Positions 1-64,000 of a stretch of 64,000 nucleotides of DNA are shown here, piece after piece. The notes below the pieces were generated by a model, which did not search any database, had not been told where the DNA came from, and saw only the letters and a program-made list of their open reading frames with translations. The DNA is taken from NCBI RefSeq assembly GCF_001194135.2, contig NC_068982.1:5343858-5407857 (forward strand), given 5' to 3'. The first letter of the stretch is position 1. Each line of letters opens with the position of its first letter. The position numbers and the translations under genes are program-made. The stretch comes from Octopus bimaculoides (taxonomy: Eukaryota).

Positions 1-365
1 CAGGGCCATCTACCTGAAGGGGTTTGTGTTTTATCTACCTTCCTACTTATTAGGATTTTGGTTTTAGCTAGGTTGACTCTAAGGCCCTTCAATTCTAGAC
101 CTTGCTTCCACACCTGAAACTTCTCCTCTAGTTCTGATAGTGACTCCGCAATTAGGGCAAGGTCATCAGCATAGAGGAGCTCCCAGGGGCAACCTGTCTT
201 GAACTCCTCTGTGATTGCCTGGAGGACTATGGTAAATAATAGGGGGCTGAGGACGGAACCTTGGTGGACCCCTACCTCTACCCGGAATTCATTGCTGTAC
301 TCATTTCCAACCCTCACCTTACTGGCCGCATCTCTGTACATGGCTCGCACAGCTCTCACTAGCCA
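1..365 (-). mobile_element. RTE-clade LINE reverse transcriptase fragment, 5'-truncated, runs off the left edge
   Basis: Manual translation of 365->1 is stop-free: WLVRAVRAMYRDAASKVRVGNEYSNEFRVEVGVHQGSVLSPLLFTIVLQAITEEFKTGCPWELLYADDLALIAES...GLRVNLAKTKIL...GRWP. It contains the QGSVLSP and YADD RT motifs. Confidence 0.93.
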
Positions 366-1264
366 TGTAAAATAAAAATAAAGCCTGCATATGAGTAACA
401 TGGATAAATTCCTCTCACCGAGATCTATCATATAGGCTGACACAAATCAATTTCATGTGTCACTCTCCCAATTTTGACCTCATATTTTACTGAAACTTTT
501 TTTAATACTGTAGCAATTTTCAAATTTTGTAGGTGAAAATGTAGCTTAGGATGGGACCATTCAAAAAATGTAAACATCATCTAATTTGGTTTAAAAGTGA
601 GTTAGTGACAAAGCCTAGAATTGGTCGTGAGTGAGTAAGTGTTGACCTTAAGAATAATATTCACACCCTACAATATGTGAATGATATTTTTTGGAATGAT
701 TAGCACCACAACACTCGTCCTGATGAATTCTATCATATGAGGCAGTAAAAAAAAAAGTTTTTAGGTGTCACCACATTTTTCAGCACATTTGGTCACAGTA
801 CTTTTTTATCTTGCCATAATTGACATTATCGGATTCCTCTAGTGGAGATCTATCTGAAAAATGGAATTCCAATATAGTTTTCTTTATAAATAAGAATATT
901 TGGAGTCAATTTCAGTTGTTAATCTCTTATTTTTCACTGGTTTTTACCTCCGTACTTTTTTCTACAGAATATTTTTGCATACAAGTAACATGCATTGATT
1001 CCTCTCACCAAGATCTATCATATAAACTAAAATAAAATATAGAGTTCTTGAAAAAAAAAAAAACATATTTGGACCCAAAGTCGATTTCATGTGTCACTCT
1101 CCCATTTTTGATCTCACATACTTTGCTGAAACCTTTTTTCCTACTGAAGGAATTTTCAAATATTGTAGCTGAAAATGTAGCTTATGATGTAAACATGTAA
1201 ACATAATCTAATTTGGTTAAAGACTCGGTGACAAAGCCTAGAAGTGGTCCTGACTGAGTAAATG

Positions 1265-1302
<38 letters not shown>

Positions 1303-1506
1303 GTCGTTTAACGTCCGCTTTCCATGCTAGCATGGGTTGGACGATTTGACTGAGGACTGGTGAAACCGGATGACAACACCAGGCTCCAATCTGATTTGGC
1401 AGAGTTTCTACAGCTGGATGCCCTTCCTAACGCCAACCACTCCGAGAGTGTAGTGGGTGCTTTTACGTGCCACCCGCACGAAGGCCAGTCAGGCGGTACT
1501 GGCAAC
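1265..1506 (-). mobile_element. RTE LINE 3' tail fragment inserted in the satellite
   Basis: (CAT)n followed by GTTTAACGTCCGCTTTCCATGCTAGCATGGGTTGG, the reverse complement of the tail that follows the RTE ORF end at 23040-23560. Confidence 0.85.
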
Positions 1507-4500
1507 ATTCAAGCACTCCTGTGTGTGAATGATATTTTCTTGAAAGATAACACCACAACACTTGTCCTGATGAGTTTTATTATATAAGGTATTAAAAAAA
1601 ATTTGGGGATTTTGAATTTTATTTTAAGTGTTACCACTTTTTGGGGCACATTTGGCTCCAGTAGTTTTTTTATTTAAATTGTTTCTGGGTATAATTGGCA
1701 TCATCAGATTCCTTTAGTGGTGATCTATCTGAAAAATTGAATTTCAATATAGTTTTCCATTCAAAGCAGAACAATATTTGGAGTTAAAATCGATTTCAGG
1801 TGTTAATCTCCTCTTTTTGCTGGTTTTTATCTGAGTTCATTTTTTTCTAGTGAATATTTTTGCAAGTAACATGGATAGATTCCTCCAGCCAAGATCTATC
1901 ATACAATCTACAATAAAATATAGGTTTCTTGAAAAAAAGGAATATTTGGATTCAAAGTCGATTTCAGGTGTCACTCTCACATTTTTGATCTCTTATATTT
2001 TGCTGAAACATTTTTTTCTACTGAAGACATTTTCAATGTTTGTAGCTGAAAATTCAATTTCCTTTGTTTTTTCGCTGGGTTTTACCTCAGTACTTTTTTC
2101 TACTGAATATTTTTGCATGTAAGTAACATGGATAGATTCCCCTCACCAAGATCTATCATATAAATTAAAATAGAATACAGATTTCTCTAAAAAAACAAAA
2201 TTTTTAAATAAAAAACAACTGGGGCCAAATGTGCCAAAAAAGAGGTAACACCTAAAATCAAATTGAAGACCTGAAATTTTTTTTATACCTCATATGATAG
2301 AAATTTGTATCTTATCTTAACTTATATGATAGATCTCGTTGAGAGGAATCTATCCATGTTACTTATATGAAAGTACTGATATGAAAATTATCCAAAAACA
2401 ACAAAAAAAAAAAAACAGGATTAACACCTGAAATCAAATTTTGACTCCAAATATTATTTTTAATGAAAACTATATTTAAATTTAACTTTTCAGAGATTTC
2501 TACTAGAGGAATCAGATAGATCTCTAGTGGAGATCTATCTGAGAACTTGAATTTAAATATAGTTTCTGTTTGAAATAAAAATAATATTTCGATTTCAGGT
2601 GTTAATCCCCATTTGTTTTTCACCAGGTTTTACCTCAGTACTTTTTTTTGCCACTGAATAATTTTGCAGATAAGTAACATGGATAGATTCCTCTCGCCAA
2701 AATCTATCACATAAGCTAAATTTAAATGTAGAATTCTTTCAAAAGAAAAAAAAAAAAAATTTGGATTCAAAATCGATTTCAGGTGTTACTTTCACGTTTT
2801 TGATCTCACTGAAAGTATTTTTCTATCAAAACAATTTTCAAATTTTGTAGCTGAAAATATAGCTTGTGATGTGACCAATCTAGAAATGTAAACATCATCT
2901 TATTTGAAATCAACTTTCAGTTCAAAAATTTTTTTTCTTTAAAGAAATCTATATTTTATTTTAGCTGATATGATAGACTTTGGTGAGAGGAATCTATCCA
3001 TGTCAATTAGATGCAAAAATATTCAGTACAAAAAATGTACTGAATTGAAAACTGGCAAAAAAAAAAAAGAAAAGATCAACGCTTGAAATCAACATTGACT
3101 CCAAATATTATTCTTATTTCCAAAGAAGACTTTATTGAAATTCAACTTTTTAGAGACATCTCCACTAGAGGAATCCAATAATGCTAATTATATCAAGACA
3201 AGTGTCTTGGTGCTAATATTTGCAAAGAGTATCATTCACACGTGCTAAGTGTGTGAATGATATTCAGAAGGTCAACATTTACTCCCTTATGACTACTTCT
3301 AGACTTTGTCACTAATTCTGTTTTTAACCAAATTACATTTGTCACGTCACAAGCTACATTTTCATCTACAAAATTTGAAAATTGCTTCTGTAGAAAAAAA
3401 GTTTCAGTAAAATATGAGGGATCAAAAATGGAAGAGTAACACCAGAAATAAATATTGAGTCCATATATATTTTTTAAAAAAGAAATCTACTTTTAATTTT
3501 CGATTATATGATAGGTCTTAGTGAGAGGAATCTATCCATATTACTTAGATGCAAAAATATTCAGTAGAAAAAAAAACTGTGGAAGCAAAACAAAAAGGGA
3601 GATTAACGTCTTATTTTGAAAGAAAATTATATTTAAATTTAACTTTTCAGATAGATGAATCTGATGATGCCAATTATATCAAGAGAAATTTTAAAATTAA
3701 AAACTACTGGGGCCATAAGTGCCGAAAAATGTGACAACACCTAAGATCAATTCAATGCCAAAATTTTTTTTAATACCTCATATGAGATAGATCTTATCAA
3801 ATGATGTGGTGCTAATCTTTCCAAAATATACCATTCACAGGTGTTAATCTCCTTTTTTTGTGCCAAGTTTTACCTCAATACTTTTTTTCTACCGAATATT
3901 TTTGGATCACTTGTCTTGATGAGGTCTTTGATATGAGGTATTAAAAATAGAAAATGTTGGCATTGAATTTAATTTTGGGTGTTACCACTTTTCTCAGCAC
4001 TTATGGCCCCAGTAGTTTTCAGTTTAAAATTTTTTCTTGATATAATTGGCATCATTGGATTCCTCTGGTGGATATCTATCTGAAAAATTTTGAAATAAGA
4101 ATAATATTTGGGGTCAGATTTCGATTTCATGTGTTAATCTCCCATTTCTTTCACTGAATTTTATCTCAGTACTTTTTTCTACTGAATAATTTTGCCAATA
4201 AGTAACATGGATAGATTCCCCTCACCGAGTTCTATCATATAAATTAAAATAAAATACGGATTCCTTTAAAAAAATATATTTGAACTCAAAATCTATTTCA
4301 GTTGTTACTTGCCTGTTTTTGACCTCGCATATTTTACTGAAAGTTTTTTCTACCGAAGGAATTTTCAAATTTTTTTTTTAGCTTAAAATGTAGCTTGTGA
4401 TGTGACCAATCTAAAAATGTAAACATCATCTAATTTGGTTAAAAAGTGAATTAGTGACAAAGCCTAGAATTGGTCGTGAGTGAGTAAATGTTGACCATAA

Positions 4501-5174
4501 GAATATTATTCACACACTAGCACGTGTGAATGAAATGTTTTGGAAAAATTCGCACCACAGCTCTTGTTTTGATGAATTCTATCATATGAGGTAGTAAAAA
4601 AAAATAGATTTTTCGGTTTTGAATTTGAATTTAGGTGTTACTTCTTTTTGCAGAACATTTGGCGCCAGTAGTTTTTTATTTAAAATTGTTTCTTGATATC
4701 ATTGGCATCAGATTCCTCTAGTGGAGATCTATCTGAAAAGTTGAATTGAAATATAGTTTTCTTTTGAAGTAAGAATAATATTTGGAGTCAAATTTCAATT
4801 TCAGGTGCTAATCTCCTTTTTTCTTCCACCAGGTTTTACCGCAGTATTTCTTTTCTACTGAATATTTTTGCAAAAAAGTAACATGGATAGATTCCTCATG
4901 CCGAGATCTATCATATAAGCTAAAATAAAATATGTGACTCCAAATCTCTTTCAGGTGTGACTCTCTCGATTTTGATCTCACATATTTTATCGAAACTTAT
5001 TTTCTACCGAAGCAACTTTTACATTTTGGTGCTGAAGATGTAGCTTTGGATATGACTGATCTAAAAATGTAAACATCATCTAATTTCAGTTGTATATTTA
5101 AGAGATGAGGAATTATGTACCATATTTACATTATTTACATTTGACGGATATTTGTCCTCATCTTGTCTGTTGTT

Positions 5175-5220
5175 AACACGACGTTTCGACTGTTATTCCC
5201 TCCAGCCTTCATCAGGTGTC
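5175..5220 (-). ncRNA. Minimal type I hammerhead ribozyme motif with intact core
   Basis: GACAC-CTGATGA-A-GGCTG(loop)CAGTC-GAAAC-GTC-GTGTT. Stem I GACAC/GTGTT, stem II 5 bp, loopless palindromic stem III ACGT, GUC triplet. Predicted cleavage between 5180 and 5179. Confidence 0.75.
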
Positions 5221-5290
5221 TTGGGGAAATTTCAAACCTGTGTTCTCATTCTTAAGGTATTTTTCGATATTATTATTATTATTACGCCAC

Positions 5291-5361
5291 GGGCATATGG
5301 CGTAGTGGTTAAGAGCGTGGGCTACTAACCCCAAGATTACAAGTTCGATTCCAGGCAGTGA

Positions 5362-5365
<4 letters not shown>
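5291..5365 (+). promoter_or_regulatory. tRNA-derived Pol III head (A and B boxes) of the hammerhead element
   Basis: A box TGGCGTAGTGG, then TTAAGAGCG, an anticodon-arm-like segment and B box GTTCGATTC at tRNA-like spacing. Confidence 0.75.
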
Positions 5366-5399
<34 letters not shown>

Positions 5400-6224
5400 T
5401 CGAAAAATACCTGAGGAATGAGAACCCAGGTTCGAAATTTCCCCAAGACATCTGATGAAGGCTGGAGAGTATATCAGCCGAAACGTGTAAACAACAAACA
5501 AAATGAGAACAAATATCCGTCAAATGTAAATAATATCATGTAATTTTGTTAAAGACTGGGTTAGTGATAAAGCCTAGAATTGGTTGTGAATGAGTAAATT
5601 TTGACCTTGAGAATTTTTTGTTCACACATGGTAGTGTGTGAATGATATATATGCATTTATGCATATGTACTCACAGAGATTAGTTATGGGTTCATTAGAA
5701 CTTTTACACATCAACATGTAGTATGCCAGAACTGGCTAGGTATTATAACATAGGGTTCACAGTGAAATAAAACAACCATGAGATATCATGTGTTAGTAGG
5801 ATACTGCATGTATGTAACTGCCAAATCCAATTTAAACTAGATCTGATTTAAGGTTGGTTGCAGGTGCAGCATAGGTTTAAGAAGTAGAACATAAGAACAT
5901 AAATGGGATTGAAAATTTACTACAACTGTTTTGAGAGAACTTTACTGGTGAATTAATAGATTACATCATAAGATAAACCCAGCATCCTACGATAGAATTT
6001 TAAACAGGTATAAATTGGTGAGGTAGAACCTTGATCATGACATGTCCAACGACATATTGGATAAGTGATATTTTAGAAAAGAGCATTTGAATCTCTAAAG
6101 AAATGAGAAGTGTAATGGGTAGGCAACAAGCAAAGAGGTCAAACACCTCTAGTATTTTGAAACAGTTACCTTAATTAGTTTATAGTAGCCAACATATGTG
6201 ATATGTATGTGTGTGTGTTGAGAG

Positions 6225-6480
6225 AGAGAAGGCGAGGCATATATATTGCAAGATCATGGGTTCGATTCCTAGACTGGGTGTTGTGTTGTGTTCTTGAGCA
6301 TAGCACTTCATTTCACATTGCTCTGTGATCATTTTGACATCTGACGTGTGGCACACAGTTGCACCTGTACAGGTAATGTCGATTTGATGGAGAGGAGTGA
6401 GATTATGTCTACACAAACATTTCATCACATCTGTGTGGTTGATCGATAAGAAATTGTCGAACCCTCATACATCATCTAAT
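6225..6480 (+). mobile_element. tRNA-derived SINE, degenerate
   Basis: B box GGGTTCGATTCC followed by GTTGTGTTCTTGAGCATAGCACTTCATTTCAC, similar to 9660-9990. Confidence 0.5.
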
Positions 6481-6559
6481 GACGGGAGAGTCTGTTATAT
6501 ATTTATACACATACAAACACACAAACACCCACCTATATGTGTGTCTTTGTGCATGTCTT

Positions 6560-6794
6560 TGTTCCCCGTGAAACAGTGTCGGTTTGTTTATGTCCCTGTT
6601 ACCTAGAGATTGATAGAATAAGTATCAGGCTTGAAAAAAAGTATGAGTACTGGAGTTGATTTGCTTGACTAAAGCCTTCAAGGCGGTGCCCCAGCATGGT
6701 CGGACTCCAGAGACTGAAACAAATAAAAGACAAAATAAATAAAAGTTGAAAATTAAGAAATATGCATATGCAGTCAGATATGCATACATATATA

Positions 6795-6834
<40 letters not shown>

Positions 6835-7030
6835 TACACAGACATAAACATGTATAGACACACACACACACACTCACACAGAGCTTCTTTCAGCTTCCGT
6901 CTACCAAATCCACCCACAAGGCTTTGGTCAGCCTGAGGCTATAGCAGAAGACAATTGCCCGAGGTGCCACACAGTGGGACTGAACCTGAAACCATGTCGT
7001 TGGTAAACAAGCTACTTACCACGGCCATTC
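6560..7030. mobile_element. Fragments of SINE family A (3' half on +, 5' half on -)
   Basis: Matches the family-A copy at 46681-47090. Confidence 0.7.
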
Positions 7031-7069
7031 TGTCTGTCTGTCTCTCTCTCTCTCTTTCTATATATATAT

Positions 7070-7361
7070 NNNNNNNNNNNNNNNNNNNNNNNNNNNNNNN
7101 NNNNNNNNNNNNNNNNNNNNNNNNNNNNNNNNNNNNNNNNNNNNNNNNNNNNNNNNNNNNNNNNNNNNNNNNNNNNNNNNNNNNNNNNNNNNNNNNNNNN
7201 NNNNNNNNNNNNNNNNNNNNNNNNNNNNNNNNNNNNNNNNNNNNNNNNNNNNNNNNNNNNNNNNNNNNNNNNNNNNNNNNNNNNNNNNNNNNNNNNNNNN
7301 NNNNNNNNNNNNNNNNNNNNNNNNNNNNNNNNNNNNNNNNNNNNNNNNNNNNNNNNNNNNN
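7070..7361. other. Assembly gap
   Basis: N run flanked by (TA)n. Confidence 1.
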
Positions 7362-7644
7362 ATATATATATATATATAGGCATTTGTGAAAAGCTAGATA
7401 ACTAAATGTCATGACGTAGGATTTCAATAAATATTTTTTTCATTCTTTCATTATCTGCTGACGTCATCTTAAGTTCAAGTACTAAACTGACTTAAAATAT
7501 TCTATTTCCATTTAATGTTCATTTTTTTATGCATTCAAGTATTATAGATATTATTTCAGTTTACTTTGAATCTAACCTGTTTTGGCTTCCCTTGATAACA
7601 TTGCGTTAATGTAAATTTGCATATATAAATTTTCATCTATAACA

Positions 7645-7993
7645 AGCACAGGAGTTGCTGTGTGGTTAGAAGCTTGTTTACGAACCACATGGTTCCAGGT
7701 TCAGTCACACTGTGTGGCACTTTCGGCAAGTGTCTTCTACTATAGCCTTGGGCTGACCAGAGCCTTGTGAATAGATTTGGCAGACAGAAACTGAAAGAAG
7801 CCTGTTGTGTGTGTNNNNNNNNNNNNNNNNNNNNNNNNNNNNNNNNNNNNNNNNNNNNNNNNNNNNNNNNNNNNNNNNNNNNNNNNNNNNNNNNNNNNNN
7901 NNNNNNNNNNNNNNNNNNNNNNNNNNNNNNNNNNNNNNNNNNNNNNNNNNNNNNNNNNNNNNNNNNNNNNNNNNNNNNNNNNNNNNNNNNNNN

Positions 7994-8025
<32 letters not shown>

Positions 8026-8205
8026 GTATTTGTGTTTGTTTCCCCCACCATCACTTGACAACCAATGTTGGTGTATTTATGTCCCTGTAACTTAGCAGTT
8101 CAGCAAAAGAGACCGATAGAATAAATCCTGGGGTTTATATTTTTTTTAACTAAAGGCGGTGCTCCAGCATGGCTGCAGTCAAATGCCTGAAACAAGTAAA
8201 AGAAT
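7645..8205 (+). mobile_element. SINE family A with a gap in its internal microsatellite (N 7815-7993)
   Basis: Head GGAGTTGCTGTGTGG...GGTTCAGTC, body GACAGAAACTGAAAGAAGCC, tail GAAACAAGTAAAAGAATAAAA. Confidence 0.8.
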
Positions 8206-8738
8206 AAAAACCTTGGTTTGGCTGGTATTTTGCACCATTCTTCTGTATCGAAATATGCCACCAAAATAGCAACGCCTATCTGTAATTAATGGTGTAATCA
8301 TCAATTAAACGTGTGAGATTCTCCATTCTTGTTGCTGTTGTTAAAGACTCTGGATTCTTGTAAGTGATATTTGGATTTACTTATCGTACCTGAGGAATTA
8401 ACATCGGATGTTAATTCTATTTGAATTTATTGCTATCTGATTGTTCGATGTTGTTAACCAAGTTCGCTTAACCACTGAGTGCTTTCGAGATATCTACCTG
8501 GATTTATTAATCCAGCTTACCTCTTGATATCTAGACATATACACACTCACACATACACACACACATATATGATACATACACACACACATATATAATACAT
8601 ACACACACACATATATTGTTGTTGTTGGCACTCCGTCGCTTACGACGTCGAGGGTTCCAGTTGATCCGATCAATGGAACAGCCTGCTTGTGAAATTAACG
8701 TGCAAGTGGCTGAGCACTCCATAGACACGTGTACCTTT

Positions 8739-9653
8739 NNNNNNNNNNNNNNNNNNNNNNNNNNNNNNNNNNNNNNNNNNNNNNNNNNNNNNNNNNNNNN
8801 NNNNNNNNNNNNNNNNNNNNNNNNNNNNNNNNNNNNNNNNNNNNNNNNNNNNNNNNNNNNNNNNNNNNNNNNNNNNNNNNNNNNNNNNNNNNNNNNNNNN
8901 NNNNNNNNNNNNNNNNNNNNNNNNNNNNNNNNNNNNNNNNNNNNNNNNNNNNNNNNNNNNNNNNNNNNNNNNNNNNNNNNNNNNNNNNNNNNNNNNNNNN
9001 NNNNNNNNNNNNNNNNNNNNNNNNNNNNNNNNNNNNNNNNNNNNNNNNNNNNNNNNNNNNNNNNNNNNNNNNNNNNNNNNNNNNNNNNNNNNNNNNNNNN
9101 NNNNNNNNNNNNNNNNNNNNNNNNNNNNNNNNNNNNNNNNNNNNNNNNNNNNNNNNNNNNNNNNNNNNNNNNNNNNNNNNNNNNNNNNNNNNNNNNNNNN
9201 NNNNNNNNNNNNNNNNNNNNNNNNNNNNNNNNNNNNNNNNNNNNNNNNNNNNNNNNNNNNNNNNNNNNNNNNNNNNNNNNNNNNNNNNNNNNNNNNNNNN
9301 NNNNNNNNNNNNNNNNNNNNNNNNNNNNNNNNNNNNNNNNNNNNNNNNNNNNNNNNNNNNNNNNNNNNNNNNNNNNNNNNNNNNNNNNNNNNNNNNNNNN
9401 NNNNNNNNNNNNNNNNNNNNNNNNNNNNNNNNNNNNNNNNNNNNNNNNNNNNNNNNNNNNNNNNNNNNNNNNNNNNNNNNNNNNNNNNNNNNNNNNNNNN
9501 NNNNNNNNNNNNNNNNNNNNNNNNNNNNNNNNNNNNNNNNNNNNNNNNNNNNNNNNNNNNNNNNNNNNNNNNNNNNNNNNNNNNNNNNNNNNNNNNNNNN
9601 NNNNNNNNNNNNNNNNNNNNNNNNNNNNNNNNNNNNNNNNNNNNNNNNNNNNN
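8739..9653. other. Assembly gap
   Basis: N run. Confidence 1.
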
Positions 9654-9659
9654 TATATA

Positions 9660-9990
9660 GTGAAGGCGCATGGCTCAGTGGTTAGAACGTCGAGCTTATG
9701 ATCGTGAGGTTGTGAGTTTGATTCCTGGACTGGGCTGCATGTTGTGTTCTTGAGCAAGACACTTTATTTCACGTTGCTCCAGTTCACTCAGCTGTAGAAA
9801 TGAGTTGCAACATCACTGGTGCCAAGCTGTATTGGCCCCTTTGCCTTTCCCTTGGATAACATCAGTGGTGTGGAAACGGGAGGCCGGTATGCATGGGCGA
9901 CTAATGGTGTTTCACAAACAACCTTGTCCGGACTTGTGCCATGGAGGGTAACGTTCTAGGTGCAATCCCACCGTCAGTAATGTCCGAAGC
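9660..9990 (+). mobile_element. tRNA-derived SINE (family D)
   Basis: A box TGGCTCAGTGG, B-box-like GTTTGATTCC, core GTTGTGTTCTTGAGCAAGACACTTTATTTCACGTTGCTCCAG; a related inverted fragment is at ~48060-48210. Confidence 0.75.
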
Positions 9991-9992
9991 GG

Positions 9993-10294
9993 GGTCTCAG
10001 CATATATATGTGTGTATGTGTGTGTGTACATATGTATGTATATGTGTGTATATATGTGTGTGTGTGTATATGTATGTATGTGTGTATATGTGTGTGTATA
10101 TATATGTATGTATATGTGTGTATATATATGTGTGAGTATATATATGTATATATATATATGTGAGTATATGTGTGTGTGTATGTATATGTGTGAGTATATA
10201 TATGTGTGTATATATATATATGTGTATATTTATATATATATATATATATATATATAAATATATAAGCATACATATATAATCACTGATAGACACA

Positions 10295-10367
<73 letters not shown>

Positions 10368-10430
10368 ACAGAGATGCAAGAACACTCATACACACACACA
10401 CACGCACACACACACACACACATACATAAC
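9993..10430. repeat. Compound microsatellite (TG/TA/GA/CA)n
   Basis: Direct inspection. Confidence 0.95.
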
Positions 10431-10704
10431 TTCATTTAAAATCCTAACTACTTTTTCCATTCCATTTCGTAAAATAAATGATGCATTATAAGCATCGAGT
10501 AGAATATACGTGGACTTTTGTGTTTACGGCTAATAATATTTTTAATACGTAATTAGTAAATTGCTGCAAGTGAATACAAGTAAAATAACAGAGAAGATTG
10601 AAATATAACAACTAGAACAAGAAGAAGAAGAAGAAAAAAAGAAGCTGAGAATAGAAATTTGGAAATGGAGATAATCAGAATTTCATCATTACCATCATCG
10701 CCAT

Positions 10705-10935
10705 TGTCGTCATCATCAGCATCTAACATCCGTTTTCCTTGCTGCCATGGGTTGGATGGTTTTGTAGAAGCTGGCAAGCCAAAGAGCTGCACCAGGCTCC
10801 AGTTGTCTGTTCTGGCATGAGTTTTATGGCTGGATGCCCTTTCTAGTGCCAACCACTTTACAGGGTGTACAGGATGCTTTTTTAGGTGGCACCAGCTCAA
10901 GTGCCTTTTACATGGTACCTGCATGGATGCCTTTT
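10705..10935 (-). mobile_element. RTE 3' tail, diverged
   Basis: CATCATC...CCATGGGTTGGATGG...GGATGCCCTTTCT...CCAACCAC signature. Confidence 0.7.
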
Positions 10936-10939
10936 GCAT

Positions 10940-11120
10940 GGCATGTGCATGAGTTTGGCTTGAGCTTGGTATGAGCATGCTATGAATATGAGCTTAGCAT
11001 GAGTTCGGCTTGAGCATGGTATGAATATGAGTTTGGCATGAGCATGAGTTTGACTTGAGTTTGGCATGAGCATGGTATGAATATGAGCTTAGCATGAGTT
11101 TGGCTTGAGCTTGGCATGAG
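10940..11120. repeat. Minisatellite of GCATGA/GTTTG motifs
   Basis: Recurrent GCATGAGTTTGGCTTGAGC and GCATGGTATGAATATGAG blocks. Confidence 0.85.
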
Positions 11121-11124
11121 CAAG

Positions 11125-11405
11125 AACCCTTTTTTCTTTTTACAAGTGCACGCTCAGAATTGGTCCTTTCACACCGGTCATTCTTTCAACAAACTTGCTA
11201 CAAGGCAACACTTCCCTCTCCACCCTCAACTTCCTGTTCAAGTGAAACTTGAAAAACTTGATGAGGGCTTGACCAAAGAGGAAAGTGCCTGTCTTTAGCC
11301 CTTTCAAACAGATCCACTATACTACTTCTTTCGCTACACCCACTCGACACATAAAAATTGCCTGCCCCCTCCTGACCAAAAGAGGGTGGCGGGGCAATCT
11401 TCACA
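11125..11405 (-). mobile_element. Tx1/L1-like LINE ORF2 C-terminal fragment, frameshifted
   Basis: IVKIAPPPSF / AKEVV*WICLKGLKTGTFLFGQALIKFFKFHLNRKLRVEREVL...ILSVHL* resembles Tx1-type ORF2 ends (recalled similarity, not searched). Confidence 0.55.
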
Positions 11406-12370
11406 ATACTAACTTAATAATGATTTCAAAATTTGACACAAGGCCAGTGATTCTTGGGGAAGGCTAAGTCAATTACATCGACCCCAGTGCATAACTGGTA
11501 CTTATTTAATTGACCCCGAAAGAATGAAAGGCAAAGTCGAGCTTGCAAAGCATCTTGGCCAGTGTGCTAATGGTTCTGTTAGCTCACCATCTTAATAATA
11601 ATAAATGCCTTGATGCAGTACCAGGCAGTGGGTCTCATGACTTCTGATCTTAATTGATTGGAAATGTTATCATGGACATTGTTTTGTCTTGGTATAAAAG
11701 ATNNNNNNNNNNATGACTTCTGATCTTAATTGATTGGAAATGTTATCATGGACATTGTTTTGTCTTGGTATAAAAGATGGGCTACAGCAAATATTCTGCT
11801 CAATACCACAGATTTGCTTGTCAGTTGTTTGACCTTAACCAATTGAGCGTGTCCTTTAGTGGCTGACAATATGTGCATCTCTGATCACCTGCAGAAGTAG
11901 TGGGGGAGCATCATAGCCACGTGTTGAGAGGAATTCTTTGGGGTTTGGATTATTCACCTTTGGAAATATGGGTGTTTTGTTCATCATCTTTAAAACAAAC
12001 CTATTTTCCTATTTTATTTTATTTGAATTTTTAAATATTAGTTTACGTTTTTTGAAGTTACAAGACCCGAAGATTGCCCTCATTCTGAGTGGAACTTATC
12101 TTGATCAATTTATTATAAATTGCCCAGATCTTTTCCATTTTTATGTGGCCACGAAACGCGCGTAGTCTATTATTCACTTCCGTTTTTATAAATTTACTAA
12201 ACTGAATTAAATTTTTAATCTGATATTTTATGGATTTTATGGTTTATAAATTTTCTTTTGGATTTTATAGTTTTTTTAAATCAGTATTTTGAAGGGTATG
12301 TTTTTCTTGATGGTGGCTGACCTCCTTCATTGCTTGAGTTGCACCTTGTGGTTCTTCTCTAAATTATTAA

Positions 12371-12406
<36 letters not shown>

Positions 12407-12761
12407 CACACACACTCACACACACACCTACATGTGTGTGTATTTATGTTTGACCCCCACCACTGCTTGACAACCAATGTTGGTGTGTTTGCATCCCCAT
12501 CACTTTAGCAGCTCAGCAAAAGAGACCAACAGAATAAGTACCAGGCTTTACAAACAGAAAAACAGTATCAGGGTTGACTCATTTGACTAAAAATTCTTCA
12601 AGGTGGTGCTCTAGCATGGCTGCAGTCTAATGACTGAAACAAGTAAAAGATAAAAGATATTCTCTGCATGAGATTATATTATTTGTTTATCTTTATTTTT
12701 TTAATTTACTGGAACATGTTATATGAATTTTTGATACTTCTATTGGCAGTGAACGTATAAG

Positions 12762-13859
12762 GCTCCTTGCCAACAATTAGCTTTGTTACGACATTCAATT
12801 GCTATTGGTAACAAACATTTTCCAAACTGTGTCTCACATAATTCAAAAATAAGGGTACTTAATGAGTTTATATTAAGTCTAAGCAGACAACAAAAAATAT
12901 TTCCATTGAGATTTCATAACAGTGACATGTTAAAGTGCATTTGTATTTAAGAATCTATCCAAGACAAAGGTCATAGAATAATGGAAGGTAAGCTTCTAAA
13001 AGCTGTGTCTGCAAGTTGGTTTTGATTATTTCTTAAAAGTTACTTCAGTTTATGCCATGAACACAGGAATGGTTTGAAGGTAAAAAAATCAGAAATTCCA
13101 CTTTTTCCACCTTTATGTAGTTATAGATGCCATCCATGTATCTGCTCTACAGCAAGATACCTTTATCTCTCTTTTCTATGCCTTAAATCTCTCAACTGGT
13201 GTAAGGGCACAGACCCCCCTCACTCCCAGATGAAAGACTTTTTTTTTGTCTTTGCAAAGCACTTGGTGATTCTGCTGGTGTCAAGTGAAAAGCACCCAGT
13301 ACACTCTGTAAAGTGGTCGGCATTGGGAAGGGTGTCTAGCCATAGAAACCATAGAAAAACAGACAATGGAACCTGGTGCGGGTTTTGGCCTTGCAAGCTC
13401 TGGTCAAATTGTCCAATGTGTGCCAGCATGGAAGACAGACATTAAATGTTGATGACAACAATGATAATGACGACGACGATGATGACAGCGATGACGACAA
13501 TAGTATGTGAGTTGTCTTCTTTATATACGAATGATATGTATATATGCATAGTGAATGCTATGCATACATAAGTGAGTTTGTTGTTTCCATTTTAAATGCT
13601 ATTTCTTATAATAACAATGCTGTCAAGTGATATTTAAAGAGTGAACATGAGTTTGAAGGCATGTAACTCTGCATACCTCAGTCTGACATGAGGCTTTTCT
13701 TCTGCTTAACATTTAAGAGGTAAGAAAGTATCCAATTATACATTTGGAGCAATGGATTACATTGGATACAGAACAAGAATTCTTGATGGTATTTAGTTTG
13801 GTGAATAAAAACCAGGACCCAAGGAAGCTGGTGGTAGTCAGTTGGTTAGAAATTATTTT
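12762..13859 (+). CDS. Putative exon cluster of an unidentified protein (12762-12807, 12952-12987, 13121-13200, ~13720-13859)
   Basis: GT-AG bounded, phase-compatible, stop-free segments give APCQQLALLRHSIAI-ESIQDKGHRIME-VIDAIHVSALQQDTFISLFYALNLSTG-VRKYPIIHLEQWITLDTEQEFLMVFSLVNKNQDPRKLVVVSWLEII. No recognised homology, and the splice choices are ambiguous. Confidence 0.25.
13275..13500 (+). mobile_element. RTE 3' tail
   Basis: AAAGCACCCAGTACACTCTG...CCAGCATGGAAGACAGACATTAAATG followed by a degenerate (GAT/GAC)n tail. Confidence 0.7.
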
Positions 13860-13965
13860 GTAAGTTTTGCAAATTTGGAAAAGTTTGAAAAGATATGAAC
13901 GCTGATATTTCAGGCAAAACTGTTTCATTTAATGTTTGCCAAACTGAGTTCAAATTTTTTCACCA

Positions 13966-14312
13966 TACAGGTATAGCTGTGTGGTAAGAAGCTTGTCTCC
14001 GAACCACATGGTCCTGGGTTCATTCCCACTGCGTAGCACATTGGGCAAGTGCCTTCTGCAATGGCCTTCATCTAACCAAAGCCTTTTGAGTGGTGGATTT
14101 GGTACTGAAAATGAAAGAAGCCTGCCTTTCTGTGTGTCCCTCACCATTGCATGACATCTGATGTTGGTGTATTTACGTAACCGTAACCTAACAGACTCCT
14201 ACAATAAAGACCAGGCTTAAAAGGAAAAAAAAAAAATTGATTCATTTGACTAAAAACTTCTTCAAGGTGGTGCCCCAGCATGGCCACAGTCTAACGACCA
14301 GAGCAAGTAAAA
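13966..14312 (+). mobile_element. SINE family A
   Basis: Head and tail match 46681-47090. Confidence 0.75.
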
Positions 14313-14499
14313 GGTAACAAATTAAAGATATATTTTTATGAAGTAATTATTAGTAACGTAGAGCCACATCTAACATCACTATGATAACTTAGTGTAGTGG
14401 AGCCACACCCAAGGGAGCATTTATGTGTTTACAAGACTTGTTAGAAATAACGACCGAATTTCCCTCAAATCACAAGGAAGGTTTTCACAGAGGCAATAG

Positions 14500-15545
14500 T
14501 TCTCTCTGTATGTGTGACATACCAGTTAAACAAGGATCTCTTGCAAGTATGGTAAACCAGAGATCATTCTAAGATAATCGGCAGTACCCTTTTCATTCAT
14601 TCCTTGTTTTCCTACAATCACAGGTATTGCAATCACCTCGAGATGCCAGTAAGGAAAATCTTTATATTTTCTGAACTGGTCAAATTCTCTTGCTACAATA
14701 TCTTGATCACAAGGGATACTCATGTCCATCATTAAACAGATTTTATTATTTTGGTTTTTTACAACAATATCCTGTTTATTAACTTTGATGGTTCGGTCTG
14801 TATATACTGCAAAGTCCCAAAGAATCGTTACATTTTCTTCCTCAGTTACAGCCTCAGTGAGATGTTTATACCACTTGTCAGTTTTGACTTTATAATACCA
14901 ACATATTAAGCAGTGTAGATATTGGTCAGTTCTGTTACATGTCTTGATTTATGCTCTCCCAGTGTTAAAACCAAGATTAAGTGGTCCAGTATTTCAGTTT
15001 CAGTCACTTCATTGCAGAAGCAGCACTTTGGAATTACTCCGTTTTTTTATCACATTGGCTTGGTAGTTCCTGGTCAGTAAGCTTCGATCTTGACCAGCTA
15101 AAATAAACCCTTGATTCTCTGCCTTCAGTTCCATAGCCACTGATGGGTGTGCTTCTGGTCAACATCAGCATCTTTGCTATGGACCACATATTTGCTGTGC
15201 AGAGGTTTCTATTCCCACCTTCCAACCAACTGTTCATGCGTTTTTTTTTTTGTTTTCCCATTAATTTTACTTTCTTAGCAACAACAGTTGCTGTTCAGCA
15301 CTTGAGAATCATGCATGAAACCAGTAGCAAATTTTTTGCTCTCCTTCAAGACAGAATGAAAGTTCTTATGCCTCTCATGATTTTCAACAAATTTAAGCAT
15401 CCAGTTTTTAGTTGTTTCAAGATATTTGGCCAGTCCAGTTGTGGTGATTCTATAAGAAAGTTCAAACTGGATCAAGCTTCAGTCTCTCTGGAAAGGTAAA
15501 GACGATGCATGATTGCCTTTGGGTGGTGCATCTTATTACATGTTA
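14500..15545 (-). mobile_element. R4/Dong-like (RLE-type) non-LTR retrotransposon 3' fragment, degenerate
   Basis: Translated pieces in the expected order: IQFELSYRITTTGLAKYLETTKNWMLKFVENHER; DVDQKHTHQWL; KCCFCNEVTETEILDHL (zinc-knuckle remnant); KWYKHLTEAVTEEENVTILWDFAVYTDRTIKVNKQDIVVK...MDMSIPCDQ...WHLEVIAIPVIVGKQG (restriction-like endonuclease). Multiple frameshifts. Confidence 0.85.
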
Positions 15546-15789
15546 TTAATAACAAGATGGTGGATTAATAAAAATTATTTGAGCATCAGACAAAATGCTT
15601 TGTGATATTTAGTCGTAAGCTTTTATATTTTAAGTTCAAATCCATTTGAGGTCAAATTTGCTTTTTTGCATCCTTCAGTGATAAATCAAAATACCTGTCA
15701 AGAATTGGAGTCATGGCTGCATCCTACACCAGTTTCGCATAACCAACCTGTTCAAAAATACCTTGGCTTGTAGGACGACCTGCTGTGCT

Positions 15790-16040
15790 TGAGGAGATCT
15801 ATTGAGTCAAGTGCATCAAAATCAAATGGAAATTGTAGTTGTGATCCCCGTGCTGGTGGCATGTAAAAAGCACCAACCGATCGTGGTTGCTGCCAGCCTC
15901 CTCTGGCCCCTGTAGTGGTGGCACATAAAAAGTACCCACTACACTCACGGAGTGGTTGGCATTAGGAAGGGCATCTAGCTGTAGAAACATTGCTGGATCA
16001 GACTGGAGTCTGGTGCAGTCTCCTAGCTTCCCAGACCCCA
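15790..16040 (+). mobile_element. RTE 3' tail
   Basis: Ends GCATGGAAAACAGACGTTAAACGGTGATGATGATGAT. Confidence 0.8.
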
Positions 16041-16669
16041 ATCGAACTGTCCAACACATGACAGCATGGAAAACAGACGTTAAACGGTGATGATGATGAT
16101 AATTATTCCCAGCCTCCTAATTTGAAGCATTCTACCTGTTACTATTGTTGTAAATATTTTTGGCATTGACTTGTAAAGTAAAAACGAACATTAATCTTTT
16201 CAAATATTCTTATCTACTTTTATGCTTCATTCTCTGGAATGCTTTATTCTAATGAAGAAATGAAATTTCCCAAACAAACTGTCTGAAAATTATAGAGAAG
16301 ATAAATGCTAGATTTAAAAATTGAATTATTAAAAGTAGACACAGGAAACAACAGAGTATTTTATAATTATTTCATGAAGAAAAGAGAGAAAAGTGGAACA
16401 TAACTTCAAGCAAGGCTTCTCTCCTGAATAAAGAACACGAGTAAGCCAATGAGTGTGTATTACAAAGAAGATTGTAACCAATTTAAGAAATACAATCTAT
16501 TATTTTGTATGACAATGGTGATTCATTTGGTTTCTTGGAAGACAATAGTCAAATAAATTCAACAAAGAAGCATGTAGAAAAGCAACCCTAACATACACTT
16601 AGCTACACACAAATTTGGCTAGGATTAAAACATTTTCCTTAATATTTCCTACATGATTATTATTATTGT

Positions 16670-17001
16670 TATTATAACCTCTGCCTTAGCGAAGGCAGAG
16701 GTATTGTTTTCAGTTGTGTTTGTTTTTTTGTCCATGGACAAGATATCTCAAGAACTGCTGGATGGATTCAGATGAAACTTTCAGGGATGTTTGGCCTCAT
16801 GACTGGCATGAACTGATTAGATTATGGGATCGATCCGATACCAGATTATTTTACCTCTATTTTTACTTAATTTTTGAGAGTGGTCAGGTTCATTTTCAGT
16901 ATTCTCGTTTGTGAGAGCAGCCAAGTTTATTTCAAATAGTCTCATTTTAATAATCCTCTCTGCCGGATTGTTGAGAGGATGTTTGTGCTCTCTGAGTGCT
17001 C

Positions 17002-17006
<5 letters not shown>
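16670..17006 (+). mobile_element. Helentron-associated non-autonomous element (HINE/DINE-1-like)
   Basis: 5' hairpin ACCTCTGCCT-TAGCGA-AGGCAGAGGT (16677-16702), GTTTGT-rich segment, CAAGATATCTCAAGAAC...GATGAAACTTTCAGG core, 3' hairpin GTGCTCTCTGAGTGC then TCTTGTT, T-rich flanks. Confidence 0.65.
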
Positions 17007-17043
<37 letters not shown>

Positions 17044-17214
17044 TTTCAACTCGATGTAGATTGTTGGTTTCCCTTGGATCTCATAAAATAAATTTGCCAA
17101 TATCTTGCTTGATCATTCCCAGGTTACCCACAACAACAACAGGGATAATTTTGGTTTTTAATTGCCACGTCATAGATTTCACAATCTCAAGGTCCTTGTA
17201 TTTCAATCATCCTC

Positions 17215-17815
17215 CTCATTGTTTAATGTACACTTTCCATGCTAGCATGGGTTGGATGATTTGACTGAGGACTGGTAAACCAGATGGCTGCACCATACTC
17301 CAATCTGATCTGGCAAGGTTTCTACAGCTAGATGCCCTTCCTAACGCCAACCACTCTGAGAGTGTAGTGGGTACTTTTACGTGCCACCGGCACGAGAGTC
17401 AGTCAGGTGGTTCTGGCAACGACCATGCTCGAATGTTGTTTTTTCATGTGCCAGTTAGGCGACGCTGGCAATGATCACACTCGAATGGTGCTTTTTACAT
17501 GCCACTGGTACAGGAGTCAATCAGCGTCCCTTGCAATGATCACTCTCGGATGGTGCTTTTAACATTACACTGGCACGAGTGCCAATCAGGCAGTACTGTC
17601 ATTGGCCATATCAGCGATTTTGATTTCACTTGCCTCAACAGGTCTTCGCAAGCAAAGTTTATTGTCCAATGAATGAAAGGTACTCATAAGTGGGCTGGTT
17701 ACACCCACTGGCATAGGCTACGGGTTATGGTCTCACTTGTCGGGTCTTCTCAAGCACAGCATATCTCCAAAGGTCTCGTTCACTAGTCATTGCCTCAGTA
17801 AGGCCCAATGTTCTC
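17215..17815 (-). mobile_element. RTE 3' end with tandem 3'UTR subrepeats
   Basis: Tail signature, repeated GGTGCTTTTACRTGCCAC units and an ORF-end remnant at ~17740-17810. Confidence 0.85.
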
Positions 17816-19839
17816 CACTTGATTTATTGAATTTACAGTCCAGCCCTTATCTCACAATTTAGTGAGACTTATAGCTGAGGATCTATAGGAGCCCATACAA
17901 GGCACTGTCAGCCAGAGCCAATTATGTCCAGGAGTCATGTCATGTAAGGTCATCACACCCTGAAGGAACAACTGACATTGTTATCTTTTAATCTGGTGAA
18001 ATAATTATAATATTCTAAGCAATAGCGAAAGAATGAAGAGGTTATGTAACAGACTACTTGTCTGTGGATTATGAATGTAGCAGAGATTCAACCAATCAGC
18101 ATCAAGCCATCATGTGATTCAATCTCCTTGAATCTTCTCCTCCTCCTTATGTCCTATAAAAGGTCACTTTTGGCAGTGATTAATTGCAGAATGTTGAGGC
18201 AGCTGTATGACATGTGTCTCCATTGTTGCCACATCAGACAGTCAAGAATGGAGACACATTATCAGCTAAGATAGATGACAGGGACCTTCATCACCATAAA
18301 TATAGCATAATTGTTTTCAGCTTCATTAGGCAAGCTGTATGTTGCCGTATCAATAGCTTGTTGTAAACTCGAAGCAGTATCTCTCACCCAATCTGGAATC
18401 ATTGCTGTTGTTATCTGTAAAAGACTCGCACAGTATCACTTTTTTGTGCGATAATTAAATCTTCTGTGAAACATTCACAGTTGTTGCTCAGTTAATTCTT
18501 TATGCAGCCCCCATGAAACATCTTTTCGTTCATCAACTCAACCAGTTATCACCACGGATCAGCCAACAACAACACTCAACTAATATCCCAAGCAACCAAT
18601 ACGTCTTTCGTTGATACCAGCTGATAATCGTTCAGTTAAAATCTAACTCATCCACTGCAACTACAGTGACTTTTGCTTCTCAGAACTAATAAGCAAACTG
18701 TTTCCCCACTTCACCCAAGACTACTTTTTCTCTTGTCATCTGTATTCTCGCTCACATCATACATAAACTGAAGTTCAGCCACATTTCTATAACCCATCTA
18801 GGAATGCATGAAAGGGCCTTAGATGCTGCCTCTCTTCCTCTCACAAAACATGGAAACAAGCACTGAGTGTATAGCGAAAGGAAAACTGTTTCACCAGGAA
18901 TTGATAATAGATCAGATGCTAATCTTTTAACTCCTTGGCAACTCAATGGTTAAATAGTCAATTGAATCATCAGAAATATTAACTTATTTCCAATTTCGTA
19001 TTTCCACAATTCTAGACATGCAAAAGTTGGTTTCCTTTTGTTTTGTCTGTCTCAATAATGTAATGATCATTACATCAGTCTAATAATACTCTTAAAATAA
19101 ATATTTTTATTTGGTAAAAAAAAAAAAATTATTATTGGGTTCAATATACAATGTTAAAAGCAAATATTTATTGTTATAACTAAAGTGAAGTAAATTGAGA
19201 TTTGTAGACTTGCTTTTAAAGAATCATATGAATATAAAAAAAATTGTTATAAATTGTAAAAAATTATTATTATGAGATCATTGTCATCAACCCTGCCACC
19301 ACCATCCTCCTCTTCTTTGTCATCTTCATCATCATCATCATTAGTTAGAGAGTAGGCTAAATAAAAAAAAATTTGCATAAACACTTTCTATTTGTTATCA
19401 GCATATATAAATACGAATGTATGCTTGTCTCGTGGTGTAAGTAAGCAAAACTGTTCTATTGTAATTATAGGAAATGATTTTAAAGATAACACTAAAATTA
19501 TCAATTCAAGGGAAAAATAAGATGTAAACTTTGTTATGAGGAGAAGCAAAAAAAAAAAAACTTTTAAGAGTAAAAATTAAGATAAAATAAATAAAAGTAG
19601 CGATAATGTATGTTGAATCTTGGATAAGATATATCTCTCTAATTGGTTTGGTAAAATATTTACCACACTCATTTCATGGATGGATTGTTTCTAATAATAA
19701 GGCAAATTTAATCACTGGAGCACTTTACTCTACCTTACTTTAACTCTAAGTGGCTCAACTCGTAAACACTAATTTCTTTGGAGCAAGCTTTGCTAGCATA
19801 TCAAAAGTTTATTGTTTCAAATTCATAGCTTTCTCAATC

Positions 19840-20495
19840 ATCATCATCATCATTATCGTTTAATGTCTGTTTTCCATGCTGGCAAGGGTTGAACAGTTTG
19901 AGGTCTGGAGAGCCAGCAGTTGCACCAGGCTCCAATCTGATCTGGCAATGTTTCTACTGCTGGATGCCCTTCCTAACGCCAACCACTCCAAGAGTGTAGC
20001 GGGTGCTTTTTACGTGCCACCAGTACAGGAGCCAGTCAGATGGCACTGGCATCAGCCACGTTCGGATGGTGCTTTTTACGTGCCACAGCTGGGGTGGCAT
20101 TGATCACATTCGGATGGTGCTTTTTATGTTGCACTGGCATGGGGAGCCAGTCAGGCAGCTCTGGCAGCGGCCCACACATGAATGGTGCTTATTGCATGCC
20201 ACCAGCACTGGTTACATCTACAACTACAATTTCCATTTGATTTGATTTACTTGACTCAATAGTTCTCGTCAAGCATGGCATGTTGCCTGACCGTTTGAAG
20301 GTACTTTTTAAATGGGCTGGTTATGTAACACTGGTGTAGGCTACAGCTGTGATCTCACTTTCCTTGCCTGGTCTTCTCAGTCACAGCATATCTCCAGAGG
20401 TCTCAGTCTTTCGTCATTGCCCCTGTGAGACCCAACATTCGAAGGTCATGCTTCACCACCTCATCCCATGTCTTCCTCGGTCTCCCTCTTCCACA
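19840..20495 (-). mobile_element. RTE 3' end including the ORF C-terminus
   Basis: Reverse complement encodes GRGRPRKTWDEVVKHDLRMLGLTGAMTKD*DLWRYAVTEKTRQGK*, followed by UTR subrepeats and a (GAT)n tail. Confidence 0.9.
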
Positions 20496-20929
20496 GGTTC
20501 CAATATTTTTTTTAAAAATTCATTAAGAAAAATAAACTAATCCGTGTCTCTCTGGATCTTCCCTAAGATAATCATTTGAGTTCAGTAGAATTAGTGTTCA
20601 GCTTGAATTGTTCCAAGTTGGTGGAGAGAAAACATGAGTAGGACAGTAAAATAAAAATAATACGAGGCCTTGGTTGTGGTGTAAAAGGTTCTGGTGCCAT
20701 CAAGAAGCAAGATTTGAACAGAAATTCTGATATCAGCGGACTCGTTTTTTGATTAATATCATTATTTTCCTATCCTGAGGAAAATCTCTTCATATGGGAA
20801 AGATTTGGCACATTTAATAGAACCAATTTAAGATACACCATCGATGTCCTACAAAGGACCAGGCTTTATCTGATGAGCTTATTCACAACTGGTTTCAACA
20901 GAGGAGGGCTCTTTTATCTATAACACTTG

Positions 20930-21305
20930 TTTCAGTCACTAGACTGAGGCCATGCTAGGGCACTACCTTGAAGAATTTTTAGTCGAATGAGTTGACCCCA
21001 GTACTTTGTTTTTAAGCCTGGTACTTATTCCATCAGTCTCTTTTGCTGAACTGCTAAGTTATGGGGATGTAAACACACCAACACTGGTTGTCAAGTGGTG
21101 GTGAGGTACAAACACAGACACACACACATATATGTATATACACATGTACATGATGGGCTTTTTTCAGTTTCCATCTATCAAATCTATTCACAAGGCTTTA
21201 GTCAGCCCAAGACTATAGCAGAAGACACTTGCCCAAGATGTCACGCAGTGGGACTGAACCCGGAACCATGTGGTTGGGGAGTAAACTCCATGCCTCACAG
21301 CCACA
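20930..21305 (-). mobile_element. SINE family A
   Basis: Reverse complement of the 46681-47090 pattern. Confidence 0.8.
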
Positions 21306-22479
21306 CTTTTACTTGTATGTGGAGGATGGTTTTAAGATGACTTTGTAGTACTTGCAGACCATGTAAACTCATAAAGTACCTCAATTAAGCCCTCAAAGAA
21401 ACTTCTAAGTTGTCAATTAACTTGCTAGAAATAACAGGAAAATGACCCTCAGCTTACACTCTACCATATTGAAAACAGATAACGTAGTATGAGGTATGCA
21501 ATGCTCAGGCAGATGAGGTGTTCATGGTAGGAATGTCTTTTGTCATGAAGTAGACTCCATTAGGGTTTATTTGGAGCAAAACGACAGAGCATGTCAAGTG
21601 AGTCGCATGATGTACTGAGGACAGAGGCAAGGGTCAGAACATCGGAACCAACTGAATGGGTTTGGTATGAGAAAGGACACTATTATGGGATGAGACATTC
21701 ATAACTGACACACAATAACTGCAGAAACTTGGACGAAAGAACCGGTCCATGTAATGCTTATTGTTAATAGAATAAGTGAAACCAGTTGTGACATTAGCTT
21801 AATATGGCTACCTTTCTTGAAAGATAAATATAAATTATCTTAAGCTGTAGCATAAACTGTACATGAATATCTGTGGCCAGAAGATAAGAATTTTATTATA
21901 TTAGTTTAGAAATAAACATTCTTAGAGATAATACATTTCTAAATCTCTCTGAGAGATTTAGAAATATATTATTTCTATTTTCAAAAATCAGTGAATGTAT
22001 TTCACTTGAAATATATTTTCAAAGGCAGATGGGCATCGACAGATAGCAAGCCACGCCCTTTTGTTGTTTTTTGAGGAGTTCTGGGCGAGATTTTTTTTGT
22101 GCGGGGGCTGCTGGAGGTCGAGTTCCCCTAGACCCGCATGTGCTGGGGCTGGAGATGATAGGGTGGAATGAGGAAAAGATAACCAAGTATTGTGGTATGA
22201 TAGGGGAGGAGGGGTGAAATATAGGGGTGACCCTGCCAGGGGAGGAGGGATGGAGAGCAGGACGGTTGTGTTCAGAACATTTTCGAATGTAAATGGGAGA
22301 ATAAAGTTGTAATTTTATTCATTTCACATTCATCCTTTCATGTGTTTTTTTTTATTCCCGCATGTCTTTGTATGTCCCCTCTGTAATTAGGCCTTGTGCC
22401 TGCAATAAAGAATTAAGCTAGCAAACCATGCTACTCCAGACTGATGATGAGCAATGACTCTGAAACTAGTCTCTGGATG

Positions 22480-22625
22480 CTGGGTGGAGGTGTTTATCTT
22501 CCCCCTTTGTAAACATAAAGACACAGGAAATATGTCAAGGCTGACAGGAAGCAGTGCTTCCTAGGGCTAAATAACAGTAGCATTCTTCTCTTTCATGGGA
22601 CAGTCACATTAAGTGGACAACAAAC
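22480..22625 (+). mobile_element. Half copy of the long-TIR MITE at 37498-37830
   Basis: TGTAAACATAAAGACACAGGAAA...GACAGGAAGCAGTGC...GGGACAGTCACATTAAG is shared. Confidence 0.7.
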
Positions 22626-23029
22626 AATCGCTTTAAAGATTCTTAGTTTAGATTTCAGTCTAGTGTTTTGTGCACATTCAAGAATGAAATACCCAATAAC
22701 AATCAGAGATCAAACTGAAAATATTGATCACTGACATTGGTACAATTTGGAGAGGACATAGTTTCAGTGACCAGGACTTATTTTATCAACTGCAAATGGA
22801 TGAAAGGCGCATATTACTTTTGTAAGATTTGGACTTAATGTGGAGGGCAGTAAGTATATACTACCAGTCTATTAAACTAATGATTTTGACAGTCCACTGC
22901 CATTAAAGAAAGAAAAAAAAATGTTTAACCTCTAAATATAAGGTTTAATAACATGAAAATTTTTTGCTTATTTCTTAACTTTTCTAGAATTTTCAGTTAA
23001 GATGAAATTACGTTGGTACCAGAATAATT

Positions 23030-23560
23030 GTTCGAACATTGGGCCTCACCGAGGCGATGACTTCTGACCGAGACCTTTGGAAATACACTGTGCGCGAGAA
23101 GACCCGGCAAGCGAAGTGAGACCAAAATCTAAGGCCCAGCCAGCCCACTTATGCGTACCTTCCTTCCTTCATTGGACACTAAATTCCACTTGTGAAGACC
23201 TGTTGAGGCAAGTGAAATCGAAATCGAGTTGCCAGCGCCCCCAGACTGGCTCGTGTGCGGGCGACACATGAAATCTTTCGAGCGGGATCGTTGCCAGTGC
23301 CCCTGGACTGGCTCTTGTGCGGGTGGCACATAAAAGACACCATTTCGAGCGTGGCCGTTTTCGTGCGGGTGACACGTAAAAGCACCCACTACACTCTCTG
23401 AGTGGTTGGCATTAGGAAGGGCATCCAGCTGTAGAAACTCTGCCAAATTAGATTGGAGCCTGGTGTTGCCATCCGGTTTCACCAGTCCTCAGTCAAATCG
23501 TCCAACCCATGCTAGCATGGAAGGCGGACGTTAAACGATGATGATGATGATGAAGATGAT
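23030..23560 (+). mobile_element. 5'-truncated RTE LINE (ORF end, 3'UTR and (GAT)n tail)
   Basis: RTLGLTEAMTSDRDLWKYTVREKTRQAK*, then the UTR and CCCATGCTAGCATGGAAGGCGGACGTTAAAC(GAT)n. Confidence 0.9.
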
Positions 23561-24527
23561 ATTAAGTTTAGAAAAAAAAAAATCATTTTTATGTGTTAAA
23601 ATAAACATTATGCTTACATTAGCTCTTTCAAAGTTCACCATCCATAGAGAGAATCCTGGAATTCATTATAATGAAATCCAGCTCAATACATGGTAAATGT
23701 CTCAAGTTGCAATTGAATATATTCTTCAGCTATGAAAGATTCAGCCATGAAGGTTATACCAAACTCTGTCATTTTATGATTTCTGAATTTAGTTATGCGA
23801 CAAAATTTGTTGTAATCCTTAATAATAATAATTTATATTGAATTCTTAACTACAAACATCATCATCATCATCATTTAATGTCCATTTTCCTTGCTGGCAT
23901 GGGTTGGATGGTTTGACAGGAGCTGGGCAAAGCTGGGAACTACACCACGTTCCATTGTCTGCTTTGGCACGGACAATGGAACAATTTTCATAAATATGTA
24001 TTAACCTTTGCATTGACCTTTTAACCAGAAAATATGACACTTTTATTCCAGTCGCTGTGTCAGCTGAAGCAATGGATAATAAAATGTTCTGTCCAGAAAT
24101 GAGATACCGATAATAAACTAGTAGCTAGATCCCTTAGCTGTTGCACTTCAACTCTAATCACACTCATAATCAATAGTCTCATAATCTTCTGAAGTTTTCA
24201 GTTACTTGCAAACTGTCGCTTTTCATAAAGTGATTCATGGAAGTATATCTGTAGTTTCCAACTGACATCTGCAAAACCATGAGAAGGGAGCTCAGCACTT
24301 CAACGCAATTACACTACTGTGTAAGGCAGCAAGCTAGGAGATTCATTAGCATGCCAGACACAATGGTTAGTGACATTTTGTCTGTTTTTATGTTCTAAGT
24401 TCAAATTTTACCCCACCAACCCATGACCTTTCTTCAGTTTGAACCTGAAAATGGGTGAAGCAGATATTTTCTTAAACATGGTGACATGAATTGGAAATGT
24501 GTTATTTATTGAAACCTGATAGCCATA

Positions 24528-25389
24528 TGAGGTGTAGTCAAAGAGAATCAGACCTTTGGCCAGAAAACAAGTAATATTAAAAAACACACCATTTTGGTTT
24601 AGTCTCCTTTAAAGTATTTGCCTTTGGGGTCTACACACTTCTGCCAGCGTTCCTGGGAACATTTCTGGAAATCACTTTTTGGGATTCTGTAGAGCTGTGC
24701 CATCAAATTTTGCTTAATGTCCTTTGTTGACTCAAATCTTCTCCCTTTCAGTGTTTATCTTTAGCTTTGGGAATAGCCAAGCCACACGGAGCCAAGTCTG
24801 GGCAGTAGGAATCCCGATGAACAAAGTGGTGTGTTTTGCTTGACGAGGAATGCTTGGACAACATGGGCGGAATGAACTAACTGAACTGACCCATGGCTGA
24901 TTCCATCTTCGGCAACAATCTCCTCAATAGTCACACGATGGTCTTCATAGACTATTCCTTGAACCTTTGCAATCATTTCACCGTTTCTGCTAGTCAATGG
25001 TCTGCCATAATGTGACTCACTGTCCACTGAGGTGTGGTCATCTTTGAACCGGTTGTACCACTCTTTTATTTGTGTTTTCCCATACCATCATCTCCAAAGG
25101 CCTTCTGAATCTTTTCTATAGTCTGGACTTACGTATCACCAAGTTTTTGATAGAATATCTTTGATCAATGTATTCGGTCATCTTGACACAAAAAGAAAAA
25201 TTGCACAGCACACTCTTCACGTCTGTACTCAACGCGTCACTGCAGGTGAATGGTGCACACTACAGGCACAAAAATTTTGAGGCATGCTCAGGAAGGACGC
25301 GGTCACCTAAAACCCGTGTGGATTTTGCTCACGCATTATTATTTTGTGCAAAAATATCAAGGTCAGATACTTTTCGACTACACTTTGCA
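24528..25389 (-). mobile_element. Internally deleted mariner transposon
   Basis: Imperfect TIRs TGAGGTGTAGTCAAAGAGAATCAGACCTT / TGCAAAGTGTAGTCGAAAAGTATCTGACCTT with TA on both sides. Remnant QIKEWYNRFKDDHTSVDSESHYGRPLTS...VTIEEIVAEDGISHGSVQ is joined directly to HSAHVVQAFLVKQN and ...RWQKCVDPKGKYFKGD*. Confidence 0.88.
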
Positions 25390-25479
25390 TATTAAATTAT
25401 TTTAAGACTTTACAATGTCAAACTGATGTAATGCTCTGATCAGATTCCTGAGATTGGGAAGAAAGTTTTGAGAACAGAC

Positions 25480-25975
25480 AGTACTACACTGGGATTATTT
25501 CTTTTCTTCTTCTTGGTCAATATTCAATGAGACAACATTCTCATTGAAACTCCAAAGAATAGACACTTCCAGGAATTCAAAAGACTGTCAAGCATACTTA
25601 TATTTTCCCAATTGGACCAGAAGCTGTAATCTAATTTATTCAAGATAATTCTCCAAATCCATTTGCATAAGATATCTTCAACTTTGTTTAAGAAACCATA
25701 TTTCTGCAGCATTGATAAGCTATGGCACTTGTTTGTTGATGATCCAAGTCAGACTACCATTTTGTAAGAATAGATTCTATATATACCCCACAGACTCTTT
25801 TCCTCATTCTTATTGATAATTGCTTATGTGACAGTAAATCTTTGATGTCACTGGAAGCTGCCTTCACTTGTCTAATCCTTTTATCATTTTTTTTCCCATC
25901 CGATGTAATGATGCTTCCCAAATATCTAACTCTAATGACTTGTTTCAAGGTTGTTCCATTAATTCTTATGCTGCA
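25480..25975 (-). mobile_element. RTE-like LINE post-RT fragment, degenerate
   Basis: MKQVIRVRYLGSIITSDGK...KAASSDIKDLLSHKQLSIRMRKRVCGVYIESIL resembles the RTE region after the RT. Confidence 0.7.
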
Positions 25976-25989
25976 AATTGGTGGTACTT

Positions 25990-26300
25990 TCTCTGATTTT
26001 CATCTTTTACTTGTTGCGGCCATGCTGGAGCACCACCTTAAGCTGAATGAATCGACCCCAGGACTTATTCTATCGGTCTCTTTTGCTGAACCACTAAGTT
26101 ATGGGGTCATAGATACACCAACATTGGTGGGGAAACATATATATAATATACATACGACAGGCTTCTTTCAGTTTGTCTACCAAATCCACTCACAAGGCTT
26201 TGGCCAGCCTGAGGCACAAGACACTTGCCCAAGGTGCCATGCAATGGGACTGAACCCAGAGCCATTTTTTTTGGTAAGCAAGCTACTTGCCACACAGCCT
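25990..26300 (-). mobile_element. SINE family A
   Basis: Pattern match to 46681-47090. Confidence 0.75.
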
Positions 26301-29300
26301 AATCATGCATTATCTCATAGCTTTGCGATTTCAATGATGTAATTGTTCTATTTTTAGAATGACATTGTAGGACAGGCCAGATCTGGCTGGTTTTTAAAAA
26401 TAAACCAAGTAGAATATTTAGACTGGATAAGACTGGTTTGAATGCTGAAGGGATATAGGAGAAAGGGTAGAAAACAAGAATTGTAAGAAAATAAAGATTG
26501 ACTTTATTCAAAGTATTCTTCAGGTAATTATGAACAAATTAAATCAAAACGAGTTTATAAATTTGGTGTCAGTTACAAATAAAATGGAACATTTGAGTAT
26601 TGGAACATTCACTTACCGAAAAAGGAACCACTGCTTTTTTTTTTTTTTAATACTCTTTCAGAATTATTTTCTCTGATTTATAAAATATGCATACATTGCC
26701 AAACTAGGGAATTATCATGCAAAAAACTCTTTTTAAAAAAAAAAAAATGGTAAAAGAATTAGTTTTGTTGAGAAAGACAAACTAAATCATACAGAATTAG
26801 GATTCTTGCATCACTAATATATTGGGAACATTGAAATCTGTTTTACACCAAATTTCTGGCAATAATGTCCATTAATTCACTGAAAGCCTTCCTTTAAATC
26901 TAGTTTGGCTTTGTAAAATATTCAGAGAATATTCTCAGTTAGAATATGAAAAAGTTCATGTGATCAATGATGTGTTAATCAATCATTGAAATTCTTTTTT
27001 ATTAAGCATGTAAGTAATAAACATGTTTTTTTTTTAAGCTATCGAGGTCATGAAAAAGCAATGGTGTTCATTTAATCAACTGAAGATAAAGCATTATGAG
27101 GTAAATATCAGATTTTTTTTTTTTAAAATAAACAAAACTTTTAAGTGAAATCAAATAAATGAAAATAAATTTTTAAATTAAAAACCTAACCATGATAAGA
27201 ATGCAATAACATTTGAAAACAAAACTAAAAAGTCTCAGACAAATTTGTTCTATTTTATGATACATTTTGGAAGAATTTGTCATGGAATTTCAGAACATGC
27301 ATGTCAATGTCCTATTCAGAATGTTGTCGTCATTATCATGGCCTTGTGCCTAAATCAGTAGTAGTATGGGGGCATGTGCTGTAACAACTAGTCACTGCAT
27401 CCACCATTTGTTGGTGATTCCCTTCACCTGACAGGTAACACCATTGCACCACTCAGGCACCACCCCTGCAACCCATGGTTCCGTTTTGGGTAGTCATTGC
27501 CGGTGAAGGTTTTACGAAGTCAGAGTGAATATCCTACATTAACTCCTTTCAGTCAAATTTTATGACACACTCCTTTCAAGGATGATAAAATATATGCTAA
27601 GCAAGAACAGGAGTTGCTATCATCAACTGTCCCCTCACCCAGAATATTGAGCCTTATTCCCAGGTTATAAATCCTGATTATTACTAAGGCAACAAAATGG
27701 CAGAACCATTAGCACACTGGACAAAATGCTCAGCAGCATTTCTTTCAGCTTTATGATCTGAGTTCAAATTCCAACAAGGCCAGCCTTGCTTTTTATCCTT
27801 TTAGGGTTCTTAAAATAACTACTAGTTGAGCACTGGGGAGTGACGTAATTAACTAACCACCCTCCCACAAAATTTCAGGCCTTGTGCTTAGAGTAGAAAA
27901 TAATTATTACAATTATCCTCATATTTTCAAGTGTTGATATATAAGCACCAGTCGGGTATTAGAGACAATTTAACCTACTCTGTCCAGCATGCAATTTTTC
28001 AATCCTGTACCAATGCTGGAAATCATTGAGTGAGAGAGCAGAGCATGCCATCAAAGTGACCCTGGGGTAAAATATACGAAGCCCAGTATACCCATCACAA
28101 CTACCTGTCTGATAGGGGTGCATCACAGTCACATACCAAAATAAACAGTGCATGACCTTGCAGGTGGGGCTCAGTTAGAATTTTTTTCAGGTCGAGTAGC
28201 CCACCCTGCTCAAAATGTCCCTGAATAAGGTTTGTTTTAAGGATGATAAACAAAACACCCATGTTTCCAGAGGTGAATTATTCAAACCTCAAAGAATTCC
28301 TCTCAACACATGGCTATGATGCTCGTGATCAGAGATGCACATACTATTATCATCATCACCACCACTATCATTATTAAGGGCAATGAATTGGTAGAGTTAT
28401 TAGTGTGAGACAAAATGGCTTGTGGTATTTGCTCTGGCTCCTCAGCTCTGAGTTCAAATCTGGCTACTGTCAACTTTACCTTTTATTCTTTCAGTGTTTA
28501 TAGGTAGAACACTAGTCAAGTACCCAAGTTTTTGATCTTGTATGTTTATACTAAAAACAATAATCATTATTGACTTTAAATTGTTAGAAAGTGCTTCACA
28601 GCATTTAACGGTTATTTATATTGTTTTATTCTTTTATGTTTCAGCTCCAAGGCTGTGGCCATGCTGAGGCACTGCCAGTATTCTTTAAAAAATAGAAACA
28701 TGGAAAAAAATATAAATAATTCTTTCTAATTTTGGTACAAGGCCAAATATGAAAGGGAGAAGGAAGTTGATTACATGGTACTTTCATTCATTGACCCTGA
28801 AAAAATGAATATCAGAGTTAACCTCGGTGACATTTGAACTCTGAGCATAATGGGTTGGAAGAAATGCCACCAAACATTTTGTCACACTAATGGTTCTATC
28901 AGTTCACCATCTTTAATAATAAATTTTTCAGATTGGCAGAAAAAAAAAAAAAAAAACAAAGAAAAAAATCAATTTCTAGAGAACTATAGATGACTGAATT
29001 AACCTCCATGTACTTTTGGTTCTTCTGCAAACCCACGAGGGATTCAAGGAAATCGTGTTCAAGTTATTTGTTGTGAAAGATAAGGTAAGTGCCATTAAAA
29101 GTCAAAATAATATTATTCTAAACTAGTTTCTTGGAAACGAATATTAAATTTTTACACCACAAAGAATTCCCAGCAAATGGTTGTGCTGAATCACATTACA
29201 ACTTCAGAATGATTTCAATTTACGATGCAGAGGGATGATTCTAAATACCATTTGGCGTTTAGTTTGATGCAGAGCAGTGCAGCCATTTCTATCACCCGAT

Positions 29301-29976
29301 GAAAAAGAATGAAAAGTTCCTTGCATAAAAAATTCAAATCATTTGTGCATCACTTTCAAAACTTATTTCATTGAGGTAATTATGGATGTCTACATGTGTG
29401 TGCTTTTTTTTAATATATATACATATAAATCTCTCACACAAACTACTTATGCACTCACAATACATTCATGAATCTCTCTCTCACTCTGTATATATATATA
29501 TATATTTGCATGTATTATATACATATATGCTTGTGTGTGTGTGTATGCTTTATACATATATATGCTTGTGTGTATATCATCATTGTCATCATTTAACGTC
29601 CACTGATGATGATGTGTGCGTACATATATATCCTGGGCCAACGATTGTAACATTTTGGCTGTTCTTCATAGATTTGTTAATATTTCAGGATAAAAGTTTA
29701 ATGCTTAGATTCAGTGGCACCACAAATTCCTCCAGTCTCACTTTGATTTCGTTTTGTTTTCTCACTTTGCATAAGGCTTGATATAATTACATCAAGTAAA
29801 ACATATACTGTACATGATTACCAGTGAACCATTTTGAAAAGGTGCGAAGCAAGTTTATGGCAGACTCCATAGGAATCAAAGTCACAAAATTCCCATTCAT
29901 GCTGGAATGAATGTAGCAAGACTGTCCATTTTAAAATATAAATATCCATCACCAGGAAGAAAAACTTATTTTGTGT

Positions 29977-29982
29977 TTTATT
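29977..29982 (-). promoter_or_regulatory. Candidate polyadenylation signal of the CLC gene
   Basis: AATAAA on the minus strand ~40 nt after the stop codon; more distal candidates exist (e.g. 28625-28630). Confidence 0.3.
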
Positions 29983-30022
29983 CAAAGTTGTAATAAATTG
30001 TTTTTGCATGCTTTCTTTCTCC

Positions 30023-30073
30023 TCATTTGTCTGCAAATCTGGCAAGATCTTTGCGTGTCACAATGCCACACAC
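30023..30073 (-). CDS. CLCN7: CLC-7-like, last coding exon (CBS2 end)
   Basis: tttgtgtttcag|VCGIVTRKDLARFADK*. Confidence 0.9.
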   Translation of the reverse strand: MCGIVTRKDLARFADK

Positions 30074-30119
30074 CTGAAACACAAAGGAAAAGAATATTCA
30101 GTTATCAGAAACCGCAATG

Positions 30120-30345
30120 CTTCATCATCATCGTCATTTGACTGGGGGACTGGCAAGCCAGTAAGGCTGTGCCAGGCTCCAATCTGATCTGGCGAGGTTT
30201 CTACAGATGGATACCCATGCTAACACTGACCACTCCGAGAGTGTAGCGGGTGCTTTTTACGTGCCAGCGGCACAGAAGCCAGTCAGGGGGCACTTGCATC
30301 GACCCCATTCCGATGGTGCTTTTTATGTGCCACCGGCACAGGAGA
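30120..30345 (-). mobile_element. RTE 3' tail in the last CLC intron
   Basis: CATCATCATCGTC...CCAGGCTCCAATCTGATCTGG...GGGTGCTTTTTACGTGCC. Confidence 0.7.
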
Positions 30346-30805
30346 TGTTCGCTAAAATAGTGATATCACAAATTGCCTGCAGTAGTTTAAGATCCAACAT
30401 TGGGCATGTTTTTTACTTTTCTTTTTTAATCCATCTGATATCAAACTGTAAGTTTGAGTACTAAAAAAAAAACAAGGAAATCTACTATCGTAAATTATTC
30501 AATTGAATAAATTGCAAAGATTTTTTAAAATACATTTATTATGAAACTTGTTTAAATATAGAGAAATGGTAAGCTCCACATATGGACATTCCATCACACA
30601 GCTTGAGTCTTTGTTGCACCATTTTATTTCTCTTATTCCTAATCTCTGTGGATTTCAGACCTTCCCTAATAGTTGGTCTGGAATGTTCACTACTAACAAC
30701 TAAATGCTACATGAATTTTTTTTTTCTTTTTTCTATGTAGAAATTATAAAGGCAAAAAAAGAGAAAGATTTGTAGGGCATTTAATTTGATAAGAAGTAAG
30801 CTTAC

Positions 30806-30886
30806 CTGATGTTCAGAATTTATAACTGTAACATGCCGCAAGCCTAATGCCCGAAACAGCCGGAAGATTCGTGAGTATGTTGCACG
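30806..30886 (-). CDS. CLCN7: CLC-7-like exon (CBS2)
   Basis: cttccag|RATYSRIFRLFRALGLRHVTVINSEHQ|gtaagc. Confidence 0.96.
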
Positions 30887-31389
30887 CTGGAAGTGAGGAA
30901 TGAAATAAGAGACATTTAGTAACAAATTAAAACCAAATTGGCTTTAGTATCAAAATTCGTAATATTAATTATGGGAGAAGAACTGCATAATATGGTAAAG
31001 GAAAGGCGAGGAGAGAGAGAAAAGAATGTTTAGCAGAAGGGAATATTGAAATGGTGAGAGGTGGAAGAAGGTAATGCTATAATGTTATATGGTCAGGTGG
31101 TTGGTTGAAGAGAGAGGAGGCAAAAAAGACAAAACCAGAAAAGTGTTTACTGGAGAGAAAATGAGAACAGTGAGAGGAGAAAGGGAACGTTACAGACATA
31201 CAAGAACTGTAGTAGCCATTAAAGTGGTGGTGGGGGGGTGTCATCTGTAGGGATATTCCTTAATGAAGTTGGAGACAGAAGAATATGGTTTTTTTTACTC
31301 AACTATTTTTTTTACAAAATATTCATGCACTTTAGAGTAATTAATTGTCGTCTGCTAAACGAACATTTCATATTTGTTTACCTATAGTA

Positions 31390-32318
31390 CAGTGGTTCCC
31401 AACTCTTTTATATAAATGAGTTTTCCCATAGACCCCTTTTAATATGCTTAACCTTATGTATGTGTGTATGTGTGTGGGACGTGCTGTCTGGGTAGGCAAG
31501 GTGGGCAGTGCCTACCCTGAATAAAATAGATCAATAGTAATATTTTCCTTTTATGACAAAATATGCCCCTAAGTCAATAAAATTATGAAGGTTACTCTGA
31601 TTACTATGCATAAAATGCAAAATGTTTTTTGTTTTTTTTTGTAGATTAGGTAGGCATAATTCGCCCCTGGCCTTTCAATCTCAGTATTAAAGCTACACAG
31701 GGTATTGCTGTAGTACACATGCTGCGTACATTCCTACAACAATGTTTTTTTTATGCGCTAAAAAGGCAGAAGTAATTCTGCCTCCAACTCAGTCGTACGC
31801 CTTGTGTTCCATCCCATAAACGTCACCAGCTGAGTGATTACCAACGGCACATGCCTGAGATATATTTATATATAGGTTATGAGAGGTAATGGTGTCAAGA
31901 AGACCCAAAGGTGTCAGGTAATGCCGAGTAAGTGCTATGGACAGACTATAGTTAAGCTCAAGGTTTAGCGATTATGTCAATGAGGAGTCCAACATGGGTC
32001 ATATATTAGCATGTGTATATATAAAAAAATTTACAGAATGAGATAAAGAATCCAAGGCTGTGAAAGATATCAGAGCATTTATAAAGAGAAGGTCTTACAG
32101 CTGTTTCCGAGATATTATATATATCCCTTCATCAGAGACAGTGCGAGAAAATGGTTACGCTATAGTTATTATAAAGTAGATATGAAATCTGTGTGTGTAT
32201 GTATGTATATATATATATGATGATGATGATATATATATATATACACACACATAAAATTTTGAATTTAGTTCATGGATCCCCAGTACTACCTTTGCAGACC
32301 CCAGGTTGGGAACCACTG
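31390..32318. mobile_element. hAT-like non-autonomous element with nested sequence
   Basis: TIRs CAGTGGTTCCCAAC (31390-31403) and GTTGGGAACCACTG (32305-32318); TSD not evident. Confidence 0.65.
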
Positions 32319-32517
32319 ATCTACAACATTACTGGCAGCTCTGTATGTAACTCAGTAACTATGAAATAAAAGGGAAGACATAAAATTTAGATTATTTATG
32401 AGACAATTGACTGATAAACTATGGAAGGAAATGAAAGACATAATCTATTGAAGAACAACAATTATATTATTTGTGAGACAAAGATTTGATAAATATTCTA
32501 AATTAAGTACAGAAATA

Positions 32518-32679
32518 GGCACAGGCATGGCTGTGTAGTAAGAAGTTTGCTTCTCAATTACATGGTTCTGGGTTCAGTCTCACTGCATGGCACCTTTGGC
32601 AAGTATCTTCTACACTAGCCATGGGCCAACCTAAGCCTTGTGAGTCGATTTGGTAGACGGAAACTGAAAGAAGCCTGTT

Positions 32680-32716
<37 letters not shown>

Positions 32717-33035
32717 GTGGGCATCTTTGTGTGTGTTTATTTCCAGTCACCACTTGACAAACCTGTGCTGGTTTGTTTACAATCCTGTAAGTTAGTAGTT
32801 CAGCAAAAGAGATCAATAGAATAAGTATCAGGATTTAAAAAAGAAGTACAGCAGTCAATTCACTTGAATAAAATTCCCAAGGGCAATGCCGCAGCATGGC
32901 CACAGTCTAATGACTGAACCAGATCCACTCCCAAGGCTTTGGTCTGTCCGAGGCTGTAGTAAAAGACACCTGCCAAGGTGCCACACAGTGGGACTGAACC
33001 CACAACTATGTGGTTGGGAAGCAATCTTCTTACCA
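32518..33035. mobile_element. SINE family A (+) abutting an inverted family-A head
   Basis: Pattern match to 46681-47090. Confidence 0.75.
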
Positions 33036-33039
33036 CACA

Positions 33040-33245
33040 TGTATGTATATGTGGGTATGTAAATATGTGTTTACAAGTATAGTGCAAGATTTGCAGATGT
33101 TTTTTTGCATGAAGGTTGCAGATATTTTTGTCTGCATGTCTATAGGTTTACACACACACACGCATACACAATTACATACATATACACATAAGGTGTATTA
33201 AGACATAAATACGCATCTTTTTACACTTGCACATAAAAATATTTG
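33040..33245 (+). repeat. ~205 bp direct duplication, copy 1 (copy 2 at 35480-35682)
   Basis: Near-identical GTATGTATATGTGGG...ATAGTGCAAGATTTGCAGA...CACTTGCACATAAAAATATTTG. Confidence 0.9.
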
Positions 33246-34122
33246 GCACATGAAAAGAGAGAGAAATGTGATGATGAAATGAGACAGCATCATCTAAAAT
33301 TCTACAAAATATTCAAGAATTGTGTTCTTTACAAACTCATGCTCAATCATTGAATAATTTCTTTTTCTGTGTATTTTAAATTATACATTTGTTTTCATTA
33401 ACTAAACTTTGTTAAATTGTGAATGAGAACAGTTGAGAAAGCTCTGATCATTTAAGTTGCTTAACTTGTCAGAAATAGCAGCAAAAATCTTCATCAGACT
33501 ACACCTTATCTTAAAAGGGAAAGGATACATTAGAATTACTCTACCTGAGAAAAAATGTGGGTCTCCTTTAATCAGAGCTGATCTGGGGCTTAACAGCAAC
33601 AAACATTCTTTTCTACTCTAGGCACAAGGCCTGAAATTTTTGGGGAGGGGACCAGTTGATTAGATCGACCCCACTACACAACCAGTACTTAATTTATCAA
33701 CCCTGAAAGGTAAAGTTGACCTCGGCGGAATTTGAACTCAGAACATAAAGACAGATAAAATACCGTGAAGCATTTCGCCTGGTGTGCTAATGATTCTGCC
33801 AGCCTGCTGCCACAACAACAAACATTACCTGGAAAATAATGTGTCCGGGTCCCAAACAATAAATGACCGATTACAGATGGTCACTCATGATTGGACAACA
33901 ATAAGATCAGAGGGAGGTTAATAGTACAGGTGACATTACAAAACTAATTGTAATAATAGTGATATAGTAGCTGCAGTTGTAAAGTTGGTATGTCAGTAGT
34001 GGTGGTGGTGGTAGTTGTTTAAACCAGATCTACTCTGAATTAGCTAATCTATGATCAACAGCAGTCCATCCATGACCATCTCATCGTCACATTTTTAGAA
34101 ACAGTTTATTTAGAACATAGAG

Positions 34123-34446
34123 CAATGGTTCTCAACAAGGGTCCATATAAAATTTCAGTGGGAGGGGGGGTCCACATAAGTTAGTAATTTGAGGACATAC
34201 AGTAGTATATTAAGGGCTCACCAAAACATTTTACTTTTCATGTATTTATTGTAAGATACAGGTTTTGTTCTCTAATGTTTTACATAGTTTAACCTACGTG
34301 AGTGAATGTGTGAAAAGTAAAAAGGAATTTTGAAAGAAATGTCTATGAAACTAGTTTTTGAACATCAAATGGTTACGGGGGTTCGTCAGAATAAAACAGT
34401 AATCAAAGGTGTTCATAGGTAAAAAAAAAATGGTTGAGATCCACTG
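34123..34446. mobile_element. hAT MITE with an 8 bp TSD
   Basis: TIRs CAATGGTTCTCAAC / GTTGAGATCCACTG; flanks ACATAGAG and ACATAAAG (7/8). Confidence 0.82.
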
Positions 34447-35388
34447 ACATAAAGGAAGTTATGGTATGGTTGCTATTTTTAGCAGGTTGAGCAACCACTT
34501 AAAGGTCTCACATTTGTTTGCTGTGGTGGTGGCAGTAGTTGAGATAAGGGAAGTGTTGGCAGGGTACACAGTGAAGGTTACAGTAGAGGAATCAAATGGG
34601 GATGGTGGCAAAGATGCTGATGATAGTAATAAAAGAGACAATGGTAATGCTAGTGGGAGTAGCACCAACCAATGACAAGGATAAGGATAATGGTAAAAGT
34701 TAATGGGGGAAGTGATGACCGTGTGATTTTATTGGGGACAGCAACAAATGGTTGTAGAGGTGACTATCAAATGAGAGAAGACCCATGTATAGCAGGGATG
34801 ATAAAGAGAAGGCAAAGATGGTATTTAGTGATTAATGTCAGCAGTGGTGGCCATGGCGATAGAGAAAGAAAAAAAATTTTTAATGAAGTGAAATGGCAGT
34901 GGAGACTGAATGAAAAATAAAAAGACCAAAAGAAAGAAAAAAAAAAAACTTGGCAGTTACATTTCATTCATGATGTCTTATCAAATATATTTGCATTTCA
35001 TTCATCAAAAAAAGAATTTAAGAATGAAAAAAAAAAAAAAATCAGAAGGGGATTGAATAACTAAAACTGCTTTCTAACACAAAAGAATTACTTAATGAAG
35101 AGATGTAGAAATCTTTGTTTCCCTCAGCTTACAACAGCAATCTAGTGCACAGACATTCCATCACACAAGACGGCATCTTACAAGCTATTTTCAACTGATA
35201 TTGATAATGCAATTCAACATCAGTGCAAAGGTATGATTGCGTGTATGCGTATATATGTGTGTGTGTGTGTGTGTGTGAGTCATCGAATCTGTTAGTGTTG
35301 CACCAAAGTTATTGATCTTTTACGCCTACACTGTGAAGATGTACTGTGTTCCAGTGGGAACATCTTTCAGACTGTGGTAGTGTAGATG

Positions 35389-35422
<34 letters not shown>

Positions 35423-35479
35423 CAGCTTGAAAAAAAAAGCAAAAGAGAATATATGTGTGTGTGCACATACATACACATA

Positions 35480-35682
35480 TGTATGTATATGTGGGTATAT
35501 AAATATGTGTTTACTAATATAGTGCAAGATTTGCAGATTTTTTTTGCATGAAGGTTGCAGATATTTTTGTCTGCATGTCTATAGGTTTACACACGCATAC
35601 ACAATTACATACATATACACATAAGGTGTATTAATAGACATATAAATACGCATCTTTTTACACTTGCACATAAAAATATTTG
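35480..35682 (+). repeat. ~205 bp direct duplication, copy 2
   Basis: See 33040-33245. Confidence 0.9.
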
Positions 35683-36030
35683 TCTGTTCACACTTGATTT
35701 ATAGTTCTATCTTTTGGCTAGTTTGGGGCTGCCAAAGCAAAACAAGGTCTCTTGTCTAATAAGGTTAAATTCACTATGGTTATATATATCAGAGCAAAAT
35801 TTAGAGCAGTTATAAAAATATTGATTTTTACTAAATTATGAAATCTCTGGACTTTACTTCTACTACTACCACTGCCACCTGTGAAGTCATGGTGTTGATG
35901 CCTTTCTCTAATACATTAAGTGATATAATAGAATCGGTGAAGTGATTCCAACAGTATATCAAAACTGAGTCACAACTTCAGTTCCCATGGTACACGTCAC
36001 GTGAACTTTTAAATAACTAATTCTTGTATT

Positions 36031-36432
36031 CTCTTTTACTCTCTTTTACTTGTTTCAGTCATTTGACTGTAGCCATGCTGGAGCACCACCTTTAGTCAAG
36101 CAAATCGACCCCAGGACTTATTCTTTTGTAAGCCTAGTACTTATTCTATCGGTCTTCTTTTGCCGAACCGCTAAGTTACGGGGACGTAAACACACCAGCA
36201 TCGGTTGTCAAGCAATGTTAGGAGGACAAACACAGATACACACAAACACACACATATATATACAGATACAAGACGGGCTTCTTTCAGTTTCCGTCTACCA
36301 AATCCACTCACGAGGCTTTGGTTGGCCTGAGGCTATAGTAGAAGACACTTGCCTGAGGTGCCACGCAGTGGGACTGAACCCAGAACCATGTGGCTGGTAA
36401 GCAAGCTACTTACCACACAGACACTCTTGCGC
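36031..36432 (-). mobile_element. SINE family A, near full length
   Basis: (AAGAGTAA)n tail through to the tRNA-like head on the minus strand. Confidence 0.85.
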
Positions 36433-36834
36433 TTATATGAGTTTTAAAATTTAAGATTTTTGAAGGACAAACTGGATTTGAGGGGTTGCAACAAACCAAA
36501 GATAATTGAGGACATTGTAATCAACTGGAAAGAACTATGAACTGAAACCAACTCCAAGCACTAGATGGAGTGCTCAACAGCTTGTCGAGTATTCTATAAA
36601 GGGTCATTCTTTGTGAGTTCATAATAATGATTTGTTAGTGTTTTGCCCCAGGACACAGATTTGCTTTTGATCAACCATGACCAACCAGTTGTTTTTTTTT
36701 TTCTTTCTATCATTCTCAAGTATTGGAATGGTGTCCAATGGAATGACAATTTTGTATTTATTTATTGCAAACCTTACTTTGAAAACATTGACTATTAGAA
36801 TTTAAGATTTCCAACTCATTGAATAATAATAATA

Positions 36835-39000
36835 ATGGTTTCAAATTTTGCCACAAAGGCAGCAATTTGGTGGGGTGGGGTGAGTCAACTACATCAACCC
36901 CAGTACTGAACTGGTACTTATTTTGTTAACTCCAAAAGGATGAAAGACTAAGTCGACCTTGGCAGAAAGACGCATGAAATGCCGCTAGGCATTTTGCCCA
37001 GCAATGCTAACAATCGCACCAGCTCACTGCCTTAATAATAATCTTTAGGCACAAGGCCCGAAATTCGGGGGTAAGGGGCCAGTTGATTAGATCAACCCTG
37101 AAAGGATGAAAGGCAAAGTTGACCTCAGTGGAATTTGAACTCAGAATGTAAAGACAGACGAAATAACGCTAAGCATTTTGCCTGGCATGCTAACGTTTCT
37201 GCCAGCTCGCCGCCTTATAATCATCATCATCGTTGTTTAACGTCCGCTTTCCATGCTTGCATGGGTTGGACGGTTTGACTGAGGTCTGGCAAGCAAGTGG
37301 GCTGCACCAGGCTCAATCTGATCTGGCAAAATCTCTACATCTGGATGTCCTTCCTAACGCTAACCACTCCGAGAGAGTAGTGGGTGTTTTTACATGCCAT
37401 AATAATAATAGTTTCAAATTTTGGCACAAGGCCAGCAATTTCGGTGGAGTTGGGCAGTGGATAACATCAACCCGAATGCTCAACAGGTATTTTTTTAAAG
37501 TAGTTGTATGTTGTCAACTTAATGCGACAGTCCCCTGAAGGGAATAATACTACTGTTGGTTAGACCTAGGAAGCTGCACCGCTTCCTGTCGGCCTTGATA
37601 CATTTTCTGTGGTGTCCTGGGGTGGAGGTGCTTGTCCCCCCCCCCTGTAAACATAAGGACACAGGAAATGTGNNNNNNNNNNAGGTGCTTGTCCCCCCCC
37701 CCTGTAAACATAAGGACACAGGAAATGTGTCATGGCCGACAGGAAGCAGTGCAACTTCCTAGGTCTAACCAACAGTAGTATTATTCCCTTCAGGGGACTG
37801 TCACATTAAGTTGACAGCATACAACTACTTCATCGTATCACTAGAGTATAAATCTCTCTGAGAGATTTAGAAATGTATTATTTCTAAAAAAGGTATTTCT
37901 TTCATTGACGCTGAAAGAATGGAAGGTAATATTAGAACTCAGAACACAGATGAAATGCCACGAAGAATTTTGTCCAGCATACTAACGATTCTGCTAGTTT
38001 GTTTCCTTGATGATAATAATAATAATAATAATGATTTCATTTATTTGCCACAAGGACAAAGGATGAGGGGGACAATACAAAGAGAGACAAAGTGTGGGGA
38101 TTTGCATGTAATGAAATGATAAAATTTTTTTAAAAAATTGTTTTTAATAAGTATTGGTTAAGTATACACTGAAAAAGAAGGGACATGTACATAGTATGCG
38201 ACAGGTGAAAAACAAAAATAATCCTTTCTACTAAAGGCACAAGACCTGAAATTTGTAGGGAGGGGACTAGTCAATTACATCGACCCCAGTATTTCAGTGG
38301 TACTTAATTTATTGACCCCGAAAGGATGAAAGACAAAGTTGACCTTGGTGGGATTTGAACACAGAATGTTGCGGCAGATGAAATGCTGCTAAGCATTTCG
38401 CCAGGTGTGCTAATGATTCTGCCAGCTCGCCACATTCAATAATAATTATAACGTCTTCAAATTTTGCTCCAAAGGCAGCCATTTTGAAGGAGGGGATGTG
38501 TCAAGTCGACCCCAGCGTTCAACTGATACTTATTTTATCGACCCTGAAAGGATGAAAAGCAAAGTCAACTTTAGCGGAATTTGAACTCTGAGCATAGTGG
38601 TAGACAAAATGCCACTAAGCATTTTGCCCAGTGAATAATAATAATAATGATAATCCTTTCTACTCTAGTCACATGGCACGAAAAAATTTTGATGGTGGGG
38701 GCTAGTCAATTACTGACCCGAATGATTGACCTTAAAAGAAAAATTGACCACAGTGGAATTTGAACTCTGGCTGTGAAAAACGGGGAAGAAATAACGCTAA
38801 GCATGTTGTTGACTCTGCTAATTATTCTACTAGCTCATTACCCTACTAACAACAACGACCCTTTCTGCTGTAGGCACAAGGCCTGAAATTCTAGGGGAGG
38901 GGCTAAGTCAATTACATTGACCCCCCAGTGTTCAACTGGTACTTATTTTATCTAACTCAAAGAGATGAATGGCTAAGTCAACCTTGGCAGATGGACAAAA
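36835..39000 (-). mobile_element. Cluster of ~6 SINE family B copies, with an RTE tail (37222-37398) and a MITE inserted
   Basis: Repeated ATCGACCCC...GACCCCGAAAGGATGAAAGGCAAAGTTGACC...GAATTTGAACTCAGAA blocks separated by (AAT)n. Confidence 0.8.
37498..37830. mobile_element. MITE with ~110 bp terminal inverted repeats (contains a 10-N gap at 37673-37682)
   Basis: AAGTAGTTGTATGTTGTCAACTTAATG...GGAAGCTGCACCGCTTCCTGTCGGCC is mirrored at 37735-37830. Confidence 0.8.
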
Positions 39001-39103
39001 TGCTGCTTCTTCCACTTCTATTTCTTTCTCACAAGAACACTGTTTCTGAATTACTTTCTTCAGATCATCTTACAAAGTGTTGATATTGAATATCAACCAA
39101 TTA

Positions 39104-39476
39104 ATTATTTACATTTGATGGATATTTGTCATCTTTGTTGTTAACACGTTTCGGCTGATATACCCTCCAGCCTTCATCAAGTGTCTTGGGGAAATTTCGA
39201 ACCTGGGTTCTCATTCCTAAGGTATTTTTCGATATTATTATTCGAGTCACTGCCTGGAATCAAACTCGGAATCTACTAACTCCAAGATTGAGTTTGATTC
39301 CAGGCAGTGACCTGAATAATAATAATCTTAAGAATCAGAACCCGGGTTTGAAATTTCCTCCAAGACACCTGAAGAAGGCAGGAGGGTCTATCAGCCGAAA
39401 CGTGTTAACAACAAACAAGATGAGGACAAATATCTTTCAAGTGTAAATAATTCCTTATCTCTTAAATATAGAACTG
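39104..39476. mobile_element. Palindromic tRNA-head/hammerhead element, copy 2
   Basis: Two tRNA 3' halves head-to-head in the centre. Both arms carry the 3-nt-deleted hammerhead form. Flanks TATCAACCAATTA (39091-39103) and TATTGACTAATTA (39477-39489), 10/13 with transitions only. Confidence 0.8.
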
Positions 39477-41171
39477 TATTGACTAATTAATGTCAGACGA
39501 CCTGCAAAGGTCACAGGCACTGACTGACCCTTCCATTTGACTAAAAAACAACAAAAATGATTCTGAGCTGTTCATTCACTTCTGAAAGACCCCCTCATTT
39601 CACTGACTTCAACAGAAATAAAATTTTCCTCTAGGTAATTTACTAACAGTTTTCACATCACAGAGTCTTTTTTAAACATAATGGTACCAAGACAATAATG
39701 CCACAACATAAAATACTTAAGATCCCAATAGAATGCCAAATAGAATCTGCCAACCTTTAATCGTCTTGTTATGTTTTAAGTCTGTGAAAATTTGTTTTTG
39801 TGATACCAATACGCAAGAGATATTCACAGCCAAAGCTTTGAAGTAGAATCGAATAGCCTTGCTTAGAATCACCGATAAAATCATAAAATTGACAATCCAT
39901 AAAAAAAAATCTGCTATATGAGCTTTTGAGAAAATAATAATAATAATACTGAGAAAACGATTTGGTTTCTAGCTAAATCTCAGCAAACTTTCTCACCATC
40001 CACCCTGAGAGCTGGAATAATCATTAGAAAATCTTTTAGCAAATAGTTTTGTGTGATATCTCTGGGTATCAAAGGAGCTTTTGGTGAATTCTGGTACATT
40101 TGGACTTATTTCAGCTTAAGTATCAGTGAAGTATACGAAGAAATGGTTGCCCAGCAACAGAGTTACCTTAATAGAACTATTATGATTGATCTCACAAGTC
40201 ATTGTTCTGATGTGGTGTTACTTAGTCGTGATTGAGCAGAATTAGAATCAGCATTCCAGCTATGACCATCCCATCTTTTATTCAGACATAGTGTATCAAA
40301 GGTCATGTAATCTAATATCTCCCTCTTTTAAGGTGGTAAGGTGTAATTTGAGTAACATTTGGCTGCTATTTCTAGCACTTAGAGTGAGTGAATCAGAATC
40401 TCCATCACTGATTAGAGTCTGACTTATCTATCACAGAGCTCAATATTTGATCCACTTCTGCTGATTGCTTACAGATATAATTTTACTAAAATAATCCAGG
40501 AGTATTCTGTTGTGTCTGCGGGGAGAGTCATTCTCTTTTGGTGCCTTAGAATTTAACACACTCACAGGTAAAATTTCCACTTCTTTCTTTTTTTTAAATT
40601 TTTCTAAAATTTTCGTTGTGTCTTGCAACCTTTTCACTAGTTATGACCATCCGTTACTCACACTGAATTCCTTTTTGTTTCTGCGCATGTGTGTGGATCA
40701 GTGTGTGTGTGTGCCTATACATGCATGTATTTATATATGCATGTGTGTGTATGTATGTATGTATGTATTCTGCATATTCATGTGTTTGTATGTATGGATG
40801 TGCATCTCCATATGTGTAGACACGTGTCTCCATATGTGTCCTTGTGTGAAGTAAAGTGTGTATATATATGGTCATGTGTTTCAGTCTTCATTTGCGTATG
40901 TGTGCTTGTCTGTTCATATAACCTATGTCCCTATCCATCTGTATGTTGATCTGTTTACTTTCATATCCATATGCTTACATACATACATCTATCTACATAT
41001 ATATACACTCATACATACATACTAATCTGGATTAAAATCTGTAACAAAAACAGCAGAGTCGTTGGCATGCATTCAGACCATTGTCATTCTCTTCTGACCC
41101 ACATTTAATCAAGTCGGGTATCAGTTTTAACAATCTAACAAACAAGGGTAAATTGTAAAGGTCACAAATAA

Positions 41172-41610
41172 TCATCATCATTTAACGTCCGTTGTCCATG
41201 CTGGTATGGGTTGGACGGTTTGACTGGGCTGGCACACTGGAAGGCTGCACCAGACTCCAGTCTGATTTGGAATGGTTTTCTACAGCTGGATGCCAACCAC
41301 TCCAAGAGTGTAATGGGTGCCATTTGTGTGACACTGGGGTGCTTCTACGTGCATCCGGCATGGGTGCCAATTTGAGTGACGTCGGTACCTGCAATGACTG
41401 CTATTTTGTTTGGCTTGATAGGTTTTCTCAAGCACGACATAATGCCAAACATCTGTCATTGCCTCTGTAAGGCCCAATACTCGAACAGAACTAAACCATT
41501 TTGCCTCCATGAGGCCCAACATTCAAAATGTGTTCTTTACATGCCACCAGCATGGGTGCACTTGGTTTGATGGGTCCTCTCAAGCACAGCACATCGCCAA
41601 GGCCATGTAA
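41172..41610 (-). mobile_element. RTE 3' end fragment
   Basis: Tail signature and LGLTEAMTD remnant. Confidence 0.75.
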
Positions 41611-43243
41611 TGGCTTTTCTTATATATCATCATCATCAACATTGGTTGAATGCCTTGATAGGTAATGGCAAGGCCAGAGGCCATACCAGGTTCCATAGTC
41701 TGGAAGCTCTTCCTAACATCAACCACTTTATAGAGTGTAGGGGATATGTTTGACATGGCCCTGGCACCATGGTTTTAGGATCTCAAGTCTGTTGTGGTGG
41801 ACAGGTCTTTTTGAGTACCACAATGTGTCATATATCTCATTTTTTCTGTCATCTACGTAAGATTCAATGTTTTGAGATCAGCCTTTGGGTTTCCTTCTTC
41901 CACAACTGTCTCCACTTTAGATATATATATATAAATTTAAATAATAAGGGTAAAAATTGATATTAATTAGATTAATATCAATTTAAACCAGTGGCCTAGC
42001 ATATTGAAAAAAATCTGAAGATTCAGAAAATTATATTACATGCATATAAGAGGAATGACCACTAAGAAAAATTGTTCTCAAGAAAATTCAGCAAACACCA
42101 GAACATAAAGCAAGCAAGACAAATGAAAAGATCAAAATATAGTGATACACACACACACACACATGCCTCCCTTCCAGCTGAAGGGGTTTTAGTCTTACGG
42201 GTTATTCAGTGACCCTGTTGATGCTGGTGCCACATAAAAAGCACCCAGTGTACTCTGTGAAGTTGTTGGCATTAAGAAGGGTATCCAGCCATAGAAAGCA
42301 AGCTAAGGCACATGAGTGGAACCTGGTCCAACTGCCCAGCATGAAGAACTGATATCAAACAATGATGATGAATTATATATAAGAGCATGCTCATGGTTGA
42401 GTGCTTGTGCAAGCACTCAACTATGATTTCTGATCTCAAAAACAACTATAAGCTAAAAAAGTTCACCGCATAATTTCTTATTTCCTTGTCATTTATAGAA
42501 TCTCTTATTACCAGTGGGCAACTCAACTGATGCTTTGTTCTGAAGCAGATGTATATTAAGTTTTAACACCAAGTTATCACTATGCCTGAACAAAAAGTGT
42601 GTGTGTGTGTGTGTGTTCCTCGGTTTTTATGAAAAGAATGTCTTTTACACAACAGAACGGAAAGGAACATTTAAGAAAATACTTTGAAAGATGACCAAAA
42701 AGGAAAACAGTTCAGATAATTTTCCTGCTATCAAACTTCCATCTATGTTTGAGGTATGTGCTGAAATGGAAAGACGAGCAAGATCTCACATTATCGCAAA
42801 TCCATGATGCCAACTGGGGCTGTGTAAAAAGTATTACTATCACAGGCTGCCATTATCTGTTGCCTATAAATCTGAAGTGGGGGAATTTGTGTATGTTTTA
42901 AATAATTCAACTGTGTTTATGAGTGCTCCAGGGGAAAAGCATGAATATCACAGCTTCCCCATTATCCATTGCCTATACTTCAGGGGGGAGAAGGAGTTGT
43001 GTGAGAGGGCATCATCATCACCATCTAGCATTCTTTTTTCCATGCTGGTATAGGTTTGATAGTTTGACAAACTCTCACACACATTTTTACTTTCAGTTTC
43101 TGTCTACCTACATCCATTTACAAGGCTTTGACTGGCTCAATGCTCTAGTAGAAGACAACTTGCTTTAGGTGCCACAAAATGGAACTGAACCAAAGACCAC
43201 ATAATTAGGAAGTAAGCTTCTTAACTAAACAGCTACACCTAAA

Positions 43244-43684
43244 TATAGTTCTATATTTAAGAGATGAGGAATTTACATTTGATGGATATTTGTCCTCATC
43301 TTATTTGTTGTTAACACGCTTCGGCTGATATACCCTCCAGCCTTCATCAGGTGTCTTGGGGAAATTTCGAACCTGGGTTCTCATTCCTAATGTATTTTTC
43401 AATGATTATTATTATTATTATTCAGGTCACTGCCTGGAACAAACTCGGAATCTTGGGGTTAGTATCCCATGCTCTTAACCACTATGTCATATGCCCATGG
43501 GCATATGGTGTAGTGGATAATAATATAGTAATAATAACATCGTAAAATACCTTAGGAATGAGAACCCAGGTTTGAAACTTCCCCAAGACACCTGATGAAG
43601 GCTGGAGGGTATATCAACCGAAACGTTGTGTTAACAACAAACAAGATGAGGTCAAATATCCATCAAATGTAAATAATATACAAG
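43244..43684. mobile_element. Palindromic tRNA-head/hammerhead element, copy 3
   Basis: Perfect 13 bp TSD AGCTACACCTAAA at 43231-43243 and 43685-43697. Full tRNA head on - (43423-43496) with a partial inverted head next to it. Confidence 0.9.
43587..43632 (+). ncRNA. Minimal hammerhead motif, GUU triplet, one stem II mismatch
   Basis: GACAC-CTGATGA-A-GGCTG(loop)CAACC-GAAAC-GTT-GTGTT. Confidence 0.6.
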
Positions 43685-44129
43685 AGCTACACCTAAACAC
43701 CTGAATGTGTGAAAACACATTTTTCACAATTTATCTTGTAGTCTCCACTCCACCTATTTTACTAACTTCATCTATAAACATTTTATCTTGAAAAAATGCT
43801 TCTCATAATTTATAATCAAGTGTCAGGTTTTATATGAAAGAGGAAGTACAACTGAATTCCAATTATATATATATTTATTAAATTTATAAACTTCAATTCT
43901 GAATTTGTTTAGTCTTGGTCAGCTGGCAGAGTTGTTAGCATGCCAGGCAAATGTCTTTACATTCTGGGTTCAAATTCTGCTAAGGTCAACTCTGCTTTTT
44001 ATCCTTTCAAGGTCGATTAAAATAAGTACCGGTTAAATACTGGAGTGAATGTAATCAACTTACCTTCTCTTCCAAAATTGCTGGCCTTGTGCTAAAAGTT
44101 AAAATCAATACTTACTAAATAATTTATTT

Positions 44130-44620
44130 GTAGAGGGAACCTGTGGTGGAGGAAGACATGGGATGAGGCGATGAAGCATCGTCTTTGAACTTTGGGCCTC
44201 ACAGAGGCAATGACTAGTGACCAAGACCTTTGGTAATATGCTGTGCTTGAGAAGACCCGTCAAGCCTAGTGAAATCATAGCTGTGGCTGTTGCTGGTGTT
44301 ACGTAACTGGCCCTGTGCCAGTGGTATGTAAGAAGCACCTTTCTAGTGTTGGGCCTCATGGAGGCTAAGTGGCTGATGCCAGTGGCATGTGAAAGGCTCC
44401 TTTCAAGTGGTGTCCGCCAAATCAGAAAGATCCAAAAATCATCATTACCATCATTTAATGTTTTCCATGCTGGCATGGGTTGGACGATTTGATAGGATCT
44501 ATCAAACCAGAAGAGCTGCACTAGGCTCCAACTATCTGTTTTGGTAAGGTTTCTATGACTGGATGCCCTTCCTAATGCCACCCACTTCACAACCAGCTTC
44601 TCTTTATGTGGCACCAGCAC
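44130..44620. mobile_element. RTE ORF end (+) abutting an inverted RTE tail (-)
   Basis: KTWDEAMKH...LGLTEAMTSDQDLW*YAVLEKTRQA* on +, then CATTTAATGTTTTCCATGCTGGCATGGG on -. Confidence 0.75.
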
Positions 44621-44934
44621 GGGTATGGCACAGTAAATAAATACAAATTTAGAGTGGGATCCAGGATTTATCTGTTTTGAAGTCACCTAAAGACAGAACC
44701 TTGCAACCATTAAAGAAATGGTTCTGCTCAATATGCAGAAAAGGAAACTGCTGTCAAACCATCCAATCCATGGAAAATAGGAGTTAAATGGTGATGATGA
44801 TGATGATGATGATATATTTATGAGCTGACGACTGGTAAAAGTTCATTTGATAAAAAGCAAACGTGAGGCATATCAATGAAAGATAAATATACATTCATTT
44901 ATGTATGATGCCAATTGTTATGATAATTATCTTT

Positions 44935-45245
44935 TTGTTTCATTCATTGGAGTGTGACCATGCTGGAGCATTGGCTTAAAGTGTTTAGTTGAACAAACTG
45001 ACTCCTGTACTTTTGCTAAGTTGTGGGAGACATAAACAAACCAGCACCGGTTGTCAAGCAGTGATGGGGGACAAATGCAGACACACACACACACGTGATG
45101 GACTTCTACAGTTTCCATCTATCAAATTCACTCACAAAAAGTACAGGACCATAGAAGATCCTTGCCCAATGTGTCACACGATGGAACTGAACCCAAGACC
45201 TGGTAGTTGGAAAGCAATCTTCTTAACCACATTGCCATGCCTGTA
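44935..45245 (-). mobile_element. SINE family A
   Basis: Pattern match to 46681-47090. Confidence 0.7.
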
Positions 45246-45479
45246 CCTTGTAATCACAACGTTTAGAGATGAGAAATGCAACCCAAGAAGACAACATAAG
45301 GGGAGGAAACATATTTTGGAAATTGGAACTAAGATAAATATACAAAATTAATTAGCAAACAGACATCACTGGTAACTTCGTCATATTCAGTCACTGTAAT
45401 TAAAAGTGCTAATAACAAATTGATTTTTTCTACATTAAAAGAAAACAAAATCTGTAATGGTTTTTGATTGAGGCATGAG

Positions 45480-46440
45480 AGCAATAATTTTAAGGGAAGC
45501 AGGATTAGTCAAAGCCATTGACCCTAGTATGTGACTGGTGCTTTATGTTATCAACCCTTGAGGGTTTGAAGCCAGAATGTAAAGTGTTGGAGCAAATACA
45601 GCATGGCATTTGGTCCAACATTCTAATGATTCTGGTGGCAAAAGCTAGCAGAATGGTCAACATGCCAGGTGAAATGCTTAGCGGTATTTCATCTGTCTTT
45701 ACGTTCTGAGTTCAAATTCCACCAAGGTCGACTTTGCCTTTCATCCTTTTGAGGTTGATAAATTAAGTACCAGTTGTGTACTGGGGTCGATCGAATCGAC
45801 TGGCCCCCTCGCCAAAACTTTCAGGCCTTGTGCCTAGAGTAGAAAAGATTCTAATGATTCTGCTAAATAATAATAATCCTGAAATTTGCAGGGAGGTGGT
45901 AAGTTGATTACATCAACCCCAGTGCATAACTGGTACTTATTTATTCGATCCTGAAAGGCAAAGTCGACCTCAGCAGATCAGAATGTAGTGGCAGACAAAA
46001 TACCACTAAGCATTTCATCCGGCATACTAACGATTCTGCGAGCTTGCTGCCTTATTAATATTAATAATGGTTTCAAATTTGGCACAAGGCCAGAAAATTT
46101 GGGGCAGTGGGCAAGTCAGTTACAATGATCCCAGTGATTGACTGCTACTTATTTTATCAACCCCAAAAAGATAAAAGGCAGGCAGGATTTGAACCCAGAA
46201 CATAAAGATGCATGAAAGGCAATCAACCATTCTGACTGGCATGCTAATGGTTCTTTCAGCTCACAACCCAAATAATAATAATAATCCTTTCTGCTAAGGA
46301 CACAAGGCCTGAAATTTGTGGGGAGGGGGCTAGTTGATTACATCGACCCCAGTGTTTCACTGCTACTTAATTTATTGGCCCTGAAAGGGTGAAAGGCAAA
46401 GTTGACTTTGGCAAAATTTGGATGATAGTAATAATAATAA
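45480..46440. mobile_element. Cluster of ~5 SINE family B copies
   Basis: One + copy at 45640-45850 and three head-to-tail - copies at 45870-46430. Confidence 0.8.
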
Positions 46441-46448
46441 TAACTTAC

Positions 46449-46532
46449 GTTTGATACTGTATATGCACCAGGATTCATAAAGCTGGTGAGATCAATGTGC
46501 ATTTTCCGTTCATTTGAAGAAATATTGATTTT
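46449..46532 (-). CDS. CLCN7: CLC-7-like exon (CBS linker/CBS2 start)
   Basis: cattaccag|KINISSNERKMHIDLTSFMNPGAYTVSN|gtaagt. Confidence 0.95.
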
Positions 46533-46680
46533 CTGGTAATGAGAATAAAATGGCTAATTAAATAATCATTCCTCATATTTTAATATTCTTGTTTTCATAC
46601 ATCTCCACTGAGATGCCCTTCTTGGATACTGATTCAACTTTAAAAAAGAAAAATGCAAGAAAAAAAAAAAAAGTAGAAAA

Positions 46681-46843
46681 GGCGCAGGAGTGGCTGTGTG
46701 GTAAGTAGCTTGCTTACCAACCACATGGTCCCGGGGTTCAGTCCCGCTGCGTGGCACCTTGGGCAAGTGTCTTCTACTATAGCTTCGGGCTGACCAAAGC
46801 CTTGTGAGTGGATTTGGTAGACGGAAACTGGAAGAAGCCCGTC

Positions 46844-46875
<32 letters not shown>

Positions 46876-47090
46876 GTGCGTGTGTGTGTATTTGTTTGTC
46901 TCCCCCAGCATCGCTTGACAACCGATGCTGGTGTGTTTACGTCCCTGTAACTTAGCGGTTCGGCAATAGAGACCGATAGAATAAGTACTAGGCTTGCAAA
47001 GAATAAGCTCGGGTCAATTTGCTCGACTATAAAGGCGGTGCTCCAGCATGGCCACAGTCAAATGACTGAAACAAGTAAAAGAGTAAAGAG
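46681..47090 (+). mobile_element. tRNA-derived SINE family A, best-preserved copy
   Basis: A box TGGCTGTGTGG, B-box-like GGTTCAGTCCC, internal (TA)n(TG)n, tail GAAACAAGTAAAAGAGTAAAGAG. Confidence 0.88.
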
Positions 47091-47212
47091 TATCTATAGG
47101 GCTTGGCTCTTTGTTGGTTACGACAACGAGTGTTCCAGTTGAACCAATCAACAGAACAGCCAGCTCATGAAATTAAATAAGCTAGGCTCTCCACAGACGT
47201 ACATACCATTAA

Positions 47213-48023
47213 CCCATTCATTACCAACCTGTCCGCAGTCAGCTGAAACATTTTTGGACTCAAATGACCAACTCAGCCGAAGCCGGCCAAGTGAACCCAT
47301 TGATATTTAAATATAAATTTCAGCACAAATCTCGTTAGTACATTTGTGAAAACACTTGATTTCACTTAGTAAATAGTCAAGTTACAGTATCTGATGTTGT
47401 TTGATGTAATATCTGAGCTGTGCGAATTTTGGGCAATTTTTTTCCACATTTTTTCTTTGGCAATTTTTTTCATCTTTTAAAATGGATACCAGTTTCATGC
47501 TATCAAGCAGTGATTCTGGATTTGAGGACTTTACAATGGAAGATATGGAGAAATCAAGCAAATATAAGCTTGTTTGATCACTGCAGAAAGTAAACAAACC
47601 GAGAAAAAAGAAAGCTTGTGGTTTACATGTATTTACCTGTAATTAGAGTCACTTTGAGACAAACGTTATGCAATAGAATTGATTAAGAACCTTTTCTTCA
47701 ATTAAATAAAATAGTTACAGTTGCTTAACCCTTTTGTTACCAACCAGCTCTGGCTCTGAGTACAAATGTCTATAAGTTTTGAATTAAAATCTTCCACCAA
47801 ACCTTAGTCACAATTTATGTTCCTAACACTAGCTGAATGATAACTAAGTTATTTTACTAAGTTCTTTGTTATATTTAAAGTAATTGAAAGAAACACAGAA
47901 CATCTCAACAGAAAATACAATAACAAAAGGGTTAATGAAACCAGTCTAAATTCCTGATGGTTTTAGAATTTAACTGAAACTCATGAGGGGTTTGTTTTAC
48001 TTAGAAATATAGTAACGAAAGGG
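47213..48023 (+). mobile_element. Internally deleted piggyBac-like element (outer)
   Basis: TTAA|CCCATTCATTAC ... GTAACGAAAGGG|TTAA; short acidic remnant MDTSFMLSSSDSGFEDFTMED at ~47483. Confidence 0.6.
47729..47931. mobile_element. piggyBac-type MITE (inner, nested)
   Basis: TTAA|CCCTTTTGTTAC ... TAACAAAAGGG|TTAA. Confidence 0.85.
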
Positions 48024-49203
48024 TTAATGTAGTTCTCAGGGAGATTCAGTATGACACAGAATGTGACAAAGTTGGGCCCTTCTGAATTACAGGTACAACT
48101 CATTTTTGCCAGCTGAGTGGATTGGAGCAACGTGGAATAAAGTGTCTTGCTGAAAGACAAACGTGCCACTGGGAACTGAATTCAGGATCTCACGATCATC
48201 AGCTGAATAACTTATAAGCCAGCCTCCTTCATAATACCACAAGGCATTTTCTCCAATGCTCTACTGATTCTACCAATCTACTGCAGCAGAAGTGTGGGTT
48301 TCAAATTCTGATACAAGGCCTGAAATTTCAGAGTAAGGACTAAGCCGATTACATCAACCTCAGTGCATGACTGGTACTTATTTTATTGACCCTGAAAGGA
48401 TGAAAGGCAAAGTCATCTTCAGTGGCATTTGAACTCAGAATGGAAACACGGATGAAATGCCGCCAAGCATTTTGTCCAGCACGGTAATGATTCTGCCAGC
48501 TTGTTGCCTTACTGTAGGATAATTATTAATTAGTTCATTAAATATCCCATAAATAATAATGCTCATTATTAATGATGTGCAACTATGCAAAATACTATGA
48601 AACATTAGTTCTGAAATTCTTTGATATTGGCTCCACAGAAATCAGTGAAAGTATGACAGCAATAAGGTCTTTCTGGTGCCAAACTGTCTTAAATTTTGAT
48701 TTGTTACATACAAAGACTGGCCTTTTTCTGAGCCCAAAACCAATATTAAAGAAAATATGAGACTGTAAGACACAGACTGGTTCAGAAGTTGGTAAAATTA
48801 AAGAAATAAAATAAGTTACACCTAATTAATTATTTTTTCAAATTAAAAATTACTATTTCTGTTAGACATAGGAAGGGTTTAGAAGGATTGGTAAACTCCT
48901 TTTCAAGGAACATTCAGTTTTTAAACTGAACTCAGCTTTCATTGATACTCGCTGTCCACCCAAAGTTGTACGTCTTGCACATAGGGAGAATGAATTGGTA
49001 AAGTACAAACATGAATGACCCTATGGTCATGTGTTTGGACCTTGTCACCTTACACTTGCGTCACAGCACTAGCCAAGGTACGTTACTCTGCACACCCCAG
49101 TTTGCCAGATTAACAAGCTTCTTCAATTAATAAACCAATATGAAACGAGAACAGGTAAGACTAACAACTGACTATGAAAACAATTAGATACTCTAACCAA
49201 ATA

Positions 49204-49413
49204 CAGGAATCCCTTGCCATTTCACGGTTCACCTATTGCGGTTTATTAGTCAAGCTTACATCAATCCCTCCGTGGTGGTGTTGTGCATTTATAATAAAAG
49301 AAATATATACAAATTATAAAAATATACAGTACAGTAGCGTTTCTACTTTGTGGATTTTCACCTATCGCAGGGGGTTTGGGAACGTGACACCTGTGATAGT
49401 CGAGGGATTACTG
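49204..49413. mobile_element. pogo/Tigger-like MITE
   Basis: TA|CAGGAATCCCTTG ... CGAGGGATTACTG|TA. Confidence 0.75.
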
Positions 49414-49495
49414 TATAGCACTTTGAGAACTAGAATAAACTAAAATCAACACCGATTCCTGGGAAATAAAGCTGAATAAAAGAATAAAAACTTAC

Positions 49496-49588
49496 ATGAA
49501 TTGGCTGGAAGCGAGGATATTCTTCTCTAAAGTCTTTATTATGAAGATTCCTGATTGTGTGGAAGAGGTCCTCTCTCTCATTGAAAGC
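49496..49588 (-). CDS. CLCN7: CLC-7-like exon (inter-CBS region)
   Basis: cacttgctag|AFNEREDLFHTIRNLHNKDFREEYPRFQPIH|gtaagt. Confidence 0.95.
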
Positions 49589-49690
49589 CTAGCAAGTGAA
49601 AAACAGAAAAAGGACAGAGTATGGCTATGAGTGAAATCTATATTGTTTTTATAGAATTCAGATTGAGGATGCAAACCAGTTTATATATTA

Positions 49691-50115
49691 CAGTTCTATC
49701 TTTAAGAGATGAGGAATTATTTACATTATTTAGATTTGACGGATATTTGTCCTCATCTTTGTTGTTAACACAATGTTTCGGCTGATATACCCTCCAGCCT
49801 TCATCAGGTGTCTTGGGGGAATTTCGAATCTGGGTTCTCATTCCTAAGGTATTTTTCGATGTTATTATTATTATTATTATTATTCAGGTCACTACCTGGA
49901 ATCGAACTCGGAATCTTGGGGTTAGTAGTCCGCGCTCTTAACCACTATGCTATATGCCCGTGGGCATAATAATAATAACATCGAAAAATACCTTAAGAAT
50001 GAGAACCCAGGTTCGAAATTTCCCCAAGACACCTGATGAAGACTGGAGGATATATCAGCCGAAACGTGTTAACAACAAACAAGATGAGGACAAATATCTG
50101 TCAAATGTAAATAAT
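49691..50115. mobile_element. Palindromic tRNA-head/hammerhead element, copy 4
   Basis: Full tRNA head on - (49885-49959). Flanks CAGTTTATATAT (49677-49688) and CAGTCTATAGAT (50117-50128), 10/12. Lies ~100 nt upstream of a CLC acceptor site. Confidence 0.85.
49767..49812 (-). ncRNA. Minimal hammerhead motif, long form with a G-to-A change in stem III
   Basis: GACAC-CTGATGA-A-GGCTG(loop)CAGCC-GAAAC-ATT-GTGTT. Confidence 0.5.
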
Positions 50116-50354
50116 GCAGTCTATAGATATTTCAAACTCTTCTAGATAGGCAAGGATGGAGAGACATTCTTTTACTTGTTTCTATCAATGGACAGTAGCC
50201 CTGGGAGGCTTTAATCAATTACATCAAAGTAAATTATGCTGCAGTCTAGAATGGATCTTATCAATCTTGATTGATGATCGGCTAAGTTACATGGCAGAGA
50301 CAAAGAGCATTGTTTTTCCAATAGAATCAAACAGATAGGTGGACACTTACAAAT

Positions 50355-50830
50355 ATCATCATCATCGTTTAACGTCTGTTTTCCATGCTGGCATGGGTTG
50401 GACGGTTTGACTGAGGACTGGCAAGTCAGGCGGCTTCACCAGGCTCCAATCTGATCTGGCAAGGTTTCTACAGCTGGATCCCCTTCCTAACACCACCCAC
50501 TCCGAGAGTGTAGCAGGCGCTTCTTATGTACCACCAGTATGGGGACCAGTCAGGCAGCACTAATATCAACCACACTCAAATGGTGCTTTTTAGGTGCCAC
50601 TGGTATGGGAGCCAGTCTGGCAGCACTGGCATCAGCCATGACTAGGATGCCAGTGCCGCATCAATTTAAAATATCCCAACTGATAGATGAGTGTTGAAGT
50701 ATTCAAGCACCCACTACACTCCAAAAGTGTAGTGGGTGCTTTTTATGTGCCACTGACATGGGAGCCAGTCAGGCAGCACTGGTATCAGCCACATTCGGAT
50801 GGCGCTTTTTACGTACTACCGGGGATGGGG
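50355..50830 (-). mobile_element. RTE 3' tail with UTR subrepeats
   Basis: Tail signature and repeated GGGAGCCAGTC-GGCAGCACTGG units. Confidence 0.8.
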
Positions 50831-51067
50831 TGGGGGACTGGCACCACACACATGCATGAAGAGTGAGCACCTGCACAGCTTTTGTTTACCAATTGCACTG
50901 ACAAAGAATTTGTTTGCTTGAAGCTACAATAGAAGGGACTTGCCCAAGATGTCACACAGGAGATTGAACCAGAAACCATTTGTACGGTAAATGAACTTCT
51001 GATCCACACCAGTGAGGATCTCTCATCAGAGGGGAGAAAGGTAAAATCTTCTAGCTTTCATTTTCTT

Positions 51068-51410
51068 TTATTTTTTTCAATCATTAGACTGCGGCCATGC
51101 TGGGGCACCACCTGGAAGGATTTTAGTCAAATGAATCGACCCCAAGACATTTTGTTAAGCCTGGTACTCGTTCTTTCGATCTCTTTTGCTGAACTGCTAA
51201 GTTACAGGGACATAAACACACTAACACCAGTTGTCAAGCGGTGGTGGGGAACAAACACATACATTCATGCCCACACATGGTGGGCTTCTTACAGTTTCCA
51301 TTGATCAAATCCACTCATAAGGCTTTGGCCAGACCAAGACTATATTAGAAGACATTTGTCCAAGGTACCGTGTAGTGGAACTGAACCCAAAACCATGTGA
51401 TTGGGAAGTA
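51068..51410 (-). mobile_element. SINE family A
   Basis: Pattern match to 46681-47090. Confidence 0.75.
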
Positions 51411-51412
51411 AA

Positions 51413-52165
51413 TCATCATCATCATCGTTAAACGTCCGCTTTCCATGCTAGCATGGGTTGGACGATTTGACTGAGGACTGGTGAAACCGGATGGCAACAC
51501 CAGCCTCCAATCTGATTTGGCAGAGTTTCTACAGCTGGATGCCCTTCCTAACGCCAACAACTCAGAGAGTGTAGTGGATGCTTTTATGTGTCACCCGCAC
51601 GAAGGCCAGTCAGGCGGTACTGGCAACGGCCACGCTCAAAATGGTGTATTTTATGTGCCACCCGCACAAGAGCCAGTCCAGGGGCACTGGCAACGATCTC
51701 GAAAATCCTTACACATGTCACGGGCACAAGTGCCAGAAAGGCNNNNNNNNNNCCCGCACAAGAGCCAGTCCAGGGGCACTGGCAACCATCTCACTCGAAA
51801 ATCTTATGAAGGCCAGTCAGGCGGTGCTGGCAACGGCCACGCTCAAAATGGTGTATTTTATGTGCCACCCGCACAAGAGCCAGTCCAGGGGCACTGGCAA
51901 CGATCTCGAAAATCCTTACACATGTCACGGGCACAAGTGCCAGAAAGGCGATGCTGGGTACAGGTGCCATCCCTATTTCGCTTGCCCCAATAAGTCTTCG
52001 CAAGCTGAGTTCCGTGTCCAATGAAGGAGACGACGTTGGCACGGGTGCCAGTCGTTGAATTTAGTTTGATTTCACTTGCCTCAACAGGTCTTCGCAAGCA
52101 GAATTTAGTGTCCAATGTAGGAAATGTACGCATGAGTGGGCTGGCTACACCCCTGGCAGAGGCCT
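51413..52165 (-). mobile_element. RTE 3'UTR/tail, low divergence (contains a 10-N gap at 51743-51752 with a duplicated flank)
   Basis: Nearly identical to 1265-1506 and to the reverse complement of 23040-23560. Confidence 0.88.
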
Positions 52166-52461
52166 TGGATTTAATCAATGAAAATCCAGCTGCAACACAA
52201 ATAACTGGAAAAATGCAATTTCGGAGCAAACTAATTGTAAAATTTCTTAGTTTTTTTAAAAAAATATTTAACTATTTGGTAAGGAAGAAGTGGTCAGTGA
52301 TGATGACCCTGTGGGAGCAATCTGGTGGATGTTTCTTTTAAACAGTTGGAATTGATAGCTACAGATAAAAGATGGTCAATGATAGGGGTCAAGGGGGTTG
52401 ACATTAAGGGTGGAGGGCAGAGATAAGACAAGCATAGAAATAGCAGTGATTGGAATTTTAC

Positions 52462-52551
52462 CTTCATTTTTAAAAGAACCAATAATTGTGTGCGCAGGAT
52501 CATTCCTTGGTAAGTGCCAAAGGTATTTGATTCGTCTGGGTTCCTCATATG
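52462..52551 (-). CDS. CLCN7: CLC-7-like exon (CBS1 end)
   Basis: atgttgtag|HMRNPDESNTFGTYQGMILRTQLLVLLKMK|gtaaaa. Confidence 0.95.
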
Positions 52552-53179
52552 CTACAACATTGGAAATATGGCATACACATCAGACAAAATTACAAAAACC
52601 ACAACGAACAATTAGACAAACAGACTGAAAGGGAATAAAATAATATGGCCGTCATAAAAAAAAAAAAAACATCTCTAGTGTTTTTAACAAGTGGACGATA
52701 GTTATGTTGTGCCTTGGGAGGGTCATAATTCCAATAATAGTAACATATGCACTAGTTCAATACCACTTCTTTATTGTTAGTCAGTTGGTTAAATATTTGA
52801 CCAACTAATTAATCAATTGTTTGTTAATATGCTGATTAAACAATTGATCGGTCAGCAGACTTTGAAGAGAGAGAGCAAGTCTCTATTTAAACCAATATAT
52901 TTAATGCTTATACAATAACAAGTGTAACAACACAAATAATAAAGCCAATTTGTTAAGCAATTAGATTAAGAACCACACAGATTATCACTATCATCATTTA
53001 ATGTCCGTTTTCCACGTCGGCATGGTTACAGCTCCCTTTTCTAGATTCACAACACTTTTATGATTAGTTTTGATAAAAATCTTCTGTTCAATTGGTAAGG
53101 ACCTTAAGCATTTAGCTAGTGTTAGTATATTTTTAATTAAGTCTGTTTAGAAATGTAATCACAGTATCACAAATCAACC

Positions 53180-53600
53180 AGACCACCAGATGCTGTTATA
53201 CACCACTGATTACAATGCACTTCCAATTCTCTCTTGATTGCACCATTCTTTCCATCTTGACCCAATTTAAATCATCTTCCTATCATCATGGAGGCCTTTT
53301 GAGTGGTGTTTTTCTGTTCTCCTGGATATCACTCAGTAACTACACAGGTCCACCTGAAGTCTGTGGATCCTTGCAACATGTCCGGCCCAGAAGAACTTGT
53401 GCTTTCAGGACTCTGCAATCACATCATCCACTCCACTCTGTTCTGTTCTTGAATTACCTTATTCTGAATGTGCTCGTGGGGATATTTTTAGCATGGATCT
53501 TTCACTGACCCTTTGCATCAGAGCCAATCAATGTTCTATCCTCTTCATAGCAGCCCACATCTCACTTGCGTATAAGAATGCATGCAGGGCTGCGATATTT
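53180..53600 (-). mobile_element. RTE-like LINE C-terminal fragment (a second RTE family)
   Basis: ASEMWAA...QRVSERSMLKIS...SGVDDVIAES*KHKFFWAGHVAR. Confidence 0.75.
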
Positions 53601-53729
53601 TGGTAAATTGAAAATGTAGTTAGTATCTTTAATTCTGTCAGATACACTAACTATTGGACTATAACCAGATTAGGAAGAAATATTTAAAGACTGTCACCTT
53701 TGGGAGGACACAAAAGACGGATTACTCAC

Positions 53730-53859
53730 CATAGGAGCATAGGGGTCATAGTCGTCCACAACAGGGAAACCATTGTGGCTCTCATGGAGGAGAACATCCA
53801 TCACTCGACCGACTTGCTCGACTCGTTGCAGCACTGTAACAGGATGACTCATCACTTCA
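53730..53859 (-). CDS. CLCN7: CLC-7-like exon (CBS1)
   Basis: cttttacag|T-EVMSHPVTVLQRVEQVGRVMDVLLHESHNGFPVVDDYDPYAPM|gtgagt. Confidence 0.96.
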
Positions 53860-54051
53860 CTGTAAAAGAAAACAAAATAAAAGCCTCAAAGATACTTCCT
53901 TGCAAGTACGGAGTCCTGGTTAGACAGCTTTTCAGGTGAGATACTTTTGGTGTTATGTAAATGGGAGATAAATATAAAAATGCCAACTCAGAACAAATAA
54001 CATACACCATCAGGACCATAACCATTTAATGTCTGTCTTCCATTTTGGTAT

Positions 54052-54321
54052 GAGGGGGTCCCAACCTTATTTTGCTTGTGGACCCCCTAGGAGCTATCTT
54101 ATCTGTAGACCCCATATATGCACATGTAAATTTTTGAAACAAACTATTTGTTTGTAGGTTAATAAAAACTAACAATGAAACAATTTCGTTATATTCCAAA
54201 TACAAATCCTGAACATTTCAATAAATACAAGTAAACAAAATTTATATCTGGACCCACAAATTACAATTTTTTACTCGTGGACACCCTGAGGGTCCATGTA
54301 AACCCCAGTCGGGAACCCCTG
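54052..54321. mobile_element. hAT-like MITE inserted into an RTE tail (54015-54470)
   Basis: TIRs GAGGGGGTCCCAAC / GTCGGGAACCCCTG; the RTE tail resumes on both sides. Confidence 0.65.
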
Positions 54322-54784
54322 GGTTAGATGGTTCAACGGGAACTGATAAGCCAGAGAGCTGCACCAGGCTCCAGTCATCTGTTTTGGCTTGGTTGCTATG
54401 GCTTGATTCCCTTCCTAATGCCAACCACTTCACAGAGGGAACTGGGTGCTTCTTATGTGGCACTGGTAGGTTTTACAGGAGTAATATAATTTGCATCGAC
54501 CAAGTTTGATGAGTTGATTGCCTAAGTAAGGTGTCAGTTGAATGAAAAGCAAAGTCTTTAATGGGATTTGAACTCAGAACGAAACAAAACGAAATAAAGT
54601 TAGGAAGCAATAAGTCTAAAACTGTTCTGACTCACTTCTCCCTCCTCAAACACTTTTGTTTATAATATTCATAAATATTGATTATAAAGTTTAAGGACAC
54701 ACTACTACTTAATGCAGCATATGAGAGAGAGAGAGAGAGAGAGAATTAAGGGAAAGAGCAAGCCTGCCATTATATTTAACTTAC

Positions 54785-54870
54785 TTGGCATTCAATGAAG
54801 ATGCAAGATCAGATGGCTGCCATCCAAGCAATGGAACTCCTCCAAGATGTATGTGAATATCATAGATACC
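54785..54870 (-). CDS. CLCN7: CLC-7-like exon (helix R with the central Tyr)
   Basis: cctgcacag|GIYDIHIHLGGVPLLGWQPSDLASSLNA-AA|gtaagt. Confidence 0.96.
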
Positions 54871-55284
54871 CTGTGCAGGAAAAAGAAGAGAAACAAAATG
54901 AAAGAAATAAATATAGATGAAAAAAAAAAATTAAATAAACAATAGCATTCCAAATAAATTTAGAATATTATTCCAGCAGAAAATTAAATTAAATAACATT
55001 TTCCAGAAACAAGAGTAACATCACTTTTATGGTTTTCCATCATGTTTTCAACAATTTATAAGAATTTCTACTTCACCACCCAGTACCCTGCCATGTTCCT
55101 CAGGTATCTGCACCACGGTCTTTTGACAATGGTAAAGAATAGCATTTATATACTTCATCAGTTTGATGTGTAAAGTGTTTACAATTTGAATTGTGTCAGT
55201 GTTTTTTTTTTTTGTGTTGTTTGCATTTTGTGTGAAGTGTTGGAGGGTGATGGTGTTGTCCAAGCATCTACTCTATGAATTGTG

Positions 55285-55810
55285 TTCATCATTTAACGTC
55301 TGTTTTCCATGCTGGCATGGGTTGGATGGTTTGACAGAAGCTGGTAAGGCCAGGGACTGCACCAGGTTCCATCGTCTGTTTTGGCATGGTTTCTACAGCT
55401 GGATGCCCTTCCTGATGCCTACCACTCCAAGAGTGTAGTGGGTGTTTTTTTTATGTGGCACCAACACGGGTGTTTTTCATGTGCTTTTTACATGCACCAT
55501 CCCCAGCGCTTTTTATATGGCACCATCACCAGTGTGTTTCACACGGCACCATCATCAGTGTTTTTCCCGTGACTTTTTGGGTGCTAGTGGATGAAATGTG
55601 GTGGTGGGGAGTACGTTGATGGAGTAGAGTCTCTCATGGACAAGCACTACAAGGTGGTCTCGGGATATCAGTTCTGTTGTGGTGGGTCGGTCTTCTTCAA
55701 TTCAGCAATGTGCCAGATATCTCAGTCCTTTGTCATCTCCTTTGTAAAGGTTCAGTGTTTTAAGACTGGCCTTCAATACATCATCCTCTGTCTTCCTGCG
55801 TCCCTCTCTT
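55285..55810 (-). mobile_element. RTE 3' end, diverged
   Basis: Tail signature plus an ORF-end remnant at ~55700-55810. Confidence 0.7.
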
Positions 55811-56111
55811 CCAAATCTTCCTTCCAATTTAAGTGACTGGTGGTACTTTATGCAAATGCAGTTTACAGCAGTTGCATAAAATGTCTGCCTGAAAGTCACA
55901 GACAGGTGAGAACAACTTGCCCCAAATCCCATTCAGGAGAGATGGATATTGATATTTCAATTTTTGTGGCTTCTGAACATCACATCACATAAAACAAATC
56001 AGGGAGGATGTGAATCACCAGTCTATGACAAATAGTATAAGAACCATTTGCTAGTATGCCACAGTGATGCATATGTACGATTAGATTCAAATTATGAATA
56101 CATCAGGTGTG

Positions 56112-56480
56112 TCATCATCATCATTTAACATCTGTTGTCCATGCTGGCATGCGTTGGATGGTCTGACCAGAGCCGGCAAGCTGGAAGGCTGCAGTCTGGT
56201 TTAGCATGGTTTCTACAGCTAGATGCACTTCCTAACGCCAATCACTCCGAGAGTGTAATAGGTGCTTTTACGTGCCACCCGCACAGGTGCCATTTGCATG
56301 ACACCGGTATCTGTTATGACTGCAGTTTTACTTGGCTCAATGGGTCTTCTTCCCAAGCACAGCATAATGCCAAATGGACTCAGTCACTGCTTCTGTGAGG
56401 CCCAACGCTCGAAGCCCAGCATAATGCTAAATGGTCTTATCCTTACCTCTGTGAGGCCCAACGCTCAAAAGGTGCTTTTA
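56112..56480 (-). mobile_element. RTE 3' end
   Basis: (CAT)n-TTAACATCTGTTGTCCATGCTGGCATG signature. Confidence 0.75.
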
Positions 56481-56964
56481 CATGTCACCTTTTATGTGTG
56501 ATTGATAATGTTTACAACACTAGTGCTGCTGCCAATTGATAAGTCTGTGGCATACTAGCAAATAGGTTCTTTCACTATTTGTATACAGTCATGAACTAGC
56601 AATTCAGTTTGCACCTGACTTGCATGTGATTCAGGTATGTCATGTTAATAAGCTGCAAAAATGGCGAAATATCAATATCCATCGCTCCTGAATGGGATTA
56701 GGGATGAGTTGTCTCACCTGTCTATGACATTCGGGTGTTTTAACACCCACAGCTTTGAGGGAGTCATCCCCACTGTGCTATGCCGCAGTCTACGGGTGAA
56801 CAAGCTAAACACATACATTGGGTATGTGTGATTGATTAATATATATAAAAGAAAAAAAATCAACAAAACAAATGTCAAAAAACAAACTGCAAAAATTAGA
56901 GCCTCTGATTTACACTATTTGCCAAGTTTTATCGAATAGGAATGGGGGAAAGAAAAGCCCTTAC

Positions 56965-57092
56965 CTCATTAAAACAGTCTCCCACCCATTTTGCCATGAT
57001 GATAGTCAACATAATAGGGAGACCGTAAGAGATGTTGGCCGTGGCTTCAATTATGATGACAGTCAGACTTATAGTCATACGAACAACACCAC
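56965..57092 (-). CDS. CLCN7: CLC-7-like exon (helices P-Q)
   Basis: aaaaacag|[44 protein letters not shown]|gtaagg. Confidence 0.97.
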
Positions 57093-57946
57093 CTGTTTTT
57101 AATACAAAAGAAAGAAGATTCATTTTCAATAATTTTTTTTATCACCACTTTATTTTGCATTTTCCATGCTTGCATATAAAAGACCATCATCACCATTTAA
57201 TATCCATGTTTGCATGGGTTGGACAGTTTGACAAACACTGGCAAACTAGAAGGCTACTCCAGACTCCAGTCGTCTATTTTGGCATGGTGTTGATGGCTGG
57301 ATGCCATTCCTAATACCAACCATTTCACAGAGTGTACTGTGTGCTTTTTACATTTTATAATTTACAAGATGTTTTATTATAAAATAAATAACCATGTAAC
57401 ATTATTTTTTTTTGTTATAAAAAATTTAGTTGCTAAACACATTTTAAATCTACTTTGTTTACAGTATTAAACTCAGCCACTCATTGTAGTTCTAGTGTCA
57501 GATCTGTTGAGCTGAGCAGAGTGAAATGTCTAGGCTATGGGGATCCCACAAGGCCTAACTGGTTGGCTGTAAACCATGGACAGCCTCAATCAACTAGTTG
57601 CCATCCAATCAACCGATAACAGCAGTACTATCACTTTATATTAGAGTATCTCTTTATTCTTTTCTGCATGGCTGCAGTCGAATGACTGAAACCAGTAAAA
57701 GTAGAAAAGAATAAAAAGATACTCTAATATACCTGCTGTACATCTCCAGACTTTCTATTCCACATCCATTTTCTCATGTAGGTTTTCTTGGAGAGAATTT
57801 CGTAAATAGAACACTTGCTGTGCTTAGTCTTAATTTTAACTCACAAATGGATTGATTACCATTTTCTAATTACAACATATTAATACAAACAGAGTACAGA
57901 ATCTTTAACAATAACATGAAGCAGAATGGAAAGGACCGATTCTTAC

Positions 57947-57998
57947 CAAGCATAGCTGCAGCACCAATCAAAGCATATTTTCCTGGATCTGCAAGTTT
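57947..57998 (-). CDS. CLCN7: CLC-7-like exon (helix O)
   Basis: aaatttcag|KLADPGKYALIGAAAML-G|gtaaga. Confidence 0.97.
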
Positions 57999-58090
57999 CT
58001 GAAATTTAAAGAGAAAAGTCAATAATAGAAGTTTTTGAGTAAGCAGTGTTAAATTGATAATATGAAGTCTGTGGAGCAACAACTAGCTAA

Positions 58091-58147
58091 GCTGACAGGG
58101 ATCTGTCTTGCTGACAGGGACCTGTCTTGCTGACAGGGATCTGTCTT
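58091..58147. repeat. 19 bp tandem repeat x3
   Basis: GCTGACAGGGA(T/C)CTGTCTT x3. Confidence 0.95.
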
Positions 58148-58204
58148 GTTGGTCATGGGGGCAGGGGTTATATCTTATTATTGATATCAAGTCAATGAAA
58201 TATG

Positions 58205-58560
58205 CTGTGATTGAGAAGACCCGACAACTAAAGTGAGATCGCAGCCACATATGTCTGGCCCTGATGCATTGGGCGATATGATATGCTAGAGAAGACCTGT
58301 TGAGTCAAGTAAAATCAATATCGTAGCTGTGGCCAGTACCTCCCATGCCGGTGGCACATAAAAAAGCACCATCCGAATGTAGCCAATTCCAGTACCCACT
58401 GACTGGCCCCTGTGCCAGTGGCATGTAAAAAGCACCATCCGAACGTGATCGATGCCAGGCCTGCCTGACCGGTTCCTGAGCTGGTGGAATGTAAAAAGCA
58501 CCATCCAAATGTGGCCGATGCCAGTACCCACTGACTGGCTCTTATAGTAAAAAGGTGTGA
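58205..58560 (+). mobile_element. RTE ORF end plus UTR subrepeats
   Basis: YAVIEKTRQLK* then repeated AAAAGCACCATCCGAA units. Confidence 0.75.
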
Positions 58561-58827
58561 AAACACCCAGTTCGTCCAGTGTCACCATCTATTAAAAATC
58601 TCAGACATTGAGTTTTTTGACTTGTCAGTGAGATGTACCTAAGAGAGGCAACTCTGAATGAACTTAATAAAACTATATTACCATAAGAGATATTTTTCTC
58701 TCCACAGTAACTGCAGTGTATTTGCCTTTTAGCAGTTGAAATATGTGACAAACATATTTCAACGAACCTAAAATATACATTATATATATATATATATATA
58801 TATACATACACACACACACACACACAC

Positions 58828-58990
58828 GATAGGCTTCTTTCAGTTTCTGTCTACTAAATCCACTCACAAGGCTTTGGTCGGCCCGAGGCTACAGCAGAAG
58901 AAACTTGCCCAAGGTGCCACGCAGTGGGACTGAACTGGGAACCATGTGGTTGGTAAGCAAGCTACTTACCACACAACCACTCCAGCACCT
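58828..58990 (-). mobile_element. SINE family A, 5' half
   Basis: Pattern match to 46681-47090. Confidence 0.8.
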
Positions 58991-59922
58991 ATAGTTAATT
59001 TGAAATATTTCACTTACAAATCAGACATAAAAATAATATCAATAGTAATTCAGAATCAGTTATTTTCCCATTTTTTTACATTTTCTAACTGGTGTATCCA
59101 TGTATCTACCCTACAGCAGAACATCTATCTGTCCCCTCTATACCTTAAACCTTTCAAATGGCATAAAGCTCCCCCCACCAATACTACTCACCATTTGAAG
59201 GGTTTTTGTCTTTGAAGATATTTGGTGACCCTGTTGATGCTGGTGTCACATAAAAAGCACCCAGTACACTCTGTAAAGTGGTTGGCATTGGGAAGGACAT
59301 CCAGCTGTAGAAACAATCCCAAAACAAATAGTGGAACCTTGAGTGGCTCTTGGCCTTGCAGGCTCCATGTGAAAGCATCCAACCCAGGCCAGAATGGAAA
59401 GTGGACATTAAAATAATGCTGTTGCTGATAATGATAACATTTATTCTTAAATGTTTCTGTTTTTAGCATACCTAACTATTCACTAAATGCCATTTCTTGT
59501 TAGATACTCTCTGTTTCTTTCAATTAATTTTAAATATAATAAAGAATTTAGTAAAATAACTTAGTTATCATTAAACTAGTATTAGGAACATAAATTGTGA
59601 CTAAGGTTTGGTGGAAAATTTTGATTCAAAACTAATGAAAACAAGATATTTGTATTACAGAGTCAGAGGTGGTTTCAGTCGGGTAAATGAATACCAGTTG
59701 AACACTGAAGGGATCAATGTAATTAACTTATCCCCTCTCCCAAAATTGCTGGCCTTGTGCCAAAATCTGAAATAAATATTTCTGAGTGAAATTAATATTT
59801 TCTCTCTTATTAGCTAAAACAAAACTTTTTTTTTCAATATCAAACAAAACAAAATATTTAATTTAATTTAATTAATATAAATAAAGACACAATATTAAGA
59901 AATTTTGTATTGCACTACATAC

Positions 59923-60092
59923 CATATCTGGGAAAACATATCGCATGAAAAGGCCAACAAGCCTTCCCCAAGCTCCACCAATTAGGAAACAGGGAATGAA
60001 CAGACCACTTGGGATAAGAAGACCATACGTCCACAATGACATTATGAAGTAACATAGACATATAAAGAGTAAAGTTTCCCTTTTGAAAGATG
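59923..60092 (-). CDS. CLCN7: CLC-7-like exon (helices M-N, GxFxP motif)
   Basis: ttcattgcag|CA-SFKRETLLFICLCYFIMSLWTYGLLIPSGLFIPCFLIGGAWGRLVGLFMRYVFPDM|gtatgt. Confidence 0.97.
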
Positions 60093-60762
60093 CTGCAATG
60101 AAAAACAAAGAACATGGTTTCAGTTAATCCTTCAGCAATCAGATTCCTCTCTGATGCACTTGTATATCTGTCAGTAGAATGGGTCACATCATTCAAAATG
60201 TATAGAATTAAATATCCATCACAGCTGGTCTTACCAATTGATTTTGCATGAAGAATACAGTGGCTAACTCTGATGAGCATAAAGTTATATAATCAGTTTC
60301 TTACCTAACACTCCATTGTATTCTTTATGCGAAACCAATTGGTAAGACCAGCCGTGATGGATATCTAATACTATACATTTCGGATAACACACACACACAC
60401 ACACACAGATTACAGGCTTCTTTCAGTCTCCATCTACCAAATCCACCCACAAGACTTTGGTCAGCCTAAGGCTTTAGTAGAAGACACTTAGCCAAGGTAC
60501 CACTGAAGAAGATGGAACAGGAGACCACAAGGTTGGAATAATAATTTCCCCAAAATTGGTAGGGAGGGACTGGTCCATTAAATCTACCTAAGCCCTTTAT
60601 TTTGTTGACCCTGGAAGAATGAAAGACAAAGTCGACCAGAGCACAATTTGAATAGAGCACATAAAGAGCTGGAGCAAATATACATGCACACACATACATC
60701 TATATACATACGCATAAATACATGTATGCGTAATACAATGTATTTATGTGTATATGTGTATG

Positions 60763-60794
<32 letters not shown>

Positions 60795-61132
60795 GATACT
60801 TTATACATACATTTATTCATATATATATATACATAAATACGTTATACATACATTTATTCACATATATATATACATAAATATGTTATACATACATTTATTC
60901 ATACACACAGACACCTTTAAAAGCATGGGGTTTTACTGGCTAGTGTGACGTGTGTGATTAGAAATAACCTGGGACTTAAACAGCAAATCCACTAGTACGA
61001 GACTGATAGAGACGAACACTTTAAAAACACTTTCATACAGATGATAAATATAATTGCCCATGGGAGCAGACACTTTAAACACACAAGAATGTTGTCCTCA
61101 GTCACACTTTAACAATCCCATTAAGTACTTAC

Positions 61133-61226
61133 TAGTCTCTTCATGAAATAAACTCTTCACCATTTCTTCTGGTGTCTGAAGTATAATGGTAGCTGTGGAA
61201 CTGTATTCACCATCTGCACAATAAAA
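61133..61226 (-). CDS. CLCN7: CLC-7-like exon (luminal loop/helix L), first exon visible in the window
   Basis: ttcttgtag|FYCADGEYSSTATIILQTPEEMVKSLFHEET-A|gtaagt; compare human [30 protein letters not shown]. Confidence 0.92.
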
Positions 61227-61829
61227 CTACAAGAAAAAAAAAATACATATATATATATATATATATACATGCAAATACATACACAAATATATATGCGGAC
61301 TCATACAAATTAATACATATATACAAATTTTTCTCACACACACAGAGAAATGAGAAGAGTTCTATAGCAAGACCAGACAAACATCATATTTTCTACTCCC
61401 CTTCCAATACTGGTATAAGGTTGAAGGGTCATGATAGTACATTAACTCCCTGAAATTACCTCCGCCTCCTCAACAAGTCAGAGATTATGTTAGACCTTGT
61501 TTATTAAATTTTTAGCATAGATTCTTTAGCTGGACGCTCTTCCTATTGTCAACCACTTTTGAGAGTCTTTTCCAATTGCATCAAGCTGACCAAAGCCTTA
61601 TAAAGGAAACTGAATGAACAGAAACTGTATGGAAGCCCAGATGAATTGTAGTAGTAATTCAATAGTTGAGCATCGTCACACACTGCCTGACTGAGAATTA
61701 AGTTAATGGTAAAAAAAATTCTGTGGAATTCTCAGCCACTTACATGATAATTCAAAGAATAAGAAGTTCAGTTGATTGAACAACAGAAAAGCCATGGTTG
61801 AAAGTTTCAACTGGGATCCATTTTAATAT

Positions 61830-62935
61830 TGGTTTCAAATTCTGGCACAAGGCCAGCAATTTCAGGGGAGGGGTAAAGTCGATTATATTGACCCCAGTAT
61901 TTCACTGGTTCTTAATTTATTGACCCCGAAAGGATGAAAGGCAAAGTCAACCTTAGCACCATTTAAACTCAGAATGCGCAGCCAAAGGAAATGCCACTAA
62001 GCATTTGGTTTTTTTCTCTTTTTCCAGGGTGGTAAAGATTCTGCTAGCTCGCCACTTTGGGGTCAGTTTTAACATTAAGGGTAGTGAAGGCAGCAAGCTT
62101 CTTTTGCCCATGCTGGGCAACATGCTCAGCAGCATTTTCTCCGACTTTACATTCTGGGTTCAAATGCTACCAAGGTCAACTGTCTTTCATCCTTTCGGGG
62201 TCAATGAAATAAATCCCAGTTGAATCTTGGGGTCGATCTAATAGACTTACCCCCTTCCCCAAAATTGCTGGTGTTTTGCCAAAACTTGAAACCAATATTA
62301 AGGGTGGTGAAGACGGCAGGCTGGCAGGATTGCTAGCATTCTGGGCAAAATGTTTGGTGGCACTTCATCGATTTCAAGGTCAAATAAGTATGAGTTGAGC
62401 ACTGGGGCTAATGCAATCAACTGGCCCCTCCCCAAACACTGAAGGTCTCATGCCAAAATTTGAAATCAATATTAATGATAGGTGGTGAGCTGGCAGAATT
62501 GTTAGCACACCGGGGCGAAATGCTCAGAGGTATTTTGTCTGTCTTTACGTTCTGAGTTCAAATTCCGCCGAGGTTGACTTTGCCTTTCATCCTTTCGGGG
62601 TCGATAAATTAAGTACCAGTTGTGTACTGAGGTTGATCTAATCAACTGGCCCCCCTCCACCAAAATTTTGGGCCCTGTGCCTAGAATAGAAAAGAATATT
62701 TGTTATCCTAAAGGTGGTGAGCTGGCAGAAATGTTAGCATGCCGGGCAAAATGCTTAGTGGTATTTCATCTGTCTTTACGTTCTGAGTTCAAATTCCACT
62801 GAAGTCAACTTTGCCTTTAACCCTTTCAGGGTCGATTAAATAAGTACCAGTTATGCACTGGGGTCAATGTAAATCAACTTAATCCTTTTGTCTGTCCCCT
62901 CTGTGTTTAGCCCCTGTGGGCAATAAAGAAATAAG
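61830..62935. mobile_element. Cluster of ~5 SINE family B copies, including a head-to-tail pair at 62480-62935
   Basis: Head GGTGGTGAGCTGGCAGAA...GAGTTCAAATTCC, core GACTTTGCCTTTCATCCTTTCGGGGTCGATAAATTAAGTACCAG. Confidence 0.85.
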
Positions 62936-63049
62936 TATTAAGGATAGTGAAAGACAAGATCAACAGAGTGACAAACAAAATTCTTTGTGGTAATTATTTA
63001 CCGATCTTATGTTCTCTGTCCAAATGCTGCTAATGTTAACTTTACCATA

Positions 63050-63149
63050 TCACTACTTGGAACCTAAGGCAAGTGACTTCTACTGGTCTTGGACCAACCA
63101 AAAAGCCTTTTGAGTAGTTTTGGTAAACAGAAACTGAAAGAAACCCTTC

Positions 63150-63186
<37 letters not shown>

Positions 63187-63375
63187 AACCCCACCATATT
63201 TGACAACCTGTGTTCGTGTGTTTATGTCCCTGTCACTTAGCAGTTTGGCAAAATTCACCAATAGAATAAGTACCAGGCTTAAAAAAAAGTACTGGGGGCA
63301 ATTCATTCAACCAAAAGTTCTACAAGGTGGTGCCCCAGCATGGCCACCATCTGATGAATGAAACAAGTAAAAGAT
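63050..63375 (+). mobile_element. SINE family A, 5'-degenerate
   Basis: AAACTGAAAGAAACCC-(TG)n-...GGTGCCCCAGCATGGCC...GAAACAAGTAAAAGA. Confidence 0.75.
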
Positions 63376-64000
63376 AATCAATAAAAAGAGTCCTAACGAA
63401 GCACTGAGGTCAATTTAATCAACCGTTTCCTCCCATCAAACCTTTTACTGTGATACCAGCACCAGCACCAGAGGGGTTGTCTTAATTCAGGCAAGTCAAA
63501 AGCTTCAGCATCATGTTATGCGTTCATTCCCAGCCACCAAAGAGGTTGTCTTATCCCCACATTGTCTCAAAAGTTCATTCCTTTCTTCTTAACACAGCCG
63601 GGTGGAAAGACAACCAGAGTAAAAAGGAGACAGAAGAAAGGGGTGAGAGAAGAAAAGGTGACAGATGGGAGAGTAATGAAGGGGTACCAGAGCAAGAGAA
63701 TAACAGAAGACAGAGATGCAGTTCATTGTTGTGGACGGCTGAGACATTGTATAGATGAACAATGATTTGTTGGTGTCTTGTCAAATCTGAAATCCACTCC
63801 TTGTACTCCAAGAGTACAAAGAGGAGCTTCTGATCTCCAGGGAACTCAGTTATGCTGTGGAGCAACCTCTTACACTTCTGAACATGTCTCAACCAAGTCA
63901 GCTCGAGTTTAGTGCAACAAAATGTCTATGAACAGCTGGAAGCCTACCACGGGTTCAGAAACCAAAGCCAGGCTACATTAATTAACAGAAGAATCAACTT

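Follow-up and report, generated by a model that had tools for sequence, protein, structure and literature searches.

Palindromic retroposon-like elements with tRNA-like heads and Penelope-type minimal hammerhead motifs in Octopus bimaculoides

Four palindromic copies and their target sites

The window, that is, the whole stretch of DNA analyzed, comprises 64,000 nucleotides of Octopus bimaculoides contig NC_068982.1 (assembly GCF_001194135.2, forward-strand positions 5,343,858 to 5,407,857). SINE-like families crowd it. A blastn search of the window with four palindromic copies as queries returned exactly those four members of the family (5087-5534, 39104-39476, 43244-43684, and 49691-50115), no solo arms, and otherwise only ATT/AAT microsatellites. 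Each copy is about 400 bp long (448 bp for copy 1) and consists of one unit present twice, inverted and head-to-head; in the unit, an (AAT)n linker joins a tRNA-like head, which has A and B boxes, to an arm of ∼136 nt. Along a copy, a tail of 25 to 27 nt is followed by a reverse-complemented arm, (ATT)n, material from the head, (AAT)n, and the second arm. The tail (CAGTTCTATATTTAAGAGATGAGGAAT) occupies one end of every copy, the left in copies 1, 3, and 4 and the right in copy 2. A copy has a 3′ end of the unit on either side: the tailless arm terminates at one and the same position, TAAATAAT, in all four copies, and the other end lies 25 to 27 nt beyond it. The four copies, the inverted arms, and the one-sided terminal extra reported in a preliminary description of this DNA are confirmed.

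All copies are flanked by target-site duplications of 12 to 13 bp.

Target-site duplications (no strand assigned)
5075-5086: copy 1, left, ATCATCTAATTT; 11/12 identical to 5535-5546
5535-5546: copy 1, right, ATCATGTAATTT
39091-39103: copy 2, left, TATCAACCAATTA; 10/13 identical to 39477-39489
39477-39489: copy 2, right, TATTGACTAATTA
43231-43243: copy 3, left, AGCTACACCTAAA; 13/13 identical to 43685-43697
43685-43697: copy 3, right, AGCTACACCTAAA
49677-49688: copy 4, left, CAGTTTATATAT, followed by TA; 10/12 identical to 50117-50128
50117-50128: copy 4, right, CAGTCTATAGAT

These identities, obtained by recounting, equal those given earlier. Each of the four duplications is individually unlikely by chance (P of about 0.001, 0.018, 0.0003, and 0.007 for copies 1 to 4, by comparison with 20,000 site pairs drawn at random from this window and given equal slack in scoring). 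In copy 3 the right arm ends at 43677 and seven further bases (ATACAAG) precede the duplication; a single extra base lies at one junction of copy 4. The target of copy 1 is uninterrupted in three paralogs of the repeat that hosts it (4284-4536, 443-687, and 1075-1263), each with a single ATCATCTAATTT. It follows that the whole 448 bp of copy 1 inserted with a 12-bp duplication, which for this copy bears out the earlier proposal that the palindrome inserted as a single unit. Runs of N (7070-7361, 7815-7993, 8739-9653, 11703-11712, 37673-37682, and 51743-51752) all lie at least 1 kb from any copy, so each copy and its duplication stand in contiguous sequence; intercopy distances rest on estimated gap lengths.

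Long inverted arms, a short noncoding unit, and flanking duplications would also be expected of a foldback or MITE-type DNA transposon with terminal inverted repeats of ∼165 bp, moved by a transposase. We consider this origin very improbable. The termini (CAGTTCTATATTT at one end and ATTATTTACATTT at the other) are not inverted repeats, since the repeat begins 25 to 27 nt inside one end, and the centers vary between copies whereas the arms do not. Known cut-and-paste superfamilies make fixed duplications of 2 to 11 bp; those found here, at 12 to 13 bp and with one to seven extra bases at two junctions, are longer and looser.

Hammerhead motif in the arms

Besides a minimal hammerhead, the unit body of ∼160 nt has an AC-rich stretch and a stem-loop, whose stem (AGAUGAGGA/UCCUCAUCU) measures 9 bp and whose loop measures 25 to 43 nt. 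In the lines below, "triplet" refers to the three bases that bear the cleavage site.

Arms and hammerhead regions
5087-5268, minus strand: copy 1 tail-bearing arm, sense from 5268 down to 5087; tail 5087-5111; duplication in the loop
5175-5220, minus strand: sole minimal hammerhead still intact, GACAC-CUGAUGA-A-GGCUG..CAGUC-GAA-ACGU-C^GUGUU; no other stretch of the window matches the full descriptor
5399-5534, plus strand: copy 1 tailless arm, ending TAAATAAT; hammerhead region 5443-5495 without the triplet
39104-39233, minus strand: copy 2 tailless arm; hammerhead region 39137-39189 with U in place of C3 and without the triplet
39327-39476, plus strand: copy 2 tail-bearing arm without its first ∼13 nt; tail 39452-39476; hammerhead region 39360-39412
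43244-43403, minus strand: copy 3 tail-bearing arm, of which 43246-43270 are the tail; hammerhead region 43307-43359 with GAAGC in place of GAAAC and without the triplet
43539-43677, plus strand: copy 3 tailless arm; hammerhead region 43583-43638 with ACGU-U^GUGUU and one helix II mismatch; 43678-43684 extra
49691-49860, minus strand: copy 4 tail-bearing arm, of which 49691-49715 are the tail; ACAU-U^GUGUU in the hammerhead region (49761-49816), with the triplet present and a CpG decayed
49980-50115, plus strand: copy 4 tailless arm; hammerhead region 50024-50076 without the triplet

Point changes aside, CUGAUGA and GAAAC with a 6-bp helix II occur in all eight arms. The triplet is kept in three arms and missing in five, and one arm matches the full minimal-hammerhead descriptor, against 0.003 matches expected per simulated window. 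By published criteria for the minimal type (PMC4209133), the Penelope-minimal traits are present: no helix III, an unpaired base between 9 and 10.1, G10.1-C11.1, palindromic 15.2-16.2, and a 5-bp helix I. Minimal hammerheads on opposite strands, 100 to 700 bp apart, are on record (PMC4209133). An Rfam search did not recognize the hammerhead. The helices show no covariation, their pairs being mostly broken by mutations, and arm RNA stability is not unusual (z = −0.8); the 9-bp stem that pairs tail and arm is present in all four tailed arms, with a G-U pair as its sole change. Judged from the sequence, the ancestral form of the arm can be read as a full minimal hammerhead of the Penelope type, and the motif now appears to be a relic of a PLE (Penelope-like element)-derived module. 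The Penelope-type arms of the preliminary description therefore stand as to motif type, with the loss of the triplet, the single full match, and the silence of Rfam against them. As most source RNAs would have lacked the triplet, self-cleavage seems dispensable for spread.

Metazoan non-LTR retrozymes resemble the family in being nonautonomous, hammerhead bearing, and AT rich; they are thought to depend on PLEs, and their duplications exceed 4 bp. Their units, however, stand as direct repeats in tandem and release circular RNAs by means of classical type I hammerheads, whereas here the two motifs of a copy lie on opposite strands without a tandem array, five of the eight arms lack the cleavage site, and a Pol III head is present. 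With such motifs, unit excision and circular RNA are not expected, and the term "retrozyme" used earlier is not supported.

Variable centers and the origin of the palindrome

The head is ∼75 nt long.

Centers
5269-5290 (no strand): copy 1, (ATT)5, then ACGCCAC
5291-5365, plus strand: copy 1, full tRNA-like head with an A box (TGGCGTAGTGG) at 5298 and a B box (AGTTCGATTCC) ending at 5352
5366-5398, plus strand: copy 1, (AAT)n linker
39243-39314 (no strand): copy 2, facing 5′-truncated heads at 39243-39273 (minus) and 39274-39314 (plus)
43422-43516 (no strand): copy 3, complete minus-strand head (first base 43496), AT, and an 18-nt inverted head start at 43499-43516 (plus)
49885-49967 (no strand): copy 4, complete minus-strand head, GT, and the 6-nt inverted head start GGGCAT

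The A and B boxes lie at tRNA spacing, an arrangement of which zero instances are expected by chance (300 simulated windows), and both are intact in the minus-strand head of copy 4 (49885-49959). ARAGORN, relaxed thresholds included, called no tRNA in the heads, and Rfam gave no tRNA match at an E value of ≤10. By its boxes, the head thus carries the putative Pol III feature ascribed to it in the preliminary description; its likeness to a tRNA holds for the boxes and their spacing, and not for these tRNA searches. None of the eight halves has a run of four or more T on the sense strand; the antisense strand has T5.

The centers differ from copy to copy. Copies 1, 3, and 4 contain one full head plus 5 to 18 nt of an inverted head start, and copy 2 contains two truncated heads. 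In copy 1, ACGCC is the reverse complement of GGCGT 10 nt into the head; in copy 3, the head, AT, and the inverted head start form a 20-nt palindrome, CATATGCCCATGGGCATATG. Arms are 85 to 95% identical, those within a copy being no closer than those across copies, and no site separates tailed from tailless arms. In three of the four copies the two arms differ from each other by a 3-nt indel within a CGTCGT repeat; either the tail-bearing arm (copies 1 and 4) or the tailless one (copy 3) carries it. Because the center differs in each copy and the arms differ by this indel in three, the inverted pair was probably formed at each insertion rather than inherited as a master structure, although recurrent slippage in CGTCGT could weaken the argument for two templates.

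Were the palindrome instead an inherited master, moved by a PLE-type enzyme and copied from read-through RNA or by snap-back self-priming of cDNA, both arms would come from one template and the centers would have eroded later through palindrome instability. Long palindromes are deletion prone, the overall layout is common to all four copies, and the center of copy 3 is palindromic; self-priming was inferred by Arkhipova et al. from palindromes at inverted PLE junctions. We nevertheless find this account unlikely. One template does not explain the indel between arms of the same copy, and the deletions are off center, leaving one head complete and the other cut to 5 to 18 nt. Snap-back synthesis should copy the tail as well, but in all four copies the second arm ends at the same base, TAAATAAT, and Pol III transcripts from central heads would read outward and not span both arms.

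A more ordinary possibility is a tRNA-derived SINE mobilized by a LINE, its inverted dimers produced either through twin priming or by copying of a dimeric master, with CUGAUGA/GAAAC present by coincidence. The boxes in the head, duplications of a length compatible with LINE-type target-primed reverse transcription, and the richness of the window in SINE-like families alongside a LINE-type RT fragment are in keeping with it. We rate it as improbable nonetheless: twin priming inverts an internal 5′ segment and does not produce two complete 3′ ends, the rarity of full hammerhead matches in simulated windows speaks against coincidence, and the arms end at fixed, nonrepetitive sites 25 nt apart rather than in an A-rich or simple-repeat 3′ end. 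The one-sided tail is, moreover, described as PLE specific (PMC8557442, PMC11167929).

Proposed mobilization and relation to known elements

On balance, we think it probable that the family is a Pol III-headed nonautonomous retroposon mobilized by a PLE enzyme, with the palindrome remade at each insertion. The unit would be one palindrome half (head, (AAT)n linker, and body), transcribed by Pol III from the head outward through the arm, where the sense strand has no T4 terminator. In keeping with published PLE biochemistry, a PLE RT/GIY-YIG enzyme acting in trans would nick both strands of an AT-rich target 12 to 13 bp apart, and each 3′-OH would prime reverse transcription of the element RNA from either of two fixed positions inside it: after ...UAAAUAAU, where the loop has its 3′ edge, or 25 nt farther on, after ...AGAACUG. 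The two cDNAs would converge and join head to head, the joint marked by 5′ truncation, microhomology, or a short snap-back. Seen in the sequence are an inverted pair, a variable center, a one-sided tail, and a 12- to 13-bp duplication around the whole unit.

The combination of head-to-head inverted repeats, one-sided tail, short duplication, and minimal hammerhead agrees with the published genomic signature of PLE insertions, and this architecture suggests the partnership with a PLE. PLE inserts typically carry a head-to-head inverted, 5′-truncated copy and a tail of 30 to 40 bp at one end only (PMC8557442); inverted repeats, one-sided tail, and short duplication are likewise described in PMC3846280 and PMC11167929. 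A PLE protein in purified form cuts both strands and extends them; it begins reverse transcription at two neighboring positions inside the RNA, spaced by the length of the tail, and has no need of hammerhead cleavage (PMC11167929). In endonuclease-positive PLEs (for example, Pen2a_Av of Adineta vaga and Poseidon PAc of Anolis), as in the family, head-to-head inverted repeats bound the insert, one of them alone has a 3′ extension, a short duplication surrounds the whole unit, the inverted junction is palindromic, targets are AT rich, and a minimal hammerhead precedes an AC-rich stretch and then a stem-loop close to the region where reverse transcription starts. The likeness is one of architecture. 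The family has no RT/GIY-YIG reading frame and no direct pLTR pair, and at its inner end a tRNA-like Pol III head takes the place of the Pol II promoter-bearing pLTR. Against the favored reading, the tail is 25 to 27 nt rather than the published 30 to 40, and the duplication is 12 to 13 bp rather than the 8 to 10 bp of the rotifer examples. The window contains no PLE and no GIY-YIG domain; its sole RT fragment (3-446) is R2-type LINE-like rather than telomerase-like. Independent choice of start sites would yield some copies with both ends at site 1 or both at site 2, and the one tailed and one tailless end of all four copies, the sample in this window, then have a probability of about 0.06.

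If this reading is true, the family is a SINE-type parasite of the Penelope-like enzyme class. We found no description of such an element in the literature, and a 2024 paper on nonautonomous elements with Pol III promoters (PMC10886601) does not mention PLEs. The preliminary statement that no such element had been described was nonetheless too strong, given that nonautonomous PLEs are known and that the schistosome Sm-alpha/Sj-alpha elements join a Pol III promoter to a hammerhead; of that earlier reading as a whole, whole-unit insertion, the minimal hammerhead, the PLE-like architecture, and the A and B boxes hold, the retrozyme is not supported, and the lack of precedent is overstated. The SINE-like Sm-alpha/Sj-alpha are, like the family, short noncoding retroposons, but as described they have canonical, active type I hammerheads and are largely tandem direct repeats, whereas the family has a minimal, PLE-type, mostly defective hammerhead in dispersed inverted pairs with a one-sided tail. 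MRC1, a nonautonomous PLE of the Chlamys group in Chlamydomonas, is a short noncoding derivative that keeps the PLE 3′ end and insertion architecture; unlike the family, it has pLTRs and head-to-tail multicopy inserts and lacks a tRNA-derived head and a hammerhead. SINEs, which depend on LINEs, and the TRIMp3 elements Cassandra, Helenus, and Ajax, which depend on LTR retrotransposons, share with the family a tRNA-derived head with A and B boxes and a short build parasitic on a retrotransposon enzyme, but the 3′ module and insertion scars of the family are of PLE type rather than of LINE or LTR type.

Layout and insertion of the four copies

The four ~400-bp palindromic repeats were compared with the whole window by blastn. 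Besides ATT/AAT microsatellites, the only matches were the copies themselves, and no solo arms or fragments were found.

5087-5534: copy 1
39104-39476: copy 2, in the opposite orientation to the other copies
43244-43684: copy 3
49691-50115: copy 4

Once the tail side is placed left, the copies align end to end and read tail, reverse complement of a ~136-nt arm, (ATT)n, head material, (AAT)n and forward arm, the last with TAAATAAT as its terminal bases. The tail, the extra terminal bases on one arm (CAGTTCTATATTTAAGAGATGAGGAAT, 25 to 27 nt), occupies a single end of the insert in all four. The four copies and the palindromic layout given in the preliminary description are borne out by both the blastn search and the whole-length alignment.

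Assembly gaps lie at 7070-7361, 7815-7993, 8739-9653, 11703-11712, 37673-37682, and 51743-51752, all more than 1 kb from the nearest copy, so that each copy is contiguous with its flanks and only the distances between copies are uncertain. An assembly artifact was rejected on this ground, because the copies occupy four independent loci with different flanks and centers, and because the site of copy 1 is found empty in paralogs. The 10-N gap at 51743-51752 is located within a SINE-like repeat.

The best flank matches are 11/12 (copy 1), 10/13 (copy 2), 13/13 (copy 3), and 10/12 (copy 4), reproducing exactly the counts of the first reading. Against 20,000 random site pairs, 370 to 450 bp apart in the same window and given equal positional slack, these matches have P values of ∼0.001, 0.018, 0.0003, and 0.007, respectively. 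The 12- to 13-bp duplication encloses the entire insert; the arm end is separated from it by seven extra bases, ATACAAG, in copy 3 and by one extra base in copy 4.

Copy 1 sits in a local repeat, and its joined flanks align through the junction with paralogs at 4284-4536, 443-687, and 1075-1263. These uninterrupted paralogs read ...GTAAACATCATCTAATTTGGTTAAA..., with a single ATCATCTAATTT; in copy 1 this 12-mer stands on each side of the 448-bp unit. This comparison directly shows that copy 1 is an insertion of the entire palindromic unit with a 12-bp duplication, as had been claimed from the duplications. The host repeat is at least 250 bp long, has five or more occurrences within the first 5.7 kb at 70 to 80% identity, and is interleaved (window positions 440-5700) with other repeated blocks, families D14 and D17.

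443-687: host repeat of copy 1
1075-1263: host repeat of copy 1
3230-3460: host repeat of copy 1, inverted
4284-4536: host repeat of copy 1
copy 1 flanks: host repeat of copy 1, interrupted

The left flank of copy 3 (43094-43243) is the 3' part of another dispersed repeat, ∼73 to 75% identical to 36285-36412, 7650-7793, 46686-46830, and others. This repeat stops approximately where copy 3 is inserted, which places copy 3 at or beside the end of an older element. The copy 4 target, CAGTTTATATATTA on the left (49677-49706) and CAGTCTATAGATATTT on the right (50117-50135), resembles the tail's terminal bases CAGTTCTATCTTTAAG; the likeness could reflect microhomology between primer strand and RNA at the outer start site, or chance.

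Arm ends and the hammerhead motif

Each half of a palindrome runs, in the sense direction, from a tRNA-like head through (AAT)n to an arm. The eight sense-oriented arms have pairwise identities of 85 to 95%, and arms of the same copy (87 to 95%) are no closer than arms of different copies. No position in the eight-arm alignment separates tailed from tailless arms, and nearly all differences are private. Divergence from the consensus is 2 to 6% and alike for both arms of a copy, except for one rearranged arm of copy 2 (10.5%). The two kinds of arm differ solely in where they stop, after TAAATAAT in one versus on through TCCTCATCTCTTAAATATAGAACTG in the other, the further stop being ...AGAACTG; a terminal repeat is absent from both stops.

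The first nine bases of the extension, UCCUCAUCU, pair with AGAUGAGGA within the arm. By RNAalifold prediction the four tailed arms all form this 9-bp stem; a single G-C pair is changed to G-U, and the loop spans 25 to 43 nt. Since the first bases of the extension form one strand of the stem, tailless arms stop precisely where the loop has its 3' edge. A duplication of GTAAATAAT lies in the loop of copies 1 and 4. In the tailed arms of these copies (5112-5129 and 49716-49724), the part of the loop next to the tail holds an extra GTAAATA(AT) unit, which repeats the sequence that ends the tailless arm and may reflect stuttering at an inner RT start site. The arm RNA shows no unusual thermodynamic stability.

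Point changes aside, all eight arms carry CUGAUGA, a 6-bp helix (GGCUGG/UCAGCC), and GAAAC. Rfam yielded no match in the whole window at gathering thresholds, including for the hammerhead RF00163 and its relatives, and at E ≤ 10 only chance-level matches in copies 1, 3, and 4, neither hammerhead nor tRNA. Silence of the hammerhead models is expected because the motif is the "minimal" hammerhead of Penelope-like elements (PLEs), which lacks helix III. As described by Cervera and de la Peña, this variant has an additional base separating position 9 from position 10.1, a conserved G10.1-C11.1 pair, a long helix II, a helix I of 4 to 5 bp, and a palindromic 15.2-16.2, and it is thought to be active as a dimer (PMC4209133).

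Three arms have three further bases after GAAAC: GTC in the tailed arm of copy 1, GTT in the tailless arm of copy 3, and ATT in the tailed arm of copy 4, the latter two being CpG-decay products of GTC. The triplet-bearing RNA, GACAC-CUGAUGA-A-GGCUGG...UCAGCC-GAA-ACGU-C^GUGUU, agrees with the published minimal hammerhead in every point. Searched with a descriptor built on these points, the window yields a single full match (5175-5220, minus strand), where first-order Markov simulations of it give 0.003 per window. The triplet, which holds positions 16.2 and 16.1 and the cleavage-site nucleotide, is lacking from the other five arms, so these are not cleavable. Minimal hammerhead arms had been proposed from the first reading; the ancestral sequence and the arm at 5175-5220 fit in full, but the remaining seven arms are damaged.

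In the eight arms taken together, 93.6% of helix cells are paired, and five of the six helix substitutions break a pair. The copies are decaying neutrally. No compensatory change was found in the hammerhead helices of the eight arms, so that what speaks for the motif is its fit to the published architecture rather than covariation.

Head, centers, and formation of the palindrome

Complete heads are present in three copies.

5291-5365, plus strand: complete head of copy 1
first base 43496, minus strand: complete head of copy 3
49885-49959, minus strand: complete head of copy 4

The head contains an A box, TGGCGTAGTGG (head nt 8 to 18; consensus TRGCNNAGTGG), and a B box, AGTTCGATTCC (nt 52 to 62; one mismatch to the consensus GGTTCGANNCC), at the spacing of tRNA genes. 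Apart from copies 1 and 4, the pattern is found in a single unrelated repeat (9671-9725), and it arose in none of 300 simulated windows. Visible by eye are a D arm (GCGT/GCGC), an anticodon-type loop (CUACUAA) closed by a 3-bp stem, and a T loop (TTCGATT); the acceptor stem is gone. ARAGORN called no tRNA in the window or, even at a 70% threshold setting, in the isolated heads, and Rfam tRNA is likewise absent from copies 1, 3, and 4 at E ≤ 10. In the tRNA-like head first described, the boxes and their spacing fit a tRNA gene but neither tRNA caller recognizes one, and "tRNA-derived Pol III promoter," as a prediction from sequence, would be a fair description where "tRNA" would not. Immediately past the 915-N gap, the repeat at 9671-9725 (plus strand) likewise has an A and a B box (TGGCTCAGTGG...GAGTTTGATTCC); this other tRNA-like head is unrelated to the first and presumably belongs to another SINE family.

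From head to end, runs of four or more T are absent from the sense strand of all eight halves, and the antisense strand always has T5, a weak but consistent indication that Pol III may transcribe outward from the head. Transcripts are predicted to start at or a few nucleotides upstream of GGGCATATGG and would extend outward through one arm.

All four copies are head-to-head inverted repeats whose centers show one or both halves truncated at the 5' end. In copy 3 the full head is followed by AT, the inverted first 18 nt of a second head, and (AAT)n, together forming a 20-nt palindrome, CATATGCCCATGGGCATATG. Copy 4 has a full head, GT, and a 6-nt inverted head start, and in copy 1 ACGCC stands before the full head and is the reverse complement of a GGCGT that occurs 10 nt into it. 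Two facing heads meet in copy 2, both without their 5' parts and starting near head nt 33 and nt 45. The full head lies on the tailless half in copy 1 and on the tailed half in copies 3 and 4. A reading of the head as an independent SINE that had entered an older palindrome was rejected, given the two inverted partial heads of copy 2 and the inverted head starts of copies 1, 3, and 4.

In three copies the truncated half ends in the (AAT)n tract. We speculate that this tract may be both the original point of fusion and a preferred point of RT stalling or jumping; template jumps at trinucleotide tracts of this kind were put forward by Arkhipova et al. (PMC3846280).

We infer that the basic unit is one half of the palindrome and that the palindrome would be the product of each insertion event. 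An inherited palindromic master is considered less likely. We favor formation at each insertion because a 3-nt indel differs between arms of the same copy in three of the four, on either side relative to the tail, because the centers are asymmetric, and because the tailless arms all stop at precisely one common point, beyond which a snap-back copy would have continued. The indel lies within a CGTCGT repeat, where recurrent slippage could also produce it.

Comparison with Penelope-like and other elements

A comparable insertion architecture has been published for PLEs. Their copies are 5' truncated and often directly adjoined by an inverted 5'-truncated copy, which gives inverted repeats around the unit, and the inserts have a 30- to 40-bp tail, often at one end only (PMC8557442). 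In Adineta vaga, inserts are completed by an inverted pLTR (pseudo-LTR). PLE head-to-head junctions are marked by palindromes, and pLTRs on their own are enough to mobilize foreign DNA in trans (PMC3846280). A purified Anolis PLE protein cuts and extends both strands of the DNA and starts RT at two adjacent internal RNA sites, the interval between which corresponds to the tail; this start is in a stem-loop downstream of the hammerhead, whose cleavage is not required (PMC11167929). In schistosome DNA, minimal hammerheads occur on opposite strands 100 to 700 bp apart (PMC4209133).

In the four copies the outward 3' ends fall at two fixed positions separated by 25 nt, where a stem-loop lies, and the hammerhead is 50 nt upstream; the targets are AT rich, the entire insert is enclosed by a duplication, and the joint is palindromic and variable. 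All these structural features fit the published picture of PLE insertion. RT would start at two sites, after TAAATAAT and after AGAACTG, each nicked strand priming its own cDNA, and the two cDNAs would be joined head to head. Shared with PLE inserts are the head-to-head inverted repeat from an inverted 5'-truncated copy (4/4), the short duplication around a complex insert (12 to 13 bp here), the one-ended tail (25 to 27 nt, slightly under the published 30 to 40 bp), and the minimal type I hammerhead in the repeat, which here is intact only in the ancestral sequence and at 5175-5220. The family appears to work like a PLE passenger.

Likenesses to other classes are partial. Copies 1 and 4 recall tRNA-derived SINEs (SINE2) in having an A box and a B box spaced as in tRNA, but the arms end nonrepetitively, with (AAT)n internal, in place of a LINE-derived 3' end or an A-rich or simple-repeat tail. 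A foldback or MITE DNA transposon is improbable on account of the 25 to 27 noninverted bases at one end, the 12- to 13-bp duplication, and the extra bases at two junctions. An ordinary MITE or SINE is disfavored by structure: the family has neither MITE termini with a fixed duplication nor a SINE 3' end. Metazoan non-LTR retrozymes are tandem direct repeats with classical type I hammerheads, whereas these copies are dispersed inverted pairs without a classical hammerhead and mostly without a cleavage site; the family is therefore not a retrozyme as defined, and that part of the earlier label is not supported (no Rfam hammerhead match at E ≤ 10 in copies 1, 3, and 4; five of eight arms uncleavable).

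Among the closest precedents are the schistosome Sm-alpha/Sj-alpha SINE-like elements, which are tandem and combine a Pol III promoter with a canonical hammerhead; MRC1, a nonautonomous PLE; and animal retrozymes, recently argued to be nonautonomous PLE derivatives. A 2024 paper on nonautonomous elements with Pol III promoters covers LINE-dependent SINEs and LTR-dependent TRIMp3 and leaves PLEs unmentioned (PMC10886601). We found no tRNA-headed PLE-type element in the open-access literature, where absence is not proof. We tentatively raise the possibility that this family is the first recognized SINE-type parasite of PLEs, in which a tRNA-derived Pol III head is joined via (AAT)n to a PLE RT-recognition module of hammerhead, stem-loop, and tail.

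If that possibility were true, the family would represent a third class of Pol III-headed nonautonomous retroelement, beside LINE-dependent SINEs and LTR-dependent TRIMp3, and the SINE concept of a Pol III head with a borrowed 3' module would reach a third enzyme class. PLE integration is the least understood retrotransposon mechanism, its inverted repeats and one-sided tail having been explained only recently, in vitro and for one lizard element; the short, complete inverted pairs would then be an in vivo record of RT from two strands and two start sites. A short, abundant, noncoding passenger leaves many simple and complete records of single insertion events, each holding both RT start sites, the nick spacing, and the joint between the two cDNAs, so that a genome-wide census of the family would test the two-strand model in vivo. 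Most arms lack the cleavage site and the family has spread nonetheless, so that it would bear, as a natural case, on whether the hammerhead of PLEs is important for mobility; loss of the site would be tolerated, or even favored, once Pol III transcribes. Such elements are likely misannotated as MITEs or unknown repeats.

ORF and Pfam scans found no PLE in the 64-kb window. There was no RT-like ORF of at least 110 amino acids, and among 102 stop-free stretches of at least 75 amino acids only RVT_1 (3-446, minus strand) and Voltage_CLC were matched, with no GIY-YIG domain. The stretch at 3-446 is an RT fragment cut by the window edge (RVT_1 E = 3e-15; ...GVHQGSVLSPLLF...LLYADDLAL...); its best PDB matches are R2-type non-LTR RTs, not telomerase, which assigns it to a LINE rather than a PLE. 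Exact 22- and 24-mers of the arm had no match in metagenome, viral, or prokaryote genome contigs, and the element's longest stop-free stretch (66 amino acids, antisense, from arm through microsatellite to head) gave no match as a protein query.

The window is AT rich (∼37% G+C) and full of SINE-like repeats, and may resemble cephalopod DNA. The Voltage_CLC match (E = 1e-10, one of the 102 stretches) was assigned by eye to 59875-60123, a minus-strand stop-free stretch with the chloride-channel signature ...GLLIPSGLFIPCFLIGGAWGRLVG...; to judge from this, the window may be part of a gene for a CLC channel, whose noncoding parts would then hold the four elements. A ∼200-bp SINE-like repeat is present three times at 96% identity (1282-1482, 23360-23560 [inverted], and 51412-51603), and these copies are much younger than the palindromic family; many more, older copies are spread across the window (families D6, D11, D12, D15, and D16).
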